55,876 bases of DNA from a bacterium (GTDB taxonomy: Bacteria > SAR324 > NAC60-12). Under the pieces are notes generated by a model. It was given only the letters and a program-made list of their open reading frames with translations, did not search any database and was not told the DNA's origin. The stretch covers positions 1 through 55,876 of the forward strand of contig CBDDTI010000581.1 in the NCBI GenBank assembly GCA_965233585.1. Direction: 5' to 3'. Shown here piece after piece: positions 1-55,876 of the stretch. How positions within the stretch are numbered: position 1 is the stretch's first letter; every line of letters starts with the position of its first letter. The translations under genes and the position numbers were made by a program.

Positions 1-93
1 AGAAACCCAGCAAACCAGGGCCCGGTACGTGAAGGATGTTGAACCCAAATATTTTAGCCAACTCATTTCCAATGACAAACCACTAGGCTCGAT

Positions 94-582
94 GCCTAGG
101 AAGCCGAAGACGTTCAGCCGATAATTCAGAGTCACCACCAAGGCGTAGCTCTGTTGAGACCTCCAAAAGTTCACCAACTTTGTGGCGTTGTAGTCATTGC
201 TGGAGCCCGTTTCAAAGCTACCGCCATGGATCCACACCAAGCAAGGCAGAGACGTGTTTCTTTGGGCTTCGGAAGGCGCATAGACATTTAAATATAGGCA
301 ATCCTCGCTGCCTCCCTTGGTTAACACGTCTTTGGACTTGATCGACATGCAGTAGCTCCGATATCGCGAAGCATCATGGACGCCCTGCCAGGGCTGGATG
401 GGCTTGGGGGGTCGCCAGCGCAGGGCACCCACGGGAGCTTCTGCATATGGGATCCCACGGAAGACATGAACCTGGCCCTCACTGATGCCCCGAATGCGTC
501 CCACAGGTGCTGCAACTTCTGGAACGCTTAGAGATGCACCGAGGCAGATTGATTCCAGGAGCAGGAGCGTTGTTAAGACCAT
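94..582 (-). CDS. Type-B carboxylesterase, first exon with signal peptide (host gene, continues towards or beyond the window start)
   Basis: Manual minus-strand translation from ATG at 582: MVLTTLLLLESICLGASLS...FRGIPYAEAPVGALRWRPP...SEDCLYLNVY...VWIHGGSF...NYRLNVFGFLG, the hallmark N-terminal motifs of this family. Missing from the ORF track because the frame has no stop before position 1. Confidence 0.92.
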
Positions 583-2084
583 CGGAAAAGCAGTTGCTTT
601 CCCAAGAAACAGGACGTTTTCTTGATTCACAGCGGCTGCAGAAAATCTGCCAAGACCATCAGTAAAAAGTCACTACAAACAGCCCTTGAGGTGATTCCAA
701 CAAAATGACACATTTACCAACCACAGCATCTCAATGGCCTTCAGGTTTCCCTGGGCTGCTGAAAACCCCGTGAGGTCATATTTTTCATCTCAGCTGCAAC
801 TTCCAGAGCCCACCTGAAACTGAAGGGACGCAGTGCCAGACTCGCCCACATAGGTCGTCAAGCCAGCGTAGGCACCAGAGAAGCGACGGCCCACACCGAT
901 GCCATTGGAAATCAGCGTGTAAGTGTAAACCTCACCGGTCTCAGGAGCTGTGTCTGATACCATGCGGTATACCCCCACTCTATGGCTACTTCAATAGGAA
1001 AACGGTAATCATCTATAGGATTTTGGGAGTACCCTATATGCATAGGAAAACCCACGTTGCTGTTGATTGTGTGTGTGTGTGCGTGTTTGTGCACTGACAA
1101 GCCTGGAGTCTACAAAGCCAACCAATCCACTTCCCACTTCCCAAGTCTTTCCATTAGCCCCAGGCTAGCCCCGGTAAATTCGCAAAACAGGACACTGCGA
1201 AACAGTGCGAAACCAAGACACGGGGGAGGTTGGATCCTCAGGATCAAACTCCGAGACCTCCTGAGTCCGCAAACTCTTGCAGTTTAGAGAAACTCAGAAA
1301 AACCAGGACTTGCGGCCCCTTACACAATTTCACGGCCTTTCCTCATAGAGCTATTTGTTATGATCTTTTCGTATGTCTTTTTGATGTCGTTGGTCAAAAT
1401 GGAGGGTTTGATTTGGATCAACATGTCGCACCTGGTTCATATAGAAGCGCCGAGAGGGCCACATGTCATCGCCCACAGCCATCTGGCGATCGGTGTCGTT
1501 GAGGTCACCAACATGCAGTTCCAAAAGCTGGAAGTTGGAGGTGCCTAGGCCGCCAGGTGTTTTCAGGCCATCATAGGCCATCCCAAGAGGAACAACAATT
1601 GGGATGATTCATACCATAGATTTCTTCCAGAGGTTCCTCCAGGTTCCTTCCAAGCTCGGAAGTTTGAATGAAAAATTCCAGCATCTGAAGCCTTTTCCAA
1701 TCGACAAAAGATACAAACCCGCATCCTCCACTACAATAGATGTTTATTTGTTTGCGCCTGAACATCCACCATGCAGTTGTCATGAAAAGAAAACAGTGTC
1801 TGCCATGACAGTGCAATGCCAATGCAAACATGTGAAATAGATGATATGTACAATGCAGGCAAATGACTTGACACCCAGGTGTGTCCAAAACTGTAAAAGT
1901 GTCTCAAAGATTATGATTCAATGTTTTTCATACTGAACTCACTCCTCATTAATCTGCCCAATTGTTGGCATCAAAAAACATCAACCAAATAAAATATCCG
2001 AATATATGGTCCGTCGCCACAGCCAGTTTGCATTGTCTTAAAACTTGCAACATCAAACTATCATGGTTTATCCAAGTTATCATC

Positions 2085-2190
2085 ATATGGGGTTTCCTAA
2101 GTCATGGGATAGCTGGATGGTTCATATGGAAAATCCAAAAATAAAATGGATGATGACTGGGGGTACCCCTATGACAGGAAACATCCATAT
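2085..2190. repeat. Short MITE-like repeat
   Basis: Ends ATATGGGGTTTCCT ... AGGAAACATCCATAT form an imperfect 14-15 bp inverted repeat. Confidence 0.45.
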
Positions 2191-2266
2191 TCCCTTTGAA
2201 ACATCTTTCAAATTGCCATGAAAATGCCATATTTCCCAGGTCTTCCTGATGCTGTCATGATGAGGG

Positions 2267-2272
2267 TCCCAT
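2267..2272. repeat. Left target-site duplication TCCCAT (partner at 26727-26732)
   Basis: Identical hexamer immediately outside both inverted termini; a 6-bp TSD is typical of Polinton integrases. The homopolymer end makes 5 versus 6 bp ambiguous. Confidence 0.82.
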
Positions 2273-2492
2273 AAAAAAAATGGTAAAAGGGGGATGCTAG
2301 GACATCCCAGCGTTTATTGTTGGTTGTTATGGTTTTTATGTTATTGTTCAATGTTTCTTCCTTATCTTTGATGTTTTATGTGGTGGGGGTTTTGGGACTA
2401 TTTTACCCCTAACTTTCACTTGATGGTTTGGTTTAAGATGAGGGGGATAATTGTTTAGACTGTTGGGGTTTTGTGTTTGTGTTTGGGCGGGT
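2273..2492. repeat. Left terminal inverted repeat of the PLV
   Basis: Reverse complement of 2320-2468 aligns to 26401-26550 (e.g. TCCCCCTCATC, AAGTGAAAGTT, AAACATCAAAG, GAAACATTGAACAA) and 2273-2304 aligns to 26697-26726. Confidence 0.85.
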
Positions 2493-2537
2493 GATTACTT
2501 CATAATATGTTTGGTTAAGATATTATGAATTAATATT

Positions 2538-3002
2538 TTATGCTTTCCACTTTCCTATTCCATCCCACCAGTTTTCAATTACTCTCATTTGTGTTAAGCA
2601 CGGTTTGTTTGTATCGTTTAGTTCATCCATCGCTATTGATAAAAGAATTATATTAATAACCATAGCGTAATAACCACCTCTTTTATTGAATTCTTTTCCA
2701 CATTGTATGATTATATCTTTATTAGTTAGGTTTTCATACATTCGTTTGATGATGTCAGGTTCTTTTTGTTTCCATATCTTAAACCGTTCTACATTACTTT
2801 CCTTAAATCTATCAAGGACAGATTTCCAAAAATCAAAGTCTTCACGAGATGGTAAGGGATGACACCTTACAAAGTCTCTAATCTCTTCATCTTCTTTTTC
2901 TATTGCTTTTCTTTCCCAGTCATCGTCCTCGCTTTCACTACCAAAGTCAGCATATAAACCAATATTACCTATATCTATAACCTCAATTTTTGCTCTACTC
3001 AT
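2538..3002 (-). CDS. PLV hypothetical protein (154 aa)
   Basis: ATG-initiated AT-rich ORF with an upstream TACTTAAAG motif; no recognisable domain. Confidence 0.7.
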   Translation of the reverse strand: MSRAKIEVIDIGNIGLYADFGSESEDDDWERKAIEKEDEEIRDFVRCHPLPSREDFDFWKSVLDRFKESNVERFKIWKQKEPDIIKRMYENLTNKDIIIQCGKEFNKRGGYYAMVINIILLSIAMDELNDTNKPCLTQMRVIENWWDGIGKWKA

Positions 3003-3253
3003 TTTCTCTTATTATATATAGTTATTTTTTCTTTAAGTATTTACCACTTTTTGTAGATACTCTTTTATTTCTTCTACATTAAAATATTTTTCATAACCAT
3101 TGAAAAGTTCTTCAGTGTATTCACGCAAAAATATTTCCAAAAGGGTGTGAAATAGTTTTAGGATTTTTTTTGAGCAGGTTTGGGAATTTTTTTTGGATTC
3201 CTTGGCTGGTACCATTTGCCTAGTGTTTGCAACGGTTTGGAACTTGAATTTGT

Positions 3254-3502
3254 CATTTTGCATGGTATTTGCCACATTTGGGCATGTTCACCTTCCATTT
3301 TGCATGGGATTTACTACATGTGGGCATGTTCACCTTCCATTTTGTATGGTATTTGCCACATTTTGGCATGTTCACCTTCCATTTTGCATGGGATTTCCTA
3401 CATGTGGGCATGTTCACCTTCCATTTTGTATGGTATTTGCCACATTTTGGCATGTTCACCTTCCATTTTGCATGGGATGTTCTACATGTGAGCATGTTCA
3501 CC
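3254..3502. repeat. 42-bp minisatellite (~6 units, alternating variants)
   Basis: Unit GGCATGTTCACCTTCCATTTTG(C/T)ATGG...; yields 14-aa periodic spurious ORFs. Confidence 0.9.
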
Positions 3503-3569
3503 CAAATATTTACAGATGCGGAAGCTTGGGATTAGATAAAAAGCGGGTGGGGGGGATTGAGGGAGGGCG

Positions 3570-4236
3570 CTAGCTATCTATCCAGCTAGCTAGCTATCTA
3601 GCTATCTAGCTAGCTAGCTATCTAGCAAGCTAGCTATCTATCTAGCAAGCTATCTATCTATCTAGCTATCTATCTACCTATCTAGCTAGCTATCTTGCTA
3701 GCTATCTATCTACCTATCTATCTAGCTAACTATCTATCTAGCTATCTAGGTATCTAGCTTTCTATCTATCTAGCTATCTATCTAGCCATCCAGCTGTCTA
3801 TCGAGCTATCTAGCTATCGAGCTATCTAGCTAACTATCTATCTATCTAGCTATCTAGCTTTCTATCTATCTAGCTATCTATCTATCTAGCCATCCAGCTG
3901 TCTATCCAGCTATTTAGCTATCGAGCTATCTATCTAGCTATCTATCGATCTAGCTAACTATCTACCTATCTATTTAGCTATCTATCTATCTATCTAGCTA
4001 TCTATCTAGCTACCTCTTTATCTATCTAGCTAGCTATCTATCTATCTAGCTATCTATCTAGCCATCTATCTATCTAGCTATCTATCTAGCCATCTATCTA
4101 TCGAGGTATCTAGCTATCTATCTCTCTATCTATCTATCTAGCTGGCTATCTATCTATCTAGCTATCTATCTACCAAGCTATCTATCAGCTATCTATCAGC
4201 TATCTATCTATCTATCTATTTATCTATCTATCTATC
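3570..4236. repeat. (CTAT)n/(CTAG)n compound microsatellite
   Basis: Directly visible. Confidence 0.95.
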
Positions 4237-4487
4237 ACATGTAATCCTGTCAGCTTTCCAGAGAAGGTTAGTTCGCAAAAACCAACTAATGTAACTTGGG
4301 TTTAAGTTTAAATAAAAAAAAGTGGGAGGGGGGATTGGGGGGAGGGCGCAGCGCCTCCCCCCAAAGCAGAATGCAAGCACCTCTTCTCACATGTTACGTT
4401 GCTAGTTTTCAAGAGAAGGTTGGTCATGTGATACTCAGGGATGTAAATACTGTGCAAAATGCATCTTACATGAAAATCAAGTATTTA

Positions 4488-4858
4488 AAGCAGGCAAAGC
4501 AAAAAAAAGCAGAGAAGCAAAAAAGCAGAGAAGCAAAGAAACAGGAAACGCACAAAAGCAAAACAGCAGAAAGGCAAAGAAGCAGGAAAAGCAGAAAAGC
4601 AGAGAAGCAGGAAAAGCAGGAAAAGCAGAGAAGCAAAGAAACAGGAAAAACAGAAAAGCAAAAAAGCAGAAAAGCAGAGAAGCAGAGAAGCAGGAGAAGC
4701 AGAAAAGCAAAAAAGCAGAAAAGCAGAGAAGCAGAGAAGCAGGAGAAGCAGAAAAGCAAAAAAGCAGAGAAGCAGGAAAAGCAGGAGAAGCAGGAAAAGC
4801 AGGAAAAGCAGGAAAGCAGAGAAGCAGGAAAAGCAGGAAAAGCAGAGAAGCAGGAATC
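4488..4858. repeat. AGCAG(A/G)AAA-type 8-9 bp degenerate tandem repeat
   Basis: Directly visible. Confidence 0.9.
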
Positions 4859-5517
4859 CAAAAATAATTCCTAAACCTGATCAAAAAAAAAATCCTAAAA
4901 TAATTAGCCCTCCTTTCCAAAATGTCTTTTACCTTAAACTCCCTATTTCTGAATGTATAAGTCCAATCGTTTTGAGGAAACCACCACTCCCATTTGTTCT
5001 TACAATACTTCATATATGTAAGGTCGTGAAAGTTTTTAAGAAAGTGATAGGTAGTTTTCCACTCCCTTTTCACAAAAGACTTAATCGCCATTAAGAACAG
5101 TTTGTCGTGTTTGAATTCTTGCTTGAGTTTGAATGTATCCATTAAAACATAAATTTCTCTTTTCATTTGCCGCGTGTTTGTTCGGTTCGTGTTGGATAAA
5201 TAAATAGGTGATTTCTCCATCCTTGTTTTAAAGAAATAGATTATCTTTTCAACTCTTGTCAGTTTTTTATCATTAAAATAGTCAAAATGATAATTGAAAT
5301 CTATGTATCTACGCTCCCTATCGTTTAAGCCTTTACATTTTTCACAGTGAAGGTTGTAATGACATATCTCATCACAAATTCCAGCGGGAAAAATATTGTT
5401 CAATAAAACCTTTAGGTTAGTCATTTCTTTCTAACAACATCCACAGTTTTTATAAGTAAATAGCATCCTCTTACTATATATAGATATTTTTTCTTTAAGT
5501 AGTTTTTGGGGGCTCGT

Positions 5518-5946
5518 TCAGTTTTCGGGTTCGGGTTGGTTTTTATTTTCCCTTTCCTCCTCTTCCAGTTCCTTTATAACCATATCTATTTCACTCATTC
5601 CTTCGTTGGGGTCTTGTCCATTGGCAAGGTTTCTTAACCTCTCAAAATCCTTCACTTTGTGTCTTTCGTTGGGTGGGAGGGTTTGGAGATGTTCCTTCAA
5701 CTCTGTCAGGTCAAAGTATGTGTCGTGTTCTTCATCCTCATTTTCCAAAAACATTTCCATTCGTTGCTTTTCCATTTCCAGAAGTTTGTTTTCCATCTGT
5801 TGGAATTTCATTTGTTTCTTGCCACACTTTCCACAAACATTCACGAAGGTTTTTAACAAATAATTCCAACTAGGTTTTTTGTAATCACCATTGTTTAAGG
5901 TGATACACTCACTCATAATACGACATCCACAGTCAAATTTAGTCAT
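5518..5946 (-). CDS. PLV hypothetical protein (142 aa, CxC and CxxC)
   Basis: ATG ORF with upstream TACTTAAAG motif; possible Zn ligands. Confidence 0.65.
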   Translation of the reverse strand: MTKFDCGCRIMSECITLNNGDYKKPSWNYLLKTFVNVCGKCGKKQMKFQQMENKLLEMEKQRMEMFLENEDEEHDTYFDLTELKEHLQTLPPNERHKVKDFERLRNLANGQDPNEGMSEIDMVIKELEEEERENKNQPEPEN

Positions 5947-5990
5947 CTTATTTACTCTTACTATATATAGGTGTTTTTTCTTTAAGTATA
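5947..5990 (-). promoter_or_regulatory. Candidate promoter class 1, TACTTAAAGAAAAAA-n-CTATATATAGTAAGAG (representative copy)
   Basis: Near-identical blocks at 3003-3039, 5467-5501 and 5955-5988; core CTTAAAG or near match also at about 21565, 21725 and 22728, each 27-37 nt upstream of an ATG. Confidence 0.65.
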
Positions 5991-6010
5991 TTTTTTATTG
6001 CTGATAATTT

Positions 6011-6031
6011 TAAAATCTAATATTATAATAT
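6011..6031 (+). promoter_or_regulatory. Candidate promoter class 2, AT-flanked TCTA (representative copy)
   Basis: TCTA 7-20 nt before the ATG of integrase, ORF 6997, MCP, lipase, mCP, ATPase, fibre and ORF 17553. Confidence 0.55.
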
Positions 6032-6973
6032 ATGGCAAGGAGACTATCAAGAGATGACATCATAAGCAATGTCTATTACAATCTTGAAACGGGCTTCGGT
6101 TCAATCAATGAGACCCTCAAGAAAGCCAAGGAACAAGACCAGACCATCAACAGGGTGGATGTGGAAAACTTTATGAGGAAACAGCCCAACAAACAGATTA
6201 GAAAATACAGGGGTTCAAACTCCTACACCGCACCATTCGCAAGGTTTGAGTATCAAATTGACATAATGGATATGAAACCCCTAACTAAAGAACCAGAGAC
6301 AAAAATTCCCATCAAGAACGACGAACCGAGATATGGGTTGGTGGTCATTGACATCTTCAGCAAGTTGGCAAACGTCGTCCCTATGAAAGAAAAATCCGGA
6401 CCAATCACATTATCGGCGATGAAAGATAGTTTCAACAAAATGGGTTTTCCGATGTCCGTTTATAGCGATAATGACCGTGCCTTCCAAGCGGGTGTAAAAG
6501 ATTTTTTTGAGAAAGAAGGCATCACTCACGTCGTCACCCTAACACACGCTAATGTTGTGGAACGTTTCATAAGGACAATGAAAAATATGATACACGACAG
6601 GGTCAGGTTTAATCGGGGCAGTTGGACTGTGATGTTGTCCAAAGCGTTAGATAAATACAACGACACCGTCCATTCATCCACCAAAATGAAACCCAAGGAT
6701 GCCCACGACGACAAAAACCATATGGACGTCAGGGTAAATTTGACAAGGAGGGAAAAGAACACTCGCAAATATCCAGAGGTCAAAGTGAATGATATGGTCA
6801 AGGTCTTTGAGAAGAAAAAAGACAACTACACCGAGAGGAAGGAGTATAACTCAAAGTGGAGCAATCAATCCTACAAAATCGTCAAGATAGAATACGATGA
6901 TGTCGGAAACAGAACCTTCAAACTGGAAGGATTGAACAAACCGTATTTGAGGCACGAGATTTTGAAAGTATAA
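6032..6973 (+). CDS. Retroviral-like (rve, DDE) integrase of Polinton type
   Basis: YQIDIMDM, LVVIDIFSK, VYSDND, VVERFIRTMK, YNDTVHSSTKMKP motifs; intact ORF. Confidence 0.95.
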   Translation: MARRLSRDDIISNVYYNLETGFGSINETLKKAKEQDQTINRVDVENFMRKQPNKQIRKYRGSNSYTAPFARFEYQIDIMDMKPLTKEPETKIPIKNDEPRYGLVVIDIFSKLANVVPMKEKSGPITLSAMKDSFNKMGFPMSVYSDNDRAFQAGVKDFFEKEGITHVVTLTHANVVERFIRTMKNMIHDRVRFNRGSWTVMLSKALDKYNDTVHSSTKMKPKDAHDDKNHMDVRVNLTRREKNTRKYPEVKVNDMVKVFEKKKDNYTERKEYNSKWSNQSYKIVKIEYDDVGNRTFKLEGLNKPYLRHEILKV

Positions 6974-6996
6974 AAAATTATCTATAATATTAATAT

Positions 6997-7341
6997 ATGA
7001 CAGAGGTAGTCGTAAAAGAGATTGATAATGAAGAACCCAAGGAAGAAACAATACCAGAGCCAACACAGGAAGAAGCACCGAAAGAAGAGGAGAAACCAGA
7101 AGAAATAATTGAACCATCCGTTGAAGAGAAACCGCAACCAGCCCCAAAGCCCAAAAGGGTAAGACCGTCAAGGGCGAAACCACCTTTTGACCCAGAAGCA
7201 TTCAAAAGCGACCTTGTAAAACAAATAAAGGAAGAACTACAAAGTGCGATGTCCGCCAGAGACACCTACAACAAAGCCAAAGAGGAAAAGAACAAAGCGA
7301 CGAGAGAGAACTTGAAATCTTTAGCATCAAAAAGTTTGTAA
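6997..7341 (+). CDS. PLV hypothetical Glu/Pro-rich protein
   Basis: ATG ORF in a tightly packed plus-strand array with TCTA upstream. Confidence 0.65.
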   Translation: MTEVVVKEIDNEEPKEETIPEPTQEEAPKEEEKPEEIIEPSVEEKPQPAPKPKRVRPSRAKPPFDPEAFKSDLVKQIKEELQSAMSARDTYNKAKEEKNKATRENLKSLASKSL

Positions 7342-7357
7342 AGTATTATATATAAAA

Positions 7358-7807
7358 ATGAACATCAAGGAACAGAAAATAGAACTCAACAAAACAGACA
7401 TCTACGAAAACGTCCGCAAGGACATCAACAGAAGACAAACCGTCCATTCAAACAAAAGTGCCAACTACCGGAGCGGAACGCCCGAAATGCCAGACAGAAG
7501 AAAAAAAGTGTATAGTAGTTATGACCACTACTACCACAACGACAGCAACACGGCAAGGATGCCAACTCACAACCATCATCTTTACCTAAAGCGCCTTCTT
7601 GAATATCACAACACCGAGCACGATTACAAAGTCTTACAAGTAAAGCAGAGGATGAAGGAAGAGAATGAGATGCTACAGAACGAAATGACAAGGTTGAGGG
7701 AGGTGAGGAAAAATCACAGATTGGAAGATTACGGGGCGAACGTCCAGAATATGAAACAGAGAATTGATGAGTATAAACAGTGGTTGAGAGGCGATACACA
7801 AGATTAA
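7358..7807 (+). CDS. PLV hypothetical coiled-coil protein
   Basis: ATG ORF, tight packing. Confidence 0.65.
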   Translation: MNIKEQKIELNKTDIYENVRKDINRRQTVHSNKSANYRSGTPEMPDRRKKVYSSYDHYYHNDSNTARMPTHNHHLYLKRLLEYHNTEHDYKVLQVKQRMKEENEMLQNEMTRLREVRKNHRLEDYGANVQNMKQRIDEYKQWLRGDTQD

Positions 7808-7837
7808 TATAAAAATCTCAACTATTAATATATAGCA

Positions 7838-9133
7838 ATGACAGCAGAAGTAATCAACGCAAAACAGGGATTGACACGAATACCCACTTACGCAGAACTC
7901 ATCAAGGAAATAGACAGGGAAAAGTTCAAAACCAATGACATCAGAAAAATCTTTGATAGGAACGCTTGGTATTTTCACGAAAGTCCGCAGGGTCAAGCAC
8001 TGAACACAAACAACATCCACCCAGCAGACTTACAGCAAATGAACTTCAAACAGATGGCAGAGGAAGCGACCGCAAGGAAGGAAGAAGAAACACCCAACCT
8101 TGACTTTGAAGGTATGACAGACTTGAGGGACGACGCCATCAGCGACTTCGAAATGTCCTTTGACAGAGAGGCAGAGTTGAGGGAAGAGAACGAAAGGAGA
8201 GTAGCAGAACAAGCAAACTTAAGTCATTCACAAGACCACTATATGGCAAACAAAGGGGCATACGACGCCGTTGGAGCAACGGCATCGGCAGGGATACAAG
8301 AAGACGAAGAACCGCCTTCAAGCAGTAGAAGCATCTTAAAGAAATTCCTTAAATCATCCAAACCAGTCATCAAAGCAGTCGCCACAGCAGGAGGAACAGC
8401 AAAGGGAGGGTCAATAGGAGGACTAATAGCATCAAAACTGACAGACGCCATCATACCCGACGAAGACGAGGAAGAGAAACCGTCCAAGATAAAACCAACA
8501 CAAAAACTAATCAACAAACAAGTCAAAAAGGTAAATCACCAAAAGAAGTTAAAGGAGGAAAAATCAAAGATGAACGTGGATGTAGTGCCCGATGTCAACG
8601 AACCAACGGATACAACAGCAATACCAACAGCAGAAAAAAGGAAGCCCTTAAGCGTGAGACAGTCCAAAGCAAAGAGGCAGAAACCAAAACCGCCAACGCA
8701 GGAGAAGAGAGAATTTCATGAAGACCCATCCACAACCACCAAACCACCCAAAGCAAGAAGAGTAAGAGGAAAGCAACCCCAACCACAAGCATTAGGAGCA
8801 ACAATCAACATCCCCAAAGACAACAAGACACCCAATGTAGATGAAGCAGAGACAGCACAGGAAGAAACAGGGGCGTCATCTTCATCAAAAGCACCAGTCA
8901 GGAAACCAACAATGAACAAAGCAATATCGCCAAGCAAGGTAGGAATACAAGTGATAAGAGAGAAGTTTGAAGAGATGAACAACAGCAAAAGCATAGACAC
9001 AGGAGACTATCAAAGGTTTCAAGAGGTATATGGTAAATGGAAATCAAGCAAGGGAGAGGATAAGAAACAGCATCTAAAGGAAGCGAAGGAACTTTACAAG
9101 TCAATCATCTATCCAAAATTAAAATCAAAATAA
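7838..9133 (+). CDS. PLV hypothetical low-complexity protein (431 aa; possible core/virion protein)
   Basis: Long ORF, acidic N-half, basic C-half, glycine-rich hydrophobic segment AVATAGGTAKGGSIGGLIA; function is inference. Confidence 0.7.
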   Translation: MTAEVINAKQGLTRIPTYAELIKEIDREKFKTNDIRKIFDRNAWYFHESPQGQALNTNNIHPADLQQMNFKQMAEEATARKEEETPNLDFEGMTDLRDDAISDFEMSFDREAELREENERRVAEQANLSHSQDHYMANKGAYDAVGATASAGIQEDEEPPSSSRSILKKFLKSSKPVIKAVATAGGTAKGGSIGGLIASKLTDAIIPDEDEEEKPSKIKPTQKLINKQVKKVNHQKKLKEEKSKMNVDVVPDVNEPTDTTAIPTAEKRKPLSVRQSKAKRQKPKPPTQEKREFHEDPSTTTKPPKARRVRGKQPQPQALGATINIPKDNKTPNVDEAETAQEETGASSSSKAPVRKPTMNKAISPSKVGIQVIREKFEEMNNSKSIDTGDYQRFQEVYGKWKSSKGEDKKQHLKEAKELYKSIIYPKLKSK

Positions 9134-9180
9134 TTAATAAGATTATTCATTATAATTTTATTAATTATCCACTATCATTT

Positions 9181-10581
9181 TTAGTCATAGAAAATGACAG
9201 ATTGGGCTTTTATCTCCAAGATACATTCGTGTTCAATAACGATATACATTTTGTCAGGCATCAGTCCAGTATCAGTCCCGTTGTCTGTTGTATATAGGTC
9301 TGTTCCATACAATGGCTTAACACGGACAACCATATTTGAATTGTTCTTCAAATTCAGTCCAGTGTAATTGGCACTGTTGAGTTTCTTGAGGTTGAACCCC
9401 GCTAAAAAGGAATTCGTCCTATACATATGAGGTTTGATTGAAACGTGATTGTTTCGTGTTTCTTGAAGATGCTTGTAGTTGTCAGCAACCCCCATCGTTG
9501 GCATTTCGGGTATGACAGTATTACCAATACTTAACTGAAAGGATAAATCAATATTTTCATAGTATCTTTGAGCAATTGATGTTCCGCTTTCCCACGAAAG
9601 GGGATGATAAAGAAGGTTATGAGGTTTCAACACTTCTTGGAAACCGCCCTTATAACCAAAATTTGAATAGAAAGATATGAATATGTTGTCTGCTTTACTG
9701 ACATTTCTAACTATTGTCGTGAAGATGTCGGCGCTTCTACTTGTTGTTTGGGTTTGGACGGAAACACTGTTGAAGGTTATAGGTAAAGATTGCTTTTCCA
9801 AAATTTCAGCATACTCCGCAAATAAACCATCATCAAGTCGGTGAATATCACAGGTGATGATGGGTTGCTCTATGTTCCATAAGAACGAAGTATTCGTTGT
9901 AGTAAAATCACCACTTAAATTAATGAGGGGTTCATTAGCATCACTGACCAAAGTTAGTTCAATGACAATCGGACAGTATGATAAAGGAATGAAGTTTGAT
10001 ACATTGAAGAAGGGACAAGAAGGTCGGTAATAAACGGTCTTTTTGTTTTTAAACCCTCCGAAATTGTCAGGTTTCGCTTGGTCAATGACATTCTGGACTG
10101 TGTTTGAACCTGGGTTCGTTGCCAACTGCGTATATGTCAAAAATCTATTTCCTTCATTATAGAAGGTCTCACCAAAACCTAAATTGTCAGTATAGTTTCT
10201 TGAACCGTCATCTTGTAAAATATCCATCATTGCTTCATAACGGTTTAAGTCAGGAATTTCAGCAATAACATTTGAACCCGCCATCACTCGCATTCTTTGA
10301 AAAAATGAGGATGGTTTATAGGCAGGTCTCAACTCTTTTGTTCCGTCATTGTCGGCATTGATGAGGGTAAAACCTATCAAAAGACTTCGCAGATTTATCC
10401 ATTCATTTGCTCCACCAGTTAGATTAAAACGGATGACATTGTTTGAGTTGGATGAGTAAGTAGAGACCGAAGAAGGGTAGAATGTTTTGATACGTTTGTC
10501 TCTAATGTAGGACGCTCCACCTTTTAGTCTATACCGAAGGACATTTCCATTGAGAACATCTGTAATTTCTAATGCTTCCAT
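9181..10581 (-). CDS. Major capsid protein (double jelly-roll, PLV type)
   Basis: 466 aa, beta-rich. IRFNL..WINLRSL, FFQRMRV....IAEI, FIPLSYCPIVIELTL and C-terminal YTGLNLK patterns resemble PLV MCPs; lies near mCP and ATPase. Confidence 0.8.
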   Translation of the reverse strand: MEALEITDVLNGNVLRYRLKGGASYIRDKRIKTFYPSSVSTYSSNSNNVIRFNLTGGANEWINLRSLLIGFTLINADNDGTKELRPAYKPSSFFQRMRVMAGSNVIAEIPDLNRYEAMMDILQDDGSRNYTDNLGFGETFYNEGNRFLTYTQLATNPGSNTVQNVIDQAKPDNFGGFKNKKTVYYRPSCPFFNVSNFIPLSYCPIVIELTLVSDANEPLINLSGDFTTTNTSFLWNIEQPIITCDIHRLDDGLFAEYAEILEKQSLPITFNSVSVQTQTTSRSADIFTTIVRNVSKADNIFISFYSNFGYKGGFQEVLKPHNLLYHPLSWESGTSIAQRYYENIDLSFQLSIGNTVIPEMPTMGVADNYKHLQETRNNHVSIKPHMYRTNSFLAGFNLKKLNSANYTGLNLKNNSNMVVRVKPLYGTDLYTTDNGTDTGLMPDKMYIVIEHECILEIKAQSVIFYD

Positions 10582-10631
10582 ACTTGTATATATTCTATAT
10601 AGAAAATGTTTGATGATTAGGTTATATTAAA

Positions 10632-10862
10632 TTAAGTTATGTCGAAGATATATTGTTTAAATGTATTTTTGGTTTTCTTCCCTTTGTTTTGGGGTTTGTT
10701 TTCTATAGGTTGATTTTCGTTGTTCTTTATATCTTTTCCGCTCTCTATGACCTTCTTGATTTCATTGTATGTTAGATGTTTTTTCTTTTTGGTATTCTCG
10801 TTCTTCAACTTCTTCATTTCCTGTCTGTTGTTCTTCAAATATTCCCTTACGATGTCTTCCAT
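10632..10862 (-). CDS. PLV small basic hypothetical protein
   Basis: ATG ORF between lipase and MCP. Confidence 0.55.
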   Translation of the reverse strand: MEDIVREYLKNNRQEMKKLKNENTKKKKHLTYNEIKKVIESGKDIKNNENQPIENKPQNKGKKTKNTFKQYIFDIT

Positions 10863-10887
10863 ATAATATGACTTATATAAAGTAAAA

Positions 10888-11578
10888 TCACATTATCTTG
10901 TTGATTGGTTCTGCCACATTCTTTTCTGACTTTCCCATATCTCCAAAATGGACGGCGTGAAAGCCGTGATTGTATAAAGGATTATAACTGTTCTTATTGA
11001 CTGTTATATCCACGCCTCTGTCAAACATACTGACTGGGTCGCCTACTGCCCTGAACCTCGTGTTCTTACTGTCAGTGTTGTCATTAAAACTTACGGTTGG
11101 TGTTCCATAGGTTCTGGTGGTAAATCTTTTGTTATAGTCTTGGTTCAGTTTCATCGTTGTTGCTGAACCCAAGGAATGACTGACAATTGTATCAACATTA
11201 TCAATGTTGTTTCTGATGAAGTCGTTTGCGGTCTTATACCGCTTTGACCTATGAACCATATGAAAAGGAATGAGTGTGTCGTCGCGGAAAATCTTTCGTC
11301 CCCGCTATGTAAAGCGTTTTATTCTCTGGGTGGTGGTATAGTCCTAAATTTGTTCTGTTATTGTATGCCCTCTTTAGTCCCGTCTCGTCGTTGATGTTGC
11401 TGAACTCCTCCAAGTATTTGTTTCCCCGTTGTATCTCCTTACTGAATTTCTCCAACAATTCCTTTTGTTTGTTGTTGTGTTTTTTGTTGTATTCTTTACC
11501 GTCAATCTCTTCAAAGGGGTTTATTCTTTGTAGTCGTCCCTGTGTTTTCATATCATCCATCAACCTTTTTTGAAGCAT
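10888..11578 (-). pseudogene. Lipase / alpha-beta hydrolase, frameshifted
   Basis: LYIAGTKD in ORF 11249-11656; nucleophile elbow IVSHSLGS and GDPVS in ORF 10888-11259; split near 11260-11290. Confidence 0.78.
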
Positions 11579-11630
11579 ATATAATAATGTATAGAAAAAT
11601 ATAATTTCTAAAGTTATTATATCATAATAA

Positions 11631-12458
11631 ATGAGTAGATTTAAAAAGATATACATAGACAGCCACCACCGAACCCAGAACTCTAACAGTAGCAGTGATT
11701 TTGAAATCTATTTACCCGAAAGTCAAGAATGCGGGAACGACACCAAACTCTACATCCACGAAATCACCATACCGAATTCCATTTATCCAGTCTAAGCGGG
11801 GTTGAACAGCAACCTTTACTTAAGACTGACGGATTTTTCAAACACTACGGATGTTATAATTGAACTGTTGAGTGCTTCCTATGTAGGTGCTACATTGGCA
11901 TCAAACCTTCAAACAAAGATGAACGAAGCAACAAACGGGTTTCAAGCAAACAACGATTATTTCAGTGTATCTTACGACTATGACACCAACAAAATAACCA
12001 TCACTTTAAACTATGTGGATTTTTCGTTCAAGATAATGACCGACTATGAGATGGAGTATAACACCATCCAATGGACGGGAACATCTTATGACAGAAATAA
12101 CTTAAAATCCATCAATCAGGTTTTAGGAAACTACACCTCATCGTTGAACTATCCAGATTGGAAAAGCGGGTATTTGACATTATTAGCGTTGAGAAATTTA
12201 TACCTTACTTGTAGTGAATTGAGCGACGCTAAACAATTAGGTTCTACGGGTGCTTACAACATCGTTAAGAAAATCCCGATTAATGCCCCCTTCGGTTCAG
12301 TCATCTATGACAATGAAATCATCAGTGTTGATTACATCAATGTTTCAAATAGAGTGTTGAGAACACTACACTTCAAATTGGTCAATAGTTATGGTAATGT
12401 TGTTGATTTGAACAATGTGAATTGTTCATTCTCCCTGACCTTCATTGAGGACGATTGA
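11631..12458 (+). pseudogene. Minor capsid (penton) protein with premature stop
   Basis: ATG 11631 gives MSRFKKIYIDSHHRTQNSNSSSDFEIYLP, in frame with ORF 11802-12458 across TAA at 11793-11795; C-terminal LHFKLVNSYGNVVDLNNVNCSFSLTF resembles PLV mCPs. Confidence 0.8.
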
Positions 12459-13058
12459 TGTAAAAATTTCATTGATTAACTCACTGGGTATTCTATATAA
12501 TTCATCTTGACGATGTATTATGTAATCATTACCCCAGTCGCTCTTTTTGCCTGATGGCATCCGTTGGGCTGTTTCTTTATGTTTATTGTTGATGATGTTT
12601 CCACAATCTTTTTTACATAATGGTCTTGGTTTCCAACTGGTTAGGTTCGTCCATATCCTTGTCCTTTTTCTGTATGGAAAGCCGTATTTACAATAATCAA
12701 TGTCAAAGTAATCAAAGTCTTTCATAAAGTCCTGATGTTTCAACAATCCAGTCTGTGGGTTTTCTATGAACCATACTGATGGATTGAAGTATGTGATTAT
12801 TTCAATGGTCTCTTGAACGATGCTGTTGGCATAATCTATTTTTCTAACACCAGTGGTTTTGGCAATGCTATATTCAACACAAGGGGGAGAAGCCCCAATG
12901 ATTTGAAAATTGTTTCTGTTGAATTGTTTGTAATCCCAATTGAGTATGTCAGTGTTGATGTTGGCATCCTTCAAGTCCAACGAGACAACATCATAACCTA
13001 ACTCTTTGGCGACTTTGCCTACACTTCCCGTTCCAGAAAACAGTTCAAGTAATTTCAT
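12426..13058 (-). CDS. C5 cytosine DNA methyltransferase
   Basis: Motif I LELFSGTGS, motif IV SPPC, motif VI IENP, then DYCKYG..RKRT; intact. Confidence 0.92.
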   Translation of the reverse strand: MKLLELFSGTGSVGKVAKELGYDVVSLDLKDANINTDILNWDYKQFNRNNFQIIGASPPCVEYSIAKTTGVRKIDYANSIVQETIEIITYFNPSVWFIENPQTGLLKHQDFMKDFDYFDIDYCKYGFPYRKRTRIWTNLTSWKPRPLCKKDCGNIINNKHKETAQRMPSGKKSDWGNDYIIHRQDELYRIPSELINEIFTSIVLNEGQGE

Positions 13059-13088
13059 ATTATAAAACTATATATTTAAAATATGAAA

Positions 13089-13451
13089 CTATGACAGCAA
13101 CACATAGGAGTTGTTTGACGGGTCTTTATTGATTTGGTAGTATGCTAAAGTTTCTTCTTTGGGTTGTGTGATTTTACCCGATGTAATCCACTCAAAGTAT
13201 TGTTTCCTTTTATCTTCCCACGAACCGACGGGTCTGCCTATCTGCTTCTTTTCAAAGGCTTTGTTTATTCTTTCTTTGTCTTTGTCGTTGGTATTTTCTT
13301 TGTTCTCTTCCTTCTTGTTGTTCAGGTTATATTCTATGTTCTTAACAGTGTTCATTATGGTTATGAGGTTCTTATTCATTTTGCTCACCTTGTTCTTCAG
13401 TTCTTCCAGTTCTGATTGCTTTACGGGGTCATCGCTCTCAACATCCACCAT
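13089..13451 (-). CDS. PLV hypothetical protein (coiled coil, GRP motif)
   Basis: ATG ORF; no domain recognised. Confidence 0.6.
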   Translation of the reverse strand: MVDVESDDPVKQSELEELKNKVSKMNKNLITIMNTVKNIEYNLNNKKEENKENTNDKDKERINKAFEKKQIGRPVGSWEDKRKQYFEWITSGKITQPKEETLAYYQINKDPSNNSYVLLS

Positions 13452-13569
13452 ACTATTATATATTTATATATATATAATTATTTATTTAGATATATATTTA
13501 TTTAGATATTTATTTATCAATTTGCTTTCACGCAAAATCTACTCTTTTCACCATTTTGTGAGAAACTTT

Positions 13570-14001
13570 TTAATCCATATCATTCATTGACTTTCTACCG
13601 CTACTTCTTGGAGTGCTTATTACATCGCTTATCATCTTTTTCGTGCTCTCTACTTTCTTATCTTCGGGTGTGATTTGTCTGTTCCAACTGAACGAGATAC
13701 TGTGGTCTTCGCTGTCCAACTTTATATCCCCGTTGTCATCTCTACTTACATTCATCGTTTTGTCATTTTTGGTAATTTTGAAGGAGCAAGGATTACAAGA
13801 ACACTTTATGCCCTTCGGGTTGATAAGAATTTCGTTTCTCAATTGTAATTTACCCCTACAAATGGGACAATCAAAGGTAATGAATTTACTTGACAGTTTT
13901 TGTTCCTCGTTCAGATTGACAACAGCGGGTTCTTCATCTGAAAGTTCAAAATCCTCGGGGATTGGTTGTTTTTTGATTGTGTTAGTTTTCTTTTTCGGCA
14001 T
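13570..14001 (-). CDS. PLV hypothetical protein with possible Zn ribbon
   Basis: CPIC ... CSCNPC. Confidence 0.6.
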   Translation of the reverse strand: MPKKKTNTIKKQPIPEDFELSDEEPAVVNLNEEQKLSSKFITFDCPICRGKLQLRNEILINPKGIKCSCNPCSFKITKNDKTMNVSRDDNGDIKLDSEDHSISFSWNRQITPEDKKVESTKKMISDVISTPRSSGRKSMNDMD

Positions 14002-14481
14002 CTATTTTATATTTGAGAAAATTTTAAACAATTTTAATTAGTTCCAATGTGTGCTTACAACATCTTTTCACCCTGTTGTCGGTGATGACTGGATACTTCG
14101 TGTCATCAACAATCCTATTTTCAATCTCACCTATTGTATCAATGTAGGTTTCATACTCGTTCATCCTGATTATATGTAATTAGAAAATATCATCAACATA
14201 CATTCTAATTATACTATACAGGACTTTTCTTTTGCGACACGAAGATTTCTACTGGGGTGGGTAGAACGAAAATGTCGGGGTGTAATCAAAAGCAAAGCAC
14301 AAACGAATTCATCTTCTATTGCTTCGTTTTGTCAGTCAAAGGGACGCAGAGTTCAAAACTAATTAACGTCTTATGCGGACTGAAAAGCAACTGTCCCATT
14401 TTCACCCGACGCCCTTTCAAGGTAAAAAAGGTTTCCTTTTGAATATTTTATATCAGAAATTTATTTCTAAATACTTTTAAT

Positions 14482-15230
14482 ATGATAAATATAAAGCCTT
14501 ACAAACATAAAGAATATATAATTGTAAGCAGTCATCCTACGGGTATATGGTTTGTCTTCCAGCAAGGATTTTACTGAACGCTCCGTCGGGAACGGGTAAA
14601 ACGGTTGCTTTGACAAACTTGGTGTTGGACATCTACAAGGGTTGCTTTGAGAAAATCTACATTTTTTCGCCAACCATCTTCATTGATGACAACTGGACGG
14701 TTGTGAAAAAATACATTGACAAAGAAATGGACATCAAACACACGGATGAAGACCCCATTTACTTTGACACCTTTGAGGAGAAGGACTTGAAGAACGTGAT
14801 AGACACGCAGGAAGGAATAATAAAGTATATGAAGGAGAAGGATTACAAACACCTATACAACATCTGTATCATCATAGACGACTGGGCTGACAACGAAAAG
14901 GTTGTCAGGAAGAACAAGGAGTTAATCAAACTCTTCACCAAAGGTAGGCATTGGTATATCTCAACTTTTATCACATCACAATCCTACACACAAATATCGC
15001 CAGTCGTTAGGAAGAATGCCACCCAACTTTTCATCTTCAGGCTTCGTAATCAAAAAGATTTAGATGCCATTTTGGAAGAATTGAGCGGGTTGTATGACAA
15101 GAAAACTTTAGACAAGATATACCGAGTTGCCACGAATGACAGGCACGGTTTTTTATACATAGATTTGATGGAAAGCGACAAGAAGAAAATGTTTTACAAA
15201 AACCTCAATCAAAGAATTCAAGTGGAATGA
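14482..15230 (+). CDS. A32/FtsK-HerA type DNA packaging ATPase (5' end probably frameshifted)
   Basis: Walker A APSGTGKT, Walker B IIIDD, KGRH, SQ, VRKN in ORF 14547-15230. Upstream ATG at 14482 (MINIKPYKHKEY) is out of frame across an AT run. Confidence 0.93.
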
Positions 15231-15262
15231 TGCTACAAAATTATTTTATCATCTAATAATAT

Positions 15263-17529
15263 ATGGCAAATTATTATAATATAAATAGGAGCGTGGAGGC
15301 ATACGAGTTTAGAACAATAGACCCAAATAACGGACAGTTAAGGAACATCCTTGACATCGCAGGAAGTGGTGGTGGAGGAGGTGGTAGTGTTGATTTAACC
15401 AATTACTATACAAAAGCGGAAACAAACAATCTTTTCACCCCTTATTATGATAGTGGTGAAGTTGATGGTTTATTCACAAGTTATTACACAAAAGTTGAGA
15501 CCGATGGTTTATTCACCCCTTACTATACAAAAGTTGAAACCGATGGTTTATTCACCCCTTACTATACAAGAGTTGAAACCGACGGTTTATTTACCCCTTA
15601 CTATACACAGACTGAAACCGATGGTTTATTAAACAATAAATTGAATGTCAGCAATCCCGAAATAACAGGCGTTTTGAAGAGCAATGACTTTGATAGTAAA
15701 AACAGTCTGTCTAACATAGTGTTTAAACATAACAATGCTATTTATTTGGAATATGATTATGATTACGATACTAACGGTGGTTTAGTTTTAGGAAAACCAT
15801 TGGCATTAGCATCAAGTTTAGATATACCATTGAATAGTAAATTACTTTTTCAACATACCGACAGTTATATAAATGAAACTTTAAACGCTGGAAACTTTTT
15901 GAATTTTGTAATGAAAGAACAGACAGGTCAAATTGACTTTTATGTAGGCGACCCCGCTACTGCTTCTAATTTAGTTATGACATTAGCAAATGATTTAATC
16001 ACATTTCATAAAACAACATCACCCGCTATTGGAGGTGGTGGTGTTGATGACACTAATTTAGTAAAATATACAGGTGAAACATTACAAACAATAGAAGGCG
16101 ATTTAGTTTTATGTGGCGGTGTTCAATTTGGAAGTTTTGACTTAACGGTTAATGGTTCTGCTTATTATAATTCAACCATAGAATTTCCATTAGGAGGTTC
16201 AATTGTTTTAGGAACTGGTAAAGGTTATATCCGTTCTATCAATATAGGAAGTGGTAATCCTGATTTGATTATTGTATTTTTGCTTCTGGTGGAATACATC
16301 GGTTTTATGTTGGTGGTCGTCCGTTTCCTCAACACTTAAAATTTCAATTGTCATTAACACAGGCATATTTTAATGTTAATGTCGTGTGCCATACTGAATT
16401 ACAAACCGATGTCATCAATACAAAAAACGCTACTGATGTTGATTTAGTCTTCAAAAGAGGCGATGTTGCATATATGAAGTTTGAAGGAACGCTACAAGCA
16501 GTGGAACTAACAAAAGGTGCTAAAGCAAACACTTATGATAGTATAGGTAATGCTGATGTTAAATTTAGAAGGAACACAATAGACTTTATGTATTTTAGAA
16601 ACGGTAATGTAGAAGTAAATACGGGTATATCATTACTTGCTGAAAGTGCTAAATTTGATGTAATTGATAGTGCCACACCTACCGATGTAGTCTTTAAAAG
16701 AGGTGGTGTAAATTTCTTTACATTAGATGGTGCTAACAGTATTATTAATGTTTCAACAGGTAGGGCGTTGTCATCTCAATATATTTATGGAGATTATTTT
16801 TACAATAGAAATTATGGTGCTGATATGGTTTTTCAAGGTAGTAATACAACAGATGACGGTTTAGTAGAATATATGAGATACAGAAAAGCAACTGAAGATG
16901 TTAATTTTTCAAAAGACGTATATGTCAATCAAGACAAAAAGGCATATTTTCATAAAGAAACAAGCAAGAATAGTTATATAGTTAATGAAAATACCGCAGG
17001 TGTTAATCATTTCAAGTTAATCAATGAAGACCCTAACGGGGACATAAGATTTTATGCTAATAGCAGTATAAGACTTTTTATTACACCATCAAAAGTTTCT
17101 GTTCCAGCACCTTATACATTAGAGGGAGACCTTGTAGATACATCACAAAAAGATAAGAAATATGATATTGAAGAAGCAAATTTCAATTTTACAAAAATAG
17201 TAAATAGCATTAAACCTCATACTTTCAAAATGAAAGAAGAAAAAGAAATGGGAATAACTAAAAGTCATATAGGTTTTATAGCAGAGGAGGTAGAAGAAAA
17301 TATACCAGAAAAAGTTGAAAATATACTCGTTGAAGTTGATGGTATTAAGAAATTAAGTTATATTAAAATGGGAAGTATCACTTGGGGAGCAGTCAGAGAA
17401 ATAATCAAAGAAAATGAAGACTTGAAAAACAAAGTTGAGCATTTAGAAACCCGCTTATTTGAAGTTGAAAACTTCATCAAAGATTTTGTCAAGCCTAAAG
17501 CAAAGGCGAAATCCAAATCAAAGAATTAA
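15263..17529 (+). pseudogene. Fibre-like protein with C-terminal S74 intramolecular chaperone, one frameshift near 16262
   Basis: N-terminal YYTKxETDGL repeats, beta-rich body, C-terminal SQKDKKYDI...IKPHTFK...HIGFIAEEVEENIPE plus coiled coil. The duplicate copy (41210 onward) reads through the frameshift. Confidence 0.82.
15403..15630 (+). repeat. 39-bp coding tandem repeat (~6 units, YYTKVETDGLFTP)
   Basis: Visible in DNA and protein. Confidence 0.9.
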
Positions 17530-17552
17530 AAATCTAAAATCATATATACACA

Positions 17553-17759
17553 ATGGGCAATTCAAACAGCAGTGTTGAAAACGACTACCTTGAACAAATC
17601 AAAAAGATAGACGAAGACGAAAAGACCCGAACAGATGTTTTACTCATCAAGAGCGTAAAAGAGTTGGTGGGAAGAGTGGAGAAACTGGAAAAGGAGAAAC
17701 AAAACAAACTGATATATCAACTACCGAAACTACAACTCTGTAATTGGAGTTTGATATGA
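17553..17759 (+). CDS. Small protein with possible N-myristoylation site
   Basis: Starts MGNSNSS (MGxxxS); conserved in the duplicate at 42672-42878. Confidence 0.6.
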   Translation: MGNSNSSVENDYLEQIKKIDEDEKTRTDVLLIKSVKELVGRVEKLEKEKQNKLIYQLPKLQLCNWSLI

Positions 17760-17791
17760 ACAATTGATAATATTATTGTTAAATAATATTA

Positions 17792-20700
17792 TTAATTGGA
17801 TAATGAGTAGTGCCCATAGGGCAGACTGTCAGTATCGTTGAACCAATACCTTTTGTTGTCATAAGATGTTAAACCGACCTTGCTTTGGTTTATACTGTAG
17901 ATTTGGTGGTTCTTACTTCTGATGGCATTGAAATTTACATTCTTTGGTATGTGTTCGTGGAGTGTTGCCTCATAGTCTTTCATATCTAAATCCCTTTTGA
18001 CTTTCAGTTTTGGAACACCCTTTGCTTTCTTTTCTGCTTTCTGTTCGTTGAAGACTTTTAGACAATACATTTTAGGACGTAAAGCAATGAAGTTTGTGAT
18101 GATTTTTCCATCCATCTCGTCCTTGAACTTGCCAAGGACTTTTTTATTAGTGGCATCATAGCAAGGGTGGTTCTTATCATAACCGCTGAAGTCCATATAA
18201 TCCTTTATTCCTTTCCAATCTTCATAGATGTCTTCGGTGAAAGTTTGTATAACATAACTGTCGGTGTCAGTATATATCAGTCTTACATCATCCTTATACT
18301 TTGCTTTTAAGACATCATAGTAGAAAGAATACATATGAACCTTTGAAAGGTCTAAAATTAACATTCCCAAATAGATAGGTTTATCCAACTTCAATACAGT
18401 TTTTGTTTTTCCCACTCCTGCCAGTTCTTCATTTATAATATGACATCCTTTGTAGTTAGGATTGTTGATACATTTTTGTATCCTCTCCTGCGTTGATACT
18501 AATTCAAAGTCAATGTGGTTTCTGACATTCTCCATCGTTTTGCCATAAACGGCGTTGTTCATCAATTTGAACATATCCTTCTCAAAGTCGCTCTTCGCTA
18601 CTTTTCTTTTTTCAGTGTTAAAATCTATCCAAGGTTTCAACCAACATCTCTGTTTGAACTTCACCCCACGATGAACTTGTTTGATTTTCATACCCTTTTG
18701 AAGGTAAAACTGTAATGCCTTGATATGGACTACATAGTTGGGTTTATCCATTTGGTTTAGGATAAGTTTTGGTTGTTTCTCATCCCGTGCCTCCTTGCCA
18801 TTATAGTAATTTCTATGTAGTTCCCTTTGGTGCTTTGAAAGTAGTTTCTCTTCAACCTTCATATTTTCAGGTGCTAATGGGTAATCCGCTTGTTCGTCCT
18901 GTATCTCCTTTGGATACTCTAAATCAACTTCCAGTATGTAGGCATTGTCATCGTTTTCATTCCAGTCCATTATCATCTTTTCTGTCAGTATCTTCTTTAT
19001 CCACTTCAGTTTTCCTATGGGCAGTTTCATTGACATTGCCAGTCCATAGAGGTTATTAGCATCTAAATAATTGATATAATTAGATGGTCTGTTTTTATCA
19101 GTCGTCCATCATATACTTATTATTTGCTTTTGCTTCCTTATGACTTACTTGACACATACCACCTCTCAAACCCTTCTCAATCATCTCATACATCTCTTGG
19201 TCAGTTAAAGGGTCTATTTCAACACCAGTTTTTAGAAGCATAGCGTCCCAAGCAAAGTTAGGAAGGGTGAAATAATGTGCTGGGTCTAAACCGTAGTATT
19301 CCAAACAAAGGTCTCTAAAATTTTCAAAGACATCAGTGAGTAAAAGAACATCGGTTCTCAAATACAAGTCGTGGTATTGACCAAGATTTCTTATACCGAA
19401 GTGTTCCCATATCCTTTGTGCCCTTTCATACTCATCATCTTCAATATGACTTTCGGTAAGATTGCTGTAAAAACTTTCTTTTGGTGGTAGTTGTTTTTCC
19501 CTAAATTTGTCAAATGAAGTGAAGTAATCATAAGGATAAACACCTTTATCAGTTAGTAAATCTAAATCCTCATCATTACTCACATAAGGGTTTCTTTTGC
19601 TAAATTTGAAGTTGTTTTGCCAGTTTTGTTTCTTCTCTCCGTCTTCATACTTACTCAACTTCACCAACTTATGAAAGAAAAACTGTCTTTGAAACAAAGA
19701 TTTTAAATGCGAATGTTATGAACTTCTCACTATTCTGTGCTATTACATCTATCTTACCCCTTTCTGATAGTTTATTTGCCCTCTCAATGATTAAATGACT
19801 GTCATAGTTCTTGAGGTTATGAAGGAAAACGGGGATTTTATAATATCTCATTGAAAACTGTAAATTACAATCATCGTGGGCACAACCCCTATACTTACCT
19901 GTAAAATGACAATGGTCTCTAACCTTTTTATCACCTTCTTTGAAGTCTTTACCACATATAAAGCATTTCTTTGCGGTTTTAAAGTCCCTCCAGTCATCTG
20001 CCCTCATAATGATTTCCTTGTTTTCCTTCATTTTTTCCATTATCTCATTTTTGACTTCAATAATCTTTTGGATAAAAACATCCATACAATCCTCCCCTCT
20101 GTGAAGGAAAGGCTTTGATGAACCATCAATTGAATTGACAACATTTATCATAAAACCGTAGGGTCTGTGATGTTGGTATTTATCAGTCTTAACTTCTTTA
20201 GTTGAAACTGTCCCCGTCCTTGTGGTTAAACATTCAAAGTCAGCATAGATGACAAAAGGTGCTTTCAACTTTTTATAGTGGTTCTTGAAAACCATAATGT
20301 CGTCTTCATTAGGCATTTCTATCTGTTGCCCTTCAACTGCCATACATCCCTTTTCATTGTGTTCATCTAAAAGTTCCTGTGATTGAAAACCCGTGTCGGC
20401 AGTGAAAACAATGATAAACTTTTGCTTTGTGTTTGTTGGTTTGGCATCCTATCAACTTGTCATAATCTTTGATGAATACATAATGGTAATCATCCCCATC
20501 CTCCAGTTTCAGAAGACTGATTTGATGAGTTGCTCTTTGAACCTTGGTCTGTCTGTAAAGTAGGATGTATTGTTTCCATTCTTCGGGGTCAATAAAATAA
20601 ACATTGACTGCTACTTTCCCTCCATTGTTTTCTTCAAATGTATCTATATCAACATCTGATGACGGAAAATTGACATTATCCCACTTCAACTCATCATTGA

Positions 20701-21688
20701 GATTTTTGTAGTGAGAAACTCTTTCGGGATGGTCTTTTTCATAAACCTTTCATATACCGCATTGAACGGAATACTTGAAACATAGTTCATCTTGATTTTT
20801 GATGTTGATACACGCTTTTTTGTTTGAAACCCATTTAGGTAATGGAATGAACTTACCCCCACGAGTTGGATTGTATTTGTCATAGTTAAACTTTATTTTG
20901 TCAATCTGGGTTATGACTAATCCACTCTCCGACATTTCCATCACCTCCGCTTGGTGCTCTACATCACTTGCCATCTGGCTCAATACGTTAGGTATTTCAC
21001 CTTCGTTGGTGATGTTGTATCTTCTACTCTTGATGACTTGTCTTACATCTTCGTTGGTCTTTTTGCTCTTCAAAGTGGCGAAGACTTATAGCATAACCTT
21101 CATTCCATTATGTTTCCTCAAATACTCTTTTAACCTCAAACCTTGGTATTTTAGATATTGTAGTGCTTTGATGCCTCTTACCCTGATGTTTGTGATGGCA
21201 TATGAATTGGCATAACCTTTGAAAGCAGACTGTTCGTTGGTGGTGGTTGCTTTGTATCTCATTTGAATACCTGTGAGTGCTTTGTTCTTGTCAAGATTGA
21301 CCCACCTAATGCCTTTCTTTTCCTTCAGTTCATACTTTTTGTAGTCCATAGTCTGCTTAATCTTGTTGAATTTTGTTATTAACCTCTTTGATATGGGTTT
21401 GCCCCTTTCAAAGTTGCAGGTCTTGTCTCCAATCTTGAGTTTCTTGAGTTCCTGTCCATTCCGTTTCAATATCTCACCCTGTTCGGATGATAAAAGATAA
21501 TCTAAAACAATCTGCTGTGAAGTGTCCATTATAGTATAATCTATATCATTATAATCTTCTGTTTCTTTAAGTAGTTTTTCAGTTTCCATTGTTTGTTGAG
21601 GATGTTGCGGTTGATTGGATTGGTTGTCAGATTGATTTTCAAAATAAAAATTTTCTGTTGAATGTTTCAACCTTGTATCCTCTGCCAT
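17792..21688 (-). pseudogene. Protein-primed family B DNA polymerase (pPolB), multiply frameshifted
   Basis: Exo motifs VIYADFEC, HNLKNYD, YLRTDV; Pol motifs YLDANNLYG, KLMNNAVYGK, YTDTDS; Zn insert VRDHCHFTGKYRGCAH. Spread over at least six ORF pieces; true start may be ATG 21529. Confidence 0.95.
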
Positions 21689-21830
21689 TTTCTCCTTAAA
21701 ATATGAAGTAATATATAGTTATTTTTTTAAGCAATTGTGGGTTCTCGTTCACTTTTTGGGTCATTGGGTTCTGGGTTGAAGTCCAACGTGAGAACACCAG
21801 AATTGAATTTGGGAAAAATGGTTTAAAGAA

Positions 21831-22343
21831 ATGGCAACTTATGGTAAATATAGGTGTAAATATAGGTATGAAAACGGAGATTTAGAAAATAACACTGGAC
21901 ACAACAAAGCCTATGTAGGGAGCACTTGCGAAAGTTTGAGTAAAAGAATTGAGAGGCATAGAGCAAAATACAGTTCTTACAAAACAGGAAAAACAAATAA
22001 GAATGTGTCAGCGATTGAAATATTTGATGAGTTTGGTATTGAAGATTGTAAGATTGAGTTGATTGAAAACTATCCCTGCAATTGTAAGGAAGAACTATTG
22101 AGACGAGAAGGGCACTACATCAAAAGCATTGATTGTGTCAATAATGTCATTCCACATAGGATGGAAGAAGAGAGAAAGGAGGTGGCGCGGGAATACTACT
22201 ACAAAAATAAAGAAAAGATATTAGAGAAACACCTTGAAAAAATGGAATGTCCTTTTTGTAAGCATGTAATGTCTCAATACTATGTTCCAATACATCAAGG
22301 GTCAAAAAACTGTGTCAAACAGACGAAAATGAATAGTGAATAA
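21831..22343 (+). pseudogene. GIY-YIG endonuclease, degenerate at N-terminus
   Basis: YVGST..LSKR..H, IELIENYPC, EELLRREGHYI, VN. The first motif reads ENGKI*KI in the duplicate copy and is indel-disrupted here. Confidence 0.8.
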
Positions 22344-22369
22344 AACGTTCTCAATAAACAGAATCGTTG

Positions 22370-22699
22370 TTATTGAGAAGGTTTCGGATTTAAACAGTGG
22401 GTTTGTTTGCTCATACATCTTTTGGTTTGACGGTGTTTTGAAAGATTGGATTTACTACTGATTACCTGTCCGCAGTCTGGGCATTGGAAGGGTTTTGATA
22501 GTTTCTTCTGATAGCATTTTGAAAAATAGTCTGGGTCTAATGGTTTCTTGTCATAATTTCCGTCAGGTTTCCATCGTGTGGTTGCTTGGGCTGGTGGGTT
22601 GTGGGGGTTGTTGGATTGGTGGAGTGCTTCAACCATTTGGTCAAAGACGTCTTCGTCCATTTTTTGCTTCTTTCCATCAATTACCATATAGCCGGGCAT
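22370..22699 (-). CDS. C2H2-type zinc finger protein
   Basis: CPDCGQVISSKSNLSKHRQTKRC. Confidence 0.75.
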   Translation of the reverse strand: MPGYMVIDGKKQKMDEDVFDQMVEALHQSNNPHNPPAQATTRWKPDGNYDKKPLDPDYFSKCYQKKLSKPFQCPDCGQVISSKSNLSKHRQTKRCMSKQTHCLNPKPSQ

Positions 22700-23923
22700 A
22701 ATTTACTTTTTATATAAGGCGACATTTCTTTAAGCGTCTTTGCTTTTTGCTTCGGGTAGTCGTTTTGGCTTAAAATAACACGTGTCCTGAATGTAGCGTA
22801 TTTGAGATTAAAAAAAGATGGTCTCAGGACACTTGTTGAAAAATGTTTTTTGTTGTCAAGTCGTCATACATTGTCGTTTTGTCCTCATCAGACTTGAGCC
22901 TTTAGCATCCCAGTCGTCTTGTATGCTATTCATAGTGGATAATCATGTGTGACCTTATATTTTAAGATGGACGGTGTGCTTTCTATCACAACCCCTTCGT
23001 TCCCCGCCCAAAAAACTAACTTTTGTATCTATGTAAAACCAAGACAAGAGAAAATCCAATTTCCTCCAAACAAATAACACATAACCTTTTTGAATCCTCG
23101 AGGAGGTCAACACTCCGCTCCTCCGCACGTTTTCTGACAGGGTGAATGCAAGCGACTGGATGCATGTATATCATCATGGTATAGGTAAATAGATGTATTG
23201 TTGTGTGAAATTACGTACTGTAAAATAGCTATAACATTGTATATGTGGTCTTTGTGTGAAACCCCCATCTCCACTTCAAACTTAAAAGTTCTATCTCAAT
23301 CCTTCTCCACTTCTACCCTTCAGAGTTCTCGCAACACACCTTTTGGATCCTTTTGGAAATCAGAGCCGATGATGACTTCATGACCTCAGATGGGCTTGTG
23401 GGATATTGAGTTGCGCTTTGAAAATGGGAGACCAAAAACATAAAATGAAGAGTTCTCGTTGTGTATGGTTGTGTTTGTCATCCTTGTCAAGTGCTGGTTG
23501 TCTCAATGTATCGGTTCAAAAACTGTCCACAGCGAAGCCAAACACCCTTTTTCCATCCTACGAAGGTCTCTGAATGTGTTGATGCCCTGTTCATTTGGCA
23601 ACGCAACACCGGCAAATCAAAAAGGGTGAACATGGCATCACTGTCTTCGGCTTTGTCAGGACACTTCTTATGCAACATTGACTTCAGAGCACCACACCGC
23701 TTTTTTGCCCCAGTCAGAAAGTCATTCAGTGACGAGGTCAATCAAGCATTCGGCACGGTTGGTCAGAACATCCCGCTGCTCCTGCAGGAAAAGTCAAGTT
23801 TCCATACGGCACTCGGGGAAAGTTGAAGTTTGGGAAAAATGAAGTTTCCCAGTGGGAAAATTCTTGAAGTTCATGGGAAAATGGGGTGGGAAGCGCTCCA
23901 CTCCAACCCTGTCCTCAAGGTGC

Positions 23924-26168
23924 TTAGTCGACATCATCACCAAGCCAAGTTAGGAGTTGTTGCAAGCCGCCTAACATGTCTCTTGCTGCCTCCTGCCACT
24001 ACTTGAGCTACTCGTGCATCCACAATGGGACTGTTGCAATTTGGAGCAAGAAGAACGCCAATTACTGATTTTACCGGCGATTCCGCGTTCTGCACCGTGT
24101 GCTTCACTGCGTTCACATTCTGGGCAAAATTTGAAGCCTTTTTCTTGCAGGTTTCTGCGTTCGTAGCTCCAGTCACATCCAAGAGCACCTGCCAAGTTAC
24201 AAAACATACAAACACATGCAAACAAAGACTGAAATGACGGAATACTGTTTGTTTGCAACACATTCAGCCTTCCAACTGAGCTCAGGACTAATTCATCTGC
24301 TTCGGTCTTGAACCAAATGTCGAAGCCTTTGTGCGTGCCAGCCGTGCCACCTTCTGAAAGCGCGTGATACATGACACCATCCTTTATGCAGCGGATACCA
24401 TCAATGCAGGGGTCTCCCTTCTTTGTGAAGACTCTTGCGTTCTTCCCATCGACTTGTTGCAATCCGTCTCGTATTTCCTTGCATTGAAACTTATATGTGC
24501 GAGGCTTGCTCTCAAATTTAAAGTCGTTCTGTTCCTTAGCCGCTTTGCAGGCAAGAGCCCACAAATAAGCTCGCTCTAAAAGCATACCGTCACACCAACT
24601 CCCAGATTCCATCAGAGATGAGCAGAATACTTCTTGGGCTTTCCTAAAGACTGACGAGGCTTTATCCCTGGCATCTCCAACTGCCATCAGCGTCTCCAGC
24701 GAAAGAGTCAGCTTCCGGTTGTCCAACGAGATCACTCCCGCATACCTTCTGTCCTCTGCCCGGGCATCTTTTATGCCCAACAACAAGTCCACTGCTCCTG
24801 AGACCTGTTCATCTAGATCTGGCAAAGCGACGCTAAAACTTCCAAGAGCTCCAATGAGCTTGCTCTCCAGGTTTCCCTCTTTGTCAAGCTGGTCCTGGAT
24901 GTTTCTGAAAGTTCTGCGCAGGTCGCTCTTCTCATCCTGCGGAATGTGGAGCTGGTCAAGACCAATGTGCACAAGGAAAAGGCTTAGCTTGACTCGCAAA
25001 GTTGCGAGCAATCGTTCTTCCTTGCCACCCCAGCCTTCGGCAGGAAGTTTGATTTTCGGCAATCCTGCTGCCGTGGCAGGTGCAGCATCTGAAGCGTCCC
25101 TGGTCAACAAGGGGCTCACATCTACTAGCATCATGGCAATTGGAAAGCGGCAAACCTGCGACGAACCCTGTGCGGCTAGATCCGGCGGTTCGAGGTAGGT
25201 GGCAATCACCTTACACATCTGTGGAAGTGAGCCAGCCAAAAGCAGCGCTCCTCGCCTGAATTCAGGAGATGTGCTCATGGAGCGGTGCTCGTCGATGTGG
25301 AGGAGAAGGCGGTTGCTGGCGTTTCTCTGCAAGAACTTGTCAACCTCCTCTGCAAATTTTGCAACTGTGGTTCGCAAGTCTGGCAGTGGACTGGGCAGCT
25401 GCCATTCAGTGCCAAGATACTCTCCATTCATCTGCCTCCTGAAGCAGTGGAGCATGAAGTCAGCACCAGCCCGCTCCAGTTCATCGGTCTCCAAGCTACG
25501 CGGCGCTGGGCTGTGACCTCGTGCAAACATGAAACACATGAACATCCCGACAGAAAGTGGACAAAGGAAAGCAAAAGGAAGCACACTTCCAATTAAAATG
25601 CAGGCTGGTTGCAATTCCAATCGTTATTGGCAAATGGCATGTAGAGGTAGTGGGTGAAACAATGCTGGCTCCCCAGTTCCACACTTCGACAGAATATCGG
25701 CAGGATGGCAGCAGACTTGCCACGCATGGTTGGAGCTGAAAGGTAAGCCACTCGGTCTCTACGTTTGTTCGCATGTTCCAAGCGGCTGACTGCGACATTT
25801 AACTCTTTACCTCTACACAAATAGGGTTGTGAGTAGAGCTTGCTGACTCCATCTGTGCCTTCTCTCACTGGTAGGGATGCTTCATAACTCTCGCATGTCT
25901 CCAGCAGCGGGATGTTTGCCGTTTTCATATTGGTCTCAAAGGCATCCTTTGTCCTCTGAGCCAAGCAATCAGTGCCACCAGGTACTTCGTTCCACCAGTT
26001 TGACGGGCGACAGCAACCGGTGGTTTTGCCCGTACCAAACCCCCGTTTCCACGGGTCAAGACCAGCAAAACCCTGCGATGAGCAAATAAAGTTGCACGCA
26101 ATCCAAAGCAGTAAGGCTCTCACAAGAAGGCATGACTGCCGACGCAATGGAACTTGACGACCCCCCAT
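23924..26168 (-). CDS. Intron-containing Crinkler/RHS-like P-loop NTPase + restriction-endonuclease-fold protein (this copy frameshifted near the C-terminus)
   Basis: Hydrophobic N-terminal leader; Walker A-like YLSAPTMRGKS; Walker B LLLHIDEH. A GT-AG intron at 24189-24288 restores GFDIWFKTEADEL|VLLDVTG; a second intron is likely at about 25520-25605. Family assignment is inference. Confidence 0.65.
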
Positions 26169-26384
26169 GGCACAGTCTGAACTTGAAACAGAATTAGTGC
26201 TACTTTGCTGCCGAACTTGAGCGCAGAGCCGGTTCCATGTCTTCTGTTTTTGATTTGCTCTTGCGCTGCTCGTTTCAACACTAGTTGTCTTGGCACAAAT
26301 TCAGAATATCCGGGCCGCCCGACATTTGAAGCGAGAAGTCGAAGACCACAAAGCCGGTGTTGAGTAGAGAAATATCCAAGACAA

Positions 26385-26726
26385 AACCATTTTCGAAAAA
26401 ACACAACAGTAACAACAAACCTCCCCCTCATCTGAAACCTAACACTGAAGTGAAAGTTCGGGCAAAAAAGTCCCCAAATCCCCATAGGAAAAAAACATCA
26501 AAGGTAAAAATGAAACATTGAACAACAACATAAAATCATAACACCCTCAACAAAACCTACCCTCATTCAATCCAAACATTATTACAACAACCTCAACAAA
26601 ACATTTAGCAAGATAATCAAAAAGAACAGTCAAACATTTCAGATTACAAGATTGAACAAAAACATAATAGCCTCCCACCTAACCTCCAACCTGTCCTGTC
26701 CTAGTTTCCCCCTTTCCCCATTTTTT
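26385..26726. repeat. Right terminal inverted repeat of the PLV (with ~140 bp extra segment)
   Basis: Inverted homology to 2273-2468; 26550-26690 has no counterpart on the left. Confidence 0.82.
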
Positions 26727-27162
26727 TCCCATGCTTCCCGCCTTGGCAGTCTAAATGCCCACCACAATTGCAGAGCTTCACGGCAGGGGTCTCATTCAGT
26801 AGCGAGTGGCCTGCACAAAACCATTTTGGATCGCAACAAAGCATGATTTTTATGGAATCGAAGGGATATTAGCCGCAAAAATTAGGATAAAATATGACAG
26901 AATGTTGTGACTACATGCACTGGGATATAATAAAAATTAACCAACAAAAGTTGTGGCATGGGTCAAAGTTGAAGGTCAAACCAAAAAATGATGGATCACC
27001 CAAGTTTCAATAGATCAATGTTTGTAAATTACTCGACATGTGGCTCTAGGTGGAACATGTGAGCAGTGTTCAAAAACCTCTGTCGTGCCCAAATTTTCTT
27101 CTTGGTAACCGGATTCCCCTGATGGATTGTGATATTCCCCATAAGAATACATACATACATAC

Positions 27163-27334
27163 AGTTTCGATGCCAGAAACAAATCCCGCAACTCCGCAAT
27201 TATTTTGGCACAAATGCGGGAGAATTCGATCTCTCTTCCACTACCACTCCTTGTGGGCAAACTAACTTCTGTCGATCTCAAAATTCCACACTTAGATCTT
27301 AACACTGAATGGTTGGAACATGTGCTTATATCTC
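27163..27334. repeat. Split direct repeat B2
   Basis: Matches 28149-28319 except for one A indel seen. Confidence 0.95.
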
Positions 27335-28016
27335 TCAGGAGGAGTGGAAGCAGATGTGAAACTTCTGAGGGCAGCTGAGAAGGTTTGGCCTGAGGAAATC
27401 AGATGTGGCCGCAAGTTCGTCGAAGATCAAGGCAAGAATGAGGAAATGACAAGTTGCCCGCAATGCAACTGTGCTAATATTAAAAGGTTATTATCAGTCG
27501 CAGATTCAATGGACAGCGGTCCCTTTGCAATTTGCAACTTGAGTCTGCGGCTCGGCGGTCGTGTAGCCTTGAGGGAAAACTGCGGTTTCCTGGTCTAAAC
27601 TTTGATTCCCGTGTTGGATTCGTAGTTTTTTTCTTTTTTTTTAAGGTGCTGCGGCACCATGTCTCCTTCTGAACCAGCTGACAGCATTCAATGTTTGATT
27701 TTGATAACATATGTGGCCGTCTGCTGTCAACATTTAAGCGTCCTGCTTGCGATATGTGCTGCGGCACAATGTGTATTGGAAGAAAACTTCAAGATAGTCA
27801 CCTGAGTGGCAGGGGAGTGTGTAACCAAAATCGTATCGCCGGATATAAGTCGTGATTGTATTTAATTACCTCCATGCGTGGAGTGATATGATCATGTGCT
27901 GCGGCACTCTGCCCGGTCCCCCAAAAAAATCCAAGCCTGGATTGATTTTTTTCCACCGGTGTTGAGCAAAGGCCTAGCATGGCGCAAAGGGTAAAATGGG
28001 ACTGAGGTTGGGGGGG

Positions 28017-28319
28017 AAAAATTAAAATGCTGCGACCGGCCGCGGTCTCCAAAATGTGATTTGTTTCGCTCAGAGCCACAATTCATCCGTGATGTTCTGC
28101 ATCCAAAACTCTCCCTGTCGCCTAACCTGACCAAACCTGACAGGTCCAAGTTTCGATGCCAGAAACAAATCCCGCAACTCCGCAATTATTTTGGCACAAA
28201 TGCGGGAGAATTCGATCTCTCTTCCACTACCACTCCTTGTGGGCAAACTAACTTCTGTCGATCTCAAATTCCACACTTAGATCTTAACACTGAATGGTTG
28301 GAACATGTGCTTATATCTC
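28017..28319. repeat. Internal A2+B1 junction repeat
   Basis: 28017-28149 matches 34983-35115 and 28149-28319 matches 27163-27334; they share the single A at 28149. Confidence 0.95.
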
Positions 28320-31295
28320 CCACCGCGTTGCACGTGTCCAACCCCGAAACCCCTCGGCGCCTTGGGTGGACAGCATGGGCCAGCAGATGTCGGCCAGCGT
28401 GACCACAATACGGGCGTTTCTGAGATTTTGTAAAATATCGAATTGATTTCGGCTGAGAGAATCTGCAATGACATTATCTTCAGAACTCACACGGTCAAGG
28501 GAAACATGAAGGTGATGACGGTGGAGATGCCACGTCAACAGTTTAGTGAACTCACTCAAAGGAAATGAAGTGGTGAAGAGCTTGTTGCCAGCTGCTAGCG
28601 AGGCATTATTGTCACTCAATGGGGCCAACTTCAGCGGAAGCCGCAAATGTCCCAGAATGCTAGCTATCAAATGCACCAACACTATTTGCGCCAACATCTC
28701 CCAGGAAGCTATGAGGGATTGAGCTGTTCGCCCTGCCACCCAATCCTGAATTGGAAAATCAGAAATATCAAAATGAAGCGCTGTCCAAAAAATCTGGGAA
28801 CTCACTGGATGCTGAAACCAAGCGCCAATGCCCACGGCCATCGCATCTGCTGCCATCGGGAACGTGGCCGTTGACGGCAGCCGAAGGTTGACCCGCAACG
28901 GGCTATGGGAAATGGCTTGCTGCAGGAAAACCACAAGCTGATGAGATCTGTCCGAGAGCTTGACCCGTTTGGAGCGCACATCAAACATCAAAATCCAGCC
29001 TGCTGTAAAGGTCCGCAAGGCGTGCAACGCTTGGGTTTTTGTTGTCACTGCAAATTGGCCCAGCTTCAGAATGCGGCAGCCCACCGAAAAGGGCGGCATG
29101 TTTACGCCAAGCGTCAAAGAGTCATCGCTGGTGACCTTTGCCAGAAAGCTTTCGACCTGCGCGCGGGTCATCCACCTTGGGGTGAGGCCACCATGTGACA
29201 AGTCCTGATATAACACGGATAGACATGGCCTGAAATAAATATAACACTGGTTCCATTGCAACAAGCCAACAAGGCGCTCCACTGTCCTTCGCAAAAGCTG
29301 TGGCCTGCGACATTCTACCAACAGTGTCTGAAGCTTGGCAAACTTGGCTGGTGGCAAAGATAAAGTCATGCTGACCAGGTCCCAATCCCAACCGAGCCAG
29401 GTAGGATGGAGTGAGGGCTTGGTTTTATGCCAGCTGATAGGAACTTTGCAAACTTGCAAATAAACTGTGGCCAAGTAAGCTTGAATGCATGCCCATTCCT
29501 GTTTGAAGAGGAAAAAGAAATCGTCGACATATATAAATGATCTGTGGTACACAAACAGGAGAATATGGATGTGTCTTTGAATCATGGCAGAAGCACGGCT
29601 CCACCAGTATGCAGAATATGTGGCGCCGAAATGGCACGTCTTGTACCGGTATGCTTTGCCTTGCCAGGTGAAGGCCGCAAGTCCTCTTTCACTGGGCTTC
29701 ACTTTGATGCATTTGTGGGCAGCTCGAATGTCCACCAGGAAACCCAGATATTGTTGCCGTTCCGGCTGCGCGCTAAAGGTCTCACGGACATCAGCCACAG
29801 TTGGGTAGAAAACCATCTCTTGGATGCTAGTGCGGGGGTTTACCCCGCTGATGGTGGTGTCTAAAACCAGACGGGGCTTGCGATTGTCGCTAAAAGCGAC
29901 GCCTAGCTTTCCAAACACAAGTTTTTGTCGCATTTCCGGGTCCAGGTCAGTGGTGAAGCCCAAGCATTCCACAAATTGGTCGTCCAGCTCCTGTTGAATA
30001 AGTTGCGCCACTATGTCGGGGTGATCTGTAGCTGACCCCCAATTGTCAAAATGAGACACCAGCTGTGAAGCCAAATCCACTGATGGTACATGTTGGATCC
30101 AAACCTGGCTTGGTGGAATGCTAGCCTGGACGCCAGTAGACACCCCATCCCGCAGCAAGGAAGGGAGCACTGCATCAACGTCCCTGGTGATCTGATTAAA
30201 TGCAGAGAAGAACTCCAATCGAAAGGGTTGATCCTGGACAACCTCCGTGCTTGGGTCAATGTTGAAATCGTGAGCAAAACGTTGAAAAATTGAAGAAAGG
30301 TCAGCTACTTCTTCTGCCGAAAGCAAGGTTTCAAAATTGGTTGGCCTGGAAATTGAAATTCTTGGTAAAATCTTGTTGCGGAGACCATATAAAAGCCATG
30401 CCCGCCGCAGGTCAGCCAAGTAGTCTGGAGCATGTGGAACTGTCCAATCGCCTGTGCTATCGACACCCCCACCATCAGCCACCATAAATTTTTTGTCGCT
30501 TGCTTTGGACGGGAACGGGAGGCGCAGCGGAAGTTCTTGCATGGCCACGCCCCATGGCGTAAGCACTGGTCCCTCTTCATGTTGAGCAAACAAAGGCCGC
30601 AAGGCCAAGGCGATTTCCAAACATAGATGTTCAGGAAAGCTAACGGATCCTGAACGGGGGTGCCGCTGAACTTGTATCGGTGGGTGCATCTCATGATGAA
30701 GGCATTGGGATTGCGTTTCAAGGAGCAAAGAACAGGTCGTGGCAACTTGCCATGATTGAACAGTAGCTTGGCCCAGCGGCACGTATTGACACTGTGCAAC
30801 TGAAATCATGTGGTGCGGGATTCGGTGGAGCCATTCGTGGAGCAACGGCTGTTGCCACGATATTGCATTGGACGGCTGTGCAAATGCCACATGCGCTCCG
30901 TTAAGAAATGCCAATTCCATCAGGGATAAAGTTCCTTGCAAAATGCTGAAACTCTCTTGATCTGGAAGGCATGGAGGTGCAACCCACATGAAAGCGAGCA
31001 AACCTGATGTTACCAGCTTTGTCAAAGCATGGAAAGTATCGCTGTCCAGGAGGTCATGAATTCTGTCTCCTAAAGAGGTGTCCAACGGTTGTAGACACTG
31101 ACATCGGAGGGATGCCACCGCTGTTGTGACTGGGTGCAGGGCACCAGAAAAAAACTCAAGGAAAAATTTGTGGCCTGGCAGTGGGGCTGGAAGCTCTCGC
31201 AAATTGCTTTGATAGGATTCGCGGTCATTGCTGGACCCACGGCACTGGCGTTCGTGAAACGAATCGCCTGACGAAGCAGACTCACTATCAGACAC
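28311..31295 (-). CDS. Reverse transcriptase-RNase H polyprotein with N-terminal degenerate C5-methyltransferase-like domain
   Basis: RT: KPRLVLD, LVDIRAAH, HFG, IYVDDFF, WLG. RNase H: AADA, WEMLA, SDN, ADSLSR. N-terminus: FLEFFSG, WVAPPC, FAQP, QCQY. Confidence 0.9.
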   Translation of the reverse strand: MSDSESASSGDSFHERQCRGSSNDRESYQSNLRELPAPLPGHKFFLEFFSGALHPVTTAVASLRCQCLQPLDTSLGDRIHDLLDSDTFHALTKLVTSGLLAFMWVAPPCLPDQESFSILQGTLSLMELAFLNGAHVAFAQPSNAISWQQPLLHEWLHRIPHHMISVAQCQYVPLGQATVQSWQVATTCSLLLETQSQCLHHEMHPPIQVQRHPRSGSVSFPEHLCLEIALALRPLFAQHEEGPVLTPWGVAMQELPLRLPFPSKASDKKFMVADGGGVDSTGDWTVPHAPDYLADLRRAWLLYGLRNKILPRISISRPTNFETLLSAEEVADLSSIFQRFAHDFNIDPSTEVVQDQPFRLEFFSAFNQITRDVDAVLPSLLRDGVSTGVQASIPPSQVWIQHVPSVDLASQLVSHFDNWGSATDHPDIVAQLIQQELDDQFVECLGFTTDLDPEMRQKLVFGKLGVAFSDNRKPRLVLDTTISGVNPRTSIQEMVFYPTVADVRETFSAQPERQQYLGFLVDIRAAHKCIKVKPSERGLAAFTWQGKAYRYKTCHFGATYSAYWWSRASAMIQRHIHILLFVYHRSFIYVDDFFFLFKQEWACIQAYLATVYLQVCKVPISWHKTKPSLHPTWLGWDWDLVSMTLSLPPAKFAKLQTLLVECRRPQLLRRTVERLVGLLQWNQCYIYFRPCLSVLYQDLSHGGLTPRWMTRAQVESFLAKVTSDDSLTLGVNMPPFSVGCRILKLGQFAVTTKTQALHALRTFTAGWILMFDVRSKRVKLSDRSHQLVVFLQQAISHSPLRVNLRLPSTATFPMAADAMAVGIGAWFQHPVSSQIFWTALHFDISDFPIQDWVAGRTAQSLIASWEMLAQIVLVHLIASILGHLRLPLKLAPLSDNNASLAAGNKLFTTSFPLSEFTKLLTWHLHRHHLHVSLDRVSSEDNVIADSLSRNQFDILQNLRNARIVVTLADICWPMLSTQGAEGFRGWTRATRWEI

Positions 31296-31331
31296 TGGGT
31301 CTGCAGCTGGCTCGTCAGGTACACGCCCGGG

Positions 31332-32639
31332 TCAAGCGTGCATAACTGGATGCTCTGAAGCTTTGTGGGGCAAATTGCAAGGACTGCCTGATGGCAGCAA
31401 GATCGGGCATCTGTGTAAGAATTTGCATTTTGGGAAATTGCACCCGGTAGTATGGAACCGTTTGCAAACTTCTTGCGAAGCACCGTCAGGGGTAATCAAA
31501 GTCTTAGCCCAGTGGTCAGGCCAAGCAGGTGCTTTCGCAGAGTCAGCTTTTCCGCCTTTGCCCTTCGTTTTGCCCTTACCAGCTGGTTTGTCATAGGGGT
31601 TCGGCCGCCAGGCCAGCTTCCCCTTGGATTTGCCACCCTTGGAAATTGAGAGGGCACGTGGCCGAGGCATGAACAAGGTTGGGATGTCGGAGCGGACTCG
31701 GCTCACTTCAAGGAGCGCTTGGTTGAGCTCCCATTGCTCAGCATTGACTAAATGAAAAATCGTTTCCCAAAGTTTCCGGTCACATTGCAAAAACTCCTGC
31801 AGGCTGGGTGGTCGCAGGCCACTCGATTCAGAGTATGTCTTTGTATAATGGTCCATGACCTTGGAATCAATTTCTTTCCATGCGCCTAGGTGCGCAATAC
31901 CTACAAGCACGTAAGCATTGCGGCGCACTTCCAAAACCCGAGACAAAAAGAAGGGGTTGCCTTGGATATCATCGAGTTCAGGGACATCTTCCACTAACGC
32001 TGAAGCAAGCAAAGCTGAGCCAGGCTTGAAGGTCTTGGAGACCTTGGCCTCCTGAGCTCGGTTCCAATTTTCTTCAGAAACCAAAGACTTCCACGGAAGC
32101 CATTCCAAGCAATTCCCCGGCTTCGTTTGGTGCACGACTTGTGACAATAAGCGCAAGCATGGTGTGTTAGAAGCCGTCAATAGCTCACCCGGATAATGCT
32201 GTCGGAATTTGGATTTCAACTGAAGGACATGTTCTGCACTGAGCTTTGGAGGTGGCAAATCTGTCCAGGCTAAACGACTTTCCAAGCTAGGGGTTTCCGA
32301 GGCCGATGGTGCTGGAGCCAAAGAAGGATTGTGAATTTGATGGAAACTATGATGCCAAAGAGCACGAATTGCCCCTGCTTGAGGTGAAATCAAGCAGGCT
32401 TCTTCGTCTTCTGGCATCCCATCGTCGGCTAGCCATTCCAAAATCTTGGTATCTAGGGCTGCCGGTGTTGAGAAGCTAAAAGCGAAAAGAGATGGTGTGG
32501 TGTATCCATGACCCGTTATTCTGTCTACCACTGCTTCTGGGACTCCACATTGGATGGCCAACTCTTTTAGATCATCCATTGGGAGCTGGGATCGGCAAGT
32601 GCAAACCCTTCTGTCACAAAAGGAATCTGAGCCGCGCAA
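31332..32639 (-). CDS. Gag-like protein with C-terminal Cys/His zinc finger
   Basis: CKRFHTTGCNFPKCKFLHRC...C...H after a KGK-rich linker; directly precedes the RT ORF. Confidence 0.78.
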   Translation of the reverse strand: MRGSDSFCDRRVCTCRSQLPMDDLKELAIQCGVPEAVVDRITGHGYTTPSLFAFSFSTPAALDTKILEWLADDGMPEDEEACLISPQAGAIRALWHHSFHQIHNPSLAPAPSASETPSLESRLAWTDLPPPKLSAEHVLQLKSKFRQHYPGELLTASNTPCLRLLSQVVHQTKPGNCLEWLPWKSLVSEENWNRAQEAKVSKTFKPGSALLASALVEDVPELDDIQGNPFFLSRVLEVRRNAYVLVGIAHLGAWKEIDSKVMDHYTKTYSESSGLRPPSLQEFLQCDRKLWETIFHLVNAEQWELNQALLEVSRVRSDIPTLFMPRPRALSISKGGKSKGKLAWRPNPYDKPAGKGKTKGKGGKADSAKAPAWPDHWAKTLITPDGASQEVCKRFHTTGCNFPKCKFLHRCPILLPSGSPCNLPHKASEHPVMHA

Positions 32640-32796
32640 GGCAATGACAGCAATTAAGCTAAGCTCAGTTTGAGGCAGGGATCAGCTTGCAGTTGAATCA
32701 ATTTACTTGTGTCGCTGCTGCAAGTCTATATCAGAATGCAACGCCTTTTTTTTCTGCTTCCGCATAGTTAACGTGGACGTTCCGAAGCACATTAAG

Positions 32797-34659
32797 CTAT
32801 TCACAGCGGCAGGCTTTATTCACACAGAGCTGATATCCTTCGGGGATATCTTCCGACTGTTGATAATATCTTCCTGGCAACGACAATAGTGCCCCGCAAG
32901 CAGGGATTGCTTTGTGATTTGCATCGAACTTGGCTCGATGCGCAGTTCGGCTAAATGAATTGAGTAAAAACATGTCGTCGTCAGATGACGATGACGAGGA
33001 TTCTGAGGAGGAACTGTCAGAATCTGAATCTGGCTGGTCATCAAAATTTACAGGTGGGCATGGTGAATCAGGAATCAAAAAGGACCACGAAAGGGGCTCC
33101 AGTCTCATGCCGAAATGCTCAGAAGGAATCGGAGGACCAGCACCTCGCAACAATGGAGTGGAAGGCTTCCACCCAGTTTGCAATCTTGCCATTATTGCAA
33201 TTTGCAAATGCACTTGCAACCACGTATCATCACGTGAATATCGAAAAGTGGAACCTTGTGGTTTATGGTGGCCTTGCTGCGCAATCCAAGACGGATCCAA
33301 CGCCAACTGATTTGCAATGGCAATCAAACCGCTTTTCAAACCGTGGACTGTGATGGCTTGGGTTGGCGTTGCCATTTGTGCTTGGGACACAAAGTACCGC
33401 AACAAATTTGTTGCTCGAACTAAACGCATTGGCCTGGCAAACATGAAGAAAGCGGGCCCTCTGATGTCTGGCACGAGAAATGTTGGGTCATAAACCTGAC
33501 CCGTGTCAGAAGACCACGTCTCCCAAAATGCTCTCAACTTAGTCAGAAACTTGCTGGCCCAGTTGACTGTGTGTGAACCCCGCAAACCACAGGTTATGGC
33601 TGCGAACGCGAAACCTTGCTTGCTATTCTTGCTTTTCCAAGCTTTGCCACGTAGCATGCCATGTTCTTCGTGCAGCGAACACAATTTGCATCGTTGGATA
33701 TCACTGAATCGCAAACCTGCATAAAACATCAAGAGAAATGCCCCGGCTAAAATACACAAAGCAGTTGGGGTCTGAGGATCATGCACGACAGTTTCCAAGA
33801 CGCTGGCAAGGAAAACGGGCGCCGGAGTAATGGACTCCGAAATGCCAATTTTTGCGGAGGAGAACAAATAACTCCGAATCAGTTCAGATTTCAACGTTTC
33901 TAATAGTTTTGGAAATCCAAAAAATTTGGCTGCCCAGGAGACGCCACGCAAGAAATTTACATACGGTGCTTTGACTGCTTTGGTGCGGTTACACAATTCT
34001 CTCAAGCAATCTGCAAACTGAGGGACTGGCACATCCGGTGGTGACCACCGGCAAGCATCACAAAATTCCACGAAACGTTTCCAAGTCTTCAAATATCTAT
34101 GTATGGTCTGGTCGGAATACACATGTAACATGTTATGCAAGTGCTCATCCGGATACGCAGAACTTTTCAACTGTTTTGCCAATTGGCTGGCATCTTGGTA
34201 GCGTGTCAAATACTCTCTGATCAATCTGACATGGTACAATCGCAAATCAGTTGATGGCGTAAAATCTGGCATCACAGTGGCAAACGGTGACCGACCCTTG
34301 GCTGGAAGCAACTTAGGCTCATGCTGAGGTTGCTCGCACCGAGACATCGGCCCTGCTCGGCATTCCAAACTGAGTGGCCTTTTTTTGGGCGATGGAAAAG
34401 AAAGACCTGCTGGTTTAGCATCTGCAAGCAAAGGAGGAACAACAATCTTATGGTTCAAACTCAAAGCGGGTGCTTTGGGCTTTGGAAATGGCAATGGTCC
34501 TCCAGCAGCTGCGTTTGTCTGCAGTTTCCGTGAAGGTGCTTTGGAAAAACTAGTGCAGGTCTGCAAGCCCAGGTTGGACTCAAAATTATGCGGGGCTGCT
34601 TTTGACATGCTGACGCCCGATCCAGAGTTTCTGCGAGCAGCCTCAAAAGGCCGAAACAA
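32797..34659 (-). CDS. Tyrosine recombinase
   Basis: AGLRFSD (R), WKSK (K), HGLK (HxxR variant), QGHH, RYSRDD (Y); C-terminal H/C cluster. Confidence 0.9.
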   Translation of the reverse strand: MFRPFEAARRNSGSGVSMSKAAPHNFESNLGLQTCTSFSKAPSRKLQTNAAAGGPLPFPKPKAPALSLNHKIVVPPLLADAKPAGLSFPSPKKRPLSLECRAGPMSRCEQPQHEPKLLPAKGRSPFATVMPDFTPSTDLRLYHVRLIREYLTRYQDASQLAKQLKSSAYPDEHLHNMLHVYSDQTIHRYLKTWKRFVEFCDACRWSPPDVPVPQFADCLRELCNRTKAVKAPYVNFLRGVSWAAKFFGFPKLLETLKSELIRSYLFSSAKIGISESITPAPVFLASVLETVVHDPQTPTALCILAGAFLLMFYAGLRFSDIQRCKLCSLHEEHGMLRGKAWKSKNSKQGFAFAAITCGLRGSHTVNWASKFLTKLRAFWETWSSDTGQVYDPTFLVPDIRGPAFFMFARPMRLVRATNLLRYFVSQAQMATPTQAITVHGLKSGLIAIANQLALDPSWIAQQGHHKPQGSTFRYSRDDTWLQVHLQIAIMARLQTGWKPSTPLLRGAGPPIPSEHFGMRLEPLSWSFLIPDSPCPPVNFDDQPDSDSDSSSSESSSSSSDDDMFLLNSFSRTAHRAKFDANHKAIPACGALLSLPGRYYQQSEDIPEGYQLCVNKACRCE

Positions 34660-34982
34660 TCATGATCAATTTTCCGTTGGCACTTTTCATTGTCATCCTC
34701 TGACCAATGAAACAGCTAAACTTGATTTATGCGTCGTTGGAAGTCAAATTGTGTTGACTAAGATCGGCCACCGAATCCATTGCTCACGCTACGGCGAGCA
34801 AAGCAGTGAAATCAAAACTATGGAATTGAATGACAGCTGCCTGTCTTCTGTGGATTTTGTCTTTTTTTTGTTTAGATGGTTGCCATGGAAAACCATGAAA
34901 AATTAGATGAAAGCCTTGTTTCAAATGCACAACCAAAAAAGCAACCGTAGCAAATGCAGTGACTGTCATGGAAGAAGGCGTT

Positions 34983-35115
34983 AAAAATTAAAATGCTGCG
35001 ACCTGCCGCGGTCTCCAAAATGTGATTTGTTTCGCTTGGAGCCACAATTCATCCGTGATGTTCTGCATCCAAAACTCTCCCTGTCGCCTAACCTGACCAA
35101 ACCTGACAGGTCCAA
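34983..35115. repeat. Split direct repeat A1
   Basis: 133-bp match to 28017-28149 with about 3 mismatches. Confidence 0.95.
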
Positions 35116-36880
35116 TACATACATACATACATACCTTACATTACATTACATTACATACATACAATACAATACAATACATTACATACATACATTACATTAC
35201 ATACATTACATTACATACATTACATTACATACATTACATTACATACATTACATTACATACATTACATTACATTACATACATTACATACATTACATACATT
35301 ACATACATTACATACATTACATACATTACATACATTACATACATTACATACATTACATACATTACATACATTACATACATTACATACATTACATACATTA
35401 CATACATTACATGCATTACATGCATTACATGCATTACATACATTACATACATTACATACATTACATACATTACATACATTACATGCATTACATACATTAC
35501 ATCCATTACATACATTACATACATTACATACATTACATACATTACATACATTACATACATTACATACATTACATACATTACATACATTACATTACATACA
35601 TTACATACATTACATACATTACATACATTACATACATTACATGCAGTACATGCATTACATACATTACATACATTACATACATTACATGCATTACATACAT
35701 TACATACATTACATACATTACATACATTACATACATTACATACATTACATACATTACATACATTACATACATTACATACATACATACGTACATACATACA
35801 TAACATAACATAACATTACATTACATTACATTACATACATTACATTACATACATACATACATACCTACATACATACATACATACATTACATACATACATA
35901 CATACACATTACATTACACTACACTACATTACACTACATTACACTACATTACATTACATTGCATTGCATACATACATACATACACACATACATACATACA
36001 TACACATTACATTACACTACACTACATTACACTACATTACACTACATTACATTACATTGCATTGCATTGCATTACATTACATTACATTGCATTACATTAC
36101 ATTACATTACACTACACTACATTACACTACATTACATTACATTACATTGCATTGCATTACATTGCATTACATTACATTACAATACATTACAATACATTAC
36201 AATTTAGCATGGCGCTCTACCACGTTTTCTTCAAAGCTATTTTGTCCAAGTTTGGGTAATTATTGACCCTAAGTTTGGTAATTATTGTCCCCAACTTTTG
36301 GGAATTTTTGTCCCCAACTTTTGGGGATTTGGGAATTTTTGTCCCCAACTTTTTTTGGGAATTTTTGTCCCCAACTTTTGGGGATTTGGGAATTTTTGTC
36401 CCCAACTTTTGGGGATTTGGGAATTTTTGTCCCCAACTTTTGGGATTTTTTGCCCCCAACTTTTGGGAATTTTTGCCCCCAATTCCCAAATCCCCAAAAG
36501 TTGGGGGCAAAAATTCCCAAAAGTTGGGGGCAAAAATTCCCAAAAAGTTGGGGACAAAAATTCCCAAAAGTTGGGGACAAAAATTCCCACATCACGAAAA
36601 GTTGGGGACAAAAATTGCCAAAAGTTGGGGACAAAAAATCCCAAAAGTTGGGGACAAAAATTCCAAAAATCCGAAAAGTTAGGGACAAAAAATCCCAAAA
36701 GTTAGGGACAAAAATTGTAAAACAGTGCCTAAAGAGATAGCCCAAAAACATGGTAGAGAGACATGCTAAATTACAATACATTACAATACATTACAATACA
36801 TTACAATACAATACATTACATTACATTACACTACACTACACTACATTACATTACATTGGATTACATTACATTACATATTA
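35116..36880. repeat. (CATA)n/(TACAT)n/(TACATACAT)n compound microsatellite
   Basis: Directly visible; interrupted by a foldback element. Confidence 0.95.
36204..36769. mobile_element. Foldback-type non-autonomous TIR element
   Basis: TIR TTAGCATGGCGCTCTACCACGTTTT / AAAACATGGTAGAGAGACATGCTAA; 8-bp flanking repeat ATTACAAT (36196-36203, 36770-36777); internal GGGAATTTTTGTCCCCAACTTTT units invert orientation near 36480. Confidence 0.8.
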
Positions 36881-38621
36881 CACATATGTATATATTTACA
36901 TATATTCCAAATATACATATTTTGGTTTGTATCATCCCCTATAATCATCAACCAGCACGGTTTTGCACAGTCTTCATTTTCATTTCTAGATGTGTTCCAT
37001 GTTCACCAGTGAAAATGCCACAGGCCAAAGGCTGTCCAAGATCTGCCTGACACGCACAGGTTCCCAGTTTTCACCCATTCCACAACGTCACCACCGGTCT
37101 CTTGTAGGTAGCGCAACGGTTTGGCCCAAGTGGGCACCAGCAAACACAACCATGGCACGGATTTTTGCATCACCCATCTGTCAAAGTCCAACTACAAACA
37201 AAACAACAGGGTGGGATGTTGGCGAGTCTTTGTTGCGACAAATTTCTGGCACTCGAACAAACAGGTAATGAAGTAAGTTATGGTTCTTACAATGAAATAA
37301 ATGTGTTGGTTGCACGGTTGCACTCAACTTCCGGATTCCATGTTGGTGCTGTACGTGGATGCGTGTTTTTTCTGTTGCATTTTCGCATCAGTGTATTGAG
37401 CAACACCGCTAGCGTGACATTGCCACATCCAAGTCCAAGTCGTGATTTGGCAAATAATATCTCCGGGTTCGCTGTGGTACCAACGTGGGACAGCACCTGG
37501 ACATTCAAATGAACGAATCACCCCGAACCCCCCAGTCAAAGGTTGACTCAAGACAAACATGCAACATCATTGCCAACGCACTTCGTTCGTACCAGCAAAA
37601 ACACCACCAACAGAAACGTTCAAACATCAAAGAATACCAATCAAACACATGTTTGTTGTTTTCATTCCATAGCACATATTGTGACAAAATGTTTCAAGGG
37701 GATCGCCACAGACAGATCCAGTATCTCAACCATCAACCATTTGGCAGCATCCGTCCAGGCCCAAGGTGCCAATACCGACCATCCAATGGATTTGAAAGCC
37801 ACTTCGATGACATTGTGTACAGTAAAAACACATAAAAACACAAGAACCACATTCCGATGTTCAAAAAAGTGTTCACCTTGCACAATGATAACCACATTCC
37901 ACTAAGATATTTAAAAACAAATGGTTCCTCAGCCTCAACCCTCATTTCCAAACGCGTTTGTGCCTTTTTGCATGGAATAATTTTTGTTCGTCAAAACCGG
38001 TTTCAGGTCCTTTGTCACACGTTTTCCCTCGATATTTACGGTGGATGTGCATGAGCCATGTTTCAGCCCACAAAAAACGTGAACATCACATAGTACATAG
38101 TGGGTGATGATTTTTTTTTAGGATTTTCATTTGTTTTTTTGTGTTTTTCAGTCTGAGGCAGTTTTCCTTCTTATTTGCTACATTTTGGGGTTAAAATCTT
38201 TGATTTGCATGCTATTTGCTGCATTTTGGAACCAAAATCTCTGATTTGGAGCTAAAATCTCTCTGATTTGCGTACTATTTGCTGCGTTTTGAACTAAAAT
38301 CTCACATTTTGCATGTTATTTGCAACATTTCGGAGCTGAAGTCGCAAATTTGGGTAGCTAAAATCGTAAATTTGCACGATAATTGCAACATTTTAGTTTT
38401 CACCCATTTTCCCATGGTTTTCAACGATGTCTGGATGGTTTTCATCGTTTTCTTGATCGTCTTCAATGATTTTTCCGTGGTTTCAAAGATTCTTTAGTGT
38501 TTTTTCTAGGGTTCTTGAGGGTTCAGGGTTTCATTGAAGGTTTCATATAGGGTTTGTTTTTGGGGTGTCGTTTAGGGTTTCTTTAGTGTTTTTTTAAAAG
38601 GTTTTTTAAGGGTTTCCTTTA

Positions 38622-38769
38622 TGTGAACGGGAGCGCACTTTTCTCGAACCACAATGGGCCTCAAGATACGTACATGGATTTTCCATGTATTTGGATGAAA
38701 CTTGTTACACTTCTCATCATGATTTGTGCATGTCATCCTTGTGCAGAGTGCTGTCAAAAATGATTTGCA
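38622..38769 (-). repeat. Putative 3' LTR (TG...CA, ~148 bp)
   Basis: Begins TGCA directly after the purine tract and ends TTCACA at the transition to a host repeat; no second copy in the window. Confidence 0.5.
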
Positions 38770-38942
38770 CTCCTCCTCGGCACTGTGAAGGCTGTGGGTC
38801 TCAGTGCCGCTTCACATTTTTTTGAAACTTTTGTGCACATCCAGCGTAGATTTTGCTGGACGTTCACAACCCAAAAATCCATTGAGTTTTGTCATGCATC
38901 GCCTCTGAAGCGTGCGCATCTTCGGCCATAGTATAGGCCACT

Positions 38943-40382
38943 TTACAGTCTGCCCTGATTCGTTGCTGTTTCTGACATTTGGAAGAGCAGATCTGCAATC
39001 CTTCTGTTGTAATTTTCCACCATCGTTTCTGTCACTCCATTTCTGATGTTCTCCAGCATCTGCATCATCATGTGCTGGAGTCTCGTTGCATCCTGTGGTT
39101 CTTCTCTCGGTAGAGCTAACCTGAACTCCACTTTCAATTCTTCCATCAAATCCGTCATGTTGGGATTTTGGAGAGGCCTCGCTGCTGTGACCTCGTCATC
39201 TGTACCATCTTCGCTTTCAGCTGCTTCTTCAGTGTTCTGGTTTGCGGTCATTTGAACATCTGTTGTTTCTCCAGCTTCCACGTACGCACGCTGTCTCACA
39301 AGATTCAGATACTGCCCTGCACCCACTGCGTTGTAAGCCACAAGATTGGCTCTTTCCTGAGTTCCCATGGAAATCAAATGATTTGGTGCAACTCCAAACG
39401 GAAAACGCAAGAATCCACTCAGTTCCACCACTGAATAATGAAGTCCAACCATATAGTCGTGACTTATCGACGCCTCATTGTTTGCTTCTGTAAGGCGACC
39501 ATCAATCATCATGAACTGGTTTTGAAGTCCATCGATTCTTGCAGCTTGCTGGGCAATATAGTTATCCTCATCTCCAACTTGGTTCCAGCAATGGTACAAA
39601 TCCCATTCCGCCTTTTCCAGTTTCTCTCCGTACGTACTCAAGCTGTTTTGTATTTTCCTCCATGCAAACCATGCAATGTATGCAAAAAGAAACCACAAGA
39701 CCAGCAAAGTCAGAATTGTAATCCACATTCCAAAGTGTTCATAGCGCTCGACCGCCTCGATGCTCGTGCTGGGACATTGCAAATCTCCAATCTCAGCACC
39801 TTCTGCAACCACCGGCCCAAGGCCCTGCACTGTGATGAGTAATGTGATCTCTCTTCTGTTTGTTTCTTGCTCTGCCATGTTGTTGTATTCTTCCAGTCCA
39901 AGCGGCTCAGCGGTATCAGCTTCGACCATGCCAATCCCACAAAGCAGAAAGAGTAACCTGGAGCGAGGTAGGTTTTTCGTTCCAACATCACTGTAGTTCC
40001 AAAGAGTTGGCACCTGGTGGATGATGACATCTCCATCCATGACCTTTGACTGCATCCACAGAAGCTTTCCTGAAAGGTGTCTGATCCTTCCAACTCCCTA
40101 TCTGGAAATCATTTGTCGGGCCGCTGAATTGTCTGTAAATTGATGGCGCTCCACATCAACAGAAAGAAGGAATTGTAGACAATTCCTGATGAAAATTCCA
40201 TCGCAGCAACCACCAATCATGCTATGCAGTTCGCTCTCGGCCGACGACAATGAAATCACTTTCTGTGAGCGACTTGAACCGTAGGCAAAGCATCCATTCA
40301 CAAAGTGGATTGAGCAGCTGGTGCTTCTCCTGTGTGCTTTGTTTGAGCTCCACCCCGCATCTGTGTAGGTCTCGAGAAGCAA
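38943..40382 (-). pseudogene. Copia RNase H with long C-terminal transmembrane/coiled-coil extension; in-frame stop at 40098-40100
   Basis: ORFs 40098-40382 and 38943-40055 are in the same frame: ISR*GVGRIRHLSGKLLWMQ. Confidence 0.8.
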
Positions 40383-41209
40383 AAACGCTTCTGTGCCGTG
40401 CTTGAACTTTCCAACACCATGTTCTGGAAATGGCAGTTTGACACCAATGTCAGCAGCCTTTCCGGAAGAACCTCCTCGGTGGTAGCTGCGGGCAGTTGCA
40501 CGAATGCTTCCGGCGAAGTGGCTGCAGCAAAACCTGTCGTGCTTTCGATGGGTCGCTGCATTGTTGCTGAAGGAAAAAAGTCAAGAACTGTTAAGAGCCC
40601 ACAAGAAATTGATAAGAGTGATGTGAAGAACAAAAAAGGAAAACAGAAGAAGGCCAACTGTTTGAGTTGGAATGAGTGGAGAAAAGTGAGAAAAAAGAAA
40701 GTTAGTCCGACGAAGAGTCCTTGTGACCATTTTGAGACGCGGACTAAGGATGACATGGGCCTGAGCTGGTTTTGGTTTGGGGTAGGTTTGGTTTGTGGTT
40801 TGGTTCCCCCCTTGGTTTTCCTCCTTTTTTGGGGTTCTCACTCCGCGCCTTGGCCTGCAACTAAAACCGGCCCCTTGGGCCTCCCGGGTCCCGATTGTAC
40901 TGGGGCAGCAACCATGGCCGAAGAGTCGTCGTTGCTGCTTTGGTGCAAGCGCTGTGCTGCGCTGACGAATGGTGCTGCTGCTACAGCACTTGGTTCTTGG
41001 ATGTGGGACTTGACTGCAAAACTTGGCTCACTTTTGGAAGTCCCAAAGAGGTTTTTTGACGTTGAAAAGGAAACTTCTGTCATTAAAGCTTCTCGTTTTT
41101 GTGGAAACAGAAGGATCAAAAAACCTAGAAAAGGGTGGAAACGACGTTTGAAACTCAGATGTAAGCCATGTCTGAATACTTCACTCTCTCCTTGTTATAC
41201 TGGCCAGCC

Positions 41210-42648
41210 AGAAGGCGATTTAGTTTTATGTGGCGGTGTTCAATTTGGAAGTTTTGACTTAACGGTTAATGGTTCTGCTTATTATAATTCAACCATAGAA
41301 TTTCCATTAGGAGGTTCAATTGTTTTAGGAACTGGTAAAGGTTATATCCGTTCTATCAATATAGGAAGTGGTAATCCTGCTTATGATTATTGTATTTTTG
41401 CTTCTGGTGGAATACATCGGTTTTATGTTGGTGGTAGTCCGTTTCCTCAACACTTAAAATTTCAATTGTCATTAACACAGGCATATTTTAATGTTGATGT
41501 CGTGTGCCATACTGAATTACAAACCGATGTCATCAATACAAAAAACGCTACTGATGTTGATTTAGTCTTCAAAAGAGGCGATGTTGCATATATGAAGTTT
41601 GAAGGAACGCTACAAGCAGTGGAACTAACAAAAGGTGCTCAATCAAACACTTATAATAGTATAGGTAATGCTGATGTTAAATTTAGAAGGAACACAATAG
41701 ACTTTATGTGTTTTAGAAACGGTAATGTAGAAGTAAATACGGGTATATCATTACTTGCTGAAAGTGCTAAATTTGATGTAATTGATAGTGCCACACCTAC
41801 CGATGTAGTCTTTAAAAGAGGTGGTGTAAATTTCTTTACATTAGATGGTGCTAACAGTATTATTAATGTTTCAACAGGTAGGGCGTTGTCATCTCAATAT
41901 ATTTATGGAGATTATTTTTACAATAGAAATTATGGTGCTGATATGGTTTTTCAAGGTAGTAATACAACAGATGACGGTTTAGTAGAATATATGAGATACA
42001 GAAAAGCAACTGAAGATGTTAATTTTTTCAAAAGACGTATATGTCAATCAAGACAAAAAGGCATATTTTCATAAAGAAACAAGCAAGAATAGTTATATAG
42101 TTAATGAAAATACCGCAGGTGTTAATCATTTCAAGTTAATCAATGAAGACCCTAACGGGGACATAAGATTTTATGCTAATAGCAGTATAAGACTTTTTAT
42201 TACACCATCAAAAGTTTCTGTTCCAGCACCTTATACATTAGAGGGAGACCTTGTAGATACATCACAAAAAGATAAGAAATATGATATTGAAGAAGCAAAT
42301 TTCAATTTTACAAAAATAGTAAATAGCATTAAACCTCATACTTTCAAAATGAAAGAAGAAAAAGAAATGGGAATAACTAAAAGTCATATAGGTTTTATAG
42401 CAGAGGAGGTAGAAGAAAATATACCAGAAAAAGTTGAAAATATACTCGTTGAAGTTGATGGTATTAAGAAATTAAGTTATATTAAAATGGGAAGTATCAC
42501 TTGGGGAGCAGTCAGAGAAATAATCAAAGAAAATGAAGACTTGAAAAACAAAGTTGAGCATTTAGAAATCCGCTTATTTGAAGTTGAAAACTTCATCAAA
42601 GATTTTGTCAAGCCTAAAGCAAAGGCGAAATCCAAATCAAAGAATTAA
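41210..42648 (+). pseudogene. 5'-truncated fibre/S74 gene, copy 2
   Basis: Near-identical to 16093-17529; extra T near 42025 causes a frameshift. Confidence 0.85.
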
Positions 42649-42671
42649 AAATCTAAAATCATATATACACA

Positions 42672-42878
42672 ATGGGCAATTCAAACAGCAGTGTTGAAAA
42701 CGACTACCTTGAACAAATCAAAAAGATAGACGAAGACAAAAAGACCCGAACAGATGTTTTACTCATCAAGAGCGTAAAAGAGTTGGTGGGAAGAGTGGAG
42801 AAACTGGAAAAGGAGAAACAAAACAAACTGATATATCAACTACCGAAACTACAACTCTGTAATTGGAGTTTGATATGA
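42672..42878 (+). CDS. Small MGxxxS protein, copy 2
   Basis: One amino acid difference from 17553-17759. Confidence 0.6.
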   Translation: MGNSNSSVENDYLEQIKKIDEDKKTRTDVLLIKSVKELVGRVEKLEKEKQNKLIYQLPKLQLCNWSLI

Positions 42879-44771
42879 ACAATTGATAATATTATTGTTA
42901 AATAATATTATTAATTGGATAATGAGTAGTGCCCATAGGGCAGACTGTCAGTATCGTTGAATCAATACCTTTTGTTGTCATAAGATGTTAAACCGACCTT
43001 GTTTTGCTTTATACTGTAGATTTGGTGGTTCTTACTTCTGATGGCATTGAAATTTACATTCTTTGGTGTGTGTTCGTGGAGTGTTGCCTCATAGTCTTTC
43101 ATATCTAAATCCCTTTTGACTTTCAGTTTTGGAACACCCTTTGCTTTCTTTTCTGCTTTCTGTTCGTTGAAGACTTTTAGACAATACATTTTAGGACGTA
43201 AAGCAATGAAGTTTGTGATGATTTTTCCATCCATCTCGTCCTTGAACTTGCCAAGGACTTGTTTATTAGTGGCATCATAGCAAGGGTGGTTCTTATCATA
43301 ACCGCTGAAGTCCATATAATCCTTTATTCCTTTCCAATCTTCATAGATGTCTTCGGTGAAAGTTTGTATAACATAACTGTCGGTGTCAGTATATATTAGT
43401 CTTACATCATCCTTATACCTTGCTTTTAAGACATCATAGTAGAAAGAATACATATGAACCTTTGAAAGGTCTAAAATTGACATTCCCAAATAGATAGGTT
43501 TATCCAACTTCAATACAGTTTTTGTTTTTTCCACTCCTGCCAGTTCTTCATTTATAATATGACATCCTTTGTAGTTAGGATTGTTGATACATTTTTGTAT
43601 CCTCTCCTGCGTTGATACTAATTCAAAGTCAATGTGGTTTCTGACATTCTCCATCGTTTTGCCATAAACGGCGTTGTTCATCAATTTGAACATATCCTTC
43701 TCAAAGTCGCTCTTCGCTACTTTTCTTTTTTCAGTGTTAAAATCTATCCAAGGTTTCAACCAACATCTCTGTTTGAACTTCACCCCACGATGAACTTGTT
43801 TGATTTTCATACCCTTTTGAAGGTAAAACTGTAATGCCTTGATATGGACTACATAGTTGGTTTTATCCATTTGGTTTAGGATAAGTTTTGGTTGTTTCTC
43901 ATCCCGTGCCTCCTTGCCATTATAGTAATTTCTATGTAGTTCCCTTTGGTGCTTTGAAAGTAGTTTCTCTTCAACCTTCATATTTTCAGGTGCTAATGGG
44001 TAATCCGCTTGTTCGTCCTGTATCTCCTTTGGATACTCTAAATCAACTTCCAGTATGTAGGCATTTTCATCGTTTTCATTCCAGTCCATTATCATCTTTT
44101 CTGTCAGTATCTTCTTTATCCACTTCAGTTTTCCTATGGGCAGTTTCATTGACATTGCCAGTCCATAGAGGTTATTAGCATCTAAATAATTGACATAATT
44201 AGATGGTCTGTTTTTATCATAGTCGTCCATCATATACTTATTATTTGCTTTTGCTTCCTTATGACTTACTTGACACATACCACCTCTCAAACCCTTCTCA
44301 ATCATCTCATACATCTCTTGGTCAGTTAAAGGGTCTATTTCAACACCAGTTTTTAGAAGCATAGCGTCCCAAGCAAAGTTAGGAAGGGTGAAATAATGTG
44401 CTGGGTCTAAACCGTAGTATTCCAAACAAAGGTCTCTAAAATTTTCAAAGACATCAGTGAGTAAAAGAACATCGGTTCTCAAATACAAGTCGTGGTATTG
44501 ACCAAGATTTCTTATACCGAAGTGTTCCCATATCCCTTTGTGCCCTTTCATACTCATCATCTTCAATATGACTTTCGGTAAGATTGCTGTAAAAATTTTC
44601 TTTTGGTGGTAGTTGTTTTTCCCTAAATTTGTCAAATGAAGTGAAGTAATCATAAGGATAAAAACACCTTTATCAGTTAGTAAATCTAAATCCTCATCAT
44701 TACTCACATAAGGGTTTCTTTTTCCCGAGAGCGTCTGAGCGCAGGGTTCTTCCAATAGTGGGGGTCTTTAT

Positions 44772-45130
44772 CTCATCTTCTCATCTTCACACCTTCTCAT
44801 CTTCACACCTTCTCTCACACCTTCTCATCTTCACATCTTCTCATCTTCACACCTTCTCATCTTCACATCTGCTCATCTTCACATCTGCTCATCTTCACAT
44901 CTGCTCATCTTCTCATCTTCACACCTGCTCATCTTCACATCTTCACATACTCACATCTTCACTTTCTCTCTCTCGCACTCACATCTTCACATACTCACAT
45001 CTTCTCTCTCTCTCTCTCCCTCCCTCTCTCTCTCTCTCTCCCTCTCTCTCTCTCTCCTCTTTCCTCTCTCCTTTCTCTCTCTCCTTTCTCTCTCCCTTTT
45101 CTCTCTCTCGCCTTCTTTATCTTTCTCTCT
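44772..45130. repeat. (CATCTTCT/CA)n and (CT)n simple repeats
   Basis: Directly visible. Confidence 0.9.
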
Positions 45131-45169
45131 TTAGGCCGAGGGTGGTGCCGGCGGGGAGTCACGAAACGT

Positions 45170-45740
45170 CAACCCTTTCGCACGAAATGGGGGTCGATCG
45201 TCAAAAACTGAGGAAAAATTGCGAGTTTACTTGTGCCGGAGCAACCCTTTCGCACGAAATGAGGGTCGATCGTCAAAAACTGAGGAAAAAATGCGATTTT
45301 ACTTGTCCCCGAGCAACTCTTTCGCACGAAATGAGTCGATCGTCAAAAACTGAGGAAAAATTGCGAGTTTACTTGTCCTGGAGCAACCCTTTCGCACGAA
45401 ATGGGGGTCGATCGTCAAAAACTGAGGAAAAATTGCGATTTTACTTGTCCCCGAGCAACCCTTTCGCACGAAATGGGGGTCGATCGTCAAAAACTGAGGA
45501 AAAATTGCGATTTTACTTGTCCCCGAGCAACCCTTTCGCACGAAATGAGGGTCGATCGTCAAAAACTGAGGAAAAATTGCGAGTTTACTTGTGCCGGAGC
45601 AACCCTTTCGCACGAAATGAGGGTCGATCGTCAAAAACTGAGGAAAAATGCGATTTTACTTGTCCCCGAGCAACCCTTTCGCACGAAATGAGGGTCGATG
45701 CGCAAAAACTGAGGAAAAATTGCGATTTTACTTCTGCCGG
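45170..45740. repeat. 72-bp tandem repeat (~8 units)
   Basis: Unit GCAACCCTTTCGCACGAAATG...GTCGATCGTCAAAAACTGAGGAAAAATTGCGA.TTTACTTGT; 24-aa periodic ORFs. Confidence 0.92.
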
Positions 45741-45744
45741 ACTT

Positions 45745-48420
45745 GTCTGTGTGTAAAAGCGTCTGTGTGTAAAAGCGCCTGTGTGTAAGAGTCTCTCTGT
45801 GTAAAAGTGTTTGTGTGTAAAAGTGTTTGTGTAAAAGTTCTTGTGTGTAAAAGCTTCTGTGTGTAAAAGCTTCTGTGTGTAAAAGCGTCTGTGTGTAAAA
45901 GACTGTGTGCAAAAGCGTCTGTGTGTAAAAGCGTCTGTGTGTAAAAGCATCTGTGTGTAAGAGCGTCTGTGTGTAAAAGCGTCTGTGTGCAAAAGTGTTT
46001 GTGTGTAAAAGTGTTTGTGTGTAAAAGCCTCTGTTTTGTAAAAGCGTCTGTGTGTAAAAGCGTCTGTGTGTAAAAGCGTCTGTGTGTAAAAGCGTCTGTG
46101 TGTAAAAGCGTCTGTGTGTAAAAGCGTCTGTGTGTAAAAGCGTCTGTGTGTAAAAACATCTGTGTGTAAAAGCGTCTGTGTGTAAAAGCGTCTGTGTGTA
46201 AAAGCTTCTGTGCGTAAAAGTGTTTGTATGTAAAAGTGTTTGTGTGTACAAGCTTCTGTGTGTAAAAGCTTCTGTGTGTAAAAGCGTCTGTGTGTAAAAG
46301 ACTCTGTGTGCAAAAGCGTCTGTGTGCAAAAGCGTGTGTGTGTAAAAGCGTGTGTGTGTGTGTAAAAGCGTCTGTGTGTAAAAGACTCTGTGTGTAAAAG
46401 CGTCTGTGTGTCAAAGCGTGTGTGTGTAAAAGCGTGTGTGTGTGTGTAAAAGCTTCTGTGTGTAAAAGCCTCTGTGTGTAAAAGCGTTTGTGTGTAAAAG
46501 TGTCTGTGTGAAAAAGCGTCTGTGTGTAAAAGCGTCTGTGTGTAAAAGCGTCTGTGTGTAAAAGCGTCTGTGTGTAAAAGCGTCTGTGTGTAAAAGCACC
46601 TGTGTGTAAAAACATCTGTGTGTAAAAGCGTCTGTGTGTAAAAGCGTCTGTGTGTAAAAGCTTCTGTGTGTAAAAGTGTTTGTATGTAAAAGTGTTTGTG
46701 TGTACAGGCTTCTGTGTGTAAAAGCGTCTGTGTGTAAAAGCGTCTGTGTGTAAAAGACTCTGTGTGCAAAAGCGTCTGTGTGCAAAAGCGTGTGTGTGTA
46801 AAAGCGTGTGTGTGTAAAAGCGTCTGTGTGTAAAAGACTCTGTGTGTAAAAGCGTCTGTGTGCAAAAGCGTCTGTGTGTAAAAGCGTGTGTGTGTAAAAG
46901 CTTCTGTGTGTAAAAGCCTCTGTGTGTAAAAGCCTCTGTGTGTAAAAGCGTCTGTGTGTAAAAGCAACTGTGTGTAAAAGTCTCTGTGTGTAAAAGCGTC
47001 TGTGTGTAAAAGCGTCTGTGTGCAAAAGCGTCTGTGTGTAAAAGCGTCTGTGTGTAAAAGCGTCTGTGTGTAAAAGCTTCTGTGTGTAAAAGCGTCTGTG
47101 TGTAAAAGTCTCTCTGTGTAAAAGTGTTTGTGTGTAAAAGTGTTTGTGTGTAAAATCGTCTGTGTAAGAGCGTCTGTGTGTAAAAATCTCTGTGTGCAAA
47201 AGCGTCTGTGTGCAAAAGCGTGTGTGTGTGTAAAAGCGTGTGTGTGTAAAAGCGTCTGCGTGTAAAAGATTCTGTGTGTGAAAGCGTCTGTGTGTAAAAG
47301 CGTTTGTGTGTAAAAGCGTGTGTGTGTGTGTAAAAGCTTCTGTGTGGAAAAGCCTCTGTGTGTAAAAGCCTCTGTGTGTAAAAGCGTCTGTGTGTAAAAG
47401 CGTGTGTGTGTAAAAGCTTCTGTGTGTAAAAGCCTCTGTGTGTAAAAGCCTCTGTGTGTAAAAGCGTCTGTGTGTAAAAGCAACTGTGTGTAAAAGTCTC
47501 TGTGTGTAAAAGCGTCTGTGTGTAAAAGCGTCTGTGTGCAAAAGCGTCTGTGTGTAAAAGCGTCTGTGTGTAAAAGCGTCTGTGTGTAAAAGCTTCTGTG
47601 TGTAAAAGCGTCTGTGTGTAAAAGTCTCTCTGTGTAAAAGTGTTTGTGTGTAAAAGTGTTTGTGTGTAAAATCGTCTGTGTAAGAGCGTCTGTGTGTAAA
47701 AATCTCTGTGTGCAAAAGCGTCTGTGTGCAAAAGCGTGTGTGTGTGTAAAAGCGTGTGTGTGTAAAAGCGTCTGTGTGTAAAAGATTCTGTGTGTGAAAG
47801 CGTCTGTGTGTAAAAGCGTTTGTGTGTAAAAGCGTGTGTGTGTGTGTGTAAAAGCTTCTGTGTGGAAAAGCCTCTGTGTGTAAAAGCCTCTGTGTGTAAA
47901 AGCGTCTGTGTGTAAAAGCAACTGTGTGTAAAAGTCTCTGTGTGTAAAAGCGTCTGTGCGTAAAAGCGTCTGTGTGTAAAAGCGTCTGTGTGTAAAAGCG
48001 TCTGTGTGTAAAAGCTTCTGTGTGCAAAAACTTCTGTGTGTAAAAGCGTCTATGTCTAAAAGTCTCTCTGTGTAAAAGTGTTTGTGTGTAAAAGCGTGTG
48101 TGTGTGTGTGTAAAATCGTCTGTGTAAGAGCGTCTGTGTGTAAAAATCTCTGTGTGTAAAAGTCTCTGTGTGTAAAAGTCTCTGTGTGTAAACGTGTTTG
48201 TGTGTAAAATCGTCTGCGGGTAAAAGCCTCTGTGTGTAAAAGTCTCTGTGTGTGTAAAAGCGTGTGTGTGTAAAAAGCGTCTGTGTGTAAAAGTCTCTGT
48301 GTGCAAAAGCGTCTGTGTGCAAAATCGTCTGTGTGTAAAAGCGTCTGTGTGTAAAAAGCATCTGTGTAAAAGTCTCTGTGTGCAAAAGCGTCTGTCTGTA
48401 AAAAGTTCTGTGTATGAAAA
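45745..48420. repeat. 16-bp satellite (GTGTGTAAAAGCGTCT)n
   Basis: Directly visible, about 2.7 kb. Confidence 0.95.
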
Positions 48421-50843
48421 ACTTTACAAAAATACGATGCAAACTATTGTCTTGTACTAGTCATATATTGTCTTGATACTACTCTTCTCGTCTGCCTATA
48501 ATACATCTGTAATATATTATCTTGTAATATAGTGTCTCCATACTAACAACAGAAGACTCTGCTCCTCTACGCTCTCGGGCCATCCGCCGTCTAGTGCTAA
48601 ATTTGAAGTTGTTTTGCCAGTTTTGTTTCTTCTCTCCGTTTTCATACTTACTCAACTTCACCAACTTATCCAACGAAGATGATAAGAAAGAAAAACTGTC
48701 TTTGAAACAAAGATTTTAAATGCGAATGTTATGAACTTCTCACTATTCTGTGCTATTACATCTATCTTACCCCTTTCTGATAGTTTATTTGCCCTCTCAA
48801 TGATTAAATGACTGTCATAGTTCTTGAGGTTATGAAGGAAAACGGGGATTTTATAATGTCTCATTGAAAACTGTAAATTACAATCATCGTGGGCACAACC
48901 CCTATACTTACCTGTAAAATGACAATGGTCTCTAACCTTTTCATCACCTTCTTTGAAGTCTTTACCACATATAAAGCATTTCTTTGCGGTTTTAAAGTCC
49001 CTCCAGTCATCTGCCCTCATAATGATTTCCTTGTTTTCCTTCATTTTTCCATTATCTCATTTTTGACTTCAATAATCTTTTGGATAAAAACATCCATACA
49101 ATCCTCCCCTCTGTGAAGGAAAGGCTTTGATGAACCATCAATTGAATTGACAACATTTATCATAAAACCGCAGGGTCTGTGATGTTGGTATTTATCAGTC
49201 TTAACTTCTTTAGTTGAAACTGTCCCCGTCCTTGTGGTTAAACATTCAAAGTCAGCATAGATGACAAAAGGTGCTTTCAACTCTTTATAGTGGTTCTTGA
49301 AAACCATAATGTCGTCTTCATTAGGCATTTCTATCTGTTGCCCTTCAACTGCCATACATCCCTTTTCATTGTGTTCATCTAAAAGTTCCTGTGATTGAAA
49401 ACCGTGTCGGCAGTGAAAACAATGATAAATTTTTGCTTTGTGTTTGTTGGTTTGGCATCCTATCAACTTGTCATAATCTTTGATGAATACATAATGGTAA
49501 TCATCCCCATCCTCCAGTTTCAGAAGACTGATTTCATGAGTTGCTCTTTGAACCTTGGTCTGTCTGTAAAGTAGGATGGATTGTTTCCCTTCTTCGGGGT
49601 CAATAAAATAAACATTGACTGCTACTTTCCCTCCATTGTTTTCTTCAAATGTATCTATATCAACATCTGATGACGGAAAATTGACATTATCCCACTTCAA
49701 CTCATCATTGAGATTTTTGTAGTGAGAAACTCTTTCGGGATGGTCTTTTTCATAAACCTTTCATATACCGCATTGAACGGAATACTTGAAACATAGTTCA
49801 TCTTGATTTTTGATGTTGATACACGTTTTTTTGTTTGAAACCCATTTAGGTAATGGAATGAACTTACCCCCACGAGTTGGATTGTATTTGTCATAGTTAA
49901 ACTTTATTTTGTCAATCTGGGTTATGACTAATCCACTCTCCGACACTTCCATCACCTCCGCTTGGTGCTCTACATCACTTGCCATCTGGCTCAATACGTT
50001 AGGTATTTCACCTTCGTTGGTGATGTTGTATCTTCTACTCTTGATGACTTGTCTTACATCTTCGTTGGTCTTTTTGCTCTTCAAAGTGGCGAAGACTTAT
50101 AGAATAACCTTCATTCCATTATGTTTCCTCAAATACTCTTTTAACCTCAAACCTTGGTATTTTAGATATTGTAGTGCTTTGATGCCTCTTACCCTGATGT
50201 TTGTGATGGCATATGAATTGGCATAACCTTTGAAAGCAGACTGTTCGTTGGTGGTGGTTGCTTTGTATCTCATTTGAATACCTGTGAGTGCTTTGTTCTT
50301 GTCAAGATTGACCCACCTAATGCCTTTCTTTTCCTTCAGTTCATACTTTTTGTAGTCCATAGTCTGCTTAATCTTGTTGAATTTTGTTATTAACCTCTTT
50401 GATATGGGTTTGCCCCTTTCAAAGTTGCAGGTCTTGTCTCCAATCTTGAGTTTCTTGAGTTCTTGTCCATTCCGTTTCAATATCTCACCCTGTTCGGATG
50501 ATAAAAGATAATCTAAAACAATCTGCTGTGAAGTGTCCATTATAGTATAATCTATATCATTATAATCTTCTGTTTCTTTAAGTAGTTTTTCAGTTTCCAT
50601 TGTTTGTTGAGGATGTTGCGGTTGATTGGATTGGTTGTCAGATTGATTTTCAAAATAAAAATTTTCTGTTGAATGTTTCAACCTTGTATCCTCTGCCATT
50701 TTCTCCTTAAAATATGAAGTAATATATATAGTTATTTCTTTAAGCAATTGTGGGTTCTCGTTCACTTTTTGGGTCATTGGGTTCTGGGTTGAAGTCCAAC
50801 GTGAGAACACCAGAATTGAATTTGGGAAAAATGGTTTAAAGAA

Positions 50844-51358
50844 ATGGCAACTTATGGTAAATATAGGTGTAAATATAGGTATGAAAACGGAAAGATTTAG
50901 AAAATAACACTGGACACAACAAAGCCCATGTAGGGAGCACTTGCGAAAGTTTGAGTAAAAGAATTGAGAGGCATAGAGCAAAATACAGTTCTTACAAAAC
51001 AGGAAAAACAAATAAGAATTTGTCAGCGATTGAAATATTTGATGAGTTTGGTATTGAAGATTGTAAGATTGAGTTGATTGAAAACTATCCCTGCAATTGT
51101 AAGGAAGAACTATCGAGACGAGAAGGGCACTACATCAAAAGCATTGATTGTGTCAATAATGTCATTCCACATAGGATGGAAGAAGAGAGAAAGGAGGTGG
51201 CACGGGAATACTACTACAAAAATAAAGAAAAGATATTAGAGAAACACCTTGAAAAAATGGAATGTCCTTTTTGTAAGCATGTAATGTCTCAATACTATGT
51301 TCCAATACATCAAGGGTCAAAAAACTGTGTCAAACAGACAAAAATGAATAGTGAATAA
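50844..51358 (+). pseudogene. GIY-YIG endonuclease, copy 2
   Basis: Duplicate of 21831-22343 with GKI*KI and a C-for-T change in the YVG codons. Confidence 0.78.
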
Positions 51359-51384
51359 AACGTTCTCAATAAACAGAATCGTTG

Positions 51385-51714
51385 TTATTGAGAAGGTTTC
51401 GGATTTAAACAGTGGGTTTGTTTGCTCATACATCTTTTGGTTTGACGGTGTTTTGAAAGATTGGATTTACTACTGATTACCTGTCCGCAGTCTGGGCATT
51501 GGAAGGGTTTTGATAGTTTCTTCTGATAGCATTTTGAAAAATAGTCTGGGTCTAATGGTTTCTTGTCATAATTTCCGTCAGGTTTCCATCGTGTGGTTGC
51601 TTGGGCTGGTGGGTTGTGGGGGTTGTTGGATTGGTGGAGTGCTTCAACCATTTGGTCAAAGACGTCTTCGTCCATTTCTTGCTTCTTTCCATCAATTACC
51701 ATATAGCAGGGCAT
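51385..51714 (-). CDS. C2H2 zinc finger protein, copy 2
   Basis: Duplicate of 22370-22699. Confidence 0.75.
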   Translation of the reverse strand: MPCYMVIDGKKQEMDEDVFDQMVEALHQSNNPHNPPAQATTRWKPDGNYDKKPLDPDYFSKCYQKKLSKPFQCPDCGQVISSKSNLSKHRQTKRCMSKQTHCLNPKPSQ

Positions 51715-52938
51715 AATTTACTTTTTATATAAAGCGACATTTCTTTAAGCGTCTTTGCTTTTTGCTTCGGGTAGTCGTTTTGGCTTAAAATAACACGTGT
51801 CCTGAATGTAGCGTATTTGAGATTAAAAAAAGATGGTCTCAGGACACTTGTTGAAAAATGTTTTTTGTTGTCAAGTCGTCATAAATTGTGGTTTTGTCCT
51901 CATCAGACTTGAGCCTTTAGCATCCCAGTCGTCTTGTATGCTATTCATAGTGGATAATCATGTGCGACCTTATATTTTAAGATGGACGGTGTGCTTTCTA
52001 TCACACCCCCTCCGTTCCCCGCCCAAAAAACTAACTTTTGTATCTGTGTAAAACCAAGACAAGAGAAAATCCAATTTCCTCCAAACAAATAACACATAAC
52101 CTTTTTGAATCCCCGAGGAGGTCAACACTCCGCTCCTCCGCACGTTTTCTGACAGGGTGAATGCAAGCGACTGGATGCATGTATATCATCATGGTATAGG
52201 TAAATAGATGTATTGTTGTGTGAAATTACGTACTGTAAAATAGCTATAACATTGTATATGTGGTCTTTGTGTGAAACCCCCATCTCCACTTCAAACTTAA
52301 AAGCTCTATCTCAATCCTTCTCCACTTCTACCCTTCAGAGTTCTCGCAACACACCTTTTGGATCCTTTTGGAAATCAGAGCCGATGATGACTTCATGACC
52401 TCAGATGGGCTTGTGGGATATTGAGTTGCGCTTTGAAAATGGGAGACCAAAAACATAAAATGAAGAGTTCTCGTTGTGTATGGTTGTGTTTGTCATCCTT
52501 GTCAAGTGCTGGTTGTCTCAATGTATCGGTTCAAAAACTGTCCACAGCGAAGCCAAACACCCTTTTTCCATCCTACGAAGGTCTCTGAATGTGTTGATGC
52601 CCTGTTCATTTGGCAACGCAACACCGGCAAATCAAAAAGGGTGAACATGGCATCAGTGTCTTCGGCTTTGTCAGGACACTTCTTATGCAACATTGACTTC
52701 AGAGCACCACACCGCTTTTTTGCCCCAGTCAGAAAGTCATTCAGTGACGAGGTCAATCAAGCATTCGGCCCGGTTGGTCAGAACATCCCGCTGCTCCTGC
52801 AGGAAAAGTCAAGTTTCCATACGGCACTCGGGGAAAGTTGAAGTTTGGGAAAAATGAAGTTTCCCAGTGGGAAAATTCTTGAAGTTCATGGGAAAATGGG
52901 GTGGGAAGCGCTCCACTCCAACCCTGTCCTCAAGGCGC

Positions 52939-55240
52939 TTAGTCGACATCATCACCAAGCCAAGTTAGGAGTTGTTGCAAGCCGCCTAACATGTCTCTTG
53001 CTGCGTCTCCTGCCACTACTTGAGCTACTCGTGCATCCACAATAAAATTGCAATTTGGAGCAAAAAGAACGCCAATTACTGATTTTACCGGCGATTCCGC
53101 GTTCTGCACCATGTGCTTCACTGCGTTCACATTCTGGGCAATATTTGAAGCCTTTTTCTTGCAGGTTTCTGCGTTCGTAGCTCCAGTCACATCCAAGAGC
53201 ACCTGCCAAGTTACAAAACATACAAACACATGCAAACAAAGACTGAAATGACGGAATACTGTTTGTTTGCAACACATTCAGCCTTCCAACTGAGCTCCGG
53301 ACTAATTCATCTGCTTCGGTCTTGAACCAAATGTCGAAGCCTTTGTGCGTGCCAGGCGTGCCACCTTCTGAAAGCGCGTGATACATGACACCATCCTCTA
53401 TGCAGCGGATACCATCAATGGAGGGGTCTCCCTTCTTTGTGAAGACTCTTGCGTTCTTCCCATCGATTTGTTGCAATCCGTCTCGTATGTCCTTGCATTG
53501 AAACTTATATTTGCGAGGCTTGCTCTCAAATCTAAAGCCGTTCTGTTCCTTAGCCGCTTTGCAGGCAAGAGCCCACAAATAAGCTCGCTCTAAAAGCATA
53601 CCGTCACACCAACTCCCAGATGTCATCAGAGATGAGCAGAATACTTCTTGGGCTTTCCTAAAGACTGATACTTTTTGGGCTTTCCTAAAGACTGACGAGG
53701 CTTTATCCCTGGCATCTCCAACTGCCATCAGCGTCTCCAGCGAAAGAGTCAGCTTCCGGTTGTCCAACGAGATCACTCCCGCATAGCTTCTGTCCTCTGC
53801 CCGGGCATCTTTTATGCCCAACAACAAGTCCACTGCTCCTGAGACCTGTTCATCTAGATCTGGCAAAGCGACGCTAAAACTTCCAAGAGCTCCAATGAGC
53901 TTGCTCTCCAGGTTTCCCTCTTTGTCAAGCTGGTCCTGGATGTTTCTGAAAGTTCTGCGCAGGTCGCTCTTCTCATCCTGCGGAATGTGGAGCTGGTCAA
54001 GACCAATGTGCACAAGGAAAAGGCTTAGCTTGACTCGCAAAGTTGCGAGCAATCGTTCTTCCTTGCCACCCCAGCCTTCGGCAGGAAGTTTGATTTTCGG
54101 CAATCCTGCTGCCGTGGCAGGTGCAGCATCTGAAGCGTCCCTGGTCAACAAGGGGCTCACATCTACTAGCATCATGGCAATTGGAAAGCGGCAAACCTGC
54201 GACGAACCCTGTGCGGCTAGATCCGGCGGTTCGAGGTAGGTGGCAATCACCTTACACATCTGTGGAAGTGAGCCAGCCAAAAGCAGCGCTCCTCGCCTGA
54301 ATTCAGGAGATGTGCTCATGGAGCGGTGCTCGTCGATGTGGAGGAGAAGGCGGTTGCTGGCGTTTCTCTGCAAGAACTTGTCAACCTCCTCTGCAAATTT
54401 TGCAACTGTGGTTCGCAAGTCTGGCAGTGGACTGGGCAGCTGCCATTCAGTGCCAAGATACTCTCCATTCATCTGCCTCCTGAAGCAGTGGAGCATGAAG
54501 TCAGCACCAGCCAACTCCAGTTCATCCGTCTCCAAGCTACGCAGTAGGCGCTGACTCGCTGGGTTGTGACCTCATGCAAACATGGAACAAATATGAACAA
54601 ATGAACATCGTCCTGACACACAGAATTGGACAAAGGAAAGCAAAAGGAAACTCAGCAGTCCGAATCAAAGTTCAGGCTGGTTGCAATTCCAAAAGTTATT
54701 GGCAAATGGCATGTAGAGGTAGTGGGTGAAACAATGCTGGCTCCCCAGTTCCACACTTCGACAGAATATCGGCAGGATGGCGGCAGACTTGCCACGCTTG
54801 GTTGGAGCTGAAAGGTAAGCCACTCGGGCTCTATCCTCAGTTGCGTGTTCTAAGCGGCTCACTGCGACATCCAACTCTTTGCTTCGACACAAATAGGGTC
54901 GTAAGTAGAGCTTGCAAACTCCACAAGTGCCTTCTCTCACCGACAGCGATGCTTCGTAGCTCTCCCATGTCTCCAGCAGCGGGATGTTTGCCGTTTTCAT
55001 ATTGGTCTCAAAGGCATCGTTTGTCCTCTGAGCCAAGCAATCAGTGCCACCAGGTACTTCGTTCCACCAGTTTGACGGGCGACAGCGACCGGTGGTTTTG
55101 CCTGTACCAAACCCCCGTTTCCACGGGTCAAGACCAGCAAAGCAATGCGATGAGCAAATAAAGTTGCACGCGGTCCAAAGCAGTAAGGCTCTCACAAGAA
55201 GGCATGACTGCCGACGCAATGGAACTTGACGACCCCCCAT
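52939..55240 (-). CDS. Crinkler/RHS-like NTPase+nuclease gene, copy 2 (C-terminal exon open)
   Basis: YLSAPTKRGKS, LLLHIDEH, spliced FDIWFKTEADEL|VLLDVTG; last exon ends ...DAARDMLGGLQQLLTWLGDDVD*. Confidence 0.65.
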
Positions 55241-55456
55241 GGCACAGTCTGAACTTGAAACAGAACTAGTGCTACTTTGCTGCCGAACTTGAGCGCAGAG
55301 CCGGTTCCATGTCTTCTGTTTTTGATTTGCTCTTGCGCTGCTCGTTTCAACACTAGTTGTCTTGGCACAAATTCAGAATATCCGGGCCGCCCGACATTTG
55401 AAGCGAGAAGTCGAAGACCACAAAGCCGGTGTTGAGTAGAGAAATCACCAAGACAA

Positions 55457-55798
55457 AACCATTTTCGAAAAAACACAACAGCAACAACAAACCTCCCCCT
55501 CATCTGAAACCTAACAATGAAGTGAAAGTTCGGGCAAAAAAGTCCCCAAATCCCCATAGGAAAAAACATCAAAGGTAAAAATGAAACATTGAACAACAAC
55601 ATAAAATCATAACACCCTCAACAAAACCTACCCTCATTCAATCCAAACATTATTACAACAACCTCAACAAAACATTTAGCAAGATAATCAAAAAGAAACA
55701 GTCAAACATTTCAGATTACAAGATTGAACAAAAACATAACAGCCTCCCACCTAACCTCCAACCTGTCCTGTCCTAGTTTCCCCCTTTCCCCATTTTTT
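55457..55798. repeat. Right PLV TIR, copy 2
   Basis: Duplicate of 26385-26726 followed by TCCCAT. Confidence 0.82.
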
Positions 55799-55876
55799 TC
55801 CCATGCTTCCCGCCTTGGCAGTCTAAATGCCCACCACAATTGCAGAGCTTCACGGCAGGGGTCTCATTCAGTAGCG

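Follow-up and report, generated by a model that had tools for sequence, protein, structure and literature searches.

The window, a stretch of 55,876 nucleotides, contains an AT-rich element of 24,454 bp (2273-26726) with a G+C content of ~0.35, compared with ~0.50 in the flanks. Direct reading revealed the hexamer TCCCAT on both sides of the element, which starts with A8-TGG and ends with CCA-T6/7. The terminal inverted repeats are imperfect: in a 159-bp alignment of 2317-2472 to the right end, read as its reverse complement, 124 positions agree (78%, E 4e-31), as do the outermost ~30 bp of both repeats. Because the repeats are only ~78% alike, the inner limits given in Table 1 are soft. The resolved ends and the TCCCAT duplication claimed in an earlier note on this DNA were thus both seen.

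Table 1. Features of the element and of its partial second copy (positions are those of the window).
Feature	Position	Strand	Basis or remark
Left target-site duplication, TCCCAT	2267..2272	.	direct reading
Left terminal inverted repeat, ~200 bp	2273..2472	+	self-comparison, 139 nt at 76%
ORF, 154 aa	2538..3002	-	promoter-like motif ahead at 3013-3037
Three tandem-repeat arrays, left arm	3254..4864	.	42-nt unit; 12/16-nt CTAT-type unit; 8-nt AAAAGCAG unit
ORF, 315 aa	4477..5424	-	promoter-like motif 5475-5499
ORF, 142 aa	5518..5946	-	promoter-like motif 5962-5986
rve-type (retroviral-like) integrase, 313 aa, apparently whole	6032..6973	+	Atlas features, weak PDB matches
Three ORFs, 114, 149 and 431 aa; last rich in K, E, P	6997..9133	+	no family match
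Predicted double-jelly-roll major capsid protein, 466 aa, whole	9181..10581	-	predicted fold
Lipase-like gene, two overlapping frames	10888..11656	-	G-x-S-x-G-like motif only
Putative penton (minor capsid) gene with in-frame TAA	11631..12458	+	fold of relative
Small C5 cytosine DNA methyltransferase, 210 aa	12426..13058	-	PF00145, PHROG
Two ORFs, 120 and 143 aa; second with zinc-ribbon-like CxxC pattern	13089..14001	-	sub-threshold matches only
A32/FtsK-type DNA-packaging ATPase, 227 aa	14547..15230	+	Pox_A32, PHROG
Single fibre gene, 39-nt coding repeats, C-terminal S74 self-cleaving chaperone domain, frameshift-split	15263..17529	+	Pfam, PHROG
Protein-primed family-B DNA polymerase with endonuclease-VII/HNH insert, ~1,300 codons, broken	17795..21688	-	Pfam and motifs
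GIY-YIG-like nuclease, 170 aa, marginal	21831..22343	+	PF01541, PHROG
Small C2H2 zinc-finger protein, 109 aa	22370..22699	-	zf-C2H2 1.3e-5, over cut-off
Right-arm gene, host-like G+C 0.51, ~650-690 codons, intron-bearing	23561..26168	-
Right terminal inverted repeat, ~330 bp	26397..26726	-	contains ~130-bp internal duplication
Right target-site duplication, TCCCAT	26727..26732	.	direct reading
Partial second copy, equivalent to 16093-26726 of copy 1	41210..55804	+	then same right flank to window end 55876

Gene content of the element

Structure prediction for the capsid gene (9181-10581) with AlphaFold2 from 68 sequences gave a confident double-jelly-roll model (pLDDT 86.4, pTM 0.88). The top Foldseek match in the PDB was PBCV-1 Vp54 (E 1.2e-16, TM 0.56-0.68), followed by the SGIV capsid protein, Sputnik (rank 29), PRD1 P3, and vaccinia D13. 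At E<=1e-3 the model had 166 PDB and 131 BFVD matches, the latter being giant-virus and virophage capsid proteins. The penton frame is interrupted by a TAA at 11793-11795, where 275-aa relatives have Q. A model of moderate confidence (pLDDT 68) was built from the relative P0068 (97% identical), not from the broken gene of the window. It matched penton or minor capsid proteins of Tetraselmis viridis virus S1, mavirus, Qinghai Lake virophage, giant viruses, and adomaviruses, with 51 BFVD matches at E<=1e-3 (mavirus minor capsid protein, E 3.9e-8), and suggests with moderate confidence that 11631-12458 is a penton-like gene. Both genes have many near-identical counterparts in public assemblies: the penton cluster has 424 members and the capsid cluster 412, and the window capsid shares 97% identity with the representative of the latter.

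For the integrase, the leading Atlas matches scored 0.98, 0.98, and 0.97, with 222 of 256 features in common, and PF00665 is present in 76-91% of the members of three of the listed clusters. All six PDB matches were retroviral integrase catalytic cores, uniform though weak (E 0.07-1.5), while PHROG returned a transposase (E 0.006) and Pfam only rve_3 below its threshold (E 0.081). Within the polymerase, the piece at 19101-19715 matched PF03175 over its cut-off (1.2e-6), and Pfam detected an Endonuclease_7 domain in the region (3.5e-6). The C-terminal part (17795-19108) had no Pfam or PDB match and was assigned by eye from KxxxNxxYG- and YxDTDS-type polymerase motifs. Domain searches across the polymerase region gave no sign of a helicase. 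The ATPase matched Pox_A32 (4.2e-11; cut-off 22.8 bits) and the PHROG terminase large subunit (1.6e-11).

Among the accessory genes, the methyltransferase matched PF00145 over the cut-off (1.6e-5) and the PHROG DNA methyltransferase (4.7e-17), and the fibre matched Peptidase_S74 at 16474-17529 (9.9e-10) and the PHROG tail fibre (2.1e-13). The nuclease match to PF01541 (1.5e-4) reached 22.4 bits against a cut-off of 22.6, with a PHROG homing endonuclease at E 0.0084. The earlier note had named the integrase, polymerase, ATPase, methyltransferase, S74 fibre, and major and minor capsid proteins, all of which are corroborated by these matches and, for the two capsid proteins, by the predicted folds of the capsid and of the penton relative. 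Its GIY-YIG nuclease has a match, but a marginal one just under the cut-off, and its lipase could not be sustained since, beyond the motif, searches of Pfam, PHROG, and the PDB were empty.

The remaining ORFs gave few leads. For ORF 2538-3002, profile searches including PHROG found no family and the PDB matches were noise; the ORFs in 6997-9133 had no family in Pfam-type or PHROG searches. ORFs 4477-5424 and 5518-5946 are likewise unassigned; the former has the look of a real protein over its first ~190 aa only, and the 8-nt array extends into its 3' part, giving a low-complexity tail. Several genes have a promoter-like motif in common upstream (three matches, none expected). In agreement with the earlier note, which had recognized no adenain-like protease, none of the 121 stop-to-stop ORFs of at least 60 aa matched a cysteine-protease family at E<=0.05, and PDB searches with ORFs 2538-3002, 4477-5424, and 5518-5946 returned no protease.

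These searches bear on whether the element belongs with the canonical Polintons/Mavericks and has their complete morphogenetic module, its adenain-like protease being too divergent to recognize and hidden among the ~10 unassigned ORFs. Like Polintons/Mavericks (Polintoviricetes), the element combines a protein-primed polymerase and an rve integrase with inverted repeats and a 6-bp duplication, which is the Polinton module for replication and integration, and it has the double-jelly-roll capsid, penton, and A32-type ATPase; moreover, nine or ten ORFs without assignment were examined by sequence-profile methods only. We nevertheless consider this reading quite improbable, given the null result for all 121 ORFs, the three PDB searches, and the documented protease-less lineages with an rve integrase and target-site duplications, such as cluster C2 of Rhodomonas lacustris (PMC12220804). 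In the classification quoted in PMC12220804, it is the other class, Aquintoviricetes, that typically has a morphogenetic module of reduced extent.

The element may also have been, in life, a virophage-like satellite of a giant virus rather than an autonomous virus or transposon. Mavirus-type virophages also combine a protein-primed polymerase with an rve integrase and a GIY-YIG nuclease; the element differs from them in that no protease was recognized and its lipase is motif-only. The shared promoter-like motif and the virophage proteins among the capsid and penton fold matches would fit this lifestyle, which has been proposed for some Polinton-like viruses (PMC12220804; PMC10120064). It is unlikely, however, as giant-virus proteins outrank virophage ones in the capsid matches, the protease was not found among the ORFs searched, and the window holds nothing that bears on co-infection.

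The second copy and the lesions

The second copy begins abruptly at the equivalent of 16093, and past the right end the two copies share 78 bp without a difference. They are told apart by 0.78% substitutions, private indels, a 27-nt and a 16-nt indel, and a 3.9-kb satellite block (44723-48594) that interrupts the polymerase gene of copy 2. Since copy 2 has the same right flank, it points to a duplication and not a new insertion, and the identical flank shows that both copies stem from one insertion event, whatever their arrangement. The second copy is absent from the earlier note.

It is somewhat unlikely that the second copy is an assembly artefact in which two haplotypes or dispersed repeats were joined in one contig. 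The window is apparently the whole contig and ends within the shared flank, contigs often break or mis-join at repeats, and the junction at 41209/41210 has microhomology of a few bases at most. The substitutions, private, 27-nt, and 16-nt indels, and satellite block, in contrast, argue for distinct loci or alleles rather than a duplicated read pile.

The earlier note had called the virus complete, which stands for its ends but not for its intactness, as at least four genes are broken. Two in-frame stops (TAA at 21086-21088, TGA at 20750-20752) and three frameshifts (near 20400, 19700, and 19105) split the polymerase into six pieces, and both stops are found in copies 1 and 2 and so are older than the duplication. 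Further frameshifts lie near 16265 in the fibre gene, where copy 2 is open, and near 11250-11300 in the lipase-like gene; the right-arm gene in copy 1 is broken near 25545-25600 and near 23989. With nonsense codons in penton and polymerase and frameshifts in polymerase, fibre, and lipase-like gene, copy 1 is dead.

At 5 of 10 inspected sites, indels between the copies fall in runs of 2-6 identical bases, and several such differences in short homopolymers could be assembly errors. These sites, and the whole genes for capsid, ATPase, integrase, and methyltransferase, are what would favor a provirus that is still functional, its stops and frameshifts being errors of long-read assembly. We regard this as highly improbable: the TAA of the penton and both stops of the polymerase are substitutions, the polymerase stops occur in both copies, other indels, which are complex or measure 2 nt or 16 nt, fall outside homopolymers, and the inverted repeats are only ~78% alike. 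Assembly errors cannot account for the three nonsense codons, nor for the 2-nt, 16-nt, and complex indels.

Host, origin and known relatives

The right arm (~3 kb) has host-like G+C, and its gene is multi-copy with a spliceosomal GT..AG intron at about 24189-24273. The named relatives of this gene are from Cladocopium goreaui (89% identity) and Symbiodinium necroappetens (67-70%); no Pfam domain was found in nine relatives, and the Atlas gave leads below 0.85 only. Either the element took up this gene from its host as cargo, or the gene arrived in a nested insertion. The dinoflagellate host proposed in the earlier note is supported by these relatives, the one line of sequence evidence that points to it. 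The note does not mention the host-like arm.

With an rve-type integrase, a protein-primed polymerase, capsid, penton, and ATPase present, the earlier claim of an integrated Polinton-like virus holds, and the interval is very probably a fossil provirus of this kind, carried in the nuclear DNA of a Symbiodiniaceae-type dinoflagellate. We hypothesize that the genome of the intact ancestor was linear, ~24 kb long and bounded by terminal inverted repeats, replicated by its own protein-primed family-B polymerase and packed by the A32-type ATPase into an icosahedral shell. This shell would have consisted of double-jelly-roll capsid trimers and penton vertices and borne a trimeric fibre that owed its maturation to the S74 chaperone domain at its C-terminus. 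The rve-type integrase would have inserted the genome into host DNA, producing the 6-bp duplication. As read from the sequence, a host segment with the right 10.6 kb of the element and its flank was duplicated after the insertion, and the copies then diverged by ~0.8%, each gaining private frameshifts, and copy 2 the 3.9-kb satellite block in its polymerase gene.

The earlier note had also judged the gene set unusual and the lineage possibly undescribed, and neither judgment is supported. S74 fibres and GIY-YIG/HNH nucleases are known in protist endogenous Polinton-like viruses, and so are elements that lack a protease but combine an rve integrase and target-site duplications (PMC12220804). 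Besides the near identity of the capsid to its 412-sequence cluster, Symbiodiniaceae capsid genes have already been counted, with 38-353 of Polinton-like virus type in each of 13 assemblies (PMC10120064, Table S1). The element is a well-resolved yet fairly ordinary example of insertions already known as common in these algae.

The endogenous viruses of Symbiodiniaceae and Polarella ('Dino group' capsids, Bellas et al. 2023, PMC10120064; curated full-length proviruses in Gozashti et al., PMC11957031) have the host group in common with the element. Proviruses of Symbiodinium and Polarella are described with inverted repeats and with genes for polymerase, ATPase, rve integrase, and GIY-YIG, and host introns/introners occur inside proviruses (PMC11957031). 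The element resembles them in being AT-rich, in its terminal inverted repeats, capsid, ATPase, protein-primed polymerase, rve integrase, and GIY-YIG or other endonucleases, in its high copy number, and in having an intron within the provirus. Four 10-residue strings of the window capsid were not found in supplementary file 2 of PMC10120064; by eye, two Symbiodinium capsid fragments in its Table S2 look related and offer a lead.

Cluster C2 of Rhodomonas lacustris (Bulzu et al. 2025, PMC12220804), whose host is a cryptophyte of another supergroup, is likened to the element by gene content. As described there, it has an rve integrase without a capsid-maturation protease, and most members show ~6-bp target-site duplications. 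S74-tipped fibres occur in it, as do GIY-YIG genes that stand free, and its members are ~22 kb, lie ~14 G+C points from the host, and number hundreds of copies. Its replication genes are variable, whereas the element has a polymerase with an endonuclease-VII/HNH insert.

Another endogenized Polinton-like virus of a dinoflagellate is OmPLV of Oxyrrhis marina (~25 kb; Haro et al. 2025, PMC12721341). Unlike the element, in whose polymerase region the domain searches found no helicase, OmPLV encodes an SF1 helicase and polymerase fused into one protein of ~1,500 aa (PMC12721341). Like the element, it lies in low-G+C regions and is fragmented, and it is described as drifting to a transposon-like state (PMC12721341).

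Boundaries and decay of the element

The element at 2273-26726 is a well-bounded, decayed endogenous Polinton-like virus that joins a Polinton-type replication and integration module to a reduced capsid module, and its family, hosted by a Symbiodiniaceae-type organism, is very abundant. Along the window the G+C content drops from ~0.50 to ~0.35 between roughly 2,300 and 23,000 and is back at the host level by about 23,500. The hexamer TCCCAT flanks the element on the left (2267-2272) and on the right (26727-26732), giving a 6-bp target-site duplication of the Polinton/Maverick type, in which the first T is indistinguishable from the terminal T run. Between the hexamers the element begins with A8-TGG and ends with CCA-T6/7; the two ends are mutually inverted over their outermost ~30 bases, and the inverted repeats share a further 159-bp stretch at 78% identity (E 4e-31). 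The right inverted repeat (~330 bp) is longer than the left (~200 bp) because an internal stretch of ~130 bp is duplicated inside it. Bounded by these repeats, the element measures 24,454 bp, which lies within the ~14-40 kb range of Polinton-like viruses. The earlier note had placed a complete Polinton-like virus at 2267..26732. The TCCCAT pair and the inverted ends confirm these coordinates and the duplicated hexamer; "complete" holds for both ends and the target-site duplication but not for the coding content, as the penton, polymerase, fibre and lipase-like genes are all broken.

The damage takes several forms. In the penton frame a TAA codon stands at 11793-11795, where the relatives have Q, and the polymerase, read on the minus strand from 21688 to 17795, lies in six pieces with an in-frame TAA, an in-frame TGA and three frame changes. 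The fibre and S74 reading frames form a single gene, which is interrupted by a frame change near 16265 in this copy and reads through in copy 2, the partial second copy of the element that starts at 41210. The lipase-like gene changes frame near 11250-11300. Assembly errors could account for some of the indels that distinguish the copies, those in short homopolymers, but not for the nonsense codons or for the indels that are 2 nt, 16 nt or complex. An alternative genetic code was rejected as an explanation of the stops, since those in the polymerase are of two kinds (TAA and TGA) and the remaining genes terminate as expected with the standard code.

Capsid, replication and accessory genes

Genes and domains assigned to the element, with the basis of each assignment
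Feature	Coordinates	Strand	Length	Basis or remark
Major capsid protein	9181-10581		466 aa	Predicted double-jelly-roll fold
Penton (single-jelly-roll minor capsid protein)	11631-12458		275 aa in relatives	Model of relative P0068
Packaging ATPase, A32/FtsK-type				Pox_A32 4.2e-11, 43.2 bits vs cut-off 22.8
rve (retroviral-type) integrase	6032-6973			Atlas, PDB and PHROG
PF03175 polymerase domain with endonuclease VII insert				Profile search
Fibre chaperone domain S74				Profile search, 9.9e-10
C5 methyltransferase				PF00145 1.6e-5; PHROG 4.7e-17
C2H2 finger gene				Profile search
Right-arm gene	23561-26168 (copy 2: ~52576-55240)	minus	~650-690 codons	Inside the right inverted repeat

To model the major capsid protein, we aligned it with 67 relatives, chosen as near-full-length sequences (10 of 39 matches plus 57 from the 150 listed), and the resulting AlphaFold2 model had a pLDDT of 86.4 and a pTM of 0.88. 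Foldseek matched this model to PBCV-1 Vp54 over its whole length (E 1.2e-16, TM 0.56-0.68). This was one of 166 matches in the PDB at E<=1e-3, which also included the grouper iridovirus capsid, Sputnik, PRD1 P3 and vaccinia D13; giant-virus capsid proteins topped the ranking and Sputnik came at rank 29. A comparison with BFVD gave 131 matches at the same threshold, mostly giant-virus capsids, together with virophage, adintovirus and MELD-virus proteins. At the sequence level the window's protein had no Pfam match, phmmer against the PDB gave 0 matches and a PDB profile search two noise matches, while Pfam on the 68 aligned capsid relatives returned one Capsid_N at 0.0026 and one DJR-like_dom at 0.022. 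Sequence-level assignment failed, and the identity of the capsid is settled solely by its predicted fold, a double jelly roll, whose absence the earlier note had named as a refutation.

The penton was modelled on P0068, a relative 97% identical to the window's gene, with 14 other sequences (15 of the 38 matches), and the model is of moderate confidence (pLDDT 68). It matches minor capsid or penton proteins of Tetraselmis viridis virus S1, mavirus, Qinghai Lake virophage, giant viruses and adomaviruses. The penton expected of a Polinton-like virus is recognized through this model, the window's own gene carrying a nonsense codon.

The protein-primed family-B DNA polymerase was identified by PF03175 (1.2e-6, 28.2 bits vs a cut-off of 25.8) on the fragment 19101-19715. 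For the integrase, Atlas, a feature-based protein comparison in which we treat scores below 0.85 as leads only, gave a score of 0.98 with clusters that in most cases carry PF00665. All six PDB matches are retroviral integrase cores (E 0.07-1.5), the PHROG match is a transposase (E 0.006) and Pfam rve_3 appeared below threshold (E 0.081). These sequence matches are individually weak and consistent with one another, and we count the gene as an rve integrase. The GIY-YIG gene falls just below the Pfam cut-off.

No cysteine-protease family was found by Pfam at E<=0.05 among the 121 stop-to-stop ORFs of >=60 aa, the sole family named "peptidase" among them being S74 in the fibre, and PDB searches of three element ORFs without a family returned no protease. 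This agrees with the first reading, in which no adenain-like protease had been recognized, although a very divergent one may have escaped these searches. That reading had also placed a class-3-type lipase at 10888-11656, which we could not substantiate: the gene has no lipase or alpha/beta-hydrolase match in Pfam (none at E<=1), PHROGs (none) or the PDB (none at E<=10), in searches whose sensitivity is lowered by the frameshift, and its sole support is a G-x-S-x-G-like serine motif seen by eye.

Taken together, the capsid, penton, ATPase, size and inverted repeats of a Polinton-like virus, with its reduced morphogenetic module, are all present. Of the features of Polintons (Mavericks), the element has the protein-primed polymerase, the rve integrase and the 6-bp duplication, but the adenain-like protease was not found. 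It also differs from the virophages (Maveriviricetes), which pair a virophage-type capsid with a cysteine protease; here giant-virus capsids lead the fold matches and no such protease was detected.

Upstream of three left-arm ORFs lies a shared promoter-like motif, CTTAAAGAAAAAATANCTATATATA, at 3013-3037, 5475-5499 and 5962-5986 (minus strand), with 3 matches against 0 expected. Looser motifs of the CTTAAAGAAAAAATANCTATATATA type precede the polymerase (near 21700-21740) and the C2H2 gene (near 22710-22740), and most other genes of the element have a TATATA-type run immediately 5' of the ATG. The left arm also contains tandem arrays at 3254-4864 (a 42-nt unit x5.9, a CTAT-type unit x42-56 and AAAAGCAG x42), the last of which gives the ORF at 4477-5424 a low-complexity tail. 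Searches for RNA genes with Rfam and ARAGORN gave 0 matches each.

The second copy and the right-arm gene

The segment 41210-55876 matches 16093-26804. Past the element's right end the match continues for 78 bp of flank with zero differences, and copy 2 starts abruptly inside the fibre gene. Because the right flank is identical and the start abrupt, both copies derive from one insertion, the host segment having been duplicated later; this points to a segmental duplication after insertion, possibly tandem with a ~25.1-kb unit, or to a mis-join. The window is probably an entire contig that ends within the shared flank, so that copy 2 would stop where the contig stops, for no biological reason. 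It is on account of this ending that we leave some room for a mis-assembled arrangement of copy 2, which we consider unlikely.

The copy pair is a small natural experiment on provirus decay after insertion, in which frame changes have arisen in single copies, satellites have invaded and one patch has become locally hyper-divergent. The copies differ by 0.78% substitutions over 9,374 aligned bases and by private indels. In the polymerase both stops are common to the two copies; only copy 1 has the frameshifts near 20390 and 19100, and copy 2 has others of its own. Copy 2 also carries a 3.9-kb satellite block (44723-48594) inside the polymerase gene, at the position matching 19598, made up of 8/16-nt repeats of the CATCTTCA type, a 72-nt unit x7.9 and a 16-nt GTCTGTGTGTAAAAGC unit x165. 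Between 25472-26100 and 54513-55173 the copies are far more divergent than elsewhere, with clustered substitutions and indels of 3 to 13 nt, which suggests that sequence was exchanged with a further right-arm family member.

The right-arm gene, in which this patch lies, stands out by its composition: G+C is 0.51 from about 23,500 to 26,400, against 0.52 in the host carboxylesterase exon of the left flank and 0.31-0.44 in the viral genes. Copy 2 aligns continuously to the relatives, and copy 1 is broken near 25545-25600 and near 23989. An intron of ~85 nt with GT..AG ends is predicted at about 24189-24273, and its splicing restores the homology seen in a distant relative that lacks the intron. 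The relatives are numerous and include two clusters, with 98 and 108 members, at 93-95% identity; names are attached only to those of Cladocopium goreaui (89%) and Symbiodinium necroappetens (67-70%). In one C. goreaui gene model the gene is fused into a 1,232-aa "RING-type domain-containing protein". Neither the gene nor nine of its relatives has a Pfam domain, and the best Atlas score is 0.84, the leads, all below 0.85, being to ATPase families.

The virus family may carry the right-arm gene as regular cargo, or the gene may be a nested insertion. A stronger version of the former, which we hold to be decidedly improbable, is that it is regular, host-adapted cargo of a recently very active Symbiodiniaceae Polinton-like lineage, with its host-like G+C, host splicing, hundreds of copies and a feature profile faintly like that of STAND/AAA-type ATPases. 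The virus would then have domesticated, or been colonised by, an intron-bearing gene of host type and would carry it between genomes, its core genes being driven by their own shared promoter motif, and the family would offer a tractable system for the movement of genes and introns by viruses in coral symbionts.

Host, published relatives and flanking DNA

The named relatives of the right-arm gene support the dinoflagellate host guessed at in the earlier note. A cryptophyte host was weighed for the likeness to Rhodomonas elements described in PMC12220804 and set aside, the named relatives being Symbiodiniaceae. The further suggestion of a possibly undescribed element with an unusual gene set does not stand, as publications already cover elements of this kind, their host group and most of the accessory genes seen here. 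PMC10120064 defines a "Dino group" among endogenous capsid genes and reports 38-353 capsid genes per assembly in 13 Symbiodiniaceae assemblies; four strings from the window's capsid were absent from supplementary file 2 of that paper, whose protein clusters are drawn at 25% identity. Full-length proviruses of Symbiodinium and Polarella are reported to have inverted repeats, polymerase, rve integrase, GIY-YIG and ATPase, many of them being colonised by introners (PMC11957031). In Breviolum, Maverick/Polinton repeats are the class most enriched in 5-hydroxymethyluracil (PMC11071213), and a 25-kb endogenised element is described from Oxyrrhis (PMC12721341). The cryptophyte elements have S74 fibres and GIY-YIG and HNH nucleases, and one cluster has an rve integrase and duplications without a protease (PMC12220804). 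Endogenous Polinton-like viruses make up a measurable share of dinoflagellate genomes and are tied to chromatin marks, domain boundaries and intron-generating transposons (PMC11071213, PMC11957031).

Public assemblies contain over 400 near-identical capsid genes of the element's family, whose capsid and penton clusters have 412 and 424 members. For annotating this family in Symbiodiniaceae, a copy with both ends, its target-site duplication and all its genes mapped makes a useful reference. What deserves to be retained is the history of duplication, the spliced right-arm gene of host-like composition and the promoter-like motif shared by several genes.

On the left, ~1.6 kb from the end of the element, the minus strand at 1-669 holds a host exon for the N-terminal portion of a carboxylesterase (PF00135, 3.4e-48, profile positions 3-150 of 515). 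The right flank is retroelement-like at 27163-34659, with three consecutive minus-strand ORFs of 1,006, 449 and 620 codons, a weak reverse-transcriptase match (E 2e-4) among them and a 172-bp direct repeat (27163-27334 and 28149-28319, 99.4%). Beyond it, 35116-36876 holds a C-rich/A-rich satellite (TACATACAT x119) and, after it, nested inverted arrays of the 23-nt unit TTTGGGAATTTTTGTCCCCAACT, whose arms reach 117 nt and are 80-98% complementary.

Follow-up and report, generated by a model that had tools for sequence, protein, structure and literature searches.

Two gene-class-specific upstream motifs in an integrated polinton-like virus and its relatives

Two short motifs precede genes of a polinton-like element in the window, the whole stretch of 55,876 nucleotides analysed here, and both prove to be real: they have a set orientation and position relative to the genes, divide by gene class and persist in diverged lineages. 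An integrated polinton-like virus of ~24 kb, broken in part, occupies the region and lies in DNA of eukaryote-like character that was binned with a bacterial MAG. We lean towards regarding it as a decayed polinton-like virus with two-class mini-promoters that are read by the machinery of a co-infecting giant virus, a dependence that we infer.

Extent and decay of the element

With its two inverted repeats, the element spans 2274..26727, as delimited by the GC profile, the repeats and both ends, which are also present in the sibling element C657. The terminal inverted match (2317-2472 against 26553-26397) reaches 78% over 159 nt (E = 3e-28). According to the GC profile, a low-GC viral core (~2300-22800) is followed by a GC-richer right arm (22800-26400), whose ORFs, when checked, had none of the motifs. 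At least five genes are broken in this copy. A second, truncated copy of the right half, with the 3' part of the fibre gene, the polymerase, the zinc finger and the same right arm, lies at 41210..52515 (self-match 98.7-99.2%) and retains CTTAAAGA motifs at 50744 and 51749. Next to the element lies a retroelement that has a candidate tyrosine recombinase.

Among relatives, one capsid cluster has 412 members, on contigs of up to 1.85 Mb, and sequence of the element is present in runs labelled coral metagenome. By sequence the capsid is related to metagenomic polinton-like viruses and not to virophage families; a Pfam search of the element's proteins gave no virophage capsid match, and no cysteine protease was found in its gene set. 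In C155-type elements a helicase protein replaces polymerase B, and L078 mixes modules.

TCTA before virion genes and the integrase

The first-pass annotation had proposed an AT-flanked TCTA, 7-20 nt before start codons, as a promoter motif of virion-module genes. Every site is there: TCTA at 6016, 6981, 11607, 14466, 15252 and 17533 on the plus strand, and TAGA (TCTA on the minus strand) at 10600, 11592 and 14181, all with A/T-only flanks. Between the end of TCTA and the ATG lie 12, 12, 20, 12, 7 and 16 nt for the plus-strand sites and 18, 13 and 17 nt for those on the minus strand. The TCTC variants noted before ORFs 7838 and 14001 were located at 7816 and 14015, and the motif is indeed absent before the methyltransferase gene (13058) and ORF 10862. 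Four of the start codons used differ from the starts of the mechanically longest ORFs, and each is supported: the frame of 276 codons that begins at 11631 has a single in-frame stop (homologues, 286-292 aa); a frame change separates 14482 from 14547, and the homologue in C657, 248 aa without a break, starts directly after its own TCTA; 11578, a Met inside ORF 11249-11656, is where the C657 lipase-like gene begins; and 14163 starts a 43-codon ORF with homologous ORFs of 63-64 aa in C657 and C155. The placement before virion genes is promoter-like, as proposed; the integrase also carries TCTA, so the motif is not purely a virion-module signal. An exact TCTA stands at only nine of the 22 gene starts in the window (11 including the TCTC variants), unlike mavirus, in which it is reported to precede all genes.

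The integrase-like gene (6032..6973, plus strand; 313 aa; TCTA at 6016-6019) is 38% identical to its C155 homologue, which matches Pfam rve at 1.1e-6 (29.3 bits, under the 32.6 cut-off); the window protein itself had no Pfam match. Three plus-strand genes of unassigned function (6997..9133) start at 6997, with TCTA at 6981-6984, at 7358, without the motif, and at 7838, with TCTC at 7816-7819 where the C657 homologue has TCTA. The major capsid gene (9181..10581, minus strand; 466 aa) is intact, with minus-strand TCTA at 10600-10603; its predicted model (pLDDT 72.7) has a double jelly-roll matching PBCV-1 Vp54 (3.7e-16) and Sputnik (5.7e-14), among 138 BFVD matches at E <= 0.001. A lipase-like gene (10888..11578, minus strand; TCTA at 11592-11595) is split into two frames here and intact in C322 (259 aa); an HSLGS motif is present in the window translation, and the name is tentative because no Pfam match was found. 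The candidate penton (minor capsid) gene (11631..12458, plus strand; TCTA at 11607-11610) has one in-frame stop at 11793-11795, and its fold was unconfirmed by the model (pLDDT 48.7).

The C5 DNA methyltransferase gene (12426..13058, minus strand; Pfam DNA_methylase 25 bits, cut-off 22; phrog_757 1.3e-16) has TATA at the upstream site where the relatives L019 and L078 have TCTA. Small minus-strand genes lie at 13089-13451 (TCTA at -39 and -55), at 13570-14001 (TCTC at 14015-14018) and at 14033-14163, this last being the 43-codon ORF (TCTA at 14181-14184), whose homologues have TCTA at 7/7 five-prime ends. On the plus strand, the A32-type packaging ATPase gene (14482..15230; Pfam Pox_A32 4.2e-11), which contains the frame change, has TCTA at 14466-14469. 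The fibre gene (15263..17529; TCTA at 15252-15255) encodes a C-terminal S74 chaperone domain (Pfam Peptidase_S74 1.2e-9; phrog_1980 tail fibre) and is split in this copy and intact in C322 (755 aa). A 68-aa gene (17553..17759) has TCTA at 17533-17536, as do its homologues upstream of 4/5 five-prime ends.

A second motif before replication and accessory genes

We observed a new, second motif, CTTAAAGA-N(6-12)-TATAWA, before the polymerase, zinc-finger, GIY-YIG and left-arm genes. The protein-primed DNA polymerase B gene (17792..21688, minus strand; Pfam DNA_pol_B_2 29.1 bits, cut-off 25.8), in at least six ORF fragments here and 863 + 427 aa in C657, has the variant CTTAAAAA at 21724-21731. The GIY-YIG gene (21831-22343, plus strand; Pfam GIY-YIG 22.4 bits, just below the 22.6 cut-off) has TTTAAAGA at 21822-21829, and the C2H2 zinc-finger gene (22370-22699, minus strand; Pfam zf-C2H2 25.8 bits) has CTTAAAGA at 22727-22734. 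Before the minus-strand left-arm genes 2538-3002, 4477-5424 and 5518-5946, CTTAAAGA...TATATA motifs lie at 3030-3037, 5492-5499 and 5979-5986, respectively. The large helicase protein of cousin elements is also preceded by the second motif, which is near-exclusive to the elements, 16 of its 20 matches in the 12-Mb bin falling on five element-bearing contigs. It differs from the Mimiviridae early motif AAAATTGA, which is itself absent from the element family (AAATTGA in only 2 of 298 upstream windows).

Conservation of the two-class assignment

Sibling elements bear the pattern out, the gene-to-motif assignment being kept in relatives whose capsids are only ~25-31% identical. Across 18 sources, TCTA stands before 73/116 five-prime ends of the virion/other block and the second motif before 4/116, and for the replication and accessory families these counts are 0/20 and 17/20; the families were grouped after the data had been seen and the sources are related, so that Fisher values overstate independence. 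By family, TCTA precedes 14/17 capsid, 8/8 penton, 6/7 ATPase and 6/7 integrase genes. In a held-out test the classes were set by the window only and applied to 12 sources whose capsids are at most ~31% identical: TCTA is retained before 28 of 35 orthologues of TCTA genes, and the second motif before 2/2 orthologues of second-class genes. Small elements with integrase + polymerase, which form a third lineage, show the same assignment. Before capsid genes, TCTA keeps a constant position at -22..-24 across capsids 25-31% identical.

Which machinery may read the motifs

We suggest that a compact promoter, no more than ~40 nt from the ATG (75 nt in one case), would serve most genes and consist of a proximal ATATA box and one of two distal motifs. 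AT-flanked TCTA would mark the capsid, candidate penton, packaging ATPase, lipase-like, fibre and small proteins together with the integrase, and CTTAAAGA-N(6-12)-TATAWA the replication and accessory genes. Transcription from these mini-promoters would depend on a co-infecting giant virus and its machinery instead of host RNA polymerase II; TCTA may be the late signal of that virus, like CroV with mavirus, and the second motif an earlier, replication-stage signal. If this is true, virion genes of intact copies would be expressed only during giant-virus infection.

The TCTA core is indeed that of the CroV late motif, as the first-pass annotation had stated: AT-rich-flanked TCTA is described as the motif of CroV late genes, mavirus and EMALE04 (PMC8547959), and the ChlorV late motif has a TCTA core (PMC13196603, which calls the Mimiviridae early motif highly conserved in mimiviridids). 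Shared promoter motifs are a standard basis for inferring a giant-virus partner (PMC10945749, PMC11502894, bioRxiv 10.64898/2026.07.28.741278), and the CroV response is reported as restricted to the EMALE type carrying the TCTA motif (PMC10945749). The earlier proposal that a giant virus reads these genes thus stands as far as a real, promoter-like motif with the CroV-late core; against it are the lack of the Mimiviridae early motif and of any NCLDV capsid gene in the 12-Mb bin. Its further suggestion, that the family could act as inducible antiviral elements, is a conjecture; in the present copy at least five genes are broken.

A possible though doubtful alternative is an autonomous polinton-like virus that uses both motifs as a code of its own. 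Host nuclear machinery would then read them, or a factor encoded by the element, for which the conserved C2H2 zinc-finger protein is one candidate, and TCTA would resemble the CroV late motif by coincidence or through distant common ancestry. In favour of this alternative, the element encodes a polymerase, an integrase and a zinc-finger protein of its own, TCTA is just four bases and holds little information, and the second motif differs from the early motif of Mimiviridae. A proximal TATATA box is common to many aquatic capsid relatives without TCTA, which suggests a core promoter of the lineage's own, and some polinton-like viruses are described as able to replicate independently of a giant virus (PMC10945749). 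Moreover, six metatranscriptomic runs from three studies contain about half (45-50%) of the sampled words of 6000-15999, which could be transcription without known infection or DNA carry-over.

Promoter geometry argues the other way: TCTA lies 11-24 nt before the ATG and the intergenic gaps holding the motif measure 16-50 nt, which would leave no room for the canonical Pol II TATA-to-start distance. Convergent gaps are filled by hairpins rather than poly(A) signals. A perfect AT-rich hairpin lies between gene 7838 and the capsid gene (9130..9168; fold z = -5.99) and a second at 17763-17796 (z = -5.42), each with 0/300 shuffles as low, and 4/5 convergent gaps have AT-rich hairpins at z <= -4.6; PMC6163669 names hairpin terminators among the hallmarks of Mimiviridae. 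Other branches of the capsid clade, among them some distant capsid relatives, have upstream AAAATTGA, the giant-virus early motif used by PgVV according to bioRxiv 10.1101/2022.07.28.501842. Genes of one giant-virus MAG contig, which was found by searching for that motif, are likewise preceded by CTTAAAG, the core of the second motif: in 42,021 bases of this contig it lies at -110..-15 of ORFs in 6/10 occurrences (p = 2e-6), and two further occurrences precede tRNA genes. The contig showed no TCTA enrichment (6/338, p = 0.34), and no enrichment was seen in six other giant-virus MAG loci.

Base composition and gene ends

A reading of the TCTA pattern as a functionless by-product of AT-rich intergenic composition is disfavoured and very improbable, even though upstream windows have 13-17% GC. 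TCTA lies at -35..-6 of 9/22 gene starts against 3.08 expected from its element-wide frequency (p = 0.002). On both strands of the window element (C581) and of C155, 17 of the 86 occurrences of WW-TCTA-WW fall in sense upstream windows, which are 1.4-1.5% of strand positions; this ~13-fold enrichment ties with TATA for first place among cores with at least five occurrences, and the antisense control TAGA gives 4/86 in the same windows. Compared with other G/C-containing cores, TCTA has an odds ratio of 10.2 (p = 3e-11), and three equally AT-rich convergent gaps that we inspected have no sense TCTA. Upstream, sense TCTA against antisense TAGA is 9 to 3 in C581, 10 to 2 in C155 and 70 to 22 over 138 automated five-prime ends, with 3/52 for internal ORF fragments. 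Of 44 upstream windows, 34 contain ATATA (7.25 expected), 15 TCTAA (2.68) and five CTTAAAGA (0.19).

Enrichment over the AT-rich background is upheld by the positional and orientation tests and less so by composition-matched shuffles. With 2000 dinucleotide-preserving shuffles within each 30-nt window, C581 has 8 WWTCTAWW against a mean of 2.83 (reached in 4/2000) and 9 bare TCTA against 5.40 (73/2000); C155 has 9 WWTCTAWW against 5.46 (85/2000) and 10 bare TCTA against 8.44, not significant (583/2000). We judge this shuffle over-conservative, because windows with a single C keep TC and CT, largely rebuilding TCT. The constant position before diverged capsid genes and the conserved gene-class assignment likewise speak against a compositional origin. 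Hardly credible at all is TCTA as a 3' terminator or polyadenylation signal of the preceding gene instead of a promoter of the next: in tandem pairs, where the gaps measure 16-32 nt, a stop codon does precede it, but the three head-to-head gaps 5947-6031, 11579-11630 and 14164-14481 hold it though no gene ends there, its orientation is that of the gene carrying it, and it is absent from tail-to-tail gaps, where two genes end.

Comparison with known systems

Among the closest known systems are mavirus and the type-4 endogenous mavirus-like elements (EMALE04) of Cafeteria burkhardae, which share with the window element integration in a eukaryotic genome, AT-flanked TCTA shortly before ORFs, an integrase, a protein-primed polymerase B, a double jelly-roll capsid and an A32-type ATPase. 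Ngaro elements are described as adjoining EMALEs (PMC8547959), like the retroelement here. Unlike in mavirus and EMALE04, TCTA precedes only about half of the genes and a second motif stands on replication genes, the capsid relatives are metagenomic polinton-like viruses, a cysteine protease was not found, and lipase-like, fibre and GIY-YIG genes are present. Induction of EMALE04 by a giant virus is reported as demonstrated (PMC10945749), whereas for the window element it is a prediction.

PgVV and the Gezel-14T group are polinton-like viruses, and PgVV is a virophage of Phaeocystis globosa virus. As described in bioRxiv 10.1101/2022.07.28.501842, its repertoire is similar to that of the window element (GIY-YIG nuclease, alpha/beta-hydrolase, A32 ATPase, minor and major capsid proteins, tail-fibre-like protein), and it too has a giant-virus promoter motif on a subset of genes only. 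PgVV has the early motif AAAATTGA before five genes, with no late motif found for it, whereas the window family has TCTA and CTTAAAGA without AAAATTGA; PgVV has a tyrosine recombinase and TVpol in place of the rve-like integrase and polymerase B of the window element.

By description, the dinoflagellate 'Dino group' (PMC10120064, where it is called distantly related to PgVV) and the stony coral polintoviruses and polinton-like virus relatives (PMC11131425) are, as here, many-copy endogenous capsid-bearing elements on long eukaryotic contigs; the word 'promoter' has 0 occurrences in the main texts of these two papers. Awakening by a giant virus, TetV-2, was shown experimentally for Tetraselmis polinton-like viruses, with no TCTA motif named in the available part of the source (bioRxiv 10.1101/2025.10.09.676808); like the window element and its relatives, they combine a conserved structural core with swappable replication and integration modules.

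A TCTA motif precedes virion-module genes

The nine TCTA sites with A/T flanks reported by the first-pass annotation, 7-20 nt upstream of start codons, are all present as claimed. In the window element, TCTA occurs at -35..-6 of 9/22 gene starts, versus 3.08 expected (p = 0.002). Positional enrichment, which had been named beforehand as the test of the motif, was borne out when this element was pooled with a distant cousin on contig C155 of the same bin: 17 of the 86 WW-TCTA-WW occurrences fall in sense upstream windows, which make up 1.4-1.5% of strand positions, compared with 4/86 for the antisense control TAGA in the same windows. Among cores with at least five occurrences in C581 (the window's contig) and C155, TCTA and TATA share first rank. 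Results were weaker under a stricter null, dinucleotide shuffling within each 30-nt window: the flanked motif was equalled in 4/2000 (C581) and 85/2000 (C155) shuffles, and bare TCTA in 73/2000 and 583/2000. With one C per window such a shuffle almost rebuilds TCT, and we therefore gave this result less weight.

Sense TCTA is absent from three convergent gaps of equal AT-richness, and head-to-head gaps contain one TCTA per TCTA-bearing gene, oriented with that gene. Both observations favour a promoter role and disfavour a terminator role. TCTA very probably functions as a promoter element for the morphogenesis genes and for the integrase gene. It is far from preceding all genes of the element: exact TCTA is found before 9 of the 22 gene starts (11 when TCTC is included), the second motif described below before five or six genes, and neither motif before four. 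To our knowledge, mavirus, the virophage of the giant virus CroV, has a TCTA-type motif on all its genes.

As had been noted, the C5 methyltransferase gene has no TCTA; its upstream region (13059-13088) has TATA at -16. At this position the promoter reads TATA in the window and in metagenome locus L015, and TCTA in loci L019 and L078, the rest being alignable. The methyltransferase seems to have lost TCTA in this lineage, rather than always having been without it. The longest noncoding gap of the virion-module stretch (14164-14481; 318 nt, GC 0.34) contains a facing pair, TAGA at 14181 and TCTA at 14204, as well as a GC-richer middle, and matched no RNA family; at the corresponding place C155 has an 83-aa ORF.

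A second motif precedes replication and accessory genes

The second motif consists of CTTAAAGA followed after 6-12 nt by TATAWA. We found it upstream of ORFs 2538-3002, 4477-5424 and 5518-5946, of the zinc-finger gene and of the polymerase start (21688), where the core takes the variant form CTTAAAAA. In the 12-Mb bin we counted 20 copies of the pattern, 16/20 of them in the five element-bearing contigs; each copy there with displayed flanking sequence is followed by an ATG within that sequence. Across 44 upstream windows of C581 and C155, ATATA is present in 34 (7.25 expected), TCTAA in 15 (2.68 expected) and CTTAAAGA in 5 (0.19 expected). The layout is therefore an ATATA box close to the gene, combined with one or the other of two more distal motifs. 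The second motif class, which splits the genome into a replication and an assembly set, is previously unreported. The literature on TCTA late promoters, virophages, CroV, polinton-like promoter motifs and Symbiodiniaceae yielded no description of such a two-class layout, and the word "promoter" has no occurrence in the main text of the coral and protist surveys PMC11131425 and PMC10120064.

Motif assignment is conserved among related elements

The same bin contains a 99.4% copy of the element (C322), an 85-90% sibling with an inverted block (C657), two cousins with capsids 26-31% identical (C155 and C424) and small integrase plus polymerase elements (C606, C493, C315 and C73). Across 18 sources, counting only ORFs whose N terminus aligned with the reference N terminus, TCTA lies at -36..-9 of 73/116 five-prime ends in the virion/other block versus 0/20 in replication/accessory families, and the second motif precedes 4/116 versus 17/20, the family groups having been drawn after the data were seen and the sources being related. 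For this reason the classes were defined on the window only, and 12 distant sources then served as the test. There, 28/35 orthologues of TCTA genes keep TCTA and 2/2 second-class orthologues keep the second motif. Among internal ORF fragments of the related elements, 3/52 have TCTA. The TCTA sites concentrate at -24..-14, most often at -22/-23 and -16. The small elements carry TCTA at -14 of the four integrase ORFs whose upstream gap is clean, CTTAAAGA before the three homologues of the polymerase N-terminal ORF, and a CTTAAACA or TTTAAACA variant before 2/4 zinc-finger genes.

Several rearrangements were seen among these relatives. The inverted block of C657 (17600-23722, corresponding to 9181-15231 of the window) runs from the capsid gene through the ATPase, and each gene in it has kept its own motif. 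In C155 and C424 (L087), polymerase B is replaced by a 1349-aa protein that contains a superfamily-1 helicase domain; these cousins have at least four and at least three GIY-YIG genes, respectively, most preceded by a second-motif variant. In locus L078, a virion module of C155 type occurs together with a replication module of C581 type.

A metagenome scan with the capsid alignment gave 80 loci. Among 71 loci with a readable region upstream of the capsid gene, TCTA is present at -35..-9 in 21. Close relatives account for seven of the 21, another nine (L060-L062, L069, L076-L078, L084 and L085) are 25-29% identical with TCTA at -22..-24, and only five come from the remaining ~50 loci. Many other loci keep a TATATA box near the ATG and have different distal words, located ~30-50 nt upstream in distant aquatic relatives: a AAAATTGATAT-like word ~50 nt upstream of the capsid gene in L024, L032, L038, L050 and L051, and ACTTTTTTCT in L054-L056, L072 and L079. 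The distal motif thus differs between sub-lineages, which have the proximal box in common. The distal word seems to be the variable, perhaps helper-specific, part of the promoter; AAAATTGATAT is described as the giant-virus early motif reported for the polinton-like virus PgVV (bioRxiv 10.1101/2022.07.28.501842, excerpts).

Giant-virus sequences with the same motifs

TCTA with AT-rich flanks is the late promoter of CroV and the motif of mavirus and of the mavirus-like endogenous element EMALE04 (PMC8547959, excerpts). EMALE04 is the sole type of these elements that responds to CroV (PMC10945749, excerpts). The late motif of the giant virus ChlorV is common with that of CroV "in sequence and position", the statement on which the CroV position range rests, and ChlorV also has an early motif, AAAAATTGA (PMC13196603, excerpts); among giant viruses, these sources report a TCTA late motif for CroV and ChlorV (PMC8547959, PMC13196603). 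In upstream windows of the element family, AAATTGA occurs in only 2/298. A helper of simple CroV type therefore leaves the second class unexplained.

A scan of IMG/VR with the second motif yielded, two exceptions apart, mostly single, chance-like matches. One is L278, a 10.7-kb polinton-like contig with rve, A32, GIY-YIG and DUF5906, in which CTTAAAG stands before ORFs in 7/8 occurrences and TCTA lies upstream of the ATPase. The other is a giant-virus MAG contig with RecQ, UDG, YqaJ, RFC and ankyrin genes and tRNAs; in 42,021 bases of this contig, chosen for matching the second-motif pattern twice, CTTAAAG is found at -110..-15 of ORFs in 6/10 occurrences (p = 2e-6). Two more CTTAAAG precede tRNA-Asn and tRNA-Pro, and at 9914-10432 (L266) two exact second-motif copies lie 12 nt and ~90 nt before these tRNA genes. 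AAAATTGA is enriched in the contig (5/15); TCTA is not (6/338). We regard this match as a lead, short of proof. Six other giant-virus MAG loci with one pattern match each gave no enrichment before ORFs, and their matches were taken as chance.

Gene content of the element

Of the features by which polinton-like viruses are recognized, the element has a double jelly-roll capsid, an A32-type ATPase and terminal inverted repeats. The model of the 466-aa major capsid protein (pLDDT 72.7, pTM 0.78) is a double jelly roll, with Foldseek matches to PBCV-1 Vp54 (3.7e-16) and the Sputnik capsid (5.7e-14) and 138 BFVD matches at E <= 0.001. None of the Pfam virophage capsid families matched it, and its sequence relatives are unnamed metagenome proteins and eukaryote-contig proteins. 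No relative was found in the phage record collection or, with the protein as single query, in IMG/VR; the capsid alignment gave one weak IMG/VR locus, the capsid profile matched nothing among PDB sequences, and no giant-virus capsid gene was found in the bin.

The packaging ATPase is of FtsK/A32 type (Pfam Pox_A32, 4.2e-11, 43.2 bits; cut-off 22.8). The candidate penton (11631-12458) owes its name to location and length only, and modelling of its intact C155 homologue gave a pLDDT of 48.7. The protein-primed polymerase B was recognized on 1/6 fragments (DNA_pol_B_2, 29.1 bits; cut-off 25.8). Within its frame, at 19669-20343, lies an endonuclease VII (HNH-type) domain (Pfam, 27.4 bits) that the 863-aa C657 homologue has too; it may represent the insertion of a homing-type nuclease. 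The integrase-like protein had no Pfam match; a 38% identical homologue reached 29.3 bits with rve, under the 32.6 cut-off. Other genes encode a fibre protein carrying an S74 chaperone domain, a lipase-like protein, the C5 methyltransferase, a GIY-YIG protein and a C2H2 zinc finger.

Boundaries, decay and genomic setting

Terminal inverted repeats (2317-2472 versus 26553-26397; 78% over 159 nt) bound an element of ~24 kb, and both ends are conserved in C657. Decay is evident in this copy: the polymerase has broken into at least six fragments, both the fibre gene and the lipase-like gene are split, the ATPase has a frame shift between 14482 and 14547 with its 5' end in the other frame, and the penton candidate has a single in-frame stop.

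In the GC profile of the window, an island of 33-41% GC at about 2000-23000 is surrounded by DNA of 45-52%. The contig looks eukaryotic. Long simple repeats and an ORF for a reverse transcriptase (Pfam RVT_1 with E = 1.6e-4, under the cut-off) lie beside the island, and in public assemblies close capsid homologues reside on contigs as long as 1.85 Mb. The contig probably consists of eukaryotic DNA wrongly binned with a bacterial MAG (12 Mb, 747 contigs including C581), since a mixture of 35% and 50% GC averages close to the bin composition. Scans of the whole window for tRNAs and Rfam families gave no match, searching the bin with pieces of the dinoflagellate spliced-leader sequence produced 0, 0 and 1 matches, and the ORFs flanking the element had no informative Pfam family.

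Between the full element and a shortened second copy lies a retroelement-like block (26700-41200; ORFs 28311-30989, 31332-32579 and 32797-34608), with a reverse-transcriptase ORF and a 603-aa ORF resembling a tyrosine recombinase by sequence (no Pfam match). It recalls the Ngaro retrotransposons tied to Cafeteria endogenous virophages (PMC8547959, excerpts). The second copy (41210-52515) begins within the fibre gene, into which a 551-aa fusion ORF (40419-42074) reads from upstream GC-rich DNA. Its right arm and the DNA past it repeat those of the first copy; the element and its surroundings were therefore duplicated together. Tandem or low-complexity repeat arrays occupy 3250-3660, 4371-4874, 35267-35806 and 45187-48361; two are inside the element's left arm, one overlapping ORF 4477-5424.

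One 90%-identity capsid cluster has 412 members. The stretch 6000-15999 was represented by 45-57% of sampled words in 20 of the 24 runs listed, from 11 studies, a measure by which RNA and DNA carry-over are not separable; the labels of these runs are six coded organism labels and "coral metagenome".

Discussion

Shared promoter motifs are the main current sequence clue tying virophages and polinton-like viruses to giant-virus partners. The first-pass annotation had proposed that the TCTA genes are read by the RNA polymerase of a co-infecting giant virus. Motif identity and promoter geometry support this proposal; the presence of TCTA on 9/22 genes only and the near absence of AAATTGA (2/298) weigh against it. 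By motif identity, promoter geometry and analogy, use of TCTA by the late machinery of a giant virus would be the best available mechanism, and we lean slightly towards it. The main rival, an autonomous element with a promoter code of its own, appears to us less likely.

Use of TCTA by giant-virus late machinery could be extended, tentatively and with considerable doubt, to a two-tier promoter code in which both tiers are borrowed from giant viruses and imitate the timing of gene expression in one that is yet to be discovered. CTTAAAGA-TATA would act before replication genes, the same core preceding genes, recombination/repair genes and two tRNA genes among them, in the Mimiviridae-like giant-virus MAG, and TCTA, the CroV/ChlorV late signal, before virion genes and the integrase. 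The helper's host would be a eukaryote within the coral holobiont, perhaps the dinoflagellate symbiont, in which hundreds of endogenous copies might form an inducible anti-giant-virus reservoir. TCTA is fixed in position before capsid genes of a many-copy family that occurs in coral-associated data, and we therefore predict for this habitat an as yet unknown giant virus with TCTA late promoters, for which the TCTA and CTTAAAGA-TATA pair provides a search key. The two classes also suggest a testable model in which an integrated element could stage replication and assembly on its helper's early-to-late switch.

A TCTA signal in a polinton-like family apparently outside the mavirus group, combined with a second motif class, is new relative to published work. 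A further likeness may concern transcript ends. Perfect AT-rich hairpins lie between convergent gene pairs (window 9130-9168 and 17763-17796; C657 26477-26510; C155 21094-21118), with 4/5 convergent gaps at z <= -4.6 versus 2/6 promoter gaps near z = -3.4; the z values of the four hairpins span -4.6 to -6.0, with 0/300 shuffles as low. Among the hallmarks given for Mimiviridae are hairpin terminators (PMC6163669, excerpts), and the hairpins of the elements resemble the transcript ends described for that family.

Follow-up and report, generated by a model that had tools for sequence, protein, structure and literature searches.

Introduction

In nematode Mavericks, a region of 2–5 kb between the terminal inverted repeat (TIR) and the core genes has a higher GC content and holds intron-bearing genes, which Widen et al. 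read as host-derived cargo and which, in the excerpted text of that report, encode proteases or kinases with a ubiquitin-like head (10.1101/2022.07.12.499685). Dinoflagellate polinton-like viral (PLV) elements are AT-richer, bounded by TIRs and present in multiple copies, and are known to receive mobile DNA of the host; introners and core genes are described in the excerpts of the two reports considered here (PMC10120064; PMC11957031). A further point of comparison is offered by the Crinkler/RHS (CR) effectors, the C-termini of which are given, in the pertinent part of a review, as a combination of NTPase, HTH and REase (PMC5289972).

The locus described here lies in a stretch of 55,876 nucleotides, referred to below as the window, in which a block of 3.3 kb probably represents the terminal cargo slot of a polinton/Maverick-like element that is endogenous to a Symbiodiniaceae genome of Cladocopium-like type. 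An earlier note on this DNA had left two readings, namely effector cargo carried by the virus or a self-mobile unit, of which the former fits the data best. As in the nematode elements, the block measures a few kilobases, is placed between TIR and core genes, is GC-richer than the core and contains a gene with introns in a setting of viral ORFs that have none, and both kinds of element encode an rve-type integrase, pPolB and a packaging ATPase. The differences concern the host, which is here a dinoflagellate, the cargo, which here encodes an NTPase plus nuclease-like protein instead of a protease or kinase, and the location of the slot, which is found at the end far from the integrase (cargo at 23–26 kb). 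With the dinoflagellate elements it shares an AT-richer, TIR-bounded, multi-copy viral setting, and differs from what is described in the excerpts by its intron-bearing, protein-coding terminal cargo.

The viral element and the position of the gene

The host element is polinton/PLV-like and extends over 24.5 kb, from about 2273 to 26727. Its landmarks are as follows.

2268–2272: CCCAT, upstream of the left TIR
2273–2472: left TIR
6029–6970: integrase
23937–26168, minus strand: NTPase/nuclease-like gene, copy 1
26397–26727: right TIR, with an inner part (26397–26553), about 135 nt of extra sequence and an outer part (26696–26727)
26728–26732: CCCAT, beyond the right TIR

The inner TIR arms (2317–2472 and 26553–26397) are 78% identical, the outer parts (2273–2304 and 26727–26696) agree at 27/31 positions and CCCAT stands beside both termini in direct orientation; the gene, which follows the last viral ORFs and precedes the right TIR, is therefore enclosed by the element, as had been claimed. 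Matches were obtained for a Pox_A32 ATPase (4.2e-11), an IS481/rve-like integrase (2.7e-12) and a fragment of pPolB (1.2e-6), and a DNA methyltransferase, Endonuclease VII, GIY-YIG and a Peptidase_S74 fibre domain are also encoded. No capsid gene was identified when four large ORFs were searched against PDB sequences, no recognizable helicase or primase was found in the element, and its A32 ATPase had no match among phage records. The polB region is broken, with short minus-strand ORFs forming a chain around the pPolB fragment. Judging from this breakage, from the frameshift in copy 1 and from the absence of visible purifying selection between the gene copies (both described below), the element in the window is decaying.

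Structure of the gene and its duplication

Copy 1 consists of three exons on the minus strand, which splice to a product of 678 residues.

26166–26168, minus strand: ATG of the spliced model
25613–26168, minus strand: exon 1, with a hydrophobic N-terminal leader, the conserved SLPVRE block, Walker A (APTMRGKS) and FTHYLYMPFANN
25518–25612, minus strand: intron 1, 95 nt, GC donor, AG acceptor followed by G
24289–25517, minus strand: exon 2, with Walker B (LLLHIDEH), a sensor-like T, a conserved R (VCRFP), the helical region and the first half of the nuclease-like domain (LLERAY ... HKGFDIWF)
24189–24288, minus strand: intron 2, 100 nt, GT..AG followed by G
23937–24188, minus strand: exon 3, VLLDVTG...K...GVLLAP
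23937–23939, minus strand: stop of the spliced model

The spliced product aligns over its full length with P0012, a database protein (65.5% identity over 673 columns), and the family HMM runs continuously over all three exons, so that the spliced gene proposed in the earlier note is real; both Walker motifs announced there are present (MRGKS and LLLHIDEH). Intron 1 is an addition to that account. It is backed by the database gene models P0012, P0013 and P0038, with which the junction NNDWN|CHSPAP agrees, and by family HMM coordinates that are continuous through three reading frames (18–145, 156–543 and 541–620); dinoflagellate genomes frequently contain GC|GA-AG introns (PMC7789003, Table 1). 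Intron 2 lies precisely where a junction had been predicted, and its removal fuses ...FDIWFKTEADEL with VLLDVTGATN.... In diverged paralogues whose database ORFs are unspliced (P0008, P0011, P0014, P0017, P0018, P0021 and P0023–25), the sequence departs from the family consensus exactly at this point, and the positions of both introns are common to paralogues at 60–82% identity. The GC content of the gene, 0.49–0.52 against 0.35–0.44 in the viral ORFs, is elevated as reported before. Neither a relic of the dinoflagellate spliced leader (0 matches with up to three mismatches) nor any match in Rfam and tRNA scans was found.

In copy 1, comparison with P0007 and P0012 shows a deletion of 2 bp near 23989 that throws the tail of exon 3 out of frame and thereby removes the conserved ending AARD.LGGLQQLLTWLGDDVD; the family HMM match ends at position 605 in this copy and at 620 in the second copy, whose spliced ORF is intact.

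52939–55240, minus strand: gene copy 2, spliced ORF of 695 residues
54685–55240, 53303–54570 and 52939–53202, minus strand: exons of copy 2 in the spliced model
25472–26101: divergent tract between the copies, about 11% difference against about 1.2% elsewhere

Both copies of the gene in the window stem from one segmental duplication. Segment 41210–55876, with copy 2, duplicates 16093–26804, including 71 bp past the element terminus, and for this reason the second set of coordinates for any feature of the block is not independent evidence. A satellite is inserted in copy 2, the gene of which carries a 27-bp in-frame duplication and a 12-bp insertion. The divergent tract is, from the distribution of differences, likely to be a gene-conversion patch from another paralogue. 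Over the first 200 codons the two copies differ by a dS of 0.18 and a dN of 0.057; outside the N-terminal tract, 17.5 nonsynonymous differences stand against 1.5 synonymous differences since duplication. No purifying selection is visible between the copies over that period, and on the basis of these counts and of the frameshift in copy 1 both window copies may be non-functional.

Protein family and predicted fold

The gene belongs to a eukaryote-wide, undescribed protein family without an entry in Pfam, NCBIfam or PADLOC. Relatives number 260 at E<=1e-3, counted as representatives at 50% identity, and their N-terminal leaders vary. Searches of Pfam, PADLOC, NCBIfam and PDB sequences with the exons, P0012 and family profiles returned only weak AAA-type matches; among 32 members, AAA_16 was matched in three, AAA_22 once and nSTAND1 once, and none of 90 further members had any Pfam family at the curated level. 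For P0012 itself, Pfam gave no match of any kind at E<=10. P0012 gave no tblastn match in 50,697 phage or 72,556 plasmid records.

Conservation was counted in 67 full-length members. In the NTPase part, G149 is kept in 62/62, K150 in 61/62, D265 and E266 in 66/67 each and R313 in 66/67; in the C-terminal part, the corresponding figures are 65/67 for E506, 62/65 for D591, 63/65 for D/E605 and 58/64 for K618. All of these residues are present in both window copies.

An AF2 model was made for P0012, the 65%-identical relative (pLDDT 83.7, pTM 0.84), in which residues 1–65, with a hydrophobic stretch, fall below a pLDDT of 50. Foldseek retrieved nine PDB matches at E<=0.001, the best being CED-4 (E 4.6e-5, probability 1.00), followed among its neighbours by Cdc48, PCH-2, ORC, NRC resistosomes, Avs3, RdrA, BrxC and TnsC, and the best structural matches span about 320–430 aligned columns. 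Walker A (GK[ST]), Walker B (hhhhDE) and the fold match of the predicted structure together show a CED-4/ORC-like P-loop NTPase of STAND/AAA+ type. The same proteins (CED-4, ORC, plant NRC and bacterial Avs/RdrA) share with it a Walker A, a Walker B, a sensor-like Thr and a conserved Arg; in contrast, TM-scores are low (0.20–0.37), there is no family match at the sequence level, and the protein described here is devoid of repeat or sensor domains, its effector being a small C-terminal nuclease-like domain.

The core of PD-(D/E)xK nucleases is arranged as alpha-beta-beta-beta-alpha-beta, with active-site residues E, D and (D/E)xK. In the P0012 model the C-terminal elements follow one another as helix 504–519 (with E506), strand 573–576, strand 592–595 (after D591), strand 600–606 (with D605), helix 612–633 (with K618) and strand 640–647. 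The canonical lysine of (D/E)xK is absent, position 607 being T in 36, G in 14, A in seven and S in four sequences, and a lysine 13 residues later, K618, is conserved instead. From the order of strands and helices and the conserved E, D, D/E and K residues of the model, the C-terminal domain is probably a PD-(D/E)xK nuclease. No nuclease names appeared among the listed matches of whole-chain fold searches against PDB and BFVD, and searches of Pfam, NCBIfam, PADLOC and PDB sequences linked the protein to no nuclease family, either by sequence or by profile. Of the P-loop NTPase with a nuclease-like C-terminal motif that had been claimed, the NTPase is thus supported by the fold and the motif by the conservation of its residues.

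The designation Crinkler/RHS-like, also used in the earlier note, would describe a resemblance in architecture only. A variable N-terminus, a P-loop NTPase, a helical region and C-terminal REase-type acidic residues occur in the same order in both. A helical region does follow the NTPase in the model, where an HTH was not recognized as such. In contrast to CR effectors, the present protein has a hydrophobic or disordered N-terminal leader, and neither the Crinkler (PF20147) nor the RHSP (PF07999) profile matched P0012 or 32 family members at E<=10. The only links to these families came from language-model feature scores, which placed near it a Crinkler-named cluster (0.90), in which 45% of members carry PF20147, and an RHSP-bearing cluster (0.85), in which 14% of members carry RHSP.

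Origin of the block

The cargo slot would hold a single gene of nuclear type, whose two spliceosomal introns include one with a dinoflagellate-style GC donor. This gene would have been taken from the host gene pool, or have long evolved there, and lies as cargo with the viral core genes on one side and the right TIR on the other. Its product would comprise an N-terminal leader that is poorly ordered and includes a hydrophobic stretch, a P-loop NTPase of STAND/AAA+ type with a helical extension, assigned at the fold level, and a putative PD-(D/E)xK nuclease whose third-motif lysine has shifted to the helix that follows. It would most likely act on DNA in genetic conflict as an NTP-switched nuclease, possibly as a toxin, an exclusion factor or a defence for the element or its host; a role in integration is unlikely, since the element encodes its own integrase.

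Alternatively, ectopic recombination or repair may have brought a host gene copy with its flanks into the element when this was already endogenous and decaying; the gene would then never have been carried in a virion, and would have been copied later solely through host segmental duplication. The host-like composition and introns of the gene are in keeping with such a course, as are the degraded look of the element (short minus-strand ORFs near pPolB, TIR arms at 78%, a satellite in copy 2), the segmental origin of the window copies, the gene-conversion-like tract as a sign of exchange with other paralogues, and the judgement that most introner insertions in dinoflagellate viral elements are post-integration events (PMC11957031, section 4). 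It is opposed, however, by the position of the gene beside the TIR, which is that of the Maverick cargo slot, and by the recurrence of the TIR-to-gene junction in five more sequence clusters. Among seven candidate database ORFs, five span the TIR, the 9-mer discussed below and the 5' flank of the gene uninterrupted at 82–94% identity; these represent clusters of 58, 9, 3, 1 and 1 member sequences that were selected by junction similarity and are a biased sample. One of them, P0201, extends through the outer TIR, and its first 43 residues match nothing in the window, a difference that suggests another insertion site. The five could, on the other hand, be orthologous loci in other strains. Entry of host DNA into an endogenous copy of the element, followed by amplification of that copy, would give a similar picture to carriage before integration. 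Overall, entry of the gene after integration is considered unlikely, although it retains some weight, and cargo carried by the element is preferred.

The gene might instead be the virus's own, encoding perhaps an ORC/Cdc6-like initiator or an NTPase-nuclease for genome processing, and having acquired host composition and introns over a long residence. ORC subunits and replication-type AAA+ proteins are found among its structural neighbours, weak BFVD neighbours are uncharacterized and AAA proteins of giant viruses, and the element showed no recognizable helicase or primase. Nevertheless, BFVD gave only one match at E<=0.001, the phage and plasmid records gave none, and the alignment to the A32 ATPase of the element is confined to the P-loop (19 columns, probability 14%); moreover, the intron positions are common to diverged paralogues, members of the family, differing in their N-terminal leaders, occur widely in eukaryote data, and the pPolB fragment indicates that the element had a replication gene of its own. 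A viral ancestry of the gene is considered very unlikely.

Short repeats at the edges of the block

23003–23012, plus strand: CCCGCCCAAA, with an inverted partner at 2482–2491
23039–23047, plus strand: left CCAAGACAA, as a bracket at chance level
26376–26384, plus strand: right CCAAGACAA, 13–21 nt inward of the inner end of the right TIR

The block had been described as bracketed by a 9-mer that could be a target-site duplication (TSD). The positions are correct at both ends and in both copies, CCAAGACAA being found on the plus strand at 23039, 26376, 52054 and 55448, and on the minus strand at 26285 and 55357; the meaning as a TSD did not hold. When windows of 401 and 301 nt separated by 3.3 kb were paired as controls, 113/247 pairs had one or more exact 9-mers in common, and the 9-bp repeat is for this reason no evidence of insertion. 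The right CCAAGACAA is kept as the codons FCLG in all five junction relatives, whose collinearity extends to either side of it, and the minus-strand occurrence at 26285 stems from a 6-bp insertion, CCAAGA, that is absent from all five. The TIRs that had been noted as lacking at the ends of the 3.3 kb block are indeed not there, the inverted alignment of these ends (score 14) being equalled or exceeded in 369/400 controls. A search for a relic TIR or a TIR continuation to the left of the block gave scores of 20 and 25, reached by 82/300 and 24/300 controls, respectively, and the GC content shifts gradually at this edge.

That a self-mobile NTPase-REase unit transposed into the element and thereby duplicated CCAAGACAA as a 9-bp target site is hardly credible: the 9-mer at both proposed ends in both copies, the link of prokaryotic NTPase+REase pairs to transposable elements mentioned in the excerpted review (PMC5289972), the presence of TnsC among the weak structural neighbours (rank 45, E 3.2e-3) and the hint of an old sub-terminal region left of the block in the inverted CCCGCCCAAA pair are outweighed by the chance-level sharing of 9-mers, block ends without TIRs, the gradual GC change, homology straight across the right 9-mer in 5/5 relatives, the integrase already encoded by the element, the lack of a further family copy within the window by family HMM, and the occurrence of family members elsewhere as ordinary genes of 600–700 residues, many with targeting-type leaders.

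The match of CCCGCCCAAA to the inner left TIR that had been reported near 23003 was recovered, the 10-mer being present at 23003 and 52018 on the plus strand and at 2482 on the minus strand. Sharing of an exact 10-mer was seen in 76/5000 control pieces, which makes it nominally unusual in a test that was post hoc, and no TIR-like alignment was found around it. Possibly, the copy at 23003 is a sub-terminal motif at the inner edge of the cargo slot.

Implications and occurrence elsewhere

The literature searched contained no paper tying Crinkler-type proteins to dinoflagellates in the sense considered here, and none in which polinton-like viruses carry an NTPase-nuclease as cargo. Should the gene indeed move together with the element, the cargo-slot pattern of Mavericks extends from nematodes to the endogenous viruses of dinoflagellates, and a route would be available for intron-bearing nuclear genes between coral symbionts. 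The wider proposition that dinoflagellate polinton/Maverick-like viruses regularly carry an NTP-switched nuclease of Crinkler-RHS-type architecture as terminal cargo, serving as a toxin, exclusion or defence weapon, is a distinctly doubtful one; if true, it would parallel the ubiquitin-like-headed proteases and kinases of nematode Mavericks, present virus-like transposons across eukaryotes as general vehicles for conflict effectors and imply that an undescribed eukaryote-wide family spreads with such elements. The analysis also flags this conserved eukaryotic family, a STAND-like NTPase with a probable nuclease outside Pfam, NCBIfam and PADLOC, the architecture of which suggests a role in genetic conflict.

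A pattern search of prokaryotic genomes gave 51 matches, two of which were confirmed as related loci, both on tiny MAG contigs that offered no useful context: one is an intronless homologue of 587 residues, and the other a fragment that terminates a contig of otherwise prokaryote-like content.

Gene structure and affiliation of the window

The NTPase/nuclease-like gene occurs twice in the window, on the minus strand at 23937–26168 (copy 1) and 52939–55240 (copy 2). Copy 1 is modelled with three exons:

26168–25613, minus strand: exon 1, with the ATG at 26168
25612–25518, minus strand: intron 1, 95 nt, GC donor and AG acceptor followed by G
25517–24289, minus strand: exon 2
24288–24189, minus strand: intron 2, 100 nt, GT..AG
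23939–23937, minus strand: stop, at the end of exon 3

This model is supported by the end-to-end alignment of the spliced 678-residue product with P0012, a 687-residue database relative (65.5% over 673 columns), by the agreement of the splice-junction sequences with those of P0012 and two further relatives (P0013 and P0038), and by a family profile made from 32 distant members, whose matches across the window are confined to three reading frames per copy and have continuous profile coordinates (18–145, 156–543 and 541–620). The junction at 24189–24288 that an earlier note had read from the sequence alone is identical to intron 2. Unspliced database ORFs of paralogues (60–82% identical) depart from the consensus at this same position, so that intron 2 is old within the family. 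Introns of the GC|GA-AG type are listed as frequent in the genomes of dinoflagellates (PMC7789003, Table 1). Cladocopium goreaui, Symbiodinium necroappetens and Effrenium voratum are the sources of the closest named relatives of this gene, and the window is therefore placed in a Symbiodiniaceae genome.

Protein family and predicted fold

The 39 close relatives of the gene product (396 member sequences) are all of Symbiodiniaceae type, and the family has 260 representatives at E ≤ 1e-3 in a 50%-identity library, typically of 600–700 residues. A curated-level Pfam family was found in none of 90 family proteins, and P0012 had no match in Pfam, NCBIfam or the PDB sequences. A Pfam scan of 32 members at E ≤ 10 gave AAA_16 in three and AAA_22, AAA_19, nSTAND1 and DEAD once each, with no nuclease, Crinkler or RHSP family among them, and a PADLOC scan gave nothing consistent. 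The prokaryotic genomes searched yielded only two stray small contigs, probably representing stray or chimeric eukaryotic sequence: a 2-kb MAG contig labelled prokaryotic and consisting almost entirely of one intronless 587-residue homologue (L001, 131–1894), and an otherwise prokaryote-like MAG contig ending in a 75-residue family fragment (L002, 2521–2745).

Among 67 full-length members, G149, K150, H263, D265, E266, H267, T296 and R313 are near-invariant, as are E506, H587, D591, D/E605 and K618 in the C-terminal part, and all are retained in both window copies. The N-terminal extensions ahead of the conserved SLPVR block differ widely in the family alignment: some contain a strongly hydrophobic stretch, others are basic, rich in hydroxyl residues and devoid of acidic ones, and some members lack an extension. 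Some appear to resemble signal peptides and others organelle presequences; the differences suggest that targeting, to organelles or into the secretory route, is lineage-specific.

An AlphaFold2 model of P0012, built with a 67-sequence alignment, has a mean pLDDT of 83.7 and a pTM of 0.84, with residues 1–65 disordered. A whole-chain Foldseek search of the PDB gave nine matches at E ≤ 0.001, headed by CED-4 (E 4.6e-5, probability 1.00, 320–430 aligned columns) and followed by Cdc48/p97, PCH-2, ORC subunits, NRC resistosomes, Avs3, RdrA, BrxC and TnsC. From these CED-4/ORC-type matches, the front part is predicted to be a STAND/ORC-type AAA+ NTPase with a helical extension. None of the matches listed is a nuclease by name in this whole-chain search, the ranking of which is dominated by the NTPase; a search of BFVD returned weak matches only, to AAA-type and to uncharacterised giant-virus proteins (one at E ≤ 0.001). 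The C-terminal part of the model contains the following elements:

504–519: helix carrying E506
573–576: strand
592–595: strand directly after D591
600–606: strand carrying D605
612–633: helix carrying K618
640–647: strand

This order fits that of the PD-(D/E)xK core, with the lysine moved to the helix, and the modelled domain is consistent with a PD-(D/E)xK nuclease fold.

The earlier description of the gene as Crinkler/RHS-like holds for the build of the protein: as outlined in a review (PMC5289972), the commonest CR C-terminus combines an NTPase, an HTH and an REase, and NTPase and REase pairs are linked there to prokaryotic transposable elements. The defining CR header and a profile relation to CR families were both looked for and neither was found for this family; the protein is therefore not classed as a CR effector. 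Judging from its architecture, the product is likely to act as an NTP-gated nuclease used in conflict. In the library searched, none of the papers listed treats this family or cargo of this kind in dinoflagellate elements.

The surrounding element

The gene lies within an AT-richer element of ~24.5 kb, which has the following features:

2268–2272 and 26728–26732: CCCAT, immediately outside both termini
2273–2304 and 26727–26696: outer parts of the inverted terminal repeats (TIRs), 27/31 positions matching
2317–2472 and 26553–26397: inner parts of the TIRs, 78% identity
6029–6970: IS481/rve-like integrase (NCBIfam, 2.7e-12)
14547–15227: Pox_A32-type packaging ATPase (E 4.2e-11)
19101–19715: protein-primed polymerase B fragment (E 1.2e-6)

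For the element as a whole, the CCCAT pair is a candidate 5-bp target-site duplication. The right TIR arm contains ~135 nt more than the left (26554–26689), between its inner and outer parts. DNA methyltransferase, Endonuclease VII, GIY-YIG, C2H2 finger and Peptidase_S74 fibre domains are also encoded. No capsid gene was identified; in all other respects the element is a provirus of polinton/Maverick-like or PLV-like type, and an abundance of such elements in dinoflagellates has been reported (PMC10120064; PMC11957031).

Six consecutive minus-strand ORFs at 17792–21718 (438, 205, 259, 128, 111 and 210 aa) contain a DNA_pol_B_2 fragment and an Endonuclease VII domain. This chain resembles a polymerase gene that has been broken or invaded, and suggests decay of the element. 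Tandem arrays just inside the left end (3254–4236 and 4488–4864) comprise a 42/84-nt unit, a CTAT-rich 12–20-nt unit (33–56 copies) and AAAAGCAG (42 copies), and overlap frames scored as ORFs.

Nature of the gene block

Of the published descriptions found, the one closest to such a block concerns nematode Mavericks: in the Widen et al. preprint, their cargo region occupies 2–5 kb between a TIR and the core genes, has a higher GC and contains intron-bearing genes, and the authors interpret it as cargo of host origin that is exchanged among species. The block (~23048–26375) shares the TIR-to-core position, the higher GC and the intron-bearing gene. The gene has a GC of 0.49–0.52 (GC3 0.47–0.56), compared with 0.35–0.44 for most viral ORFs and 0.51 for an adjacent retroelement ORF. 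At the right edge, a spurious ORF crosses a 9-mer at 26376–26384, and five of seven candidate database relatives (82–94% identity; 58, 9, 3, 1 and 1 member sequences) are all collinear with it, from the TIR through this 9-mer to the 5' flank of the gene. One of them, P0201, runs on through the outer TIR, and its first 43 residues have no match in the window, suggesting a copy at another site. Because the three Maverick features are shared and the TIR junction recurs in other sequences, we favour cargo of the element as the probable reading. That the gene is a passenger acquired after integration seems rather unlikely; that it belongs to the virus itself is improbable.

A self-mobile unit, one of two readings offered in the earlier note and tied there to the 9-mers at 23039–23047 and 26376–26384, is very improbable. 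All the short repeats named in that note are present, but carry little weight as a target-site duplication or block boundary: sharing is at chance level, an exact 9-mer being common to 113 of 247 control pairs of windows (401 and 301 nt, 3.3 kb apart), and inverted repeats are missing from the block ends, as already observed in that note (score 14, a value attained by 369 of 400 controls). The right 9-mer is covered by the codons FCLG of the spurious ORF, the five junction relatives are collinear across it, an extra minus-strand 9-mer at 26285 arises from a 6-bp insertion without counterpart in any of these five, and the rise in GC at the left edge is gradual. The inverted pair of CCCGCCCAAA is nominally unusual, being matched in 76 of 5000 controls; it is isolated, however, alignments around it having scored 20 and 25, values also attained by 82 and 24 of 300 controls. 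It marks at most an old sub-terminal motif at the inner edge of the cargo slot.

Duplication and neighbouring repeats

Positions 41210–55876 repeat 16093–26804 with 96–99% identity, the match extending to the end of the window. It covers 71 bp past the right terminus with zero differences, so that the window shows one segmental duplication rather than two integrations. Copy 2 of the gene has an intact spliced ORF of 695 aa; in copy 1, the loss of 2 bp near 23989 replaces the conserved tail, AARD.LGGLQQLLTWLGDDVD. The copies diverge by ~1.2% over most of their length and by ~11% between 25472–26101 and 54513–55173, a tract with sharp edges within exon 2 and exon 1 (dS 0.18, dN 0.057) that is probably a gene-conversion patch from a third, selected paralogue. 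For the remainder of the gene, the counts of differences are 1.5 (synonymous) and 17.5 (nonsynonymous), and we read the copies as showing no visible constraint since duplication.

Only copy 2 contains a 3.9-kb satellite block (44722–48595, equivalent to copy-1 position 19598), composed of a 16-nt unit GTCTGTGTGTAAAAGC (165 copies), a 72-nt unit (8 copies) and an 8-nt CATCTTCA array, within the ORF bearing the polymerase B fragment. A 575-residue open frame on the plus strand (40347–42074), with no Pfam match, spans 41210, where the match of copy 2 to copy 1 starts; what lies upstream of this breakpoint may thus be another version of the fibre-like gene rather than unrelated DNA.

Outside the element, a retroelement-like unit of ~7 kb (28017–35115, minus strand) contains a 1006-residue ORF (28314–31331) with a weak RVT_1 match (2.1e-4), followed by two more long ORFs, and is flanked by 133-bp direct repeats (28017–28149 and 34983–35115, 97.7% identical). 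It is followed by a 9-nt satellite, TACATACAT (119 copies, 35116–36201), and by clustered 23–31-nt TTTGGGAATTTTTGTCCCCAAC repeats (36274–36714), which occur in both orientations and form long imperfect palindromes.
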